A program made the position numbers and the translations under genes. This document shows, in pieces, positions 1 to 46,289 of a stretch of DNA of 46,289 nucleotides. Positions within the stretch are counted from its first letter, which is position 1, and each line of letters opens with the position of its first letter. The DNA is from Candidatus Hydrothermales bacterium (GTDB taxonomy: Bacteria > Hydrothermota > Hydrothermia > Hydrothermales > JAJRUZ01), in NCBI GenBank assembly GCA_039630575.1, contig JBCNUW010000016.1:1-46289 (forward strand), read 5' to 3'. A model generated the notes under the pieces. That model made no database searches and was not told where the DNA came from. It saw nothing but the letters and a program-made list of their open reading frames with translations.

Positions 1-393
1 TACCACGCAGGACTAAAAACTTCAAGATGGATAACAGTTTGCGGAAAACAATCAAGCGGATGGAATGAACAACACTTCAAAACAGGCGCTTTAACAAGTA
101 TATCCGAGGACATCGTAAAAGACACAACATATAAAACCCTACCAATTCTAAAATGTAAACCTAATATCTCAAAAGGTATAATCAATATAACCTACTCAGT
201 TCCCAAAAAAGGTAAAGTAACTTTAACACTTTATGACATCTCAGGAAAAGTTATAAAAACTCTTGTTAATGAAGAGAAAAAAGAAGGAATACATAAAGTA
301 GAAACAAAAATCAATTTACCCTCTGGTGTATACTTCCTCTCACTTGAAACTGCCGAATTTAAAAAAATCACAAAATTTGTAATACAAAAGTAA
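1..393 (+). CDS. 3' end of a secreted protein with a T9SS type A-like C-terminal sorting domain (partial, runs off window)
   Basis: Frame 1 open from base 1 to TAA 391-393 (not in ORF track): ...KPNISKGIINITYSVPKKGKVTLTLYDISGKVIKTLV...NLPSGVYFLSLETAEFKKITKFVIQK*, with the YDxxGK, LPSGVYF and terminal KFVI motifs. Confidence 0.85.
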   Translation, partial: YHAGLKTSRWITVCGKQSSGWNEQHFKTGALTSISEDIVKDTTYKTLPILKCKPNISKGIINITYSVPKKGKVTLTLYDISGKVIKTLVNEEKKEGIHKVETKINLPSGVYFLSLETAEFKKITKFVIQK

Positions 394-432
394 AGAATTA
401 GAAACTACTGTAAATAGAAAGAAAATATTTAA

Positions 433-461
433 TTGAATTTTAGAGAGAAAATATTTAATAT
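433..461 (+). promoter_or_regulatory. sigma70-type promoter, probably leaderless serpin mRNA
   Basis: TTGAAT(433-438)-17 nt-TAATAT(456-461)-6 nt-ATG(468); no SD. Confidence 0.6.
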
Positions 462-467
462 TAAAAT

Positions 468-1673
468 ATGAAAAAAACATGTTTCTTTTTAATTTTTTTA
501 TTTTTCTTTTATGAAAATCCTAAAAAAGAAGCCTGTGATAAGGGATGGAGTGAAAAAGAAATTAAAAAAATAGCCGATTCAATTGCTAAATTTACTTTTA
601 ACTTCTATTTCAAATTAAAAGATAAAGAAGAAAATGTGTTTTTTTCTCCTTTTAGTATAGCTTCAGCCTTTTTGATCGTTTATGAGGGTGCAAGAGAAAA
701 TACTAAAAGAGAAATTGAAAATGTTTTCGGGTTCCCTGAAGAAAATATAAGAAGACCAAATTTTGCAAGGATTTTCAATGAAATAAACAGAAAAGATAAA
801 AAGTATACTCTTTATACAGCAAATGCCCTATGGATACAAAAAAATTATAAAATTTTAAAAGAATATAAAGAGACGATTAAAAAATATTATATTTCTCAAA
901 TAGAAAATCTTGATTTTGTCAAAGATGCTGAAAAATCAAGACAAACTATAAACTCATGGGTATTTAACAAAACAAAAGGTAAAATAAAAGATTTGATTCC
1001 TCGTGGTGGAATTAGTTATTCAACAAAAGCAGTTATTACAAACGCTGTATATTTTAAGGGTAATTGGTTTAAAAAGTTTGATGAAAAAAATACAAGGGAA
1101 GAAGATTTTTATATAACTAAAGAAAATAAAATTAAAGTCCAAATGATGAGAATGGAAAAAGAAATGTTTAAATATTTTGAAGACGATAAATTGCAAGCTC
1201 TTGAAATTCCCTACGAAGGGGAAGAGATTTTTATAGTCATATTTTTACCAAAACTTTCTGATATAAACTCTATTGATGAATATTTAAATTATGAAAAATT
1301 CAAAGAAATAAAAGAGAAAATGAAAATAGAAGAAGTTGATATCTATCTTCCAAAATTTAAAACAGAAACAAATTATCTATTAAAAAGTACACTCTTTGAA
1401 ATGGGAATAAAAGATGCTTTTTCAGAGATTAATGCAGATTTTTCAGGGATATCAGGTAAAAGGGACTTGTTTATTAGCGATGCTTATCATAAGGCATTTG
1501 TAGAAATTAATGAAGAGGGAACAGAAGCAGCTGCAGCAACAGGAATTGTAATGGAAAAAACTGCTATAAGAGAAAGAAAAATATTTAAAGTAGACCGTCC
1601 TTTTGTTTTCCTAATTTATAACAAAAAAATTCAAAGTATTCTGTTTTTTGGAAGAATAATAAATCCTCTATGA
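468..1673 (+). CDS. Serpin family serine protease inhibitor, secreted
   Basis: NVFFSPFSI, NAVYFKGNW, hinge EEGTEAAAAT, C-terminal FKVDRPFVFLI...ILFFGRIINP; hydrophobic N-terminus. Confidence 0.96.
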   Translation: MKKTCFFLIFLFFFYENPKKEACDKGWSEKEIKKIADSIAKFTFNFYFKLKDKEENVFFSPFSIASAFLIVYEGARENTKREIENVFGFPEENIRRPNFARIFNEINRKDKKYTLYTANALWIQKNYKILKEYKETIKKYYISQIENLDFVKDAEKSRQTINSWVFNKTKGKIKDLIPRGGISYSTKAVITNAVYFKGNWFKKFDEKNTREEDFYITKENKIKVQMMRMEKEMFKYFEDDKLQALEIPYEGEEIFIVIFLPKLSDINSIDEYLNYEKFKEIKEKMKIEEVDIYLPKFKTETNYLLKSTLFEMGIKDAFSEINADFSGISGKRDLFISDAYHKAFVEINEEGTEAAAATGIVMEKTAIRERKIFKVDRPFVFLIYNKKIQSILFFGRIINPL

Positions 1674-1778
1674 ATAAAAATATAACATTACTCTAACTTT
1701 TGTCTAAAGTTCAAGATAACTTATATTTTATAACAAATCTTTGGTTAGAAAGTTTCTTTTTTAAATCTTTTATTCCGC

Positions 1779-2666
1779 TTATACCAATTTACCTTGGTAA
1801 CTATCTCTTCTAATAAGTTCCCTTTCTATCTCATTCAGGACCTTCAATTTATTTTTACACCATAGTGGTGCAACAAGAAAATCTTCAGGAGATTCACCTG
1901 TTAATCTTGCAATCAGAGTATCTCTATCTAATCTTTCAATAAAATCACAAACAATCCTTACATATTCGTCTAGCTCAAGAGGTTTGTATCTACCTTCTTT
2001 AAACTCCCTCTCAAGTTCGGTATATTTAACAACATGGAGGGGATGAATTTTAATTCCATTTATTTTCAACCTATTCAAGAAAAAAACTGTATTAATGTAG
2101 TCTTCGTAGGTTTCTCCCGGAAGACCAATAATAACATGAGCCATAACTCTTATTTTTTTCTCTTTTAGTTTTAAAACTGCCTCCTCAAAACTTTTAACGT
2201 CATGACCTCTTTTTGTTAACATCATAGTTTTTTCATTTGCAGATTGAAGTCCAAGTTCGACCCATAAGTAAGTTACTTCATTCAATTCTGAAAGAAGATT
2301 TAAAACCTCATCAGGAAGACAATCACAACGCGTGCCTATTGATATACCAACTATATCAGGATGAACACTTAAAGCCTCATGGTATACATTTCTCATAAAC
2401 TCAATATCTCCATAGGTATTTGTATAGGCTTGAAAGTAGACTATAAACTTATTTACCTTTCTCCTTTTTCTTAATATTTCCATACCTTTAAATATCTGGT
2501 CCTTTAATGGTATAGACCTTTTTGCTGTTTCTGGAACGAAGGAAGGATTATAGCAGTAAATACATTTTGCTTGAGGTGGACATCTAAATCCCGCATCTAC
2601 TGAAATCTTCCAAACTTTTTCCTTAAAAACCTCTCTAAGATGCTGAGAGAATTTATTATACCTCAT
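1779..2666 (-). CDS. TIGR01212/YhcC-family radical SAM protein
   Basis: KISVDAGFRCP...CIYC, YFQAYTNTY, SIGTRCDC, VELGLQS, GIKIHPLHVVK. Confidence 0.92.
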   Translation of the reverse strand: MRYNKFSQHLREVFKEKVWKISVDAGFRCPPQAKCIYCYNPSFVPETAKRSIPLKDQIFKGMEILRKRRKVNKFIVYFQAYTNTYGDIEFMRNVYHEALSVHPDIVGISIGTRCDCLPDEVLNLLSELNEVTYLWVELGLQSANEKTMMLTKRGHDVKSFEEAVLKLKEKKIRVMAHVIIGLPGETYEDYINTVFFLNRLKINGIKIHPLHVVKYTELEREFKEGRYKPLELDEYVRIVCDFIERLDRDTLIARLTGESPEDFLVAPLWCKNKLKVLNEIERELIRRDSYQGKLV

Positions 2667-3816
2667 CTTTCTTTTTTAAATTACTATACCAAATATCCAT
2701 AAATTTCTTAACTTTCTTTTCTTTTAAAAGTTTTTTGTAAAATTTAAAATTTTCCTTATAAAATTCAAAAGTTCTTTTAATCGCATCACTAAAATTCCAG
2801 TTGTATTTAAAACCAAGAGAGAATAATTTACTACCATCCAAAGAGTATCTTCTATCATGAGCAGGCCTATCTTTCACAAATTCAATAAATTTTTCCTTTT
2901 CAACCCCAGCCAGATCACATATTATTTCTGCAACTCTCACATTCTCTAATTCAGTATTACCCGGTAAGTTGTATTCCTCTCCTATTTTACCCTTTTTAAA
3001 AATCAAATAAATTCCTCTAACAGCATCCTCCTGATAAATCCAGCTTCTTTTCTGTTTTCCATCCCCGTATAAAGGAATCTTCTCTTTCATTAAAATTTTC
3101 ATAATAGAAAGAGGAATAAATTTTTCCGGAAATTGTCTTTCTCCAAAAACATTTGAAGGTCTCACAATTATTACCGGAAGACTGTAAGTTTTATAAAATG
3201 AATAAACCAATCTATCAGCCCCAGCCTTTGAAGCAGAATAGGGACTTGATGGATAAAAGGGTGAATTCTCCTTGGCTTTTCCCTTTAAAATTTCACCATA
3301 TATCTCGTCTGTAGAAATATGTAAAAATTTTCCTCTTTGACCATTTATTTCTTTAAAAGCATAAAGCAAAAAGTATGTGCCTATAACATCTGTAAATACA
3401 AATCTATGAGGGTATATAATAGACCTATCCACATGAGTTTCAGCAGCGAAATGAAATAAATTGTCAGTAAAACTCATTATAACTTTTAAGGGCTCTAAGT
3501 TAGTAATTGAAGCTACAACTAATAATACTCTATCACCTTTCAAAATAAACTTGTCTATTTCTTTTTGAAGATCCTTTTTGCTATAAACTTTTTTATATCC
3601 CTTTACCTTTGACTTTTCAAGTTTAAAAAAATCTTTTCCAAAGGATACAACAAAAATATTTTCCCTTTTTAGAAAAGGAAACAAGTTAAAAGGTAAACCT
3701 GAATATGTAAGAGAGTCGTATACAATAAATTTTGAATCTTTTTCCTTTTGCAAAAGATATCTTATAAAGTTTGAACCAATAAATCCAGCACCACCTGTAA
3801 CGATATACAGGTTCAT
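2656..3816 (-). CDS. rfbB: dTDP-glucose 4,6-dehydratase with N-terminal-domain insertion
   Basis: TGGAGFIGSNF, HFAAETHVDRSI, HISTDEIYG, PSSPYSASKA, DRPAHDRRY. Confidence 0.93.
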   Translation of the reverse strand: MNLYIVTGGAGFIGSNFIRYLLQKEKDSKFIVYDSLTYSGLPFNLFPFLKRENIFVVSFGKDFFKLEKSKVKGYKKVYSKKDLQKEIDKFILKGDRVLLVVASITNLEPLKVIMSFTDNLFHFAAETHVDRSIIYPHRFVFTDVIGTYFLLYAFKEINGQRGKFLHISTDEIYGEILKGKAKENSPFYPSSPYSASKAGADRLVYSFYKTYSLPVIIVRPSNVFGERQFPEKFIPLSIMKILMKEKIPLYGDGKQKRSWIYQEDAVRGIYLIFKKGKIGEEYNLPGNTELENVRVAEIICDLAGVEKEKFIEFVKDRPAHDRRYSLDGSKLFSLGFKYNWNFSDAIKRTFEFYKENFKFYKKLLKEKKVKKFMDIWYSNLKKKDEV

Positions 3817-3820
3817 TTAA

Positions 3821-4567
3821 TCATTTGATAAGAAAATAATTTCTACCTTCAAAATTAAAAAATTCAAAATCTACATTTATAAAATCTTTAAGATAATCAG
3901 TTTTTTCAAAAATTTTCCCCTTTTCAGTAAAAAGAAATTCACCACCTTCTTTCAACAACAAAAGGTAATCAGAAAACCTTAAAATAATATTTATGTCGTG
4001 AAGAACAAAAATTAAAATTTTTCCCTCTTTTTTCACTTTACTAACAATCGTATCAAAAATAAAAAAAGTATTCTCAAAATCAAGGTGTAAATTAGGCTCA
4101 TCAAGAATAAGAATTTCAGGATCCTTGATAATAGAGCGAGCTAATAAAACTTTCTGCTTTTGACCACCTGAAAGTTCTGTAAATTTTTTGTTCCTAATCT
4201 TTTTAAGATCAAATAAATTTAAAACAGAATCTACCATATCCTTTTTAACTTTTCTGTATGGATAAAGTCCAAGTTCAACCATCTCATATACTGTAAATGG
4301 GACTTCAGACTCATAAAACTGAGGAAGATAAGAAATTTTTTTAGATCTTGAAAAAGAATCCATTTTAAATATATTCTCACCATCAAAAAAAACCTCACCA
4401 CTTATAGGTTTAAGTATTCCAGAAAGAACTCTAAGCAGAGTTGTTTTTCCAGAGCCGTTTTTTCCAAATACTGCAAGCACTGAACCCTCAGTTAAAAAAA
4501 AAGAAAGCCCCCTTATAATAGGGGGACTCCCATAACCGGCGAATAGATTTCTTACTTCTACCTTAAT
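3821..4567 (-). CDS. ABC transporter ATP-binding subunit (iron-siderophore/cobalamin type); start extended to a probable ATT at 4567 (track start is GTG 4480)
   Basis: Walker A GKNGSGKT, LSGGQKQ, LDEP, LHD. Frame stays open upstream to 4579 and encodes IKVEVRNLFAGYGSPPIIRGLSF, a typical ABC N-terminus. Confidence 0.88.
   Translation of the reverse strand: MKVEVRNLFAGYGSPPIIRGLSFFLTEGSVLAVFGKNGSGKTTLLRVLSGILKPISGEVFFDGENIFKMDSFSRSKKISYLPQFYESEVPFTVYEMVELGLYPYRKVKKDMVDSVLNLFDLKKIRNKKFTELSGGQKQKVLLARSIIKDPEILILDEPNLHLDFENTFFIFDTIVSKVKKEGKILIFVLHDINIILRFSDYLLLLKEGGEFLFTEKGKIFEKTDYLKDFINVDFEFFNFEGRNYFLIK
4494..4528 (-). terminator. Intrinsic terminator-like hairpin plus U-tract
   Basis: Minus strand AGT-CCCCCT-ATTATA-AGGGGG-CTTTCTTTTTTTTT, about 30 nt after the stop of ORF 4558-4821. 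Confidence 0.65.
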
Positions 4568-4821
4568 CTTAATCCTCTTTCAGGAATTTTATTGTCCCTT
4601 TTATTTTTTGATGGAAAACTATGTCTTTTTTCAGTATCTCTCATTTTCTTTAAAAAATTATCAACTATTCCATCACCATCTCTATCAAGAGTATCCCTTT
4701 TAACCTTATAAACTCTTTCACTTTTCACTTTCTCTTTATAATATTTTTCATTACCAGGATTTACCTTCACTTCTATTGAAAAAAGATACATCGGTATAAA
4801 AAGTAAAATTAACTTTTTCAT
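4558..4821 (-). CDS. Small secreted hypothetical protein with a DxDxDG Ca2+-binding-like loop
   Basis: Signal peptide MKKLILLFIPMYLFS; LDRDGDGIVDN; ATGA overlap with upstream gene. Confidence 0.7.
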   Translation of the reverse strand: MKKLILLFIPMYLFSIEVKVNPGNEKYYKEKVKSERVYKVKRDTLDRDGDGIVDNFLKKMRDTEKRHSFPSKNKRDNKIPERGLRLR

Positions 4822-5969
4822 CTTCTCGATCTTTTATTTTCAATTCTATTTTCAGGTATTACTCCCCTACCTTTCAAATTAGAACTCTCTTTATAATTTG
4901 GAATTTTAGTAGGCTTTTGTCTTTCAACTTTCATTTGTCTTTCATGTCTCAAATCACCTCTGTAAGATTCTTTTCTCTCATAGGACTTACTCTGTTCTTC
5001 CCTTTCTTCAGCAAACTTTTCTTCATATTTTATCCTTTTCTTTTCAATCTCTGATACTTCTTTTTTTTCAGACGGTTTTCTCTCTATTTTTCTTATAACC
5101 TCCTTTTCTTTTTCAACATTCCTTATTTCTCTTATATCCCTCGTTTCTGGGATTTGCGGTTTTTCTCTAATTTTTATCAATTCCTTTACTTCTTTACCTT
5201 CAACAATTCCTTCTTCTCTTACCCTTAATCTCACATCTTTTTCAATTTCTCTTAAACGGACTTTTCTCTCAGGAGTGATTTCCTTAGAGAATTCCCATCT
5301 TGTTCTTACCCTGTATCTCTCCGGAACAGATTTTACGTAACGCGGTACATAGATATACCTATATTCATAAACTCTTATTTCGTATATTGGACAGAAATCA
5401 AAATAAAAGTGGAAGAAAATACGAGGGTGATGGCAGTCATAACAATACCAAGGTGCTGGATGATAGACATAATATCTTGGGATAACATAATAGCTTGTCC
5501 AGGCACCAAAATAAATTCTTGGAAACCAGAAAGGTGGTCTGAATTTGAAAATTACCACAAAATCTATATCATCGTACTCATAGTATATAAAAGAATGAGG
5601 TGGTAAAGGCTCAAAACAGTCATTTGGAAGATCATAAATAGGGTAAGGCACAACTACTGCATAAATGTATTCTATACCTGGTTCATAGGAGGAAAACCAT
5701 TCTATATCATCATAGAAATCATCAGGCAAAACATAGTGAACTCCTGCATTTATGTATACCGGTTTTCCTAAGGGAAAAATTAATTTTGATTTTCCAGTAG
5801 GATCAATATTAAACAAGTATAAGTAACCATCAACTTTAGAAATAAGATTAACCTTTAACCTTTCACCTGATGTATAAACAGCTTTGTGACCCCTTTCAAT
5901 CCAAACCTCAACCATCCTGGCATCAAGTAAACCAAGAGATATTAAAGTTAAAAAAATAAATTTTTTCAT
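4818..5969 (-). CDS. Secreted DUF4384-like protein with a CxxCH motif and charged low-complexity tail
   Basis: Start at ATG 5969 after AGGAGG; signal peptide; VEVWIERG..VYTSGERLKV...DGYLYLFNIDPTG..LIFP; CYDCHH; E/K/R-rich C-terminus. Confidence 0.78.
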   Translation of the reverse strand: MKKFIFLTLISLGLLDARMVEVWIERGHKAVYTSGERLKVNLISKVDGYLYLFNIDPTGKSKLIFPLGKPVYINAGVHYVLPDDFYDDIEWFSSYEPGIEYIYAVVVPYPIYDLPNDCFEPLPPHSFIYYEYDDIDFVVIFKFRPPFWFPRIYFGAWTSYYVIPRYYVYHPAPWYCYDCHHPRIFFHFYFDFCPIYEIRVYEYRYIYVPRYVKSVPERYRVRTRWEFSKEITPERKVRLREIEKDVRLRVREEGIVEGKEVKELIKIREKPQIPETRDIREIRNVEKEKEVIRKIERKPSEKKEVSEIEKKRIKYEEKFAEEREEQSKSYERKESYRGDLRHERQMKVERQKPTKIPNYKESSNLKGRGVIPENRIENKRSRR

Positions 5970-5979
5970 TTTAACCTCC

Positions 5980-6792
5980 TTATTTTGTTTCAAGGGATTT
6001 CAACCCCTTTGATGGTATAGAAAGCTCAGGGTTTCCCTTATCTAACTGATAAGCCCACTCAAAATACATACTATTATTTAAAATTTTTAAAATTCTTATT
6101 TTAGCAAAATGATTATATCTTGTCCAAAATACATAGATATGTCCTTCAATTGCTTCTAATACTCCCAGTTTAGACCAACCTTCTAAGGGTGCGTAACTTA
6201 TTTCATCAAAGCTATTTGCATAACCCATATCTTGAACAAAAGTAAGGGTATCAGGTACCAATATGTATCCTATTCCATCAGAAGTGTCATACTTAAAATA
6301 AAAATCACAATTTGGTGAGAGATAGGAACATACAGTTTGATGTGCAAAATCAAAACCCGAGAAATTTGGATTTATAAGATAACTAAGAACAATATCTTCA
6401 CCATCAGGTCTTGGAGTATCAAAAACTTCTTCAGGTGAAAGGTCTGATTCGTTGCCAGCAGTATCATAGGCTGAAACAGCATAATAATAAGTTATTCCAT
6501 TTTGAACATTGTAATCTATAAAACTTGTTTTGTTCGGAGGTAAGGATTCAATTTCGTTGTAAGGTCCTTCATATGAGAATCCTCTCCAAACGATATAACC
6601 GGCAAGATCCTTCTCTGTATTTGGGAGCCAGTATAGATAAACTTTTCTATCTCCTGTAACTGAGTAAAGTCCCCGTGGGGGAGCTGGAGGAGTATCATCT
6701 TTTAAAGCAGGACAATAACGTCTAGTAACACACCACCCTAAAATTAGGGAAAGTGTTAACATTATTGTTGCTTTTATTATTTTTCTCTCCAT
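5980..6792 (-). CDS. Putative lipoprotein with a fibronectin type III-like domain
   Basis: Start at ATG 6792 after AAGGAGG; LILGWC lipobox-like; DTPPAPPRGL...VYLYW...DLAGYIVWR...YYYAVSAYDTAGNES. Confidence 0.8.
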   Translation of the reverse strand: MERKIIKATIMLTLSLILGWCVTRRYCPALKDDTPPAPPRGLYSVTGDRKVYLYWLPNTEKDLAGYIVWRGFSYEGPYNEIESLPPNKTSFIDYNVQNGITYYYAVSAYDTAGNESDLSPEEVFDTPRPDGEDIVLSYLINPNFSGFDFAHQTVCSYLSPNCDFYFKYDTSDGIGYILVPDTLTFVQDMGYANSFDEISYAPLEGWSKLGVLEAIEGHIYVFWTRYNHFAKIRILKILNNSMYFEWAYQLDKGNPELSIPSKGLKSLETK

Positions 6793-6823
6793 TGTCAAAC
6801 CTCCTTTTTTCATTAAAAAATTA

Positions 6824-6839
6824 AGCAATGTTTGTTCCA
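6824..6839 (-). promoter_or_regulatory. sigma54 (-24/-12) promoter
   Basis: TGGAAC-AAACA-TTGCT, exact GG-N10-GC spacing, about 30 nt upstream of ATG 6792. Confidence 0.68.
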
Positions 6840-6856
6840 TTAAAATTTAAATAAGA

Positions 6857-6886
6857 TTGCACAAAATAAGTTCAGAAAGTTATAAT
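6857..6886 (+). promoter_or_regulatory. sigma70-type promoter for tRNA-Leu and ferredoxin
   Basis: TTGCAC-18 nt-TATAAT, 13 nt before the tRNA. Confidence 0.6.
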
Positions 6887-6899
6887 TTTTATTCACTTT

Positions 6900-6985
6900 G
6901 CCGGAGTGGCGGAACGGAAGACGCGGCGGACTCAAAATCCGCTCTCCTTCAAGAGGAGGTGAGGGTTCAAATCCCTCCTCCGGCA
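6900..6985 (+). tRNA. tRNA-Leu(CAA), no encoded CCA
   Basis: Acceptor GCCGGAG/CTCCGGC-A, anticodon arm GCGGA-CTCAAAA-TCCGC, long variable arm, T-arm GAGGG-TTCAAAT-CCCTC. Confidence 0.97.
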
Positions 6986-7002
6986 CAAAAAAGGAGGAAA
7001 AA

Positions 7003-7272
7003 ATGGCTTATATTATCTGCGAACCATGTATTGGTGTTAAAGATACTGCCTGTGTAGAAGTCTGTCCAGTCGATTGCATTCACCCGAGAAAAGACGAACC
7101 TGAATATGAAAGTTCTGATCAATTATACATAAATCCTCAAGTTTGTATTGACTGTGGTGCCTGTGAATCAGTTTGTCCAGTTCAAGCAATTTATGCTGAA
7201 GATGCTGTGCCTGATAAATGGAAAGATTTCATTAAAAAGAACTACCAACATTATGGACTAACACCTCCTTAA
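7003..7272 (+). CDS. fdxA: 7Fe (3Fe-4S/4Fe-4S, FdxA-type) ferredoxin
   Basis: True start ATG 7003 after AAGGAGG; CEPCIGVKDTACVEVCPVDCIH and CIDCGACESVCPVQAI. Confidence 0.92.
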   Translation: MAYIICEPCIGVKDTACVEVCPVDCIHPRKDEPEYESSDQLYINPQVCIDCGACESVCPVQAIYAEDAVPDKWKDFIKKNYQHYGLTPP

Positions 7273-7285
7273 AATTTTAAGATTT

Positions 7286-7309
7286 AAAGGGGGCTCAGCC
7301 CCCTTTTTT
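7286..7309. terminator. Intrinsic terminator, probably bidirectional
   Basis: AAAGGGGGC-TCA-GCCCCCTTTTTT between convergent ferredoxin and korB. Confidence 0.85.
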
Positions 7310-8197
7310 CTATCTTTTATCTTCTATCAAATTTAAAAGTTCTTCTTTTTTTAATTTTCTTTGCCTTTTAAACACCTCAACTAATGAATAATCTTCACTT
7401 CCAAAAATATCAAGTTCATAATACTTACCTTCCTCTACATAAAAAATTCCAACAGGAATTTTACCCTTTTTCCACGTTTTCATTATCATTGATATTGCTT
7501 CCTCTCGTGAAGTATAAGGACCATTTAATAACTCAATATTCTCTCTAAAATAGTCATATGAGTAATTCTCATTAAAAGTCACACAAGGAGATAAGACATC
7601 AATATGTGAAAAACCTTTATGTTTTATACCATTTTTTATATACTCCTTTAGAATTTTTACATCACCTGAGAAACCTCTCGCGACAAAGGTTGCACCAGCA
7701 GAAATGGACAAAAGACATGGTTCTATAGGACGATCTTTAGAACCATATGGTGTAGTTCCTTTTACAAATCCGTAAGGTGAAGTGGGTGCTACTTGACCTT
7801 TTGTTAAAGCGTAAATTTCATTATTCATCACTATATACGTAAGATTTATATTTCTTCTTGCAGCATGTATAAAATGATTACCACCTATACCATAACCATC
7901 CCCATCACCACCTGTTACAATTACATTCAACTTTTGATTTGCTATTTTTACTCCAGTAGCGACAGGTAAGAGTCTACCATGGATGGTGTGAAAAGAATTA
8001 GCATTAATGTAATCAGGTAACTTAGACGAACATCCTATTCCACTTATAACTACCGTATCATAAGGTGAAATCCCAAGTTCAAAGAGTGCCTGTTTTAAAG
8101 CAGATAGTACACCAAAATCCCCACAACCTGGGCACCATGTACTTTTTTTCCCTTCATAAATTTTAATACCAGGTTCAAAACCTAAAAGTTTTTCCAT
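7310..8197 (-). CDS. korB: 2-oxoacid:ferredoxin oxidoreductase beta subunit (KorB-like)
   Basis: WCPGCGDF, SGIGCS, HGR, GGDGDGYGIGGNH, NNEIYALTKGQ, SPCVTF. Confidence 0.92.
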   Translation of the reverse strand: MEKLLGFEPGIKIYEGKKSTWCPGCGDFGVLSALKQALFELGISPYDTVVISGIGCSSKLPDYINANSFHTIHGRLLPVATGVKIANQKLNVIVTGGDGDGYGIGGNHFIHAARRNINLTYIVMNNEIYALTKGQVAPTSPYGFVKGTTPYGSKDRPIEPCLLSISAGATFVARGFSGDVKILKEYIKNGIKHKGFSHIDVLSPCVTFNENYSYDYFRENIELLNGPYTSREEAISMIMKTWKKGKIPVGIFYVEEGKYYELDIFGSEDYSLVEVFKRQRKLKKEELLNLIEDKR

Positions 8198-8198
8198 C

Positions 8199-9950
8199 TT
8201 AAATCTCCTTTTTAATAATTCTTTTGATTTCTTTTACTAATTCCAAAGGTTTAAAAGGTAAACCAATATATTTTCTTATTGAAAAAACATTCTTTTTTCT
8301 TCCCCATATTCTTGAGAGATAACTTCTAAGTTGTGAAAATGAATTTAGCTCACAGATAAAAACATTTTTATCTTTAGTCAGGGAATATATGTGATCTTCA
8401 TGAAGAGGCAACAAACTTCTGATCCTTAGATAGGAAAAGCCGTAATTTTCTTCATTTAGTCTATCCACAGCTTCCTTCATGGCCCCAAGCGAAGAACCTA
8501 TTCCTATTAGGATATTTTTAGCACTTTCTTTCCCGTAAAATTCGGGAACTGGAATATCGTTAATGATATTTTCAAGTTTCCTAATCCTCTTTTTTACCAT
8601 TTCATCCCTATACTCACACTCCTCGTCAATAAATCCATCAGGTGTTTTTTCATTTGAGTTATATCTAACAATTACTCCTCTTTGTCCAGGAAAACCTCTA
8701 AATGAGATACCATCATCTTTTATTTCGTATCTCTGATAAGATTTTCCATTTGTCAAATACTGAAGAGCCATTTCATCAGTTAAAATTTTTCCTCTTTCCC
8801 AGTCCAAATTTTCATTGTAGGGAATATTATCTATAGTCTGTTGGTTTTGAGAAATTGCCTGCTCTGACAAAATTATCACAGGGAGCTGATATTTCTCAGC
8901 AATATTAAAGGCCTTAAAAGTAAATTCAAAACTTTCTTCAGGAGTCGATGGAACAAGCACAACTCGTGATACATCACCGTGACCTGCAAAGAGAATATGA
9001 TTTATATCTTCCTGTGAAGTTTTAGTAGGTATTCCAGTTGAAGGACCGGCTCTTTGGGCATGATATATTACTAAAGGAATCTCTGCCATTGAAGCTAAAG
9101 AAAGAGCCTCTGTCTTAAGATCCATACCAGGACCACTTGTAGCAGTCATAGCTCGCAAACCGGCAAAAGAAGCACCTATAGCCATATTGATTGAAGAAAT
9201 TTCATCTTCACATTGAATTGTTACTCCACCATACTTGGGTAAGTATTTTGCAAGAAATTCTAAAACTTCAGTTGAGGGAGTTATAGGATAGGCAGAAAAA
9301 AATCGGCAACCAGATGCTATTGCGCCTAAGGCTACCGCTTCGTTCCCTGAAAGGTAATACCTATTAGAATCACTACCTCTTTCAATCTCATATCTCTCTT
9401 TAACAAATTTTTCAGCTAATTTATAACCCTCATCTAAAGCTTTTATGTTGGCTTCAATTATTTTTTCATCTTTTCCTTTTAAATAAAAAATTAATGTATT
9501 TCTTAATTCATCATGTCCAATATTAAACGCATGTCCTAAAAAACCAAGAGCTATAACATTTTTAAAAATTTCTCTTCTGAAAAGATCTCTTGCTATTTTT
9601 CTAAGTGGAACAGAATAAAAATAAACATCATTTGGTTGAAAATTCTTCAAATCAAACTCCTCATCAACAACAATTAACCCCCCATTCCTTACATCACCAG
9701 CGTGATTTTTTAAAGCACTCGGTTCAAAAGCAATTAAAGAATCTATATGATCACCCCACGAATATATCCTTTCTAAATTTGCTCTAATTGTCAAATTTGT
9801 GGGTAAACCCCTGATGTTTGAGGGAAAATCTTTTACGGATACCACATAAAAGCCTCTTCTCTTTAAAGTAAAAGCTAAAATTTCTCCTGCTAAAAGAGAA
9901 CCATCACCTGCCAAACCAGCAATCCTCACAGAAACATCTTTAATTTTCAT
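8199..9950 (-). CDS. korA: 2-oxoacid:ferredoxin oxidoreductase alpha subunit (gamma-alpha fused, KorA-like)
   Basis: GLAGDG, YPITPS, EDEI, TATSGPG, QRAGPSTGIPT; SD AGGAGG. Confidence 0.92.
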   Translation of the reverse strand: MKIKDVSVRIAGLAGDGSLLAGEILAFTLKRRGFYVVSVKDFPSNIRGLPTNLTIRANLERIYSWGDHIDSLIAFEPSALKNHAGDVRNGGLIVVDEEFDLKNFQPNDVYFYSVPLRKIARDLFRREIFKNVIALGFLGHAFNIGHDELRNTLIFYLKGKDEKIIEANIKALDEGYKLAEKFVKERYEIERGSDSNRYYLSGNEAVALGAIASGCRFFSAYPITPSTEVLEFLAKYLPKYGGVTIQCEDEISSINMAIGASFAGLRAMTATSGPGMDLKTEALSLASMAEIPLVIYHAQRAGPSTGIPTKTSQEDINHILFAGHGDVSRVVLVPSTPEESFEFTFKAFNIAEKYQLPVIILSEQAISQNQQTIDNIPYNENLDWERGKILTDEMALQYLTNGKSYQRYEIKDDGISFRGFPGQRGVIVRYNSNEKTPDGFIDEECEYRDEMVKKRIRKLENIINDIPVPEFYGKESAKNILIGIGSSLGAMKEAVDRLNEENYGFSYLRIRSLLPLHEDHIYSLTKDKNVFICELNSFSQLRSYLSRIWGRKKNVFSIRKYIGLPFKPLELVKEIKRIIKKEI

Positions 9951-9982
9951 TTATACCTCCTTTTAAATTTAACTTAAAATCT

Positions 9983-10011
9983 ATTATACAGGATATTTTT
10001 TAAAAATTCAA
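9983..10011 (-). promoter_or_regulatory. sigma70-type promoter of korAB
   Basis: TTGAAT-17 nt-TATAAT. Confidence 0.65.
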
Positions 10012-10040
10012 GTGAGTATTAAATTTAATTTAATTTAAAT

Positions 10041-10979
10041 TTAGAAGACTTTTAAACCATCAAGTCTTAAGAGTTTCTCCCATTTCTCATCAACCCTTTT
10101 TTGAATTTCTTCAATAAGATCCTCCCTTCCATTTAAATGACTGAATCTCTCTTGTTTTAAAAGCCAAGCTTTTACCGGCAATTTTTCTTTCGGTTTATAG
10201 TTTACTCTGTAAACTCCTTTTTCTATTTCATAAAGTGGCCAAAAACAAGTCTCAACAGCTAATCTTGCTATCTCAACAGTTTCACTTTCTTTATAACCCC
10301 ATCCAATAACACATGGAGCTATTACACTTAAAAACTTTGGACCCTCAATTTCGTATGCTTTCCTCAATTTTTTTATTAGATCTCCCCAATGAGATATGGA
10401 AGCTTGAGCTACATAAGGAATTCGGTGTGCAGCAACGATCTCTATTATCTCTTTTCTGTCCTGAACCTTTCCAAATAGATATTTCCCAGCTGGTGAAGTA
10501 GTAGTGCTTGCACCAAAAGGTGTTGCAGATGATCTTTGAATTCCAGTGTTCATATATGCCTGATTATCATATAAAAGATAAAGAAAGTCATGACCCCTCT
10601 CAAGTGCGCCAGAAAGAGCCTGAAGTCCGATGTCATATGTTCCTCCATCACCTCCTATTGCAATAAAAACAATTTTTTTATCCTGAGGAATTTCTCCCCT
10701 TCTTTTCAAAGCCTTATAAGCCGATTCAACACCTGAGATAACAGCAGCTGCATTCTCAAAAGCAACATGAATCCAACTACAAGGCCATGAAGAATAAGGA
10801 TAAATAGTTGAAACAACCTCTAAACAACCTGTGGCGTTAGAAACAACAACTGGATAATCAGAAGACCCCAAAACCATTCTTATAATTGATGGAAAAGAAC
10901 AACCTGCACAGGCTCTATGTCCTGAAGCAAGCCCAGCAGTCCTTTCTGCAAGTTCTTTTAATGATATTATCCTCTTCAT
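10041..10979 (-). CDS. porB: Pyruvate/2-oxoacid:ferredoxin oxidoreductase beta subunit
   Basis: GHRACAGC, ATGCLEV, GGDGGTYDIG, YMNTGIQRS. Confidence 0.92.
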   Translation of the reverse strand: MKRIISLKELAERTAGLASGHRACAGCSFPSIIRMVLGSSDYPVVVSNATGCLEVVSTIYPYSSWPCSWIHVAFENAAAVISGVESAYKALKRRGEIPQDKKIVFIAIGGDGGTYDIGLQALSGALERGHDFLYLLYDNQAYMNTGIQRSSATPFGASTTTSPAGKYLFGKVQDRKEIIEIVAAHRIPYVAQASISHWGDLIKKLRKAYEIEGPKFLSVIAPCVIGWGYKESETVEIARLAVETCFWPLYEIEKGVYRVNYKPKEKLPVKAWLLKQERFSHLNGREDLIEEIQKRVDEKWEKLLRLDGLKVF

Positions 10980-10983
10980 CTTT

Positions 10984-12174
10984 TTACTCCCTTAACCCAA
11001 TGTAAATAAATTCCTCACTTACAGCATTTCTCTTTTTTATACCCTTTAAAATCTCAAAAACATTAATAGCATCTTCGATTCCAAACTCTCTACCACCCAA
11101 TCCAAAAATAAAATTCTGCACTAAAGGTCTTTTTGATAACGGATAAAGTGCAGCCTTTACTTCTATAGATAATGGACCACCCATAGAACTAAAAGTCTCA
11201 GCTCTATCCATAACCCCAACAACCTTAACATTACTTAATTTCTCCCTTAAAATTTCGTAAGGAAAGGGTCTCATTATCTTTAACCTCAAAACACCAACCT
11301 TTTCTCCTTTATCTTTCAATATATCCACAGCCTCCTTAAATGTACCAGCAGCTGAAGACATAACAATAACTACTACCTCAGCACCTTCCATGTTATACTC
11401 CTCAACAAAAGAAGGTATATTAATACCAAATCTATTACTATACTCTTCAAAAACCTCATCTATTATCTTTTTTGACTTTAAAACTCCTTCAAGTTGATTT
11501 CTTTTATGCTCAAAATAATAATCAAAAAGTGTAAGAGAACCAAGCGTAATAGGTTTTTCTACATCAAGAAGAGAATAAAGGGGTTTCCTCTTACCAATAA
11601 AATTCCTCACATCCTCATCCTCAAGAACAAAAACTTTTTCCATTCCGTGGGTAACTATAAAACCATCCATCATAACCATAGAGGGCAAGTTTGCTCTTTC
11701 TGAAATCTTAACAGCATTTATTATTGTATGATAAACTTCATTGGCATTCTCGCAATACATTTGAATCCAGCCAGAATCTCTGGATCCCATAGTATCTGAG
11801 TGATCACAATGAATATTTAAAGGTCCTGAAAGAGCTCTGTTACCAACTACCATTACAATTGGTAACCTCAAAAAGGAAGCTATATAGAGAATTTCATGCA
11901 TAAGAGCAAGTCCTTGAGAACTGGTAGCTGTCATTACCCTTGCCCCTGATGCTGAAGCTCCTATACAAACTGAGATTGCCGAATGTTCGGACTCTACAGG
12001 AATAAACTCTGTATCTACCTCTCCATCTGCAACATACTTAGAAAAAATCATAACAATTTCTGAAGAGGGGGTAATAGGATAAGCAGCCACAACATCTGGA
12101 TTTATTTGTTTCATAGCATAAGCTGCTGCTTCGTTACCTGTTTTAGCAAGAAATTTTTTTGTCTCTACCTTCAT
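10984..12174 (-). CDS. porA: Pyruvate/2-oxoacid:ferredoxin oxidoreductase alpha subunit
   Basis: Start ATG 12174 (MKVETK) after GGAGG; AYPITPS, VESEHSA, TATSSQG, GLGGRE. Confidence 0.92.
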   Translation of the reverse strand: MKVETKKFLAKTGNEAAAYAMKQINPDVVAAYPITPSSEIVMIFSKYVADGEVDTEFIPVESEHSAISVCIGASASGARVMTATSSQGLALMHEILYIASFLRLPIVMVVGNRALSGPLNIHCDHSDTMGSRDSGWIQMYCENANEVYHTIINAVKISERANLPSMVMMDGFIVTHGMEKVFVLEDEDVRNFIGKRKPLYSLLDVEKPITLGSLTLFDYYFEHKRNQLEGVLKSKKIIDEVFEEYSNRFGINIPSFVEEYNMEGAEVVVIVMSSAAGTFKEAVDILKDKGEKVGVLRLKIMRPFPYEILREKLSNVKVVGVMDRAETFSSMGGPLSIEVKAALYPLSKRPLVQNFIFGLGGREFGIEDAINVFEILKGIKKRNAVSEEFIYIGLRE

Positions 12175-12452
12175 ATATCTTCCTCCTTCATATATATTGC
12201 ACCTCTTGTACATACATTTGCACAAATTCCGCAACCTTTACAATAATCTAAATCAATACCTACAACCTTTCCAAACTTTACCTTTATGGCAGAATCTGGA
12301 CAATAAAGAAAACAAAGTAAACATTGGGAACACTCACCCTCCAAAAAAAAGGGTGTTTTTATTCTCCAGTCTCCTGTTTTATATTCTAAGGAAGTAGGAG
12401 TATTTCTAACTACCCCACCCTCTTCAAGTTCTTTCCAACTTTTTAATTTCAT
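12171..12452 (-). CDS. porD: Pyruvate:ferredoxin oxidoreductase delta subunit (2x4Fe-4S)
   Basis: KTGDWR, CSQCLLCFLYCP, YCKGCGICANVC. Confidence 0.93.
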   Translation of the reverse strand: MKLKSWKELEEGGVVRNTPTSLEYKTGDWRIKTPFFLEGECSQCLLCFLYCPDSAIKVKFGKVVGIDLDYCKGCGICANVCTRGAIYMKEEDI

Positions 12453-13018
12453 TCTTTTACCTCCATATAAGCTCTTTTTATAGCCTCAATATTTTTTTCA
12501 ACAATCTCTACTTCATACTTACTCATCAACCTATCTTTTAAAACCTCAATAAATTCCTCAAGCGGATGTGATTTTAAAATTCTTAAAAGAGCACCAAGAA
12601 TTGGTGCATTAGGAAGATTTTTTCCGAAAATTTCCTTTGAAATTGAAGAGGCATCAACTGTCTTTACATTTCCCCTTAAATTGAACCTCTCTTTTAATTC
12701 ATCAAGCTTCATATTTGTATTTATTAAAATAATCGTATTATTTTTAATGACATTCTTAAAAATTTTTGATTTCAAAAGTGTCTTATCAATCACCACCACA
12801 ATATCAGGATCTTTTACTCCATAATGACCTTTTATAGGCTCATCACTAATCCTTGTGAAAGCCACAACAGGAGCTCCTCTTCTTTCAGGTCCATACTCAG
12901 GAAAAGCTTTTATATATTTTCCTATGTATGCAAAAGCCTCTCCTAAAAGCAAAGCTGCTGTCTTCACTCCCATTCCTCCTCTACCTAACCACATGATGTC
13001 AATTTTTCCCTTCTTCAT
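12449..13018 (-). CDS. porG: Pyruvate:ferredoxin oxidoreductase gamma subunit
   Basis: GRGGMGVKT, FPEYGPERRGAPV. Confidence 0.9.
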   Translation of the reverse strand: MKKGKIDIMWLGRGGMGVKTAALLLGEAFAYIGKYIKAFPEYGPERRGAPVVAFTRISDEPIKGHYGVKDPDIVVVIDKTLLKSKIFKNVIKNNTIILINTNMKLDELKERFNLRGNVKTVDASSISKEIFGKNLPNAPILGALLRILKSHPLEEFIEVLKDRLMSKYEVEIVEKNIEAIKRAYMEVKE

Positions 13019-13102
13019 TTTATTTTTTCTCCTTATTTTTTAAAAATAAGTATAATTTAATCAATCATTTAAATTCAAATGAAATTAAATTATTTTAAAT
13101 CT

Positions 13103-13132
13103 TTGAAATTAAAAAACTTTAAAAGATAAAAT
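13103..13132 (+). promoter_or_regulatory. sigma70-type promoter of the REC-EAL pair
   Basis: TTGAAA-18 nt-TAAAAT followed by AAGGAGG. Confidence 0.5.
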
Positions 13133-13150
13133 ATAGTAAAGGAGGTCAAT

Positions 13151-13525
13151 ATGGAAAAAAAAAGAATACTTATAATTGACGATGAAGAGGACATACTCTC
13201 TCTGGTAGAAGAAATTCTAAAGGATGACTACCTAATTGAAAAAGCAAACTCACCATCTAAAGCAGTTGAAATTTTAAAAAAAGACTTAAATTTCAATTTA
13301 ATTTTACTTGATATTATATTACCTGAAAAGGATGGATGGGAACTTTTAAGAGAGTTTAAAAACATTTTAAAGGATAAAGAAATTCCTGTAGCAATTTTTT
13401 CCATTCTTAAAGAACCACAAGATATGTTAAAAGCAATTAAAGAAGGAGCAGTTGCATATATTGTTAAACCTTTTGAACCAGAAGGATTAAAGAATAGAAT
13501 TAAAGAAATATTTGAAAAATTATGA
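13151..13525 (+). CDS. Single-domain response regulator (receiver)
   Basis: ILIIDDE, LLDIILPEKDG, YIVKPF. Confidence 0.94.
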   Translation: MEKKRILIIDDEEDILSLVEEILKDDYLIEKANSPSKAVEILKKDLNFNLILLDIILPEKDGWELLREFKNILKDKEIPVAIFSILKEPQDMLKAIKEGAVAYIVKPFEPEGLKNRIKEIFEKL

Positions 13526-14715
13526 AAGATGAAATCACTGGTTTACCGTTACTTGTTGATATTATCAATTTGCTAAAGGATAGAATTGAAAAAGAAAAAG
13601 AGGTAAATCTTTTAATAATTCAAATCCTTGAGTCATCAATCTTTGAAGAGGAATTTGGATTTGACGTTTTTGATTCTTGGGTAAAAAGCCTTGCAGATTT
13701 AATAAAAATTTCTGTTACAAAAGAATTTACACCCTATGAAAATCCCCTTTTATTTACAACAGACCCTTTCTCAAGCTTAATTTGTCTTATATTTCCAAAA
13801 ACCCATGATCCAAAAAAATTTATAACAAAATTGAAAAATGAAATCGAAAAACTCATTCCTGCTCCCACTGCAATCACACTAAGAGAAATAAAGTTTGATC
13901 CTTTAAGGAGAACTGAAAGATCTATCTATCAAACCGTAAATGAAGTAAAAATCGAACATACAAAAACCGAAAGTAGAATGAAGTCTAACATAAAATCTCT
14001 ATTCAAAAAAATTATTAGGACAAGTGAGATAAAAATGGTCTTTCAGCCTATTTTTGAAATTTCAGAAGAAAAACTAACTTATGGATTTGAAGCCCTTGCA
14101 AGGGGACCAAAAGGAACAGAACTTGAAATGCCTACAGCCCTTTTTTCAGTTGCAGATGAATTAAATGAATTAGAAAATTTAGAAAAATTATGTAGATGGA
14201 AAGCTCTTTTAACATCAAAGAGATTACCTGACGAAAAATACAAAATTTTTTTAAATGTCTCCTCCAAGATACTTCAACAGAAAAGTAGCTATGTAGAAGA
14301 ATTAATTGAAAATTTAGATGAGCTCCAAATAAAAACTGAAAAACTCGTATTAGAAATAACAGAGAGATATGCTATATCTGACTTTGATACCCTCAAGAAA
14401 AATATAAATTACCTTAAAGAAAGAAACATTAAACTTTCAATAGATGACGTAGGAGTAGGATACTCTTCACTTCAAACACTGGCTGAGTTAAATCCAGACT
14501 ACCTCAAATATGACATGGTCCTTGTAAGAAATATTCACGAAGATATGATCAAACAAAATCTCCTTGAAATGGTATTAAATTTTGGTGAAAAAATAAAAGC
14601 AAAAGTGATTGCTGAGGGAATAGAAAAAGAAGAAGAACTTATTACTCTTAGAAAAATTGGAGTTAGATATGGTCAAGGTTTTTATCTTTCCTATCCCTTT
14701 GAAGTTGAAATATGA
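13522..14715 (+). CDS. EAL-domain c-di-GMP phosphodiesterase with degenerate GGDEF-like N-terminus
   Basis: FQPI, FEALARG, FLNVS, LEITER, IDDVGVGYSS, IAEGIE, YGQGF; N-terminal DEITGLP. Confidence 0.9.
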   Translation: MKDEITGLPLLVDIINLLKDRIEKEKEVNLLIIQILESSIFEEEFGFDVFDSWVKSLADLIKISVTKEFTPYENPLLFTTDPFSSLICLIFPKTHDPKKFITKLKNEIEKLIPAPTAITLREIKFDPLRRTERSIYQTVNEVKIEHTKTESRMKSNIKSLFKKIIRTSEIKMVFQPIFEISEEKLTYGFEALARGPKGTELEMPTALFSVADELNELENLEKLCRWKALLTSKRLPDEKYKIFLNVSSKILQQKSSYVEELIENLDELQIKTEKLVLEITERYAISDFDTLKKNINYLKERNIKLSIDDVGVGYSSLQTLAELNPDYLKYDMVLVRNIHEDMIKQNLLEMVLNFGEKIKAKVIAEGIEKEEELITLRKIGVRYGQGFYLSYPFEVEI

Positions 14716-14720
14716 AAAAT

Positions 14721-16625
14721 TTACTCAGAAACACTAATAACCTTAAATTCTACCCTCCTGTTCATTGCTCTTCCTTCTCTTGTTAAATTATCAGCTATAG
14801 GCATAGTTTCACCATAACCCTTTGCAACAAGCTTTGAAGGATCAATATTATGGAAGTTAATTAGATAATTCCTTACAGCCTCTGCCCTAGCTTGTGAAAG
14901 GGTAAGATTATAGCTATCTGAACCAACAGAATCTGTATGACCTTGAATTTCAACTAATGCCTTTGGATTTGATTTCAAAAATTCTGCAACTCTATCAAGA
15001 ATTGGATAAGATTCAGGTTTTATAGTAGCCTTCCCTGTATCAAAATAAATATTTTGTAATCTTATTGTAACCCCTTTTTCTGCTCTCTTTTTTAACTTTA
15101 TATCTTTTTCAACTAAAGATTCACCTTCTTTAAGAACTACAGGTACACTCTCTGAAATATACCCCTCTGCCTCAATTTTCAAAATGTATGTTCCTGGGGG
15201 TAATTTTAATTTGTACGAACCAGTTTCCGGATCACTTACAGTTCCTTCGAATCCAGTTTCTGGGATGGAAACTTTCGCTAAAAGAGGTTCATCTGTCACA
15301 TTGTCCACTATTTTACCAGTAAGTATTATCAATTCCTTTTTCTTTAAAGGAAAATCAAGAACTAACTCAGCACCTTCCTTAATAATAAAACTCTTTCTCA
15401 TCCAAGAATAACCTTCCTTTTCAACGTATAAACTATAGTTTCCAGGTTCAAGCTCTATTGAGTAAAAACCATACATATCTGAAGAAATAGGTGGTTTATC
15501 TAAACCTTCTATTAAAATTTGAGCCATAAGAGGTTCACCACTATTTGCATCATAGATTTTACCCCTAACTTTTGCAATTTTAGGCTCAGGTGGAGGCGGT
15601 GGCGGTGGTGGAGGAGTAACTGTAACTTTTTTAGGTAAAAGATTATAAACATTTGACATTAAAAAAATAAACCTCCAATCGGGAATATAAGTAAATAAGT
15701 TTCTATCATGTGAAAAAATAAAAATTAGCGAATCAGGAATATTTTTCACTCTTGCATCAACAGCAAAATCAAAAATAATTCCTCCTGGAGTTTTAAACCT
15801 TACTCCGGGAGTTAAAGCTAAAAGATTCGTTCTTAACTCTGTAAAATAAACCCCATGAAAATCTAATATAAAATCTACATAAGACCCCGCAGATAAAGTT
15901 AGATTTAACCCAAAGGGTAATCTTGTAAAGTCCTTAAATTCATCTTTATTTTTAAAAACCGTATCTGTGACTGGGACACCATTTTGATCAAAACTATACC
16001 ACAAAACTGGGAAAACATCATCCTTTGCAGGTCTTCCAGTTTGGTGAAATCCAAACATTCCATTTAAACTTAATATCTGCAATTTAACTCCTAAAAGAAG
16101 ATGAGACCAAAATTGACCACTCTGGGGTATATACGTAGGGAAACCATAAATTGTAAACCTTGGATCCTTCCTTTCGATACCGAGATTAGGAAAATAATAT
16201 CCCAAAGTTACACCTCCAGAAAACTCAATACCAGTCAGAGTATCTGCAAAGAAGTTATATCCTAACTTGGTAAGAATATCTAAACCTCTGTAAGCAAAAT
16301 AACCATCGTCACTCCTTTGGTTTGGAACATCTGCCCTTTCTAACTGCCTTCCCTCAAAATCAGTTCTAAAACCAAACTCTAAGAAATTAAAAGGGGCATA
16401 AGATAATAAAAGTGAAGAAAGTAAATAATGTCTTCTGTCATCCAGAGGATTATTTGCTGAATCGACTGAAATATCCCAATACTTAAAATCTTGAAAAGAA
16501 TATCCACCATATAAAGAAAAAGAAATATCACCCTGCCTGTGTGTCTTAGGATGAATTACTCTAAAAGATCCACTTAAACCATTAATTGATGGAATTGAAA
16601 TTATGAAAAACAAAATTAAACTCAT
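14721..16625 (-). CDS. OmpA-family protein: probable N-terminal beta-barrel, poly-Pro linker, two carboxypeptidase-regulatory-like domains, OmpA_C
   Basis: NIYFDTGKA, IQGHTDSVG, NLTLSQARA, GYGE, NRRVEF; PPPPPPPPP linker; two G-x-I-x-D beta-sandwich units. Confidence 0.9.
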   Translation of the reverse strand: MSLILFFIISIPSINGLSGSFRVIHPKTHRQGDISFSLYGGYSFQDFKYWDISVDSANNPLDDRRHYLLSSLLLSYAPFNFLEFGFRTDFEGRQLERADVPNQRSDDGYFAYRGLDILTKLGYNFFADTLTGIEFSGGVTLGYYFPNLGIERKDPRFTIYGFPTYIPQSGQFWSHLLLGVKLQILSLNGMFGFHQTGRPAKDDVFPVLWYSFDQNGVPVTDTVFKNKDEFKDFTRLPFGLNLTLSAGSYVDFILDFHGVYFTELRTNLLALTPGVRFKTPGGIIFDFAVDARVKNIPDSLIFIFSHDRNLFTYIPDWRFIFLMSNVYNLLPKKVTVTPPPPPPPPPEPKIAKVRGKIYDANSGEPLMAQILIEGLDKPPISSDMYGFYSIELEPGNYSLYVEKEGYSWMRKSFIIKEGAELVLDFPLKKKELIILTGKIVDNVTDEPLLAKVSIPETGFEGTVSDPETGSYKLKLPPGTYILKIEAEGYISESVPVVLKEGESLVEKDIKLKKRAEKGVTIRLQNIYFDTGKATIKPESYPILDRVAEFLKSNPKALVEIQGHTDSVGSDSYNLTLSQARAEAVRNYLINFHNIDPSKLVAKGYGETMPIADNLTREGRAMNRRVEFKVISVSE

Positions 16626-16654
16626 TTTATTTTAAATTAAATCTTAAAGTGAGC

Positions 16655-16729
16655 TGGCCCCAGGGGGATTTGAACCCCCGTCTCCACCTTGAAAGAGTGA
16701 TGTCCTGGGCCTGACTAGACGATGGGGCC
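16655..16729 (-). tRNA. tRNA-Glu(UUC), no encoded CCA
   Basis: GGCCCCA/TGGGGCC-A acceptor, anticodon loop CTTTCAA, T-arm GGGGG-TTCAAAT-CCCCC. Confidence 0.96.
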
Positions 16730-16742
16730 ATAAAACTATAAT

Positions 16743-16772
16743 ATATTAACAAAAAAATTCTAAAAATTTCAA
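16743..16772 (-). promoter_or_regulatory. sigma70-type promoter of tRNA-Glu and ompA
   Basis: TTGAAA-18 nt-TAATAT with TGn extension. Confidence 0.55.
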
Positions 16773-16773
16773 A

Positions 16774-17286
16774 TTAAGGAGTCTTACCCTTTGCAGCAAT
16801 ATAAAGTTTTCTAAACTGCTCGTTGTCAACTATTGCTTGATTTATTAAAAAGTATGTTTCCAGATTTCTATTAGTTTCTCTTATCCTCTCCGCAAGCTCA
16901 CTTGCTAAATTTCTTAAAACAATAACCCCTATTCTCGGATCCTTTTCAACAATTTTCCAGAAATCTTCCCTTTTTAAAACATATAAGGAAGACTCTTTTA
17001 TTGCTGTACAGGTGGCACTTCTTGGCATATCGGAAATAAGTGAAAGTTCACCAAAAAATGAACCATCATCAAGCTCTGCAAGAACAAGAACAAGATCACC
17101 TCTTTTTAACCTCACCTCTACCTTTCCCCTTTCTATAATAAAAAGTGTGTTTCCTGGAGAACCCTCTTCAAAAATTACTTCACCTTTTTCATAATTTCTG
17201 GTTTCAAGATTTTCTAAAATTCTAGATAATTGGTCTTCTTTAAGTCCATTAAAAAGTGTTACATTTTTTAAAATATTTATCATCAC
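16774..17286 (-). CDS. Cyclic nucleotide-binding domain protein without Crp HTH (start GTG 17286 or ATG 17283)
   Basis: GEVIFEEGSPG, FFGELSLI, PRSAT. Confidence 0.9.
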   Translation of the reverse strand: MMINILKNVTLFNGLKEDQLSRILENLETRNYEKGEVIFEEGSPGNTLFIIERGKVEVRLKRGDLVLVLAELDDGSFFGELSLISDMPRSATCTAIKESSLYVLKREDFWKIVEKDPRIGVIVLRNLASELAERIRETNRNLETYFLINQAIVDNEQFRKLYIAAKGKTP

Positions 17287-17296
17287 ATTTATAAAG

Positions 17297-17372
17297 TGGG
17301 CGATGGAGGATTTGAACCTCCGACCTTCACGTTGTCAACGTGATGCTCTCACCAACGCTGAGCTAATCGCCC
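17297..17372 (-). tRNA. tRNA-Val(GAC), no encoded CCA
   Basis: GGGCGAT/ATCGCCC-A acceptor, TCACG-TTGACAA-CGTGA anticodon arm, GGAGG-TTCAAAT-CCTCC. Confidence 0.97.
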
Positions 17373-17381
17373 ACTTTTTTT

Positions 17382-17410
17382 ATTATAACTAAAAAGTTCT
17401 TAAACTTCAA
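17382..17410 (-). promoter_or_regulatory. sigma70-type promoter of tRNA-Val and the cNMP gene
   Basis: TTGAAG-17 nt-TATAAT, 9 nt before the tRNA. Confidence 0.65.
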
Positions 17411-17654
17411 GAAGTTTACTAATCCTTGATTTTATTCTTGAAGCCTTATTATCATGAATAACTCCCCTCTTTACAGCTTTATCAACAATACTCTGTAATT
17501 CCCTAAACAGAGATTTTTTATCCTCTACATTACTTGCTTTTTTTAACTTTTTTATTAAATTTTTAATCTTGAGCTTATAGAGCCTATTTCTTAACCTTCT
17601 TTTTTCATTTTGTCTTTCCCTTTTTAAAACTGAAAGTGATTTTTTTCTACCCAT
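17400..17654 (-). CDS. rpsT: 30S ribosomal protein S20
   Basis: KRERQNEKRRLRN, VDKAVKRGVIHDNKASRIKSR. Confidence 0.95.
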   Translation of the reverse strand: MGRKKSLSVLKRERQNEKRRLRNRLYKLKIKNLIKKLKKASNVEDKKSLFRELQSIVDKAVKRGVIHDNKASRIKSRISKLLEV

Positions 17655-17676
17655 TTAATTTTTTTAGTGTATATGG

Positions 17677-17689
17677 TGGAATAGAACCA
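17677..17689 (-). promoter_or_regulatory. T-arm-like leader motif upstream of rpsT
   Basis: TGG-TTCTATT-CCA; core 12 nt after TATAAT (17706-17701) and 23 nt before ATG; no SD. Confidence 0.55.
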
Positions 17690-17731
17690 TGCAGATTTTT
17701 ATTATAATAAAATTAAACCTTAAAATTAAAA

Positions 17732-18601
17732 ATGCAAATAATATTTTTTATCTTCTCATTTCAAATCGTAATATATGGAAATGAGAGATGGAACTTTGCA
17801 CGAAACGCAAGAATTGCCTCACTTGGTGAAGCCTCTTCATCCCTTATAGATCCAGGATCTTTCTTCTTTAATCCAGCTACACCTTCTCTGTTTGAAAATA
17901 AAGTAATACAAGCTACTTTCTCAAATTACTTCTCTGATGTTTTCAAATTTGGTGCCTTTAACTTTATAACAGGTGACTCAACGAATAAATTCTATGCTTC
18001 TTTTAATTATATTTTTTCCGACAACATTTATTTTACAATATATAAGGATACAACTGAGGCATATGATATAGAAAAGATTGAAAAAAGGGGATTAATTAGA
18101 GTTAGTTCAATTCACCTACTATCTGGTTTTTCAAAAAAATTAAAGAAATTTAATTTTGGTTTTTCGCTAAAAATCATGAGAGAAAATTTACATGTTGGAA
18201 AAGGTTATGGTCTTGGGATGGATGTTGGGATTTTATCAGTAAATAAATTTAACTTTTCCTTTGCTTTAAGAAACTTTTTGGGAAGTATAAACTTATGGGA
18301 TTCAGGAAGAAAAGAATATATTCCAACTTCACTGAGGATCGGTTTTTCAAAAGATTTCATAAAAAAAATCCTTTTCTCTTTTGACGTTGAATCTTATTGG
18401 GAAAAAAATTTCAAAATTTCTTGTTATGCTGGGCTTGAAACAAAAATCTTAAAAGATTTTTTTATAAGAACAGGATGGAGAGAAAATATTCCAACTTTAG
18501 GATTCGGTTTTAAGATAAAAAAATTGGATGTAGATTATGCTCTTGGAGGCAATCTTGAATTACAAGCTTTTCATGTAGTATCTCTTTCTCTTGAACTCTG
18601 A
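17732..18601 (+). CDS. PorV/PorQ-like (UPF0164) outer-membrane beta-barrel protein
   Basis: ARIASLGEA...FFNPA, alternating beta-strands, GLGMDVG, DYA...HVVSL C-terminus. Confidence 0.78.
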   Translation: MQIIFFIFSFQIVIYGNERWNFARNARIASLGEASSSLIDPGSFFFNPATPSLFENKVIQATFSNYFSDVFKFGAFNFITGDSTNKFYASFNYIFSDNIYFTIYKDTTEAYDIEKIEKRGLIRVSSIHLLSGFSKKLKKFNFGFSLKIMRENLHVGKGYGLGMDVGILSVNKFNFSFALRNFLGSINLWDSGRKEYIPTSLRIGFSKDFIKKILFSFDVESYWEKNFKISCYAGLETKILKDFFIRTGWRENIPTLGFGFKIKKLDVDYALGGNLELQAFHVVSLSLEL

Positions 18602-19166
18602 AATTAAGGGTTTTTTGTGGAGAAAAATCATCCATTCTGTATCAATAATTTTCCCTATTTTAGTTTTAACATTAGAAAAAAAATATTATTTACCTATATT
18701 TTCTTTTATAATGGGTGGATTTTTAACCGCTGATTACCTGCGTTTTGAAATAAAGTCGTTTAATATTTTTTTTAAGAGGTTCTTTGGGGAAATGATTAAG
18801 GCTAAAGAGAAAAAATTCTTCACAGGAGCAACATGGGTCTGTATATCTAGTTTTATAGTATCTCTTTTATTCCCAAAAAATATAGCTCTTATTTCTCTTT
18901 TATTTTTAACAGTATCTGACAACATTGCAAGTATAGTTGGAAAATTCTATGGTAAAAGAAAAATTTTTGAAGGGAAAACATTAGAAGGATCTCTTTCATT
19001 TTTCTTGATCTCCTTTTCTTTAACAATATTTTTTAATGAACTTCCAATTTCTAAAAAAATAATAGTATCCATTTTTGCAACTTTAATTGAGTTAATATCA
19101 TTTAATTTAGACGATAACCTAACAGTTCCTATCTCAACTGCAATTTTATTATACCTTATAGTTTGA
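18591..19166 (+). CDS. Polyprenol/phytol/diacylglycerol kinase (SEC59/DGK1/VTE5, CTP-dependent) family membrane protein
   Basis: RKIIH, SDNIASIVGKFYG, KTLEGS, DDNLTVP. Confidence 0.88.
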   Translation: MNSEIKGFLWRKIIHSVSIIFPILVLTLEKKYYLPIFSFIMGGFLTADYLRFEIKSFNIFFKRFFGEMIKAKEKKFFTGATWVCISSFIVSLLFPKNIALISLLFLTVSDNIASIVGKFYGKRKIFEGKTLEGSLSFFLISFSLTIFFNELPISKKIIVSIFATLIELISFNLDDNLTVPISTAILLYLIV

Positions 19167-19184
19167 TTTAAAATTAAAGACTAA

Positions 19185-19197
19185 AGGTTCAAATCCT
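19185..19197 (+). promoter_or_regulatory. T-arm-like leader motif upstream of the PPIase-tyrS-dxr-rseP operon
   Basis: AGG-TTCAAAT-CCT; core 11 nt after TAAAAT (19169-19174) and 20 nt before ATG 19217. Confidence 0.65.
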
Positions 19198-19216
19198 ATT
19201 AAATCTCTAATAGGTT

Positions 19217-20374
19217 ATGAAATTTTTGATTTTTCTTGTTTTTATTCAGATTGAAAAAATTGAAGAAGCTAAAAAATTGATTGAAGCTGGTAAAATAAAT
19301 GACGGAATAATTCTTTATAAGGAAGCTCTTTCGGAATTTTCGGGAGCAAAAAAAATAGAAAAGGCTATAGACTTACTGGATATTTACATAAGGTACGAAA
19401 AATTTAGAGAAGGTCTCAGTTTAATAAGTGAATTAGAGAGAAAAATCTCCAAATACAGCATTTTCTATCCAGAAATTCAATATAGAAAGGCTTTAATTTA
19501 TGAAAACTTAGGAAATTATTTAGAAGCACAAAAGATTTATGAAATGATCATTTTAAAATACAGAAAAAGTAAAGTCTACGACGATGTGAGTAAAAAAGTG
19601 GATAGGATATTTGAAATATTGAGCCAGAACTTCTTAGCCATTGTAGGACCTATGAATATTACCTATCAGGAGTTTGAGAAACACCTTGAGGCTTTACCTA
19701 TTTATTTAAGACCATCACCATCTGACACAATAGCGGTAAGGAAAACACTTGAAAACTTAATTATATCAAAGATCTTATATCTTGAAGCACTTAATGAAAA
19801 ACTTGATTTAAAAGAAGATTTTAGAGTAACTCTGGAAAAAGAAAAAGAAAAAATTTTAGCAAATTTATACCTTAAAAAAATTAATGAAGGCATAAAAGTA
19901 AAAGAAGAAGAAATAAAAGAATACTATCTTAAACATAGAGAAGATTTTAAAATACCGACAAGATGGGATATAAGAAGAATTGAAACAAAAAATGAAAATG
20001 AGGCAAGGGAAATCATGAAGAAAATAAAAAGAGGTGAAAAATTTGAGGAACTGGCAAAAAAGTTCTCTTTGGCTCCTGATGCTGAAAACGGCGGTTTCAT
20101 ACCTAACTTTACTGAAAAAAGCTTACCAGAGGAATTTATAAAATACCTTAAAACTATGAGAGAGGGAGAAATAAAGGGACCAATTAAACTTAAAAACGGT
20201 AATTATGCAATATTAAAACTTGAAAAAATTAAAAGGGGTGAATACAGAAAATTAGAGGAGGTAAAAAACCAAATAGAAAATATGATCCTAAAAGAAAGAA
20301 AAGAAAAGTTTTGGGAAAAATGGAGAAAAGGAATGTTTGAGAAATATAAAGTTAAAATTTACTTTAAAAAATGA
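19217..20374 (+). CDS. TPR-containing parvulin/PpiC-type peptidyl-prolyl isomerase (foldase)
   Basis: TPR-like helices; EIKEYY, GEKFEELAKKFS...ENGG, GEIKGPIK. Confidence 0.82.
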   Translation: MKFLIFLVFIQIEKIEEAKKLIEAGKINDGIILYKEALSEFSGAKKIEKAIDLLDIYIRYEKFREGLSLISELERKISKYSIFYPEIQYRKALIYENLGNYLEAQKIYEMIILKYRKSKVYDDVSKKVDRIFEILSQNFLAIVGPMNITYQEFEKHLEALPIYLRPSPSDTIAVRKTLENLIISKILYLEALNEKLDLKEDFRVTLEKEKEKILANLYLKKINEGIKVKEEEIKEYYLKHREDFKIPTRWDIRRIETKNENEAREIMKKIKRGEKFEELAKKFSLAPDAENGGFIPNFTEKSLPEEFIKYLKTMREGEIKGPIKLKNGNYAILKLEKIKRGEYRKLEEVKNQIENMILKERKEKFWEKWRKGMFEKYKVKIYFKK

Positions 20375-21531
20375 AAGAGGAGATAGAGATTTTAACAAGA
20401 GGAATAGAAAATATATTTACAATAGAGGAACTTGAAGAAAAGATCAAAAAGAAGAAAATTTTAACAGTTAAATATGGTGCTGACCCCTCAAAACCTGATT
20501 TACATCTTGGACACTACGTATGTCTAAGAAAACTAAAAGATTTTCAAGATTTAGGTCATAAAATAGTATTTATTATTGGTGATTTTACCGCAATGATAGG
20601 AGATCCCTCAGAAAGATCAAAAACAAGACCAATGTTGACAAGAAAAGAAGTAGAAGAAAATTCAAAAACTTACTTTGAGCAAGCCTATAAGATTTTAGAT
20701 AAAAACAAAACAGAAATAAGATTTAACAGTGAATGGCTTTCCAAGCTAACACCAGAGGATATAGTAAAACTTTCAGCTAACACTACAGTTGCAAAAATGC
20801 TTGACAGAGACGATTTTTCTGAAAGATTTAAAAAGGGTATACCAATTTCTCTTCATGAATTTCTCTATCCAATATTTCAAGCTTATGATTCAATTTATAT
20901 CAATGCCGATGTGGAAATTGGAGGGACGGACCAACATTTTAATTTCTCACTCACAAGAGAAATAATGAGGCAAATTGGACTTGAACCACAAGTTTTCATT
21001 ACACTTCCACTTTTAGAAGGCACAGATGGAAAGTTAAAGATGAGTAAATCTTATGGTAACAGTATTAATTTTCTGGACGATCCAAAAGATGTTTTTGGAA
21101 AGGTTATGTCAATACCTGATAGTTTGATCTTTAAATATTATAAGGTTGTTCTTTTGAGAGAAGACGAAGAAATTAAAGAGTATATTGAGAAAAAACCTCT
21201 TGAAGCAAAAGAAGAACTTGCTTTTTTAATAACTAAAATCTTTCATGGAGAGGAGAAAGCAATCAAAGCAAAAGAATATTTCTTTAAAACCTTTAGAAAA
21301 AGAGAAATTCCACAGGAAATTCCAGAACTAAGGATAAAAAATAAAAAAATTTTTGAAATACTCTTTGAAACAAAGATTGTTCAAAGTAAAAGTGAGGCAA
21401 AACGTTTAATAAGACAGAAAGGAGTAGATTTAAATGGAAAAACGATCGAAGATGAAAATTATGTGCCACAAAAGGGTGAACACGTTTTAAAAGTTGGGAA
21501 GAGAAAGTTTTTTAAAATAATTTTAGAATAA
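20371..21531 (+). CDS. tyrS: Tyrosine--tRNA ligase
   Basis: GADPSKPDLHLGH, QAYDS, GGTDQ, KMSKS, C-terminal S4-like domain. Confidence 0.97.
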   Translation: MKEEIEILTRGIENIFTIEELEEKIKKKKILTVKYGADPSKPDLHLGHYVCLRKLKDFQDLGHKIVFIIGDFTAMIGDPSERSKTRPMLTRKEVEENSKTYFEQAYKILDKNKTEIRFNSEWLSKLTPEDIVKLSANTTVAKMLDRDDFSERFKKGIPISLHEFLYPIFQAYDSIYINADVEIGGTDQHFNFSLTREIMRQIGLEPQVFITLPLLEGTDGKLKMSKSYGNSINFLDDPKDVFGKVMSIPDSLIFKYYKVVLLREDEEIKEYIEKKPLEAKEELAFLITKIFHGEEKAIKAKEYFFKTFRKREIPQEIPELRIKNKKIFEILFETKIVQSKSEAKRLIRQKGVDLNGKTIEDENYVPQKGEHVLKVGKRKFFKIILE

Positions 21532-22625
21532 TGAGAGTTTTTGTATTTGGAGCAACAGGTTCCATAGGTAAAAGTTTCTTTTCTCTTGTTAAAGATTTTC
21601 CTGAAATTGAAATAGTAGGTATTCAAGCCCATACAAATGCTAAAAAATTAGTTAAGATAAAGAAAAAATACAGAATTGAATATGCCTTTCTAACAGGAAA
21701 ACAAAGCGACTTTAAAGATATAATTCATGATAGAGAAAAACTAAAAGAATTTGTTACATCTAGCAGGGTAGATAAAGTGCTATTTGGAGCCTCCGGTGTT
21801 GATCTTGTTGACATATTCTTTGATCTTCTTGAAAAAAACAAAATTATATGTATGGCAAATAAAGAAATTATTGTTGCTTTTGGAGAAATAATAAAACAAA
21901 AAAACTTAAATAACCTTATTCCAGTAGATTCAGAACACTCATCGATTTTTAGAATAATTAAAAATTTAAACTTTAAAGATATAAAAAAAATAATTTTAAC
22001 TGCTTCAGGTGGTCCTCTTTATAATGTAGAAAACTCAAAACTATCCGATATAAAAGTTAAAGAAGCTCTCAAACATCCACGGTGGAAAATGGGTAAAAAA
22101 ATCACTATAGATTCAGCAACACTAATAAATAAGGGATTTGAAATAATAGAGGCACATTACCTTTTTAACATAGAACCTGAAAAAATTGAGGTTCTCTATC
22201 ATCCCGAAAGTAAAGTTCATGGAATTGTCCTACTTAATGACGGAACGTATATAGCCCATATTAGTGAATCCGACATGAGAATACCCATTTTAAACGCACT
22301 TTTTTATCCAGAAATAAAAGATTATAGAACAATGAAAAAGTTTTATGGAATTTTAAATTTTGAAAAAATAAAAAAAAGTAAAAGGAGACTCATAGACTTA
22401 TGTTTAAAGGCTTTAAAAGAAAAAAAGGGAAAACCAGCCTATTTAGTAGGTGCTGATGAAGAGCTTGTAAAGCTTTTTTTAAAGGGAAAAATAAAATTTA
22501 ATGAAATTGAAAAAATTCTTTACAGAATTTATAAAAAATCTGCTAGTGTTAATGATAAAGATTTTAATGAGATTTTAAAAGTAATTGAAATTTCAAGAAA
22601 AATGGTGTATAAAGAATTAAAATGA
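21531..22625 (+). CDS. dxr: 1-deoxy-D-xylulose 5-phosphate reductoisomerase
   Basis: GATGSIG, ANKE, PVDSEH, LTASGGP, HPRWKMGKKITIDSAT. Confidence 0.94.
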   Translation: MRVFVFGATGSIGKSFFSLVKDFPEIEIVGIQAHTNAKKLVKIKKKYRIEYAFLTGKQSDFKDIIHDREKLKEFVTSSRVDKVLFGASGVDLVDIFFDLLEKNKIICMANKEIIVAFGEIIKQKNLNNLIPVDSEHSSIFRIIKNLNFKDIKKIILTASGGPLYNVENSKLSDIKVKEALKHPRWKMGKKITIDSATLINKGFEIIEAHYLFNIEPEKIEVLYHPESKVHGIVLLNDGTYIAHISESDMRIPILNALFYPEIKDYRTMKKFYGILNFEKIKKSKRRLIDLCLKALKEKKGKPAYLVGADEELVKLFLKGKIKFNEIEKILYRIYKKSASVNDKDFNEILKVIEISRKMVYKELK

Positions 22626-23881
22626 TTTCGACAATAGCAGCCACACTAATATTACTTTCTATACTTATTTTTATACATGAATTAGGACATTTTTTAGTAA
22701 GTAAAGCTTTGAAAGTCCCGGTTGAGGAATTTTCTATTGGGTTTGGTCCTAAAATTTTCTCTTTCAAAAGAAAAGAGACAACTTTTAAAGTTTCTCTTGT
22801 GCCTTTTGGTGGTTATGTGAAAATTTTTGGTGAGGATATAGAAGGAGAAAACTCATTCTGGTTAAGACCCTTTTATGTTAAATTTTTAATTTTGATCTCC
22901 GGTGTTCTTTTTAACTTTCTTTTCGGTTTCATGATAATTTTTCTTTTGTTTTTTATTTTTGGAATAGTTGAATCGGGTCCTTATATTGATGAACCTAAAA
23001 AAAACACTCCAGCCCATATAGCTGGACTTGAATTTGGGGACCGAATATTAAAAGTAGATGGAAAAAATTTTGTAAGATGGAAGGAATTCTATGCAGTTTT
23101 TCAAGATGGTGATACCCATTTAGTTAAGGTTTTAAGAAATAACAAAGACTCTTTAGAAATAAAATTATGGGGTATATGGAATGATACTATATCAAAGTAT
23201 GAAACAGGTATTTTACCAGCCCTTTTTCCTGTAATAGGAGAGATTATTCCGGGTTTACCTGCAGAAAAAGCTGGATTAAAAAAGGGTGACACTGTATTAA
23301 GGATAGACCATACAAACATTAAAAAATGGGAGGAAATACAGAGTTTGATTGAGAATTCAGAAGGTAAAGAAATCACTGTAGAGGTAAAAAGGGAGAAAGA
23401 TACTCTGGTATTTAAAGTTAGACCTATAAAAATTAACGGTTCTTATAAAATCGGAATAAGAGCAGACATAAATATCTTAAAACTTCCTTTTTTTAAAGCC
23501 ATTATATATGCCTGGGAGGAAAGTTATTTTATAATTTACCAAACCTTTAGATTTATCTATCTTGTAATAAAAGGTAAGGCTCCACTTGAATCTTTTGGTG
23601 GTCCTGTTATGATAGGTAAGGTTGTTGGTGAGACAAAAGATAAAGGTCTTTCTTCCCTACTTTTTATACTTGCCTTTATATCAATCAATCTAGCTCTTAT
23701 TAACTTACTTCCCCTACCTGCTCTTGATGGTGGTCATTTGATTACTATTACAGTTGAAGCTATAGTAAGAAGAAGATTATCCTTTAGGATTAGATCATTA
23801 ATACAGTTAATTGGTTTTGCCCTTCTTATTTCAATATCAATTTTAATTACTATATTTGATATTCATCGTATTCTAAAATAA
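22622..23881 (+). CDS. rseP: RIP metalloprotease RseP (two PDZ domains)
   Basis: HELGH, FSIGFG, PFGGYV, NLLPLPALDGGH. Confidence 0.95.
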   Translation: MISTIAATLILLSILIFIHELGHFLVSKALKVPVEEFSIGFGPKIFSFKRKETTFKVSLVPFGGYVKIFGEDIEGENSFWLRPFYVKFLILISGVLFNFLFGFMIIFLLFFIFGIVESGPYIDEPKKNTPAHIAGLEFGDRILKVDGKNFVRWKEFYAVFQDGDTHLVKVLRNNKDSLEIKLWGIWNDTISKYETGILPALFPVIGEIIPGLPAEKAGLKKGDTVLRIDHTNIKKWEEIQSLIENSEGKEITVEVKREKDTLVFKVRPIKINGSYKIGIRADINILKLPFFKAIIYAWEESYFIIYQTFRFIYLVIKGKAPLESFGGPVMIGKVVGETKDKGLSSLLFILAFISINLALINLLPLPALDGGHLITITVEAIVRRRLSFRIRSLIQLIGFALLISISILITIFDIHRILK

Positions 23882-23883
23882 AT

Positions 23884-26800
23884 TTATATTCTTTTTAAAA
23901 TCTTCTCTTGAACGAAAACATACATAGTTGGTATAAAAACAAGACTAACTAAAAGTGAAAACGAAAGACCACCAATTACTGATAATGCAAGGGGTTTCCA
24001 AGTTTCTGAACCTTCACCTCTCAAAATTACAAGTGGAGTTAAACCCATAATTGTCGTAAAGCTTGTTATCAAGATAGGTCTTAGTCTCCTCAGGACACCT
24101 TCTTTTGTTGCATCAAGAATCTTTTTACCCTCATTCCTTAATCTCTCAACATAATCAAGCATAACAATTGCGTTGTTAACGACTATTCCTATCATCATAA
24201 TTAATCCGACAAAGGATGGTACTGAAAAGGTAGTATCAGTAAGAATATGTATCAGAGCAACTCCTGTAATTCCTGAGGGAATAGTGAACATTATTATAAA
24301 TGGTAAAAGAAAAGACTCAAACTGAGCTGCCATTACAAGATATACGATAACTATCCCAATAAGAAAGGCATAAAGTAAAATTTTAAACGATTCAGCCTGT
24401 TCCTCAGTTAATCCACCAAACTCTACTCTAAATTCACCCCTTTTACCTAAAATATTTTTAAGTTTTTCCTCTAATTCCTTTCTTATTTCACCAAGTGGTC
24501 TTCCCGAGGTTTCAGCTAAAACCTTAATAACTCTTTCTTTGTTTTCTCTCTCTATAGATAAAGGTGAAAAACTCTTTTCAAATCTGAAAATATTACCTAT
24601 ATAAAGCTTTTTATCTACAAGAGGGAAAGAGATAAATGGTAAAATTTCCTTATTTTTTCTATAATCTTCTTCAATTAATATTTTTATGTCAAGTTCCCTA
24701 TTACCAATTTTTAAGACTCCTACCTTTTCCCCAAAATTTAAACTTCTTAAGTATGCCCCCAAAGAAGATGAATATAAACCTAACTTTGAAATTTTATCTC
24801 TATCTGGAATCAAAAGATACTCAGGTAAATTTTTTTCTCTCGTTGTCCTTATGCTTCTTATTCCTTTCGTATTTTTGAGTATTTCTTTTACGTACTCAGC
24901 TATAGAATCAGTTACATTGAAGTCTTCTCCATATATCAAAATTTGAATGGGTGCTCCAAATCCTTGAATTATATTTTGTAAGTTTCCAGAGGATAGAACT
25001 TGGAAAGATTTTATTCCTGGGATCTTTTTTATCTCATTTTCTAAAAATTCTGAAATTTCAAAAATACTCCTATTTCTCTGATCTTTACTGCCGATGTTTA
25101 TAAAGAAAAAACCTGTATTTTCACCCTCCACAACACCCATCACACTTAAAAAGCCTGATTCTGATCTTCCAACTCTTGCTGTAAAATACTTTACCTCCTC
25201 AATGTTAGATATTATATCTTCTATGATTTTTGAAACAGAATCTGTAACTTCAAACTTAGTACCAGGCGGAAGAATAAAATTTCCCCTTAATTCTCCTGAG
25301 TCAGATTCAGGGAAAAATTCAGTTTTTACAGAACCAGTTAAAAATAACAAAATTCCAAAAACAAAAAGTAAAAAACCAAATAAGAGAGTTAAAAATTTTC
25401 TACTTATTGCTAAATCTATGGTTTTTCTGTAAAAATCTTTAAGTTTCTCGAACAAATAAAATAGAATTCCTTTCTCTTCTGGTATTTTTTTTATAATTAT
25501 TCTTGAAAGAGTAGGAGTGAGTGTTAAACTAACAAGCAAGGATGTCAAAAGTACCGTAGTAACCATCAAGGCAAGTTGTCTAAACATTATTCCAACAAAC
25601 CCAGTTCCAACAACAAGAGGACCAAAAATAGCAATAGTTGTGAGAGTTGAGGCAAGAATTGGGGTAAAAACTTCAATTGCACCTTTGTAAGCAGCCTCTA
25701 AAGGATTTTCACCTTTTTCTCTTTTAAAAAAGATATTTTCAAGAACCACCACAGCATTATCAACAACCATTCCAGCAGCTAATGCCAAAGCTGAAAGTGA
25801 AATTATGTTAATTGAACCTCCTGTTAGCTTCAAAACTATAAAACCTACAAGTAATGAAAAAGGTATGGTTACGGCAATCACGAAACTTGATGATAGATGT
25901 CTGAGAAAAATTAAGGTAACAATAAAAATAAAGAGAACAGCCCAGTATATAGTATTTGTTAAATTTTGAATTGATGCTCTTATAAACCTTGAAATATCAT
26001 TCACAACTTTTAATTCTATCCCCGGATAATCCTTTAAAATCCTGTCTATCTCTTTTTTTACTCTTTCAGAAACCAAAACAGTATTTGCACCAGACTGTTT
26101 TAGTATCCCAAACAAAATTGAAGGCGTCTTTTTACTTCTAACTTTTGTTATAACATCATCGTAGCTAATTTTTACATCGGCTATCTCGCTAAGTTTATAA
26201 ACACCTCTACCTTTTATATGTATCGGAATATTTTTAATTTCCTCAAGAGAAGAAAATTTTGAATTTACCTTAGCACTGATTGAAAAGTTATGATCTTCAA
26301 CATTTCCAATAGGGACATTTATGTTCTCTCTTAAAAGTGTTTCTTTTATTAAAAATGGTGTTATACCGTATTCCTCTATGTATTTTTTCTTTAATTCTAT
26401 TTTAACTATTTCCCTCCTTCCACCCCCCCAGTACTGAACTTCACCAACACCTGGAATTCTTCTGAGTCTTTCAAAAATTTCATTTTCAAAGAAAAAAAGC
26501 AAATCGAAAAGTGTATCTTTAACTGAAAAGGTTCCTACTAATATTGGTATCTGAGTAAGATCAAATTTAAAAACTTTAGGAATCTCTACATCTTCCGGAA
26601 GAAAAAATTTTGCAAATTCAATCCTTGTTCTTATGTCATCGGCAGCTTTATCAATATCTGTTCCCCAATCAAATTCAACTGTAACAGCTGAAATATCTTG
26701 AATTGACAGAGATCTTATTTTTGTAACATTCGGTGCAGTGGATACAGCATCTTCTATATATTTTGTAACTTCTCTTTCAACTTCTTCAGGAGAAGCACCA

Positions 26801-26949
26801 GGTCTTATTGTTATTATACTGACCATAGGTATTGATATTTCAGGGAAAAAATCAATTGATAAAACTCTTATAGAAAAAATACCTATCAGAAATAAAACAG
26901 AATAAAAAGAGAAGGTAAAGATAGGTCTTTTTACAAAAAACTTTGTCAT
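23884..26949 (-). CDS. RND efflux permease (AcrB/AcrD/AcrF family)
   Basis: 1021 aa; GASPEEVE, GMVVDNAVVVLENI, GIVVNNAI, RLRPILITS. Confidence 0.95.
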   Translation of the reverse strand: MTKFFVKRPIFTFSFYSVLFLIGIFSIRVLSIDFFPEISIPMVSIITIRPGASPEEVEREVTKYIEDAVSTAPNVTKIRSLSIQDISAVTVEFDWGTDIDKAADDIRTRIEFAKFFLPEDVEIPKVFKFDLTQIPILVGTFSVKDTLFDLLFFFENEIFERLRRIPGVGEVQYWGGGRREIVKIELKKKYIEEYGITPFLIKETLLRENINVPIGNVEDHNFSISAKVNSKFSSLEEIKNIPIHIKGRGVYKLSEIADVKISYDDVITKVRSKKTPSILFGILKQSGANTVLVSERVKKEIDRILKDYPGIELKVVNDISRFIRASIQNLTNTIYWAVLFIFIVTLIFLRHLSSSFVIAVTIPFSLLVGFIVLKLTGGSINIISLSALALAAGMVVDNAVVVLENIFFKREKGENPLEAAYKGAIEVFTPILASTLTTIAIFGPLVVGTGFVGIMFRQLALMVTTVLLTSLLVSLTLTPTLSRIIIKKIPEEKGILFYLFEKLKDFYRKTIDLAISRKFLTLLFGFLLFVFGILLFLTGSVKTEFFPESDSGELRGNFILPPGTKFEVTDSVSKIIEDIISNIEEVKYFTARVGRSESGFLSVMGVVEGENTGFFFINIGSKDQRNRSIFEISEFLENEIKKIPGIKSFQVLSSGNLQNIIQGFGAPIQILIYGEDFNVTDSIAEYVKEILKNTKGIRSIRTTREKNLPEYLLIPDRDKISKLGLYSSSLGAYLRSLNFGEKVGVLKIGNRELDIKILIEEDYRKNKEILPFISFPLVDKKLYIGNIFRFEKSFSPLSIERENKERVIKVLAETSGRPLGEIRKELEEKLKNILGKRGEFRVEFGGLTEEQAESFKILLYAFLIGIVIVYLVMAAQFESFLLPFIIMFTIPSGITGVALIHILTDTTFSVPSFVGLIMMIGIVVNNAIVMLDYVERLRNEGKKILDATKEGVLRRLRPILITSFTTIMGLTPLVILRGEGSETWKPLALSVIGGLSFSLLVSLVFIPTMYVFVQEKILKRI

Positions 26950-26950
26950 T

Positions 26951-27811
26951 CTATCCTCCTTTTATTATTTTAACCTTTATTCCTTCTCTTAAAAGTTCGG
27001 CTCCATCAAGAACAACAAGATCTTTTTCTGTAATACCCTCCACAATTTCTATATAACCACCCCCTTCAATACCTGTAACAATTGGTACTCTCTTTGTAAC
27101 TCCATCAACAATTACAAATACAGTTTTTTTAAAAGCTCCAAGAACACACTTAGAGGGAATTTTGAGCACTTTCTCTTTTTTAAATAAAGTTAATTCAACC
27201 TCACATGGAGTTCCTGGAAGAATCTTTTTATCAGTTTTGAAGAATATAGTAATTTCAAAATTCCCAGTTAAAGGATCTGAAGTATTACTTATTTCTCCAA
27301 CAGTTCCTTGAAATTCTTGAGAGTTCACAAAAATTTTAACATTTTTCCCTTTAAATATATTTTTATGATATTCATAGGGTAACATCAATCTAACTTTAAA
27401 CTCTCTATCACCATAAATTCTTGCAAGAGGTTTCTGAGGAGGTATATACTCTCCAAGATCATATTTAAAGTATGAAATTTTTCCAGAAACAGGAGCCTCA
27501 ATTTTAAAGGGTTCAAATTCCAAACCAAACTCTTTCCTCTCAAGTAGTAGTATTACTTCCCCTTTTTTAACATATTCACCCTCATTTTTTAATCTCTTGT
27601 AGTAATAACCTGGAATAGAAGTGTAAACAAGGATATCAGGGTTACCTTCTATACTTGATGAAAATTTCACATTTAAATAGATATCACCATAAGTGGGTCT
27701 GATCACAGTTACAGGAATTAAATATTCTTCACTATCCTTTTCACTACCTTTTTCTTTTTTGCATGATATAAAAATTGATATACAAATAGGTACAATAAAT
27801 AAATTTTTCAT
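26951..27811 (-). CDS. RND efflux periplasmic adaptor (MFP) lipoprotein
   Basis: Start ATG 27811 after AGGAGG; FISC lipobox; GEYVKKGEVI, IEAPVSG; between TolC and RND genes. Confidence 0.88.
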   Translation of the reverse strand: MKNLFIVPICISIFISCKKEKGSEKDSEEYLIPVTVIRPTYGDIYLNVKFSSSIEGNPDILVYTSIPGYYYKRLKNEGEYVKKGEVILLLERKEFGLEFEPFKIEAPVSGKISYFKYDLGEYIPPQKPLARIYGDREFKVRLMLPYEYHKNIFKGKNVKIFVNSQEFQGTVGEISNTSDPLTGNFEITIFFKTDKKILPGTPCEVELTLFKKEKVLKIPSKCVLGAFKKTVFVIVDGVTKRVPIVTGIEGGGYIEIVEGITEKDLVVLDGAELLREGIKVKIIKGG

Positions 27812-27825
27812 CAAAAACCTCCTTT

Positions 27826-29106
27826 TCAAAAGGTTAAAGTTACTCCATAAAGAGTGGATTCGTACTTAATCTTGGTTTCTTTTAATTTAAATAAAGAAGC
27901 AATATATAAGATATGTGCCTCTAAGGATTTTCTTAGAGTATCAAGAAAATCACTGTTTGATATAAAACCTTTTTCGTATTGACTTCTTGAAATTCTTATT
28001 GATTTTTCAGCAAGCTCAACTGTTATCTTAGCAGACTCATAAGCTCTAAGTGCTGCCTCAAACTCTCTTCTTGCTGAAATAATCTCCTCTTCACCTTTCT
28101 TCCTTAAAAATTCAAGAACATATTCGGTAGCTTTTTTTTCAGAATCCTTTTTTCTTATCTCATCTAACTTTTTCCCAAAGTCAAACAGATCTAAAGATAA
28201 ACCAAGGTAAAACTGAAAATAAGATCCCCATTCATCCTTAAAAAATCCGTAAGGTTTTCCATACACATAATTTACACTTCCAAAAATTTTGGGAAGAAAA
28301 TTAGAATAGGTCGATTTCTTACTATATTCAAGTGATTCAACATTTTTACTTATAATTTCCAAATCAATCCTCTTTTTTATTTTTTCTTCAAGTACTGTAT
28401 CGACCTTTAAGGAATCAGTTAAAATAATTTCGTCTTTATCATTAATGTTGCAAAAAGTTTTGATTAGAGAAAGCACTTTGATATAGTTTTTTTCAAAGTC
28501 AGAGAGGGTAGATTCTAAATTTTTCTTCTCAACTTCACTTCTTAAAACATCAAGTTCTACTGTAAAACCAGACTCAAATCTCTTCCTCGCAATTTTAACA
28601 TGCTCATTAAGAATTCCTATGATCTCCTTATATTTCTCTATAGCAGATTTTAAAAAAAGACCTTGACTATACAAAATTCTTACCAACAATTCAATCTCTT
28701 TTTCTTTTAATTCCTTTTCCTTAATTTTAGAATCTTTGAGAGAATTGATCATTTTTAAAAGATAAAATCTATGTAAACCAGAAAATAAAAGCCATTCTAA
28801 AGAAATGTTTAAAATTCTTCTTTCAGGTTTTCCAAATTCAACTTCAACTGGTTTATAAATAGGTTCAAAAGTTATAGGGTCTATACCAACTAAAACATAC
28901 TGTGTGATCTTATCAACAAAGGTAGAATAGGAGTAAGTAAAGTTAGATTTTATCTCTGGTAAAAAAGACTTAATAATTTGGTTCCTACTATAATTTAATG
29001 CCTTTATTTCTTCAATTTTAGACTTTATAATCGGGTTAGAAAGAGAAAGTTCAACAGCTTTGTCCTCAGAGAGATGTATTGCAAAAATTAAAAATAATTT
29101 TATCAT
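27826..29106 (-). CDS. TolC-family outer-membrane efflux protein
   Basis: Two repeats with FLPEI/FLPKI, RFESG/QYEKG; operon context. Confidence 0.88.
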   Translation of the reverse strand: MIKLFLIFAIHLSEDKAVELSLSNPIIKSKIEEIKALNYSRNQIIKSFLPEIKSNFTYSYSTFVDKITQYVLVGIDPITFEPIYKPVEVEFGKPERRILNISLEWLLFSGLHRFYLLKMINSLKDSKIKEKELKEKEIELLVRILYSQGLFLKSAIEKYKEIIGILNEHVKIARKRFESGFTVELDVLRSEVEKKNLESTLSDFEKNYIKVLSLIKTFCNINDKDEIILTDSLKVDTVLEEKIKKRIDLEIISKNVESLEYSKKSTYSNFLPKIFGSVNYVYGKPYGFFKDEWGSYFQFYLGLSLDLFDFGKKLDEIRKKDSEKKATEYVLEFLRKKGEEEIISARREFEAALRAYESAKITVELAEKSIRISRSQYEKGFISNSDFLDTLRKSLEAHILYIASLFKLKETKIKYESTLYGVTLTF

Positions 29107-29135
29107 TTTAGCCTCCTTATTTAATATTTAAAAAT

Positions 29136-29780
29136 TTATGATAATATTTTTGGGCAAAATTCTTCAACTGGACAAATTTCACAGCTAGGCTTTACAGGTT
29201 TACATATTCCTTGACCAAAGGCAACCAGTGTTTTGTTTATTCTTTTCCAATATTTCTTTCTAAAAATAGCTTTGAGGTTTTCCTCTGTTTCTTTTGGGTT
29301 TTTTGTCTTTATCCATCCAAGTCTATTAGATATTCTATGAACATGCGTATCAACACATATCTCATCCTTTTTGAAAATTTCTTGGAGAACAAGATTAGCA
29401 ACTTTCCTTCCTACACCAGGCAATTTAATAAGTTCATTAAATTCACCTGGTATTTTACCAGAATAATCTTCTAAAATAACTTCAGCTAATCTTTTTAATA
29501 TTCTTGCTTTATTTCTGTAGAACCCGATAGGGTATATAATCTTTTCTAATTCATCTAATTTAATTTCTCTTAAATCATAAAAGTCTTTTATTCTTTTTAA
29601 AAAATTTTTTAAAACTTTTGCTGTTACTTCATCTTTAGTTCTTGTAGATAAAATTGCAGAAATCAGAATGGAGAAATCAGAGTTCCTCTTTATTGCAATT
29701 AGCGAATTTAAGGGAACCTTTAAATTCTTTGTGTATTTTTCGATTTTTTCAAAAATAAATTCTGGTTTAGATTTTTTCAT
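29136..29780 (-). CDS. nth: Endonuclease III
   Basis: LPGVGRKVAN HhH, VDTHVHRI, C-x6-C-x2-C-x5-C cluster. Confidence 0.95.
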   Translation of the reverse strand: MKKSKPEFIFEKIEKYTKNLKVPLNSLIAIKRNSDFSILISAILSTRTKDEVTAKVLKNFLKRIKDFYDLREIKLDELEKIIYPIGFYRNKARILKRLAEVILEDYSGKIPGEFNELIKLPGVGRKVANLVLQEIFKKDEICVDTHVHRISNRLGWIKTKNPKETEENLKAIFRKKYWKRINKTLVAFGQGICKPVKPSCEICPVEEFCPKILS

Positions 29781-30262
29781 AGATAAATACCTTCAAGTTC
29801 AAGTAATCTTTTTTTCCACTTTAAACCATAAGAAAAACCAGAAATTTTATTTTTTCCAACCACCCTGTGGCAAGGAATTATTATGGGGAAAGGATTTCTG
29901 TTTAAGGATCTTCCTACTGCTCTTTTTAAATTATAATTACCAACTCTTTTTGCAAGTTCAGAATATGTAATTTTTGTTCCCCATTTTACTTTTGATAATT
30001 CCTTAAAAACTTTTTTCTGAAAATCACTTAATATCTCATAATCGATTAACTTTAAGGAATTTTTAAAATTTTCTCTTTTTCCCGAAAGATAATTTTCAAA
30101 TTCTTTAATTACTTCAAAAAACTTTTTTTCTATTTTACCTTCAACTATAAACCTTTTAAAACATTTTAAATTTTCTAGTTCAATTTTTTTTATTTTTTCA
30201 TTTTCAAATTTTATAGAAATTTTACCAATTTTAGATTTTAAACTAACTGTGAAGTCTTTCAT
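29777..30262 (-). CDS. ogt: Methylated-DNA--protein-cysteine S-methyltransferase
   Basis: RAVG, NPFPIIIPCHRVV. Confidence 0.95.
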   Translation of the reverse strand: MKDFTVSLKSKIGKISIKFENEKIKKIELENLKCFKRFIVEGKIEKKFFEVIKEFENYLSGKRENFKNSLKLIDYEILSDFQKKVFKELSKVKWGTKITYSELAKRVGNYNLKRAVGRSLNRNPFPIIIPCHRVVGKNKISGFSYGLKWKKRLLELEGIYL

Positions 30263-32048
30263 AAATTATTTCTGCAAGTTTTTTTCCGATGCCTCTGACT
30301 TTTGAAATTTCATCAACACTAGCACCTTTCAATCTTTCAATAGACCCAAAGTATCTAAGAATTTCAACTTTCTTTTTCTCACCTATCCCTGGGATTCCAT
30401 CAAGTTCAGAAATTTTAATTTTTTTTACCATCTTATCTCTATGATAAGTCAAGGCAAATCTGTGAGCCTCACCTCTTATGCCTCTTAAAAGTTTTATTGC
30501 ACTAGACTTTTTAGGAATCATAACCACTCTACCATCAGGAAAGTAAAGTTGATCATAAGTTTTAGCAAAAGCACATATCGCAACATCGCTAATATCAAGT
30601 TCTCTCAGTGCCTTTACGGCAGCAGAAAGTTGAGCTTTTCCTCCATCGATTATAAAAAGATCTGGTAGTTTTCCGTTTTCCTCTTTTAATCTTTTAAACC
30701 TCCTTTTAACAACCTCATAAACCATATGTGGATCTGACTTTATATCTTCTGTTTTTATTTTGAATTTTCTATATAGTTTTTTATCCTTTTTTCCATTCTT
30801 AAAAACTACAATAGCAGCTACTCTTTCATCACCAAAAGAGTGAGAGATATCTAAACATTCAATGTGAATCGGATGAAAGGGTAAATTCAAATTTTCTTTA
30901 AGTTCTACAACAGATTTAGATATTATTACCTTACCTTTTTTCTCACTAAAATATTCTTCTAATTTATATTCAGCATTCTCCTTTGCCATTTTTATAAGTT
31001 TTTCTTCATCGTTATTCTGCGGTTCTCTAAAACGGATAGAAACATTCCTTTTAATCCTAAGAGCTTCCTGTACTTCATAGTGATCTTCTCTAAGCATCTC
31101 AACAACAACTTCTTCAGAACCAATAATTCCAGAGAGATAATACTGAGAGATGAAAGAAAATATTACTTCCTTTTCATCAGAGGAAATTGGGTTATCAAGT
31201 ATAAAGCTTTCTATGTCAATTAATTTCCCATTTCTTACACGTAATATACAAACTGAGGCAAAAGGATAGTGTACGCTTGCAGCCAGAACATCAATTGATT
31301 TATTTTCATCTAATACGGCAGTTTGTGTCCTTGAGATTTCTCTAATGGAGTACAAGATATCTCTTAATCTTGCGGCTTTTTCAAAATCTAAATTTTCTTT
31401 TAGTTTTTCAATTTCATCTAAAAGGTAATCTTCTACACTTTTAGTGTTACCCGAAAAGAAAAAAACTAACTTTTTTACAACTTCTCTATATTCCTCTGCG
31501 CTAACAAGACCTTCAACACAGGGAGCTGGACATCTTTTAAGATCGTATTCAAGACATGGATTTATTTTTCTTTTTGAAGGTAGGACATACTTGCAAGTCC
31601 TTATTGGAAAAATTTTCAAAGCAACTCTTAGTGCTTTTCTTAAAGATTTTGCTGAGTGAAAAGGTCCTATTAAAAGTGAACCATCATCTCTTAGGTCTCT
31701 TGTTGTAAAAATTCTTGGAAATTTCTCATTAACAGTTAATTTAATATAAGGATACTTTTTATCATCTCTTAATCTTATGTTAAATCTCGGTTTTTTACTT
31801 TTTATTAGGTTATTTTCAAGAAGAAGAGCTTCAGGCTCAGAGGCAGTTGTTATGAATTGAAATGTGTTTATCCTATTTAGTAGCAGTCTCAATCTTGGGT
31901 TTTCATATTCAACAGTCATATGAGTTTTTAATCTTTCTTTTAAGTTTCTTGCTTTACCTACATACAGTAAATTTCCCTTTTTATCAAAAAAAAGATAAAC
32001 TCCTGGTTTTTCTGGAACATTAAAGAGATTATCTTTCTTAAACTCCAT
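30243..32048 (-). CDS. uvrC: Excinuclease ABC subunit C
   Basis: PGVY...LYVGKARNL GIY-YIG, FEKAARLRD, DISH, IDGGKAQ, EAHRFA, HhH. Confidence 0.97.
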   Translation of the reverse strand: MEFKKDNLFNVPEKPGVYLFFDKKGNLLYVGKARNLKERLKTHMTVEYENPRLRLLLNRINTFQFITTASEPEALLLENNLIKSKKPRFNIRLRDDKKYPYIKLTVNEKFPRIFTTRDLRDDGSLLIGPFHSAKSLRKALRVALKIFPIRTCKYVLPSKRKINPCLEYDLKRCPAPCVEGLVSAEEYREVVKKLVFFFSGNTKSVEDYLLDEIEKLKENLDFEKAARLRDILYSIREISRTQTAVLDENKSIDVLAASVHYPFASVCILRVRNGKLIDIESFILDNPISSDEKEVIFSFISQYYLSGIIGSEEVVVEMLREDHYEVQEALRIKRNVSIRFREPQNNDEEKLIKMAKENAEYKLEEYFSEKKGKVIISKSVVELKENLNLPFHPIHIECLDISHSFGDERVAAIVVFKNGKKDKKLYRKFKIKTEDIKSDPHMVYEVVKRRFKRLKEENGKLPDLFIIDGGKAQLSAAVKALRELDISDVAICAFAKTYDQLYFPDGRVVMIPKKSSAIKLLRGIRGEAHRFALTYHRDKMVKKIKISELDGIPGIGEKKKVEILRYFGSIERLKGASVDEISKVRGIGKKLAEIIYERLHS

Positions 32049-32055
32049 AGATTAC

Positions 32056-32084
32056 ATATTAACAATAAAACAGGTTCTTTTCAA
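32056..32084 (-). promoter_or_regulatory. sigma70-type promoter, probably leaderless uvrC mRNA
   Basis: TTGAAA-17 nt-(TGn)TAATAT-7 nt-ATG; no SD. Confidence 0.68.
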
Positions 32085-32100
32085 ATAATAAAAATTTCAC

Positions 32101-32544
32101 TCAGTCTTTCTTAAAAATTCTCCTTTTTTCTTCTTTATATTCCTTTAAAATTTCTCTTATTTCGTTAAACCTTTCACTACCCAATTTTTCATAAACCTTT
32201 CTAAAGCCTCTTATTTGCTTTAATCTTAAATTTTCACCGAGATGGGAAATTTCTTTTATAATTTTTTCAACTTTGTCAAAATCAATCTTTTCGGACTTTA
32301 TTATTTCTTGAAGCTCAATTTCTTTAATTTTTATATCGGACTTAATTTTTTCTGTTTCTTTTTTAAGATCAAAATAAAGAGTTTTCAAAAATTCTATTTC
32401 ATCTTTTGAGAGGTTTACCTCTTTTTGGAGATTTTTATTAAAGGCTAAGGACCTTAAAATTATTTCAGGATTTTTTCTTAGTAAAAATTTTTGAAGAGCT
32501 CCCTCGTGATATGACAAAATTAAGGATATTATTAAAGCATTCAT
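32101..32544 (-). CDS. Periplasmic Spy/CpxP/heavy-metal-sensor-like helical protein
   Basis: Short hydrophobic N-terminus; EVNLSKDEI...KEIELQEII...IDFDKVEKIIKEIS pattern. Confidence 0.6.
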   Translation of the reverse strand: MNALIISLILSYHEGALQKFLLRKNPEIILRSLAFNKNLQKEVNLSKDEIEFLKTLYFDLKKETEKIKSDIKIKEIELQEIIKSEKIDFDKVEKIIKEISHLGENLRLKQIRGFRKVYEKLGSERFNEIREILKEYKEEKRRIFKKD

Positions 32545-32562
32545 GGCATTTCTTAATTTAGG

Positions 32563-32573
32563 GGATTTGAACC
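32563..32573 (-). promoter_or_regulatory. T-arm-like leader motif upstream of the Spy/CpxP-like gene
   Basis: GG-TTCAAAT-CC, 18 nt before ATG 32544; no SD. Confidence 0.6.
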
Positions 32574-32584
32574 TTTTATTTATA

Positions 32585-32613
32585 TTAGACGAAATTTAAA
32601 ATAAATTTGTTCA
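32585..32613 (-). promoter_or_regulatory. ECF sigma-type promoter
   Basis: TGAACA-16 nt-CGTCTAA (AAC/CGT signature). Confidence 0.55.
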
Positions 32614-32632
32614 TTTTTTATAATTATTTAAA

Positions 32633-33670
32633 GTGAAAAAAGAAAAAAGAAAATGTGAAAAGCATCCTGAAAAGTTTTTGACAAGAAGATGTTTTAGATG
32701 TAAAAAAGAAATCTGTTCCGTTTGTTCTCAAAAAAAGTTTCGACATTTTTTCTGCTCAAGCAAGTGTAGTTATTTATATTTGTATGAGAATTTTAAAAAA
32801 AATTTAAAAAAGAAAAAGATCTATAAAGATCCACTTTCATACCCTTTTTTAAGAATTATATTTTTTATGTCCCTTTTTTTATTCTTATTATCTTTTTATC
32901 TTATGTATAAAAAACCACTCTTAGAAAAAAGAGAGTATTTTGTAAAAAAAATTTTTGTGAAAGAAAAATCATTAAAATTTATTAATGATGCTTCTATAGT
33001 AAGATTTAATACTGACAAAAAAGAAATATATCTAACTTTTGATGGAGGTAGTTACGCTCAAAGGGCAAGTCTTATACTAGATGTTTTGAGAAAAAATAAT
33101 ATCAAAACATCTTTCTTCTTAACAGGAGAGTTTATTAAAAAATTCCCAGAAATCGTTAAAAAAATAATTAAAGATTCTCATGAAGTTTTGAATCATACCT
33201 ATTCACACCCCCATCTTACTACTTATGAAATAAATAGGAAAAATTTTACAAAAAAAGATATTTCACCAGAAAAAATCTTTGGCGAACTTTTTAGAACCGA
33301 AGAATTGTATGAAAAGTTAACTGGTAACAAAATGGAATATATTTGGAGAGCACCCTATGGGGAAGAAAATAGGGAAATAATAAGATGGGCAAGTAGAATG
33401 GGTTATGTCCATGTAAGGTGGTCCTTCGATTTTCTTGATTGGAAAAGTGTTAAAGACTATAAGAAAAGATTTATAGAATTTTTAAAAATAAAAGATAAAA
33501 GAGGATATATTCTACTTTTACACCTTGGTTCACCTGAAAACGACACAGGAGATTATAGAGTTTTTCTTTTAAATCTAATAAAAGAGCTAAAATCACAAGG
33601 ATACGAATTTAAAAAAATTTCGGAAGGATTAAAAAATGAAAAAATCTATTATCAATTGACAGACTATTAA
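32633..33670 (+). CDS. Polysaccharide deacetylase (NodB/CE4) with N-terminal B-box-like Zn finger and TM helix
   Basis: CEKH...CFRC...CSVC...CSSKC; LTFDGG, NHTYSHPHL, RAPYG, DFLDW, LLLH. Confidence 0.88.
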   Translation: MKKEKRKCEKHPEKFLTRRCFRCKKEICSVCSQKKFRHFFCSSKCSYLYLYENFKKNLKKKKIYKDPLSYPFLRIIFFMSLFLFLLSFYLMYKKPLLEKREYFVKKIFVKEKSLKFINDASIVRFNTDKKEIYLTFDGGSYAQRASLILDVLRKNNIKTSFFLTGEFIKKFPEIVKKIIKDSHEVLNHTYSHPHLTTYEINRKNFTKKDISPEKIFGELFRTEELYEKLTGNKMEYIWRAPYGEENREIIRWASRMGYVHVRWSFDFLDWKSVKDYKKRFIEFLKIKDKRGYILLLHLGSPENDTGDYRVFLLNLIKELKSQGYEFKKISEGLKNEKIYYQLTDY

Positions 33671-33683
33671 TTTTCCTTATAAT
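33656..33683 (+). promoter_or_regulatory. sigma70-type promoter
   Basis: TTGACA-16 nt-TATAAT then AAGGAG SD. Confidence 0.7.
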
Positions 33684-33700
33684 ATTTAAAAAAGGAGAAA

Positions 33701-36178
33701 ATGATGAAAAACTTTATAAATACCTTTCTCATACTAATAAGCTTTAATAGTCTAAAAGCTAATTTATCTATTACACATGAAGAAAAAATAGAAAATTTGA
33801 TAGGTGAATATATGGGTTTTGAGAGAAATCTGGGTCAAATAAAGGATTTTGAGGGTAAACCTATCAATAATGTTCTTCTAACCGCAAAACTTAAAGGATA
33901 CAGAATATTTATAACAAAAAGTGGTGTAAGTTATGTAATTTATAAACCTACAAATTCTAAGTTGGAGTGTGCAAGGATTGATGTTGAGCTTGTTGGTGCA
34001 GATATAAAAGGTGAAAATATGGAATTTTTTGATGTTTTACCTGGTTATTCAAATTATTATTTACCCCCATGTCCTGAAGGAATTTTGGGTGTTATGTCTT
34101 ATGAGAAAGTTAAAATAAAAAATATATATCCTGGAGTTGATTGGTTGTGGAAATATGAGGATAAAAAACTTCACCACGAATTCGAGATTAAAAAAGGAGC
34201 AGATATTTCAAAAATAAGAATTAGGGTAAAGGGAGCAGAAGTTAATATCAGTAAAAATAGAAAAAAACTTATTTTTTCAACACCTATTGGAATTATAGAG
34301 GATGGCGATATAAAATCTTATGGAAAGGAAAGTTTGCAAGAAGTCGAAGTTTTTTATAAAAAAGATAGTAAAAATGAAATTTCTTTTGAAGTTAAAAATT
34401 TTAACAAAAAAGAAGACTTAATCATAGACCCTCCTTTATCACTTTTATGGGGGACTTATTACGGAGGAAACAGTTTCGATTATGGTTATTCAGTTAAAAT
34501 TGACGGTTCTGGTAATGTATTTGTAACTGGACATACCTTATCGACAGATTTTCCAACTTTTGATCCAGGAACTGGAGGCTATTATGACAACACTCATAAC
34601 GGACAAACAGATGTTTTTATTTTAAAATTCAACAATCTAGGAATAAGGCAATGGGCTACTTATTATGGTGGAAATAATTACGATGAGAGCTTCTCACTTG
34701 CAGTTGATGTTTCAGGTAATATTTTTATAACTGGAAGAACCCAGTCAACTGATTTTCCTACTTATAATCCACCTGGTCCAGACTATTATGATGGTACACA
34801 CAATGGATTAAATGACGTTTTTATTTTAAAGTTTAATAACCAAGGAGTGAGGTTATGGGCTACTTTTTATGGAGGAAATAGTCATGATGAAGGTTTTTCG
34901 ATTACAGTGGATGGCTCAAATAATATTTTTTTGACCGGATCCACCTTCTCAACTGATTTTCCAACTGATAATCCGGGGGGTGGTGCCTATTACCAAGGAA
35001 CAAATTCAGGTTATTGGGATGCTTTTATCTTAAAGTTTAGTAATCAAGAAGTAAGGCTTTGGGCTACTTATTATGGAGGAAGTGCCTATGATCATGGTAT
35101 TTCAATTACAGTGGATGGTTCAGGAAATATTTTTATAACCGGAACTACACAGTCAACCAATTTTCCTACTTACTTTCCAGGCGGTGGTACTTATTTTCAG
35201 GGGGTAAATTATGGAGATTATGATGGTTTTATTTTAAAGTTTAATAATCAAGGAGTAAGGTTATGGGCCACTTATTATGGAGGAAATGCTTTTGATACTG
35301 GTGAGTCAATTACGATTGATGGCTCAGGTAACGTTTATGTAGGTGGGACAACACTATCGTTTAACTTTCCAACTTATAATCCGGGAGGAGGCGCTTATTA
35401 TCAATCATACAATGCGGGTGATCGTGATGTTTTTATTTTAAAGTTTAACAACTTAGGTGCAAGAAAATGGGCTACTTATTATGGAGGAGGCGGGGATGAT
35501 CGTGGAGAATCAATTACAGTGGATGGGTCTGGTAAAGTCTATTTAACTGGGTATACGCGTTCAACCAATTTTCCAATTTATAATCCAGGAGGTGGTGCGT
35601 ATTTCCAAGCAGCAAATGCAGGTTACTATGATGCCTTTTTCTTAAGATTTAGTAATACTGGAGTAAGAGCATGGGCTACTTACTATGGAGGAAGTGATGA
35701 TGACTATGGCCAATCAATAACAACTGATGGTTCAAATAATATTTTTGTAACTGGATTCACTGGTTCATCCAATTTTCCAACTTACAATCCAGGAGGTGGT
35801 GCTTATTATCAAGGGACATATGCAGGCATTATTGATGCTTATATCTTAAAATTTGAAAGAGGAGCTCCATTAGGTGAGTATGATACAAATCCCAAATTTA
35901 AATTAAGTCCAATAAAAATTGAGCCAGAAATTCTTTCAATTTCATCTTTTTTAAAAGATAATCTGACAATAAAATTTTTAAAACCTCTGGAAGAGAAAAT
36001 GGAAATTTTAATTTATAACTCTACTTTTGATTTGGTCTATTCACTAAGGTATCCCTCAAATTATTCAGTAACAATTTCTGATGAAAAATTGAAGAATCTA
36101 AGGAAAGGAATTTATTTTCTTTATGTACTTTCAGGAAAAAGAAAGATTGGTCCATTTAAGATAATAAAAATAGATTAG
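33701..36178 (+). CDS. Secreted SBBP beta-propeller repeat protein with T9SS-like C-terminal domain
   Basis: Signal peptide; FERNLGQ...LIIDP N-domain; seven W[AG]T[YF]YGG repeats; C-terminal LRKGIYFL...KIIKI. Confidence 0.88.
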   Translation: MMKNFINTFLILISFNSLKANLSITHEEKIENLIGEYMGFERNLGQIKDFEGKPINNVLLTAKLKGYRIFITKSGVSYVIYKPTNSKLECARIDVELVGADIKGENMEFFDVLPGYSNYYLPPCPEGILGVMSYEKVKIKNIYPGVDWLWKYEDKKLHHEFEIKKGADISKIRIRVKGAEVNISKNRKKLIFSTPIGIIEDGDIKSYGKESLQEVEVFYKKDSKNEISFEVKNFNKKEDLIIDPPLSLLWGTYYGGNSFDYGYSVKIDGSGNVFVTGHTLSTDFPTFDPGTGGYYDNTHNGQTDVFILKFNNLGIRQWATYYGGNNYDESFSLAVDVSGNIFITGRTQSTDFPTYNPPGPDYYDGTHNGLNDVFILKFNNQGVRLWATFYGGNSHDEGFSITVDGSNNIFLTGSTFSTDFPTDNPGGGAYYQGTNSGYWDAFILKFSNQEVRLWATYYGGSAYDHGISITVDGSGNIFITGTTQSTNFPTYFPGGGTYFQGVNYGDYDGFILKFNNQGVRLWATYYGGNAFDTGESITIDGSGNVYVGGTTLSFNFPTYNPGGGAYYQSYNAGDRDVFILKFNNLGARKWATYYGGGGDDRGESITVDGSGKVYLTGYTRSTNFPIYNPGGGAYFQAANAGYYDAFFLRFSNTGVRAWATYYGGSDDDYGQSITTDGSNNIFVTGFTGSSNFPTYNPGGGAYYQGTYAGIIDAYILKFERGAPLGEYDTNPKFKLSPIKIEPEILSISSFLKDNLTIKFLKPLEEKMEILIYNSTFDLVYSLRYPSNYSVTISDEKLKNLRKGIYFLYVLSGKRKIGPFKIIKID
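34448..35860 (+). repeat. Seven tandem 204-nt (68-aa) coding repeats
   Basis: Trp codon of each repeat at 34448, 34652, 34856, 35060, 35264, 35468, 35672. Confidence 0.93.
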
Positions 36179-36224
36179 CTTAAATTTAAAAGTTATGTTT
36201 TTGTTAATTAAATGAAATACTAAA

Positions 36225-36791
36225 ATGGAGCCAAAAGAAATACTTGAAAAATTAGAAGTTTTAAAAAGGGGACATTTTCTTTTAACAAGTGGCAATCATT
36301 CAGATGTTTATTTTGAAAAATTCAGAATATTATCCCATCCTACAGAACTTAAAAAACTTCTTGAATTTTCTTACGATTTCATAAAAAAAATTGATTTTGA
36401 AATTATTGTAGGACCCTTCACAGGTGGTGCCATAATTGCAGTAATCCTTGCACTTTTGCTTGATAAAAAAGCAATATTTGCTGAAAAAGAAAATGACAAA
36501 TTCGTAATACGAAGGGATTTCTCAATAAAACCTAACTCAACTTGTTTAGTAGTAGATGATGTAATAACAACAGGGGGTTCAATTATAAAGACTATGAAAG
36601 CTTGTGAAAATATTTTAAAAGTTAACGGAATACTTGTTCTTATAGACAGAAGAGAAAAAGAGGAAAATTTCGAAATACCCTTTTATGCAATTTACAAACA
36701 AAAAGTCAAGATATTTCCTCCAGAGGAATGCCCACTTTGCAAGGAAAATATACCTCTTGAGATACCAGGAGGTAAAAGGAAAGAGGTATAA
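36225..36791 (+). CDS. pyrE: Orotate phosphoribosyltransferase
   Basis: GHFLLTSGNHSDVYFEK, LVVDDVITTGGS, C-terminal CPLC...PGG. Confidence 0.93.
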   Translation: MEPKEILEKLEVLKRGHFLLTSGNHSDVYFEKFRILSHPTELKKLLEFSYDFIKKIDFEIIVGPFTGGAIIAVILALLLDKKAIFAEKENDKFVIRRDFSIKPNSTCLVVDDVITTGGSIIKTMKACENILKVNGILVLIDRREKEENFEIPFYAIYKQKVKIFPPEECPLCKENIPLEIPGGKRKEV

Positions 36792-36805
36792 AGAGTTCAA
36801 AAATA

Positions 36806-37492
36806 TTAAATTAAGTGAATAAAGTCATGTATTAAAAAGTAAATTCTCCCAATTAAAAGCGAGATTCTTGCCATTACTGTATAGCCAAAAGCTGCGCCGA
36901 AACCGATCATTATAAAAATAATACCGACCTTTGCAAATGCCTTTAAAGGACCCTTATGCTCTTTTGAAAAGAAGAAATATGATAAAACAGTAAAAGTTCC
37001 TATAAAAATAATTAGGGAATTTAAAAAGTAAACTGTTTGTGAAAATTGAGGTAAGAACGTATCTTTGACTTGATCGAATATCCTTGCTTTAAAAGTTGGG
37101 TAAAGGGAAAGACCTGAGCCTATTCCCATCAGAAAGGCAATTGGGTATCTTATGAGCCAAGAATATCTTGGAAATAGAAGAGAAAAAAACAAAAGACCAA
37201 AAGAAAGGGGAACAAGATACATAATAAATGAAAAAAAAGCTGAAACAGTAGAGATATTCACAAAAGCTTCTGGCCATATTATTTTATAATAAAAAATTGA
37301 AAATTTCTCAGAGAGGGGTTTTACAATAAATCTTAAAATAGCATTATGCCAGTAAATAGAAGCGTAATAACCAGCCGAAACTCCCACAAAGAGGTGTTCA
37401 GCAAATTTATAAACTGGATTATCTTTAAATAAAAAAGAAAAAATTGCAAGTGTTAAAAAGGCACTTATCCATACCCAGGGATCTAAACTCAT
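36806..37492 (-). CDS. Uncharacterised multi-pass membrane protein (cluster gene 4)
   Basis: About 6 TM segments; LTLAIFSFLFKDNPVYKFAEHLFVGVSAGY, GFGAAFGYTVMARISLLIGR. Confidence 0.85.
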   Translation of the reverse strand: MSLDPWVWISAFLTLAIFSFLFKDNPVYKFAEHLFVGVSAGYYASIYWHNAILRFIVKPLSEKFSIFYYKIIWPEAFVNISTVSAFFSFIMYLVPLSFGLLFFSLLFPRYSWLIRYPIAFLMGIGSGLSLYPTFKARIFDQVKDTFLPQFSQTVYFLNSLIIFIGTFTVLSYFFFSKEHKGPLKAFAKVGIIFIMIGFGAAFGYTVMARISLLIGRIYFLIHDFIHLI

Positions 37493-38310
37493 TTTCTCCT
37501 CCTTCTTTTTAAAAAATAGGAAATATTACCCAATATAACAAGTAAAACCATGACAAAATTTGCAAGAGAGATTGAGTTCATACCTTTTGTTGCAAGGTTA
37601 TGTGCAGCTAATAACTTTTCATATTCAGCTGCTCCTCTCATTCCACCGATTAAACCTATGAACTGTCTACTTCTATAGTATGGATAAAGTTGGGCAGCCA
37701 TTACAGCGGTAACTCCTGCAGCAACATTAGCATTGTATCTCCCGTTAGCATAAACCATCCATGATTCAGGAATTGCCGCACCAGATATTGTTATAATAAG
37801 TTTTATATCCTCATAATTTTTTACACCCTTGAAGGCTTCAATTTCATCAAAGGGAACCCCAAAATAATCAGATTTAAAAACATTTTTTATATCCTCGCCA
37901 ATCCCCAAAATAGTTGCAGCTATGGAAGGAAAGTAACCAACAAACACAATATCCTTCCTCTCAACTAAATTAAATTCTTTTAATATTTTGTTGTAAACAT
38001 CAAGAGCAAAGCCTGCACCTGCTGGGTAGAGTGTCATTATATAAATCCTTAACTTCTTCCTTGCCAAATGTTTAGCCAAAACTAAGGACATGGGATAGCA
38101 CTCTGGTAAAACATCAGGAGAATAATCAAAGGATAAAATAACAGGTGTACCTTCAGGTAAACTTTCTATAAAATCATAAACATCCTTTACTGGCTTTAAT
38201 ACTTTAAGAGGTAATAAGAATTTAAAAAGTAGTGGTATGAAAACAGCAAGACCTATAAGAATAAAAATTACAAAACGTGGTATATTTAAGAGCCTATCTA
38301 TAAGACTCAT
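37489..38310 (-). CDS. Uncharacterised membrane-anchored protein (cluster gene 3)
   Basis: N- and C-terminal TM helices around a soluble alpha/beta region; YPYY...GLIGGMRGAAEYE. Confidence 0.85.
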   Translation of the reverse strand: MSLIDRLLNIPRFVIFILIGLAVFIPLLFKFLLPLKVLKPVKDVYDFIESLPEGTPVILSFDYSPDVLPECYPMSLVLAKHLARKKLRIYIMTLYPAGAGFALDVYNKILKEFNLVERKDIVFVGYFPSIAATILGIGEDIKNVFKSDYFGVPFDEIEAFKGVKNYEDIKLIITISGAAIPESWMVYANGRYNANVAAGVTAVMAAQLYPYYRSRQFIGLIGGMRGAAEYEKLLAAHNLATKGMNSISLANFVMVLLVILGNISYFLKRRRRK

Positions 38311-38918
38311 TCAAGCCAACTCCTTTCAATTCCAAGCATAATCTTTAAGGAAGTAGCAAGAATTCCAAGAGCTATTCCGAGAGTAATTCCTCTCTGAGCA
38401 GCAAGATTAGGAACATCTAAAATCCATTGAGCTAAAGAGGGTAGCTTATCTGAGATTATGTCTCCAAAAGATGTAAAACCTATCATTAAAATGAAGGCGG
38501 AAAGTAAAAGAAGTGTGCTTTCTAAATTTCTAGCTCTGAAGGCACGATAAGAGGCAGAAGCCATGTAAAAAGCAAGTAAGGAAAAGGTTGTAGCATTTAA
38601 GGGCACCATCACATATTCATAAATTTTATCAAAGGTAGATCCTTTACCTATTCCAAAGAAAACACCAAGGATTATCATTCCATAGAGTGAAACCAGAGTA
38701 ACAAATGAATAAAAGACATTCTTACCTCTTTTTAAGTTATGAAAATGCCTTCTTGTAAGAGAGATAACAGCCATAATAATTGCCATCCCTTGAACACCTT
38801 GAAACCATTCGAGAAGTAAAGTGTATACTGATTTAGAAAGTGGACCCACAATAAAGTATTGTAGAAATCCTATAGTTCCGATGAAAAACACAATAAATAT
38901 TGGAATTTCTTTTTTCAT
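38307..38918 (-). CDS. Uncharacterised multi-pass membrane protein (cluster gene 2)
   Basis: PLNATTFSLLAFYMASASYRAFRARN, PNLAAQRGI, LKIMLGIER. Confidence 0.85.
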   Translation of the reverse strand: MKKEIPIFIVFFIGTIGFLQYFIVGPLSKSVYTLLLEWFQGVQGMAIIMAVISLTRRHFHNLKRGKNVFYSFVTLVSLYGMIILGVFFGIGKGSTFDKIYEYVMVPLNATTFSLLAFYMASASYRAFRARNLESTLLLLSAFILMIGFTSFGDIISDKLPSLAQWILDVPNLAAQRGITLGIALGILATSLKIMLGIERSWLE

Positions 38919-39688
38919 TTGGGAAATAAAAATTCTAAAAGATTTTCTCTTCCTATAAAACTCAGGAATCCGCCAATAAGAATAAGAAAACCGATTAAAA
39001 ATTTCATTGCATCTTGAGATCTTATAGTTGAAACAAGAATGGGTTCACCAGAAAGATAGGCACTTGCAGCGTAGAATTCCTCTCCTATTAAGGTGTAATC
39101 ACAGGCAGTTACAAAAAATGGTAGCTGTGTAATTGCGTCTGTCCCAGCTATTTGAATTGCGCCCGTTGAAGCACCAGTTTCTGCGAGTAAAAGTGATTCA
39201 GCCCAGAACATACCCATAAAAAAGTTGGTACTTGTTTTTTCTCTAACCATCAATCCGCACACTGCAGCAGCATAACCAAATTGGGAATCAGTGATGTAAA
39301 AAATTGAGTCTTCTTTAAAGAGATCTGGCCTTCCTATTGAAGCATAGGCTTGTTTAACAACCTCTTTAGCTACTGTGTAAACAACAGGATTTCTATTCGG
39401 AACTATAATATCAGTTTCATACTCACCTGATTTTTTTGAAACTCTTGACAAAATGTTCAAAGAAGCTATGGTCGCTACATCATCAATTGTGGAAAGTCCT
39501 GGTACATATAAAATAGGTCTACCCATCTCAGTAGCCCTACCTATAGCCTCATCAACCGCTTCAATGCCTGGTATTTTCCTTAAAAAAAGTTTTTCTCCTT
39601 TTCTTGCCCTTGAAATATAATAAAGAAGAAAAAAAACATAGATTAAAACTGAGAAGAAAACTGGTAACTTTGCAAAATCAATTCCCAT
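38915..39688 (-). CDS. DUF6754-like membrane-anchored protein (cluster gene 1)
   Basis: LRKIPGIEAVDEAIGRATEMGRP, AESLLLAETG, QLPFFVTACDYTLIGEEFYAASAYL. Confidence 0.8.
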   Translation of the reverse strand: MGIDFAKLPVFFSVLIYVFFLLYYISRARKGEKLFLRKIPGIEAVDEAIGRATEMGRPILYVPGLSTIDDVATIASLNILSRVSKKSGEYETDIIVPNRNPVVYTVAKEVVKQAYASIGRPDLFKEDSIFYITDSQFGYAAAVCGLMVREKTSTNFFMGMFWAESLLLAETGASTGAIQIAGTDAITQLPFFVTACDYTLIGEEFYAASAYLSGEPILVSTIRSQDAMKFLIGFLILIGGFLSFIGRENLLEFLFPK

Positions 39689-39689
39689 A

Positions 39690-40085
39690 TTAGTATACCT
39701 TTTTTATTTCAACTTTATCTTTAATTATTTCAAATATTTTTCTTTTATAAGCTAAAGTTATTTTAAATTTCAAATTCTTTTCAAATTTTTCTACATTTAT
39801 TGGAGAGAGAGGGATTTTAAAAATATATACATTTTCTTTGTTTTTAGTAAAGGGCACTTTTAGTTCAAAATCGTCAAAAAGGATTTTAATTTCTTTTAAC
39901 TGAGGATCTTTCTGAAAACTACCTTTAATTTCTAAAATTCCCTTTATATTTCGAGGGTGCTGTATAGGTGAAGGCATCAAATCTAAAAAAATAACTAAAT
40001 TAATATCAAAATCTGATGGAAGATTAACAGAGTTTATACAAAATTTTAGTAAGAAGAGGTATAATAAAAAATATTTATTTACCAA
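39690..40085 (-). CDS. Hypothetical exported protein (likely start TTG 40085; track start 40121 overlaps the EF-G gene)
   Basis: Open frame filling the gap; basic plus hydrophobic N-terminus ending in Cys. Confidence 0.5.
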   Translation of the reverse strand: MVNKYFLLYLFLLKFCINSVNLPSDFDINLVIFLDLMPSPIQHPRNIKGILEIKGSFQKDPQLKEIKILFDDFELKVPFTKNKENVYIFKIPLSPINVEKFEKNLKFKITLAYKRKIFEIIKDKVEIKKVY

Positions 40086-40089
40086 AATT

Positions 40090-42090
40090 TTATGTTTCTT
40101 TTTCTTTTCTTGCTTGCTCAATTATCTTTTGAGCAAGTTCCTTTGGAACCTCATCGTAGTGACTAAACTTTGCAAAATAAACAGCCTTTCCTTTAGCAAT
40201 AGATCTCAAAGAACTTGAGTACCCATAAAGCTCTGCAAGTGGAACATAAGCTTTGATTTTTTGTTTTTTCTTTCCTATAGGTTCCATGCCAAGAATTCTA
40301 CCCCTCCTTGAATTGAGATCACTCATAACATCACCCATAATTTCTTCAGGAACAATCACTTCAACTTCATAGATTGGTTCAAGTAAATAAGAATCAGCAT
40401 TCATTTGAGCATCTCTAAATGCCATAGATCCTGCTATTTCAAAGGCAATATTTGAAGAATCAACTGGGTGATACTTTCCATCATAAAGTTCAACTCTTAC
40501 ATCGATAACAGGGAAACCAGCAAGAACACCACTTTGCATTGCTTTTTTAATTCCTGTTTCTACTGATGGTATAAAGTTTGATGGTATTGCGCCGCCGAAT
40601 ATGGAATTTATGAACTCATATTCCTTACCTCTCGGAAGAGGCTCAATTCTTATGTTACATATACCATACTGACCTCTCCCTCCTGATTGCTTTACATACT
40701 TTCCCATAGCCTCAGCTTTTTTCCTTATTGTTTCTCTATAGGGAATTTTAGGTTTTGTTTGAGTGACCTCAACACCGTATCTTCTTTTCATTTTTGAAAC
40801 AATGACATTAAGATGAATCTCCCCAAGACCTTCTATAATTGTCTGTTTTAGCTCAGGGTTATAATGAAAAGAGAAAGTTGAGTCTTCAGCAGCAAGTTTT
40901 TTTAAAGCCTCAGAAACCTTTTCTTCATCTTGCTTAGTTTTTGGAATTACAGCAACCTGAACACTTCTCCATGGAAAGTCTATTTCAGGGTAAATAACAA
41001 CATCATCTATTGAACAAAGTGTATCATTTGTATGGGTATCTTTAAGTTTTACTATAGCACCAATCTCTCCTGTTTTTAACTCATTAATCTCTTTTCTTTC
41101 TTTACCAAGTACATGATAAAGGGATGTTATTTTTTCTCTTATTTCTCTTTTAGGGTTTAAAAGTTCTGTTCCTGTTTTAATAGATCCTCTTAAAACCCTT
41201 ATATAATTTATCTCTCCGAGATGAGGGTCACTCATGGTTTTAAAAACAAATCCAACAGAACTTCCATCTTCAGCTGGACTTATTTCTACTTCTTTTCCAT
41301 CTTTAGTTCTCCCTTTTCTTGGAATTAATTCGTTATATGAGGGAAAAAATTCAGTTACAAATTCGATAAATTCATTAATTCCTTTATCATCTAAGGAATC
41401 ACCAAAAAATACAGGTACAATGAGGCCTTCCTTTATGCCTTTCTTTATTGCATATTTAATCTCGGACGGAGAAATTTCACCCTTTTCAAGATATTTTTCA
41501 ACAAGATTTTCATCAAGCTCAACTATTGACTCCATAGTCTCTTCCTTTTCTTTTGTCCATCCCTCTGGAGCTTCTTCAAAAATTGTTTTAACTCCCATAA
41601 AGGATTCACCTTCTCCAATTGGAAAAGTTAGAAGAACAAATTTCTTTTCGAATGTATTTCTCAAAACTTTTAGGACTTCCTTTATATTAACATTTTCCGA
41701 TTTCATTTTTGTTATAAAGACTGCTGCTGGAATACTTCTCTCAAAGACCTTTTCACCGTAGATTTCAGTTCCCACTTCTACACCACCTGAAGCACTTATC
41801 ACAAGACATACAATATCAGTTATGTGAATACCCGAGAGAAACTCTCCTTGAAAATCGATAAAACCAGGGCAATCAAGCAAAAAAATCTTCTCTCCCTTAT
41901 TTTCAAAATGAGCTATTCCTAAATTTATAGTAATTTTTCTTTCCTGTTCTTCTGGGTCATAGTCTAATATACTTGTACCTTCATCAGTCCTTCCCAATCT
42001 TGAGGTTATCTTTTGGTTAAATAATATTCTCTCACACAGTGTTGTTTTTCCACAACCTGAGTGTCCAACAAAAAGTAAAGCTTTTGCCAT
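40090..42090 (-). CDS. fusA: Elongation factor G paralogue (EF-G2-like)
   Basis: Start ATG 42090; GHSGCGKTT, DCPG, GLGEIHL, PYRETI, KQSGGRGQYG, DGKYHPVDSS, LLEPI; not in an rpsL-rpsG-tuf operon. Confidence 0.92.
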   Translation of the reverse strand: MAKALLFVGHSGCGKTTLCERILFNQKITSRLGRTDEGTSILDYDPEEQERKITINLGIAHFENKGEKIFLLDCPGFIDFQGEFLSGIHITDIVCLVISASGGVEVGTEIYGEKVFERSIPAAVFITKMKSENVNIKEVLKVLRNTFEKKFVLLTFPIGEGESFMGVKTIFEEAPEGWTKEKEETMESIVELDENLVEKYLEKGEISPSEIKYAIKKGIKEGLIVPVFFGDSLDDKGINEFIEFVTEFFPSYNELIPRKGRTKDGKEVEISPAEDGSSVGFVFKTMSDPHLGEINYIRVLRGSIKTGTELLNPKREIREKITSLYHVLGKERKEINELKTGEIGAIVKLKDTHTNDTLCSIDDVVIYPEIDFPWRSVQVAVIPKTKQDEEKVSEALKKLAAEDSTFSFHYNPELKQTIIEGLGEIHLNVIVSKMKRRYGVEVTQTKPKIPYRETIRKKAEAMGKYVKQSGGRGQYGICNIRIEPLPRGKEYEFINSIFGGAIPSNFIPSVETGIKKAMQSGVLAGFPVIDVRVELYDGKYHPVDSSNIAFEIAGSMAFRDAQMNADSYLLEPIYEVEVIVPEEIMGDVMSDLNSRRGRILGMEPIGKKKQKIKAYVPLAELYGYSSSLRSIAKGKAVYFAKFSHYDEVPKELAQKIIEQARKEKET

Positions 42091-42116
42091 TACAAAAAAC
42101 TTCAATTTTAATTTTT

Positions 42117-42131
42117 GAGGATTTGAACCTC
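42117..42131 (-). promoter_or_regulatory. T-arm-like leader motif upstream of the EF-G paralogue
   Basis: GAGG-TTCAAAT-CCTC; core 13 nt after TAAAAT (42148-42143) and 28 nt before ATG 42090; no SD. Confidence 0.68.
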
Positions 42132-42193
42132 TTTGTTTTATCATTTTAAAGAGGTAAGTTAGTTATTATAACTCAAAAGTAATAATTAATAAA

Positions 42194-42676
42194 ATGAGAA
42201 TTGGACGATTTGAAGTTATGGCTACCCTACAAGCTGCAAGAGCTTTTTGTCTTGGTAAATCTTTAATTGAGTCAAAGAGTTTTGGATTAAACAGGGCAAT
42301 ATTTTATGCTGCTGCTAAAAGAGGCTTCAAAGTTAAAGTAAAAAATGGAGAATTTAGGGAAAGAAAGTTTAAAAAATTAGAAAAAGAACATATTCTAACA
42401 GATAAGATAGGAGATGAAGAAGCTTTTTATGTTGAAATTGAGGGTAAAAAATATTATGTAATAGGTGGTGAAATTCTCACAGAAAAAATTTTTGAAAAGC
42501 AGATTGAAAAAAAGTTTAAAAGTAAGTGGAATATTTTCTTTGAAGAAGCTTTAGATATTTTAAGATCTTTTGAAAAAGACAATTTACTTTCCCAAAGAAA
42601 GTTTTATGAAAAAATTTACAAACCTTTAAGAGATAAGCTTGTAGTAAAATGGAATGAAAAACTAAAAGAAATATAG
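42194..42676 (+). CDS. Hypothetical protein
   Basis: 160-aa ORF with native codon style; GRFEVMATLQAARA...AIFYAAAK. Confidence 0.75.
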   Translation: MRIGRFEVMATLQAARAFCLGKSLIESKSFGLNRAIFYAAAKRGFKVKVKNGEFRERKFKKLEKEHILTDKIGDEEAFYVEIEGKKYYVIGGEILTEKIFEKQIEKKFKSKWNIFFEEALDILRSFEKDNLLSQRKFYEKIYKPLRDKLVVKWNEKLKEI

Positions 42677-42887
42677 TTTTTTTTGAACATTAGCCACTCA
42701 TAATTATAAGAACTTCTACAATATCACCAAAAAGTTTATGGAATATTCTGTGATGAGGTACATCCCTCAAATTCTATAGTTTTGTAAAGATTTTGTCTAA
42801 AATATGTTAAACGTCCTTTTTCTGATTTAAAGGTAGAAATATAAAACTTTTTATTTTTGTATGATATCTATAGGTTCAAGGTAAAAA

Positions 42888-43103
42888 TCACTCCAAAATT
42901 TCAATTTCACCCTCATCGCCAACAAAGCCAGTTTCTTTATGGGAGCCATCACAGAAAGGTTTATTTTTACTATGTCCACATCTACATAAAGAAAAAAGAT
43001 TGAATTCTTTCTCCTCTACAATTTCACCTTTTTTAATTTTTACTTTCCTTAATCTATTGAAGTTAATAACAAGGGGTCCGTTCTTTTTAAAATTTATTTT
43101 CAT
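42888..43103 (-). CDS. CDGSH iron-sulfur domain protein
   Basis: NGPL...LCRCGHSKNKPFCDGSH. Confidence 0.94.
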   Translation of the reverse strand: MKINFKKNGPLVINFNRLRKVKIKKGEIVEEKEFNLFSLCRCGHSKNKPFCDGSHKETGFVGDEGEIEILE

Positions 43104-43120
43104 AATTTTTCTAATTTCAA

Positions 43121-43135
43121 AGGGACTTGAACCCT
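43121..43135 (-). promoter_or_regulatory. T-arm-like leader motif upstream of the CDGSH gene
   Basis: AGGG-TTCAAGT-CCCT; core 19 nt before ATG 43103; downstream of TTGACA(43174-43169)-17 nt-TAAAGA; no SD. Confidence 0.68.
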
Positions 43136-43955
43136 ATGTTTATTATCTTTACATCTTTCACTTGTACTTGTCAAATAAAAAGAAGTATTTTTTTAGGCAA
43201 GAACAAAAGAAAATTTAGATAAAAATTTTTTAATTTTATTAGATATGTTTCCTCAGGCCTATTCTGGCATCAGTTGGCAATCCGGATTTACTTTAAAAAG
43301 CATGTTGATATGAGATTTTATTCATTCAAAATCTTCTTTATATTAGTGAAACATCTTTTAAGGGGAGTATTAGCATCTTTACTTTCTAAATTATCTTTAC
43401 CTTCTAATTTTTCTTCATTTTGTTCAAGTAAATTTTTTTTACCTATATAGAAAATTTAACAACTCTTCTTTAAAAATTGTTAAAATATGATCATATCTCA
43501 AAAAAAAGCAAAAATCAAATATTATCTGTATAAAGTAGTTATATTCTTTAAGGTGGTATATAAAATTATTGCTTTAAAAAAATCATTTCCAAATTCCTTT
43601 TTATTTAAATAATCTTATGTTATGATCTTTTATTAATCAAAAATTTTAGAAAATAGTAAATGTTATAGCAAAAATAAAAGAACTGATTGTCTTACTCTCA
43701 GATTAAAACTAAAACTGAGTTTCGTTAATTTTACTCTTAAACTTTCAGATTTATCTTCGATATTGAATAACTTTTCATAATATAAGCATTAATTGAAAAA
43801 TAAAAAGTAACAATAATAAACAAAGTTTTTCACTTAGTATATAAATGGAATGAAACTTTTTTAATCAAGTCAAAAATAAGATTTTAATTAAGGCTTTTTT
43901 AAATTTGAGACTTATTCTTTAAAATTAGTTTATAATAAACAAAAGGAGGTGTAAT

Positions 43956-44186
43956 ATGATAAAAGCATTTATTCTTGTTAATGTAGAAGCAAACAAACAT
44001 ATGAAAGTTCTGGAGGATGTGAAGAAAATTGAAGGTGTACACGAGGCACATCTTGTTACAGGACTTCATGACTTAATACTTTATGTTTCTGCTAACGACT
44101 TAAAATCCTTAGGTTCTCTTATAGTGAATAAAATTCAAAAAATAGACGGTATCCAGAGAACGATTACCTGTATAGCGCTGGATTAG
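43956..44186 (+). CDS. Stand-alone Lrp/AsnC ligand-binding (RAM) domain protein
   Basis: KAFILVNV...IEGVHEAHLVTGLHDLI...IQKIDGIQRTIT; SD AGGAGG. Confidence 0.9.
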   Translation: MIKAFILVNVEANKHMKVLEDVKKIEGVHEAHLVTGLHDLILYVSANDLKSLGSLIVNKIQKIDGIQRTITCIALD

Positions 44187-44215
44187 AAATAACATAAAAT
44201 ACTTAAATTTAAAAA

Positions 44216-44683
44216 ATGGAGAAGTTATTCTTTTTAGTTCAACATGGTGAAGCAAAAAGTGAGGCAGAAGATCCTGAAAGACATTTAACTGAAAAAGGAA
44301 AGGAAGAAAGTAAAAAGGTTGCAGAACTCCTTTTAAAAACAAATTTAAAACCTGATCTAATAATTCATAGCGAAAAAGTAAGAGCAAAGGAAACAGCTGA
44401 AATATTTTTTAAAATCTTAAATCCTCAAAAAGGAATTATTCAGGGTGAAAATCTTTTACCTTTAGATAGTCCACAATTTTGGGCAAAAAAGTTAAAAGAA
44501 GAGGAAAATAATATTATGCTTGTTGGTCATCTTCCCCATCTTTCAAAATTAACTTCACTTCTTATAATAAATGATGAAGATAAAGAAATTTTAAAATTTA
44601 GATATTCATCCTGCCTTATCCTTTTAAGAGAAGAAAAAAAATTTTACATAAAACTTTTTATAACACCAGAGATTGCAAGATAG
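44216..44683 (+). CDS. sixA: Phosphohistidine phosphatase SixA
   Basis: LVQHGEAK, DPERHLTEKG, HSEKVRAKETA, MLVGHLP. Confidence 0.9.
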   Translation: MEKLFFLVQHGEAKSEAEDPERHLTEKGKEESKKVAELLLKTNLKPDLIIHSEKVRAKETAEIFFKILNPQKGIIQGENLLPLDSPQFWAKKLKEEENNIMLVGHLPHLSKLTSLLIINDEDKEILKFRYSSCLILLREEKKFYIKLFITPEIAR

Positions 44684-45212
44684 ACTTTTAAGATTAAGTA
44701 AAAAGCTCTCATATATCTTAAGGCATGACCCTTTGAAATTTGGAATAAATTTAGATAGTGAAGGTTTTGCTAATATTGATGAACTATGTGAAAAAGCAAA
44801 AATAAATAAAGATGAAATTTTTGAGCTTTTAAAAAAGGGTGGTAAAAAGAGGTTTGAAATAAAAGAAAATAAAATAAGGGCCTTATATGGACATAGTTTT
44901 ATAAAAATAGAGTATGAAGAAGTAGTGCCACCAGAGATTTTATATCATGGAACAAGCAGAAAGAATTTGGAAAAGATATTAAAAGAGGGGTTAAAGCCAA
45001 TAAAGAGAAAATATGTGCATTTATCAGTTAATAAAGAAGAGGCTTTAAGAGTTGGTAAAAGACATGATAAAAATCCAATTCTACTTTTAATTCTTTCAAA
45101 AAATGCCTATAATTCCAAAATAAAATTCTTTAAAGCAGGTGATATTTATTTATGTGAATATTTACCACCAGAATTCATAAAAATACAAAATAATTTTCAA
45201 TTGAAAGGATGA
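44673..45212 (+). CDS. kptA: RNA 2'-phosphotransferase (KptA/Tpt1)
   Basis: SKKLSYILRH, KKRF, IRALYGHS, LYHGT, RKYVHLS. Confidence 0.95.
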   Translation: MQDRLLRLSKKLSYILRHDPLKFGINLDSEGFANIDELCEKAKINKDEIFELLKKGGKKRFEIKENKIRALYGHSFIKIEYEEVVPPEILYHGTSRKNLEKILKEGLKPIKRKYVHLSVNKEEALRVGKRHDKNPILLLILSKNAYNSKIKFFKAGDIYLCEYLPPEFIKIQNNFQLKG

Positions 45213-45230
45213 ATAACCATAACTTATTAT
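45201..45230 (+). promoter_or_regulatory. sigma70-type promoter, probably leaderless mRNA
   Basis: TTGAAA-18 nt-TATTAT-6 nt-ATG(45237); no SD. Confidence 0.55.
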
Positions 45231-45236
45231 CAAAAT

Positions 45237-45965
45237 ATGAAACCCTTAGAAGAGATTATAGAAAAACTTCCTGAGAATATAAGGCTTCCTATATATGAAG
45301 CTTTTCAGGTACTTAAAGAAGATATAATTCATAAAGAACTTGTAGGGATAAAAGAGATAATAAAAGAACTTGTAGGGGTACAAAAGAAACTAGAAGAAAG
45401 AATCAGTAATCTTGAAAGAATTGTTACTGAGCTTGCAGAAGCACAGAAAAGGACAGAAGAGAGAATTAATGAGCTTGCAGAAGCACAAAAGAAAACAGAA
45501 CAAAGAGTTTATGAACTTGCTGAGGCAATTAAGAAGACAGAAGAAGAGCTCGGGAAACTAATTGGTGAGCATAGGAAGACAAGGGAAGAACTCGGTGGTC
45601 TATCCCATGCCTTTGGTTATGTTCTTGAAGATAGAGCAATAAGATGGCTTCCTGAAATTTTAAAAAGAGAATATAATATTGAAGTTATTGGTAAACTTAA
45701 AAGGGAATATATTTTTATAAAAGGTGAGTACTTAGAAGTAAATATTTATGGAAAAGTAAAAAAAGATGGTAAAGAATATGTTCTAATAGGTGAGGCGAAA
45801 TCAAAACTTTCAAAGAAATTGATTGATAAGTTTATAATTAAGTGTGAAAAGATATCAAAGGAATCTATAAAAATTCTTGTTTCTTATATCTTTACACCAG
45901 AAATTGAAAAGTATGCAAAAGAAAAGGAAATAATACTTATTCCTTCTTATGAACTTATGGTTTAA
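45237..45965 (+). CDS. Coiled-coil repeat protein with C-terminal PD-(D/E)XK-like domain
   Basis: ELAEAQKRTEERIN-type repeats; GYVLED...EVNIYG...LIGEAK. Confidence 0.75.
   Translation: MKPLEEIIEKLPENIRLPIYEAFQVLKEDIIHKELVGIKEIIKELVGVQKKLEERISNLERIVTELAEAQKRTEERINELAEAQKKTEQRVYELAEAIKKTEEELGKLIGEHRKTREELGGLSHAFGYVLEDRAIRWLPEILKREYNIEVIGKLKREYIFIKGEYLEVNIYGKVKKDGKEYVLIGEAKSKLSKKLIDKFIIKCEKISKESIKILVSYIFTPEIEKYAKEKEIILIPSYELMV
45429..45554 (+). repeat. Three 42-nt (14-aa) tandem coding repeats, preceded by a 33-nt duplication near 45333-45395
   Basis: GAGCTTGCAGAAGCAC at 45429 and 45471, GAACTTGCTGAGGC at 45513; AAAGAACTTGTAGGG twice. Confidence 0.8.
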
Positions 45966-46289
45966 ACTATTTCTCCTTTAATCCATGTTTTCATTTTTAA
46001 GTTAAAAAATTTTTTGGCTCTTTATAATTTTAAAATTGTTTGATTTTCAATAATTTTTAATTTTAGACCCTTTAATTTTTTATTTTTGGTGAAGAAAAAT
46101 TCTTAAAAATAGCTTTTAATTTTAAGGAGAGGCTAAAATGTATTTAAAGATTGATTGAGTAAAAGATAAGAACCTTTTAAAGTGTATAAATATTTAAGGA
46201 TTTTGGGGTCATACAAAGGGAAAGGAAAAACAAAGAAAAATTTGAAAAACTATTTTGTTTATGATAGAAACAGCAAAAGATTTGAGCCA

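Follow-up and report, generated by a model that had tools for sequence, protein, structure and literature searches.

Can whole tRNA genes act as the 5' leaders of protein genes? The question is raised by five genes on the minus strand of the window, by which we mean the whole 46,289-nt stretch analysed, contig C8 of a Candidatus Hydrothermales assembly (genome G000; 1.89 Mb, 30% GC, 94.7% complete). There rpsT, tRNA-Val, a gene for a cNMP-binding-domain protein, tRNA-Glu and ompA follow one another, and a T-loop motif free of any tRNA lies in the rpsT leader. Throughout, distances d run to the start codon from the final C of the T-loop motif; the gap, counted from the discriminator, equals d − 11. 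The features are:

17678..17688, minus strand: T-loop motif without a tRNA, in the leader of rpsT and 23 nt from its ATG
17400..17654, minus strand: rpsT, ribosomal protein S20 (PF01649)
17382..17410, minus strand: predicted sigma-70 promoter of tRNA-Val, TTGAAG-17-TATAAT (10/12 consensus match)
17297..17372, minus strand: tRNA-Val(GAC), without encoded CCA, leader of the cNMP-domain gene (Rfam RF00005, ARAGORN)
17308..17318, minus strand: T-loop of tRNA-Val, 21 nt to the GTG and 24 nt to the ATG
17287..17296, minus strand: AU-rich 10-nt spacer, with no SD, promoter or terminator match
16774..17286, minus strand: cNMP-binding-domain gene, 170 aa from GTG 17286 or 169 aa from ATG 17283 (PF00027)
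16735..16772, minus strand: two overlapping predicted promoters of tRNA-Glu (9/12 consensus each)
16655..16729, minus strand: tRNA-Glu(TTC), without encoded CCA, leader of the OmpA-domain gene (RF00005)
16676-16666, minus strand: T-loop of tRNA-Glu, 40 nt to ATG 16625
16626..16654, minus strand: AU-rich, SD-less 29-nt spacer, the longest among SD-less orthologs
14721..16625, minus strand: OmpA-domain outer-membrane protein gene, 634 aa (PF00691, PF13715)
6900..6985, plus strand: tRNA-Leu(CAA), third tRNA leader in the window, T-loop 28 nt before an SD-led ATG

The gene order, strand and coordinates given in the initial annotation hold. The 3' end of tRNA-Val is 10 nt from GTG 17286 and 13 nt from ATG 17283, with its T-loop 21 or 24 nt from a start that has no Shine–Dalgarno (SD) sequence, and tRNA-Glu ends 29 nt before the SD-less ATG of ompA, with its T-loop 40 nt away. 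Both tRNAs exceed the RF00005 gathering threshold (71.6 and 61.1 bits), form a cloverleaf (fold z −5.4) and are the sole genes for their anticodons in the assembly; an Rfam search of the window returned tRNAs only. Each does lack an encoded CCA, as the annotation had said, and an encoded CCA appears in just 1 of 45 ARAGORN rows for G000. The N-terminus of the cNMP-domain protein is alignable with five orthologs. The gene after tRNA-Leu(CAA) is an SD-led 89-aa ferredoxin.

The annotation also gave each tRNA its own −35/−10 and saw no terminator after either. Promoter-like matches do precede both tRNAs, the −35 of the predicted tRNA-Val promoter overlapping the end of rpsT; promoters in the window are consensus matches only, and the local scan, with 8 promoter-like sites against 5.6 ± 2.7 in shuffles, is weak by itself. 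The consensus scan found no promoter between tRNA and start codon in either spacer, nor does either contain a −10 element 5–8 nt before AUG, the signature of leaderless genes. No terminator-like site occurs on the minus strand from 16400 to 17900, and genome-wide a hairpin with a U-tract within 60 nt follows 0 of 39 terminal tRNAs, against 11 of 22 in an Ignavibacteria control; leader tRNAs and the remaining tRNAs show no difference in the U-tracts that follow them.

The free T-loop of the rpsT leader is present in 6 of 6 family genomes with an rpsT match and absent from both sister-family rpsT leaders seen (2), which are plain and AU-rich. More free motifs lie 18–28 nt before starts in the window, at 6005(−), 19186(+), 32573(−), 42129(−) and 43133(−).

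Spacing of tRNA genes and protein starts across the genome

The annotation had proposed a genome-wide tally of tRNA-to-CDS distances and SD absence, and the tally shows that the layout extends throughout the genome. Gene starts were taken from a custom ORF caller that applies a codon-usage score to stop-to-stop frames. Among 44 tRNAs of G000 on contigs of at least 3 kb (two on tiny contigs and the tmRNA were left out), 33 are followed by a CDS on the same strand, 5 by a tRNA, 5 by a convergent gene and 1 by nothing called. By hand count, the gap is 9–17 nt (d 20–28) in 25 of these 33 pairs, and 24 of the 25 are SD-less, two of the SD-less cases resting on near-cognate starts. Gaps of that size occur in 82 of 307 CDS-to-CDS pairs 0–100 nt apart (p 4e-8; p values throughout are overstated because the genomes are related), and an SD is then present in 42 of 82, as against 1 of 25 after a tRNA (p 1e-5); an SD here means a stretch complementary to the 16S 3' end and lying 4–13 nt ahead of the start codon. 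Gaps of 0–8 nt, found in 103 of the 307 CDS-to-CDS pairs, do not occur between tRNA and CDS (0/33, p 4e-6). A stricter automatic count gives 19 SD-less gaps of 9–16 nt and one of 29, with SD-led gaps of 17, 24 and 26. Most tRNA-led starts are supported by aligned ortholog N-termini; those after tRNA-Arg(TCG), tRNA-Leu(TAG) and tRNA-Val(TAC) have no tRNA-led ortholog in the sample. A −35/−10 match precedes 31 of 41 first tRNAs and 19 of 375 coupled genes. The SD-less, tRNA-led layout is thus confirmed as real, conserved and beyond chance genome-wide.

Extension of the acceptor stem by leader and trailer does not exceed chance in G000 (p 0.15); in G004 (p 0.002) and G012 (p <0.001) the pairing of 5' leaders with discriminator plus trailer does. 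A tmRNA 3' end lies near position 16388 at the edge of contig C22 of G000, followed by tRNA-Leu(CAG) as in G004 and G005; it differs from the complete tmRNA at G000:C35:4000-4357, and that 5-kb contig may be contamination.

Start codons after tRNAs are often weak. Eight of 24 tRNA-led, SD-less genes begin with a codon other than AUG (five UUG, one GUG, one CUG, one AUU), against 25 of 219 strong-SD genes (p 0.008) and 10 of 111 leaderless genes (p 0.004); the excess has p 0.046 when the two near-cognate cases are set aside. The CUG start, which recurs in G000, G001 and G004, is in register with UUG, GUG and AUG in orthologs. In four genomes the conserved N-terminus of an FkbM-domain gene that follows tRNA-Gly(CCC) offers neither AUG nor GUG nor UUG, and in three the gene would start at AUU or AUC, d 22–23. 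Genes behind the free motif mostly begin with AUG (113/121), in a set for which the choice of start favoured AUG. Elsewhere, a Memo-family gene after tRNA-Lys(TTT) has GUG at d 22 in G007 (L384), and in G008 (L092) it has no canonical start and AUU at d 23. The UUG-started gene after tRNA-Arg(TCT), from G000:C56:52187 onward, is a putative Cas6-like gene, by a motif match.

Conservation of the layout and of the free T-loop

The organism's own family (f1, six genomes) and its sister family (f2, five) make up the order. All 11 genomes of the order pair tRNA-Val with the cNMP-domain gene, seven of them without an SD at d 21–26 and four with AAGGAG at d 29–32. tRNA-Glu and ompA are also paired in 11 of 11, SD-less at d 25–32 in eight, SD-led at 32 and 40 in two, and SD-less at 40 only in G000, where the pair is an outlier and a weak example. 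In G005 the two pairs lie on separate contigs (L006, L292), each tRNA ahead of its own gene. Both the tRNA and the free T-loop stand further out when an SD is present.

In strict automatic cross-genome tallies, which sample part of the roughly 45 tRNAs that each genome has, SD-less gaps of 9–17 nt per tRNA number 19/44 in G000, 21/43 in G004, 14/47 in G005 and 11/25 in G001 for f1, and 13/32 in G007, 14/32 in G008 and only 3/33 in G006 for f2. In the order, about half of the tRNA genes lead SD-less protein genes at short distance. SD-less short gaps are rare beyond it: at 12 and 13 nt in G012 and at 8 and 14 nt in G033, which also has six SD-led gaps at 16–22 nt. The two control genomes from outside the phylum have no SD-less gap of 9–17 nt (Ignavibacteria G272, 0/33; Patescibacteria G273, 0/30, with three at 18–22 nt). 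The phosphomannomutase gene follows tRNA-Thr(CGT), SD-less at d 21–27, in f1, f2 and G012, and in G033 the same tRNA stands at d 20 ahead of a putative 496-aa frame.

A different spacing is found in genus g14 of the same class (G067, L331-L360), where SD-less gaps are 0–4 nt in 10 of 15 cases and the starts after tRNAs are AUG or UUG. The g14 sample has few SD-led and many leaderless genes, and BLAST gave no matches between the downstream genes there and the tRNA-led genes of f1 and f2. Gaps of 0–4 nt need a cut at the tRNA end; a cutting route therefore exists in the class.

Statistics by initiation class refer to 902 genes of G000 with an unambiguous ATG on contigs of at least 3 kb. The free T-loop occurs 121 times in G000 within 14–40 nt of a start. 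It is SD-less in 85 of the 121, 76 of these at d 17–25 (median 20), and accompanied by an SD in 36, at d 21–39, the SD beginning at +6 to +9 past the motif. The median d for 22 tRNA cases is 23. The two distributions match after a 3-nt shift (KS p 0.45) and differ unshifted (p 4e-4), and they disagree when measured from the tRNA end, an 11-nt shift (KS p 1e-21); the 3-nt shift is the extra length of the tRNA T-stem. The third base pair of the free motif forms in 79 of 121 copies against 41 expected, and it covaries, whereas pairs 4–8 do not exceed chance and no acceptor-like stem surrounds a free motif in G000. Stem extension does not correlate with distance (rho 0.07), and the idea that longer stems push the start outward can be set aside. 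Among the 902 genes the motif is sense in 82 and antisense in 6. No −10 enrichment is seen downstream of it at any offset, and the distance to the nearest −10 is flat. These patterns indicate that the free motif acts at the RNA level and is tied to the start codon, not a −10 element. In 22 of 75 cases the free-motif gene heads a divergent pair with its own promoter, and T-loops are rare ahead of leaderless genes (3/150).

The free motif is limited to f1. Phylum-wide pattern counts at 17–28 nt, used for the free motif only, give 60–131 matches per genome in f1 against 1–20 in 266 other genomes of the phylum, counts that outside the family come close to chance, since every ATG is accepted as a start; among sampled genes outside f1 it was absent from G006 (0/161), G008 (0/161) and G012 (0/162). 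The tRNA-led layout, being wider than the free motif, is probably older.

Comparison of orthologs points to how the two may be connected. In some genomes tRNA-Gly(TCC), tRNA-Ala(CGC) and tRNA-Gly(GCC) each lead the next gene directly, and where the tRNA lies 52–81 nt off that gene has a free T-loop at d 23–33; the gene after tRNA-Phe has no such substitute. In G005, 10 of 13 genes adjacent to a distant tRNA have a free T-loop, against backgrounds of 6/20 and 35/109 (p 0.001); elsewhere the numbers are 1 of 5 in G000 (SD-less) and 2 of 4 in G004. Three close G000 orthologs of G008 tRNA-led genes have lost the tRNA, and these have an SD (two) or coupling (one) and no free T-loop. Some copies appear to be in transition. 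At G005 L131 a second T-arm with a tRNA-Ala 3'-strand remnant, a duplicated 3' end, stands 23 nt before a gene that is directly tRNA-led in G000, G004 and G008 (d 23–25); at G005 L134 a decaying tRNA-Pro retains an intact T-arm at d 22; and at G001 L320 an extra T-loop lies 42 nt from the start, the distance of the tRNA's own loop in G004. The initial annotation's suggestion that the tRNA T-arm is the signal and the origin of the motif gains support, at the level of sequence comparison, from the wider layout, the ortholog swaps and the decaying copies, and the free motif likely derives from tRNA leaders. Of the free motifs, tRNA remnants accompany 2 among 60 sampled in G005 and are not clear at any of 165 in G000, so that most free motifs would be old or have arisen afresh.

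Several other tRNA-like or tRNA-adjacent sites were seen. L125 (G005:C66), which ARAGORN missed, is a copy resembling tRNA-Ala(TGC) whose 3' half is intact. At L084 (G012:C2 near 227839) a tRNA called by ARAGORN next to a tRNA-Asp that it resembles has the anticodon TTA, and is possibly a suppressor or a decayed copy. An rpmG-like gene follows tRNA-Trp (G000:C3:56139 region, L143, L127, L322); the f1 gene has an SD-like purine run that could pair just before the ATG, and f2 has a plain SD-less spacer.

Possible roles of the T-arm

In G000 the leaderless class comprises 147 of the 902 genes, and 169 of 902 have no SD, T-loop, leaderless promoter or overlap. SD-less genes lacking a T-loop have promoter matches 5–8 nt from the start in 52 of 88 cases (0–2 nt leaders) and at 15–24 nt in only 11 of 88 (leaders of about 9–17 nt). 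The anti-SD is canonical in 4 of 4 16S genes of relatives, the 16S gene being unassembled in G000; pairing of the T-loop with an altered anti-SD is ruled out by that canonical sequence and by the lack of any close motif complement in the relatives' 16S.

No protein scored over the TIGR02651 cut-off for RNase Z in 21 genomes, whereas 9 of 14 controls had one. The best matches skip model positions of about 153–200, which we take to be the RNase Z arm (exosite). One armless RNase Z-like protein of 245 aa (G000:C78:10557-11294) occurs in f1 and f8 and was not found in f2; it does not track the layout and was rejected as its determinant. A second, of about 250 aa and with a changed metal motif (G000:C2:20283-21026), is present in 4 of 4 genomes of f1 and f2 and in 0 of 6 others. 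RNase P RNA was found in 5 of 5 genomes, and profile searches recovered a six-domain bS1, PNPase and RNase PH; a search of four genomes of the order turned up no RNase J domain in any of them. TruB (21/21 genomes) and TrmI (19/21) are widespread and single-copy, and offer no clue that T-loop enzymes changed specifically in the family. By motif matches, RNase Y, the CCA enzyme and IF1–3 are presumably also present. Regex motif searches missed several genes later recovered by profile searches, and regex blanks for Rho, RNase E/G, RNase III and TrmFO carry no weight as absences.

The leading interpretation, at something approaching an even chance, is that the T-arm of a precursor not yet cut takes over the task of an SD and places the ribosome at the start codon. 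The tRNA promoter would transcribe tRNA and gene together; a binder borne by the ribosome or associated with it would grip the T-loop, and initiation would take place about 20–27 nt downstream, before the trailer is cut, the tRNA trimmed and CCA added. Weak starts (UUG, GUG, CUG, AUU/AUC) would be tolerated because position sets the start and tRNA promoters are strong. Free T-loops may have been left behind, in one family, by 3' halves of tRNAs that were duplicated or decaying, the signal then spreading to about 120 genes. A more general formulation, which we offer tentatively and somewhat below an even chance, is that this constitutes a fourth bacterial initiation mode, in which the ribosome or a partner would use a T-loop some 20 nt upstream to measure off the start, precisely enough even for SD-less CUG or AUU starts; tRNA genes would have been the first leaders, and one family would have trimmed the signal to an 11-nt loop over about a tenth of its genes. 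Ribosome docking on the T-arm fits best because it is the loop whose distance is constant rather than that of the helix end; because the motif goes with the start codon instead of with a promoter; because many free-motif genes have a promoter of their own and would gain nothing obvious from a cut; and because free 5' ends favour leaders of 0–2 nt over 9–17 nt. Against it stand, most strongly, the g14 gaps with the cut that they require, and further the canonical anti-SD and the dispensability of the T-arm signal, which the 169 genes without any signal and the plain sister-family rpsT leaders demonstrate. The single free T-loop among five distant-tRNA genes of G000, the three tRNA-less orthologs that have none, the missing correlation between stem extension and distance and the scarcity of tRNA remnants also weigh against it. 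In addition, an intact acceptor stem 9–12 nt before the AUG would crowd the ribosome, given its footprint.

The T-arm might instead guide processing, with a nuclease that reads it cutting at or near the tRNA 3' end and freeing a short-leader message, the free T-loop being a minimal cut signal; we consider this rather unlikely. tRNAs that lack both CCA and terminators must have their trailers cut, gaps in g14 are 0–4 nt, the SD begins at +6 to +9 past the free motif as if downstream of a cut, and a ruler nuclease could also yield the 3-nt offset. Two armless RNase Z-like proteins are at hand, a 5'-P message could be stable where no RNase J domain was found, and t-elements and mitochondrial punctuation provide precedent (in the sections cited of PMC4326828 and PMC3790967). 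Yet no RNase Z exceeded the cut-off in any of 21 genomes, and the enzyme faces stacked acceptor and T stems and uses its exosite (PMC3790967), whereas free motifs are unpaired beyond about 3 bp. A cut at the discriminator would permit gaps of 0–4 nt, of which G000 has 0 in 33; short leaders inhibit leaderless initiation, according to the section cited of PMC8459731; and the 22 of 75 free-motif genes that head divergent pairs would gain nothing obvious. Of the annotation's alternative, tRNA 3' cleavage resembling punctuation, the g14 gaps are in favour, and for the family it is weakened by the missing RNase Z, the lack of an acceptor-like stem and the prevalence of 0–2 nt leaders.

An unlikely explanation is that the T-arm plays no part: in compact genomes, genes would profit from the strong promoters of tRNAs, the spacer would be the minimum unstructured length that a ribosome requires next to a folded tRNA, and decay of SD and AUG would damp over-expression. 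Weak start codons fit such damping, SD-independent starts are common here (169/902), low structure and S1 help such starts (PMC5397173, section cited) and a six-domain bS1 is present, and the tRNA-led layout occurs where free motifs do not. Passive riding leaves unexplained the conservation of a free T-loop at the same distance, the free loop where a tRNA has moved off (10 of 13 in G005) and the survival of only the T-arm in decaying tRNA copies; helix ends alone would also allow hairpins at 9 nt, whereas free motifs stop at 17 (KS p 1e-21). It is highly improbable that the T-loop sequence is a DNA element, a −35-like hexamer or B-box-like site belonging to the promoter of a separate transcript. 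TTCAAA resembles the local −35 TTGAAA, the motif is strand-biased, and TATAAT lies inside the spacer in a few relatives. The covarying third base pair, however, points to RNA, and with no −10 enrichment downstream a −35 role is ruled out; a −10 at 17–25 nt would overlap the start codon, and T-loops precede only 3 of 150 leaderless genes.

If the T-arm does start translation, it would be an initiation signal unlike SD-led, leaderless and S1-assisted ones, and its evolutionary source would be visible in genomes, from tRNA gene to decaying copy to bare loop. Should it guide cutting instead, the lineage, in which no RNase Z is recognisable, would have an unknown nuclease for tRNA 3' ends, and bacteria would have mitochondria-like processing. 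Either way the system lends itself to short testable constructs (one tRNA, a 12-nt spacer and a reporter) and accounts for CUG and AUU starts that gene callers miss.

Relation to known systems

Transcripts that join tRNA and mRNA are familiar from the E. coli thrU-tyrU-glyT-thrT-tufB operon, in which tufB has its own SD well downstream. Viral IRESs that mimic tRNA recruit ribosomes; what they imitate is the anticodon arm, and they do not function as tRNA genes. A literature search, with subscription journals and bioRxiv supplements outside its scope, yielded no report of the tRNA-led layout or the free motif. Within the literature searched, neither has been described previously, and the link between them is the new contribution. 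The comparison also drew on sections of PMC10424219.

In mitochondrial tRNA punctuation (Ojala, Montoya, Attardi 1981; via sections of PMC3790967) RNase P and RNase Z cut out abutting tRNAs, RNase Z facing the stacked acceptor and T stems and using its exosite. As in animal and fungal mitochondria, the tRNAs here lack CCA and stand ahead of a protein gene whose message has no SD. Unlike in mitochondria, the gap is 9–17 nt and never 0–8 (0/33), abutting tRNAs being met only in g14; no arm-bearing RNase Z was found, and a stem-less free T-loop can replace the tRNA. t-Elements, known from a Haloferax 5S rRNA leader and plant mitochondrial mRNAs, are similarly reduced tRNA-like elements, descended from tRNA or imitating it, that act in cis ahead of another RNA, but in the sections cited they retain both acceptor and T stems and serve as substrates of tRNase Z (PMC4326828, PMC3790967), whereas the free motif has 2–3 bp and is tied to the start codon. 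An acceptor stem stacked on the T-arm, as in t-elements, is lacking in the free motif and trivially present in whole tRNAs.

Plant dicistronic tRNA-mRNA transcripts (10.1101/2020.04.13.039131) offer another case in which tRNA and protein gene are co-transcribed, as may be the case here; they are eukaryotic and linked to mobility signals, with no fixed start distance in the section cited. With S1-assisted initiation on unstructured leaders and with leaderless initiation (PMC5397173, PMC8459731) the tRNA-led genes share the absence of an SD, an AU-rich spacer and the presence of bS1. Both of those modes do without a conserved hairpin or tRNA placed at fixed distance. Leaderless messages, by the same sections, strongly prefer AUG and have no leader, whereas the tRNA-led genes have 9–16 nt ahead of the start and many weak start codons.

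What the first reader, a model, noticed from the sequence alone, without database searches (positions are those of the whole stretch)
17655..43151. Recurrent tRNA T-arm mimic (GG-TTCNANT-CC) in the 5' leaders of SD-less genes: candidate undescribed initiation or mRNA-marking system
SEEN: the core occurs outside tRNAs, on the sense strand, in five intergenic leaders. These are rpsT (17688-17678, GGTTCTATTCC, 23 nt to ATG), PPIase/tyrS operon (19186-19196, 20 nt), Spy/CpxP-like (32573-32563, 18 nt), EF-G paralogue (42129-42119, 28 nt) and CDGSH (43133-43123, GGTTCAAGTCC, 19 nt). Each core starts about 11-13 nt after a -10-like element, has a 2-4 bp stem whose outer pairs differ (AGG/CCT, GAGG/CCTC, AGGG/CCCT, TGG/CCA) and is followed by an A/U-rich spacer with no properly spaced SD, whereas many other genes here carry AGGAGG. 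My rough estimate at about 30% GC is well under 0.1 chance copies of GGTTCAARTCC per window. By eye I found four in leaders and one antisense in tyrS. KNOWN: GUUCNANYC in a short stem is the T-arm determinant for TruB/Pus4-type pseudouridine synthases and related T-loop methyltransferases, and T-arms are contacted by RNase P, RNase Z and the ribosomal L1 stalk. INFERENCE: a leader element replacing the SD (ribosome recruitment by tRNA mimicry), or a modification/stability tag at mRNA 5' ends. I know of no described bacterial system like this, but could not search.
Basis: partly seen in the sequence, partly recalled or inferred. Interest (0 to 1): 0.93.

Follow-up and report, generated by a model that had tools for sequence, protein, structure and literature searches.

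The report
T-loop hairpin replacing ribosome-binding sites
One family of uncultured bacteria places a tiny RNA hairpin that copies the T-loop of tRNA about 20 bases before the start of roughly one gene in fourteen, mostly where a sister family has an ordinary ribosome-binding site, so it looks like an undescribed signal for starting protein synthesis.

Summary
The motif is real and genome-wide. The five window copies are as described (9 hits, 0.32 expected). In this WOR-3 genome 119 of 1748 genes carry GG-UUCNANN-CC 15-36 nt before the start; the lower edge is about 17 nt. It is confined to one family: 49-83 copies in its 6 genomes, at most 11 in 266 other WOR-3. It behaves as RNA: sense-only, third pair covaries (76 of 119 vs 42 shuffled), U54 and A58 never vary while 55/56 sometimes do. 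Two first-reader claims need correcting: motif genes are not SD-poorer than their neighbours (23/92 vs 106/414), and many copies have no promoter nearby. The stronger evidence is evolutionary: 53 of 58 motif-only genes have an SD in the sister-family orthologue, versus 121 of 490 controls. Ten literature searches found no description. The scan found this element before on other DNA (four notes).

The parts
17677..17689 (-). T-loop hairpin (core 17688-17678) before rpsT, 3-bp stem, 23 nt to ATG 17654
   Evidence: Pfam S20; sister orthologue has only a weak AAAGGA
17701..17706 (-). -10-like hexamer TATAAT, 12 nt before the rpsT core
   Evidence: sequence; promoter function inferred
19185..19197 (+). 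T-loop hairpin (core 19186-19196) before the PPIase-tyrS operon, 20 nt to ATG 19217
   Evidence: best hit in G006 (34% identity) has AAAGGAGG
32563..32573 (-). T-loop core with a 2-bp stem, 18 nt to ATG 32544 (147-aa protein of no recognised family)
   Evidence: best hit in G006 (35%) has AAAGGAGGT
42117..42131 (-). T-loop hairpin (core 42129-42119), 4-bp stem, 28 nt to ATG 42090 of the EF-G paralogue
   Evidence: motif also before the orthologues in L001 and L002, GGAGG in G006
43121..43135 (-). T-loop hairpin (core 43133-43123), 4-bp stem, 19 nt to ATG 43103 of the CDGSH protein
   Evidence: the only one of five where it is the minimum-energy fold; G006 orthologue has AAGGAGGT
17296..17372 (-). 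tRNA-Val(GAC); its real T-arm (17318-17308) lies 24 nt before the SD-less ATG 17283 of the cNMP-binding gene
   Evidence: one of 18 such tRNAs in the genome
16653..16730 (-). tRNA-Glu(TTC); T-arm 40 nt before ATG 16625, outside the usual window
6900..6986 (+). tRNA-Leu(CAA); T-arm 28 nt before a start that has an SD
20977..20987 (-). core match antisense within tyrS; treated as chance
   Evidence: antisense CDS-interior matches genome-wide 20 vs 18.0 expected

Best explanation
A family-specific, positive translation-initiation element. SHOWN by sequence analysis: the mRNA carries G52-G53-U54-U55-C56-N-A58-N-Y-C61-C62 with an optional third pair, 17-30 nt before the start codon, behind an A/U-rich spacer, and it sits where the sister family has a strong SD. 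INFERRED: it folds as a T-loop (U54-A58 pair stacked on G53-C61); being only 2-4 bp, it is held folded by a partner; the partner sits on or is tied to the ribosome just outside the mRNA channel and tethers the message so that the first AUG beyond about 17 nt enters the P site without SD pairing; where an SD is also present the hairpin lies further out and adds to it. GUESSED (shares of my 0.7): 30S platform proteins such as bS21/bS1 about 0.3, the L1-stalk/E-site elbow pocket of a 70S about 0.2, a separate adaptor protein including a T-arm enzyme about 0.2. Origin guess: real tRNA T-arms lying just upstream of SD-less genes gave a latent route that this family copied into ordinary leaders.
For: SD replacement: 53/58 vs 121/490 (p 9e-24), 43/48 vs 32/133 for gaps of 25 nt or more; SD kept 12/65 vs 138/259. 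'SD or motif' share of non-leaderless genes with gaps of 25 nt or more is 215/523 in G000 and 258/611 in G006. Spacer: 62 of 63 orthologue-confirmed starts lie 17 nt or more away, mode 20; with SD the minimum is 21; 10 ATGs lying 4-15 nt after the core are not the chosen starts. Sense leaders 94, antisense leaders 1. Pair 51:63 Watson-Crick in 76/119 vs 42.1 +/- 4.7; 15/28 vs 8.9 and 18/26 vs 9.9 in two relatives. No leader variant at 54 or 58; 14 vs 0 control at 56, with longer stems (4.2 vs 3.5 bp, p 0.02). Operon-internal copies: 21 overlap the upstream CDS; 33/36 in tight gaps lack a -10. rpsU leader shows the hairpin as a clean 15-nt insertion in 4 of 4 family members vs 0 of 3 sisters. 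18 of 47 real tRNA T-arms sit 20-27 nt before an SD-less start vs 7 of 44 in G006 (p 0.02). Targets include genes I read from their N-termini as tuf, rpsL, rplL, rpsO, infC, frr, efp, groES, dnaK (names recalled, not from a family search).
Against: No experiment, RNA data or ribosome profiling. Within G000 motif and non-motif genes have the same SD share (27/133 vs 323/1538; 23/92 vs 106/414). The anti-SD is intact and 408 of 1748 genes keep an SD, so nothing forced the change. No reader found: TruB, TrmI, TrmFO, bS1, uL1, IF3 show no new domain; a long 23S helix-68 tip and an RNase Z-like gene also occur in genomes without the motif. The hairpin is the predicted minimum-energy fold in 1 of 5 window leaders, 36 of 119 have only 2 bp, and in orthologous pairs 51:63 is broken or unpaired (15 of 35) about as often as it stays paired. 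SD comparison rests on one outgroup genome, about 95% fetched; direction of change is assumed from the motif's absence elsewhere in the phylum. A codon-bias proxy shows no higher expression. Starts come from my own gene caller.
Confidence: 0.7

Rival explanations
1. Modification or stability tag: TruB, TrmFO or TrmI modify or sit on the loop and protect or mark the mRNA; SD loss is secondary.
For: The core equals the GUUCNANNC consensus, and TruB modifies 3-bp stem-loops in vitro (PMC13492117, passages); TrmFO needs only stem-loop, G53-C61 and U54U55C56 (PMC6418473, passages); all three enzymes are encoded. 39 of 83 copies in divergent or wide gaps lie 7-22 nt after a -10. Many copies are probably modified whatever their function (inference).
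Against: Leader variants with U55C or a changed C56 are kept though they lack those determinants; a tag does not explain the 17-nt floor to the start codon or the SD loss; many copies are operon-internal; no RNase J over cut-off in 5 of 5 genomes searched, so a 5' roadblock has no evident enzyme to block; the enzymes are single-copy and shared with motif-free relatives.
Confidence: 0.12
2. Binding site of a global translational regulator (CsrA-like logic): a protein or RNA binds the T-loop to switch about 130 genes on or off by condition, rather than a constitutive initiation signal.
For: Same positional and structural data; a quarter of copies coexist with an SD.
Against: Targets are functionally unrelated housekeeping genes; a repressor would not favour SD loss; the hairpin avoids the ribosome footprint instead of covering it; no candidate regulator found.
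Confidence: 0.08
3. Processing guide: RNase Z or RNase P takes the hairpin for a tRNA and cuts about 11 nt downstream, leaving a short-leader mRNA translated like a leaderless one.
For: Leaderless-type starts are common (253 of 1748); real tRNAs without encoded CCA sit at the same distance; a short RNase Z-like gene is in 6 of 6 family genomes and 0 of 5 sister-family genomes; RNase P RNA present.
Against: No acceptor stem: pairs 50:64 to 47:67 are at or near chance; a cut at +11 would leave 6-14 nt leaders and fall inside the SD of several SD-bearing copies (gaps of 7-11 nt); the motif is not depleted in coding interiors (14 vs 9.4); the RNase Z-like protein skips the model region 150-200 (recalled as the tRNA-binding arm) and occurs in 23 motif-free genomes.
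Confidence: 0.06
4. DNA-level element: a downstream promoter element or transcription-factor site resembling the eukaryotic Pol III B box.
For: Same letters as the B box (recalled); often a few bases after a -10.
Against: Gap to the -10 is loose (6-23 nt) and absent in 33 of 36 tight gaps; flanks covary as base pairs; 94:1 strand bias; tied to the start codon and to SD loss.
Confidence: 0.04

Closest known systems
tRNA T-arm / T-loop motif (part of Rfam RF00005)
   Same: G53-C61, U54, U55, C56, A58, 7-nt loop, G52-C62 preferred with A-U as minor form.
   Different: 2-4 bp instead of 5, no acceptor stem or D-loop partner; position 57 is a pyrimidine in 25 of 119 copies and 0 of 47 tRNA/tmRNA arms; lies in mRNA leaders; Rfam finds only the three tRNAs in the window.
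Shine-Dalgarno ribosome-binding site
   Same: Short cis element at a bounded distance upstream of the start, on many unrelated genes, at the same orthologous genes.
   Different: 17-30 nt away instead of 5-13; a folded shape; no complement at the 16S 3' end, which keeps CCUCC; can coexist with an SD.
Non-SD initiation in Bacteroidia (anti-SD sequestered by bS21, bS18, bS6; PMC7797042, abstract seen)
   Same: Lineage-wide shift away from SD with an intact anti-SD; family-specific bS21 changes.
   Different: Here 23% of genes keep an SD, and a defined hairpin marks the non-SD genes; the abstract reports no such element.
TRUB1/Pus4 mRNA sites (GUUCNANNC stem-loops; PMC13492117, passages seen)
   Same: Identical consensus in a short stem; plausible TruB substrates.
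   Different: Those are scattered eukaryotic sites; these are selected at a fixed place before bacterial start codons and tolerate loss of U55 or C56.
tRNA mimics in leaders and IRESs (E. coli thrS operator, dicistrovirus IGR IRES; recalled) and elbow readers with interdigitated T-loops (RNase P, T-box, L1 stalk; PMC4919913, passages seen)
   Same: tRNA mimicry used to engage translation machinery; L1 stalk is a candidate pocket.
   Different: Those are large, single-gene structures; thrS mimics the anticodon arm and represses; this is an 11-15 nt element on about 130 genes.

Membership tests
T-loop motif | U54-A58 pair positions invariant, closing G53-C61, 7-nt loop | tested here: met
   No leader variant at 54 or 58 in G000; G53-C61 125 vs 37 in control window. 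Sequence signature only.
T-loop motif | Folds into the T-loop in three dimensions | not testable with these tools
   Energy model lacks the U-A trans pair; hairpin is MFE in 1 of 5 leaders.
tRNA T-arm | 5-bp stem | tested here: not met
   72 of 119 have 2 or 3 bp; pair 50:64 55 vs 51.3 shuffled.
tRNA-like substrate of RNase P / RNase Z | Acceptor stem stacked on the T-stem | tested here: not met
   Pairs 49:65 to 47:67: 59, 48, 44 vs 49.6, 53.6, 50.4 expected of 142.
TruB substrate | GUUCNANNC in a stem-loop | tested here: met
   By construction for the 119 copies; 3-bp stems are modified in vitro (PMC13492117). Not met by the 55/56 variants.
TruB substrate | Pseudouridine at 55 in the mRNA | not testable with these tools
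   No RNA data.
TrmFO substrate | Stem-loop, G53-C61, U54U55C56 | tested here: met
   Determinants from PMC6418473; present in canonical copies; enzyme present.
TrmI substrate | U60, helped by acceptor stem or variable region | tested here: inconclusive
   U60 in 90 of 119; micro-helices are slow substrates (PMC6418473).
Shine-Dalgarno site | Complementary to the 16S 3' end at 5-13 nt from the start | tested here: not met
   Anti-SD is GAUCACCUCCUUU in 3 of 3 family 16S genes; no full complement of the core in them; distance 17-35.
Bacteroidia-type SD-blind initiation | SD nearly absent except before rpsU/rpsR | tested here: not met
   408 of 1748 genes have an SD.
Promoter / Pol III B-box-like DNA element | Fixed spacing to the transcription start, no base-pair covariation | tested here: not met
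   Gap to -10 6-23 nt, missing in 33 of 36 tight gaps; covariation. True starts not mapped.
Translation-initiation element (function) | Mutation lowers initiation, compensatory mutation restores it | not testable with these tools
   Needs experiment.

The most novel reading that the evidence does not exclude
A fourth mode of bacterial initiation beside SD-led, leaderless and bS1/unstructured: the ribosome itself grips a minimal tRNA T-loop in the mRNA (at the platform, or in the L1-stalk pocket that normally holds the E-site tRNA elbow) and uses it as a ruler to place the AUG about 20 nt downstream; real tRNAs upstream of genes serve the same way and are the evolutionary source.
Probability: 0.45. 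Interest if true: 0.95.

Novelty: categorically new. Interest (0 to 1): 0.85.

Why it matters
How bacteria choose start codons without a Shine-Dalgarno sequence is a standing question; the survey I read in passages (PMC5397173) names leaderless mRNA, bS1 and low structure, not a defined structured signal. Here a short, countable element replaced SDs gene by gene in one family, with a sister family as control. If it acts on the ribosome it is a shape-read initiation signal that could be tested with short reporters, would show tRNA-binding surfaces being reused for mRNA recruitment, and could give an orthogonal translation signal and better start-codon calls for this lineage. If it is a modification tag instead, it would be a selected, genome-wide bacterial mRNA modification code.

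Tried and rejected
Reader hunt, all without a specific candidate: TruB single copy in 21 of 21 genomes, family members have only a short acidic tail; TrmI, TrmFO, bS1 unremarkable in 5 genomes; uL1 no extension in 16 sequences. 23S helix-68 tip is 23-28 nt longer in 3 of 3 family genomes than in 4 others but long tips occur in 63 of 272 WOR-3 genomes, short in 29: length is not diagnostic. bS21 has a family-specific C-terminal extension and F/Y-to-H change (6 vs 8 sequences): kept as a lead only. RNase Z-like gene: 29 of 272 genomes, 23 without the motif. Zinc-ribbon/multi-OB protein: 6 of 6 family, 0 of 58 others in the class, but has a membrane-like helix before the OB folds and look-alikes in other phyla; not a likely mRNA reader. 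Only 33 of 445 G000 proteins without a G006 hit were scanned against Pfam, through relatives' loci, so the hunt is incomplete. Base pairing of the core with rRNA: no full complement in 16S. Codon-bias proxy: no difference. RNA runs: none was listed. G000 has no assembled 16S or 23S. A Fisher test used 6 of 44 for G006 by my miscount; the corrected 7 of 44 is.
Full report
Setting. The window is contig C8 of a 1.89-Mb, 30% GC genome bin. The closest named relatives of its EF-G paralogue (79-84% identity) are candidate division WOR-3. G001-G005 are its family (f1), G006-G010 the sister family (f2). Gene starts below come from my own ORF caller, which picks starts without reference to the motif from then on; one search chose the candidate start nearest 21 nt and so sharpens its distance table.

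Observation. GGTTCNANTCC occurs 9 times in the window against 0.32 expected; three are tRNAs, five are the stated leaders, one is antisense in tyrS. Genome-wide there are 157 matches: 43 in tRNAs, 94 on the sense strand within 60 nt of a start, 1 antisense to a leader, 10 in coding sequence, 9 elsewhere. With the core relaxed to GGTTCNANNCC or AGTTCNANNCT, 15-36 nt before a start and outside tRNAs, 119 of 1748 genes carry it; 28 of 371 and 26 of 349 in partial samples of G002 (400 kb) and G005 (346 kb); 3 of 1814 in G006 (1.95 of about 2.06 Mb fetched). About 17 further leaders carry single-position variants.

Range. An A/T-flanked pattern that excludes most tRNAs gives 49-83 copies in each of the 6 family genomes and 0-11 in the other 266 WOR-3 genomes; 38 of 40 assorted genomes have 6 or fewer, the two exceptions being the WOR-3 records L001 and L002. 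Orthologous leaders keep it: 24 of 26 in G002 and 11 of 13 in G005. The A/T flanks would under-count the motif in GC-richer genomes.

It is read as RNA. Strand bias is 94 to 1. Among 142 leader loops with G53-C61, pair 52:62 is G-C 122, A-U 7, U-A 1, C-G 1. Pair 51:63 is Watson-Crick in 76 of 119 against 42.1 +/- 4.7 when flanks are shuffled between copies (highest of 2000 shuffles 59), and likewise in both relatives; pair 50:64 is at chance in G000 and G005. Between orthologues 7 of 35 pairs show a two-sided change that keeps 51:63 paired, 11 keep it paired otherwise, 2 are unchanged and unpaired, and 15 are broken or changed without pairing: the third pair is favoured, not required, and 36 of 119 copies have two pairs only. 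No leader variant changes U54 or A58, while 14 change C56 (0 in a control window) and a few have U55C; those variants have longer stems. This is the signature of the T-loop fold (U54-A58 on G53-C61; PMC6418473, passages), too weak to stand alone, so a partner is inferred.

Position. Spacers run 15-35 nt, mode 20; of 63 starts confirmed by the G006 orthologue, 62 are 17 nt or more away. With an SD the minimum is 21 nt. A -10-like site lies 5-24 nt upstream for 20 of 35 divergent copies (8 in a control window), 19 of 48 in wide co-directional gaps (2) and 3 of 36 in tight gaps (2), at gaps from 6 to 23 nt; 21 copies overlap the upstream gene. The element is therefore tied to the start codon more than to the promoter, with a floor near the upstream edge of the 30S footprint (footprint size recalled).

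Relation to the SD. Inside G000 there is no anti-correlation: 27 of 133 vs 323 of 1538 (which still included tRNA arms) and 23 of 92 vs 106 of 414 after removing coupled, leaderless-like and tRNA cases. Across families the picture is sharp. Of 748 reciprocal best pairs with matching starts, 58 G000 genes have the motif and no SD; 53 of their G006 orthologues have an SD, against 121 of 490 for SD-less genes without the motif. Of G006 SD genes, the SD survives in 12 of 65 motif genes and 138 of 259 others. Four of the five window genes have an SD-bearing best hit in G006; rpsT has a weak one. The rpsU leader shows the hairpin as an insertion in front of a retained SD. The anti-SD is intact.

Real tRNAs do the same. 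18 of 47 tRNA/tmRNA T-arms in G000 lie 20-27 nt before the next start, none with an SD; in G006 7 of 44 (p 0.02).

Reader. Not found. Details are under Tried and rejected. Leads left open: bS21, family-specific changes in 16S around the helix I recall as h23 and the helix-68 tip (helix numbering recalled). G005 TruB reads only 247 codons and stops before the C-terminal domain though G005 has the motif, which weakly argues against that domain as a tether; an assembly error is not excluded.

Rivals. Modification probably happens, since TruB acts on 3-bp GUUCNANNC stem-loops in vitro (PMC13492117, passages) and GUΨCG is a main pseudouridine motif in bacterial mRNA (PMC13236023, passages), but a tag does not explain the spacer floor, the SD loss or the 55/56 variants. 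Processing lacks an acceptor stem and the motif is not avoided in coding interiors. A DNA site does not explain covariation.

Literature. Ten searches listed no paper on a T-loop element before bacterial start codons; the library lacks most subscription journals, and I read no supplements, where motif tables of genome-wide start-site surveys could hold it. Seen: passages of PMC13492117, PMC6418473, PMC4919913, PMC5397173, PMC13236023; abstract and outline of PMC7797042; listings only for the rest. The thrS operator, IGR IRES and B box comparisons are recalled.

Verdict. A real, selected, family-restricted RNA element, most likely a positive initiation signal that replaced SDs (0.7); direct ribosome reading 0.45; not a member of any system I could test it against. 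Interest 0.85. The scan had noted it four times before on other DNA; those notes are not counted as evidence.

Noticed in passing
G000:C22 about 16270-16435 (-) and G000:C35:4000-4357, C83: Two different tmRNA 3' ends: one cut by the end of contig C22, directly before tRNA-Leu and similar to the G006 tmRNA end; a complete, different tmRNA (tag ANDYAYAQAA) on small contig C35 beside an ORF I read as an integrase, with the same 3' end on C83. Foreign contig or integrated element.
   Followed up: partly
G010:C31, G010:C38 (L300, L301): The bin labelled sister family holds family-f1 contigs: motif before infC and a second gene, infC 59 of 72 residues like G000 vs 45 like G006, two 16S and two 23S types. 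Mixed bin; not an outgroup.
   Followed up: yes
G000 genome-wide: Leaderless-type genes are frequent: a -10-like hexamer 5-8 nt before the start in 253 of 1748 genes vs 158 of 1814 in G006.
   Followed up: partly
L093-L103; G005:C100, G006:C1:87538-91462: 16S genes are not followed by 23S in the 10 loci read; the 23S genes of G005 and G006 are 800-900 nt longer than the others, suggesting introns or intervening sequences.
   Followed up: no
L154:8323-9639 (G000:C11:33891-35222): Zinc-ribbon, membrane helix and several OB folds; in 6 of 6 family genomes and 0 of 58 other class members; function unknown.
   Followed up: partly
L439:38-775 (G000:C78:10557-11294): 245-aa RNase Z-like metallo-hydrolase without the central arm region, leaderless-type start, patchy in WOR-3 (29 of 272).
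   Followed up: partly
L084 (G005:C48): TruB frame ends at 247 codons, before the C-terminal domain; truncation or assembly frameshift.
   Followed up: no
window 42194-42676 (+), 17732-19166 (+): Three ORFs of 160, 289 and 191 aa with no Pfam family; the 160-aa one also has no NCBIfam hit and no G006 hit.
   Followed up: no
window 44673-45212 (+); L131:9017-10555: A Tpt1/KptA RNA 2'-phosphotransferase in the window and an RtcB ligase in G000/G002 without a hit in the fetched part of G006.
   Followed up: no
L447:3001-3034: A single non-tRNA core 17 nt before an ATG on a 43% GC metagenome contig unrelated to G000 (three near-identical loci); chance or an independent case.
   Followed up: no
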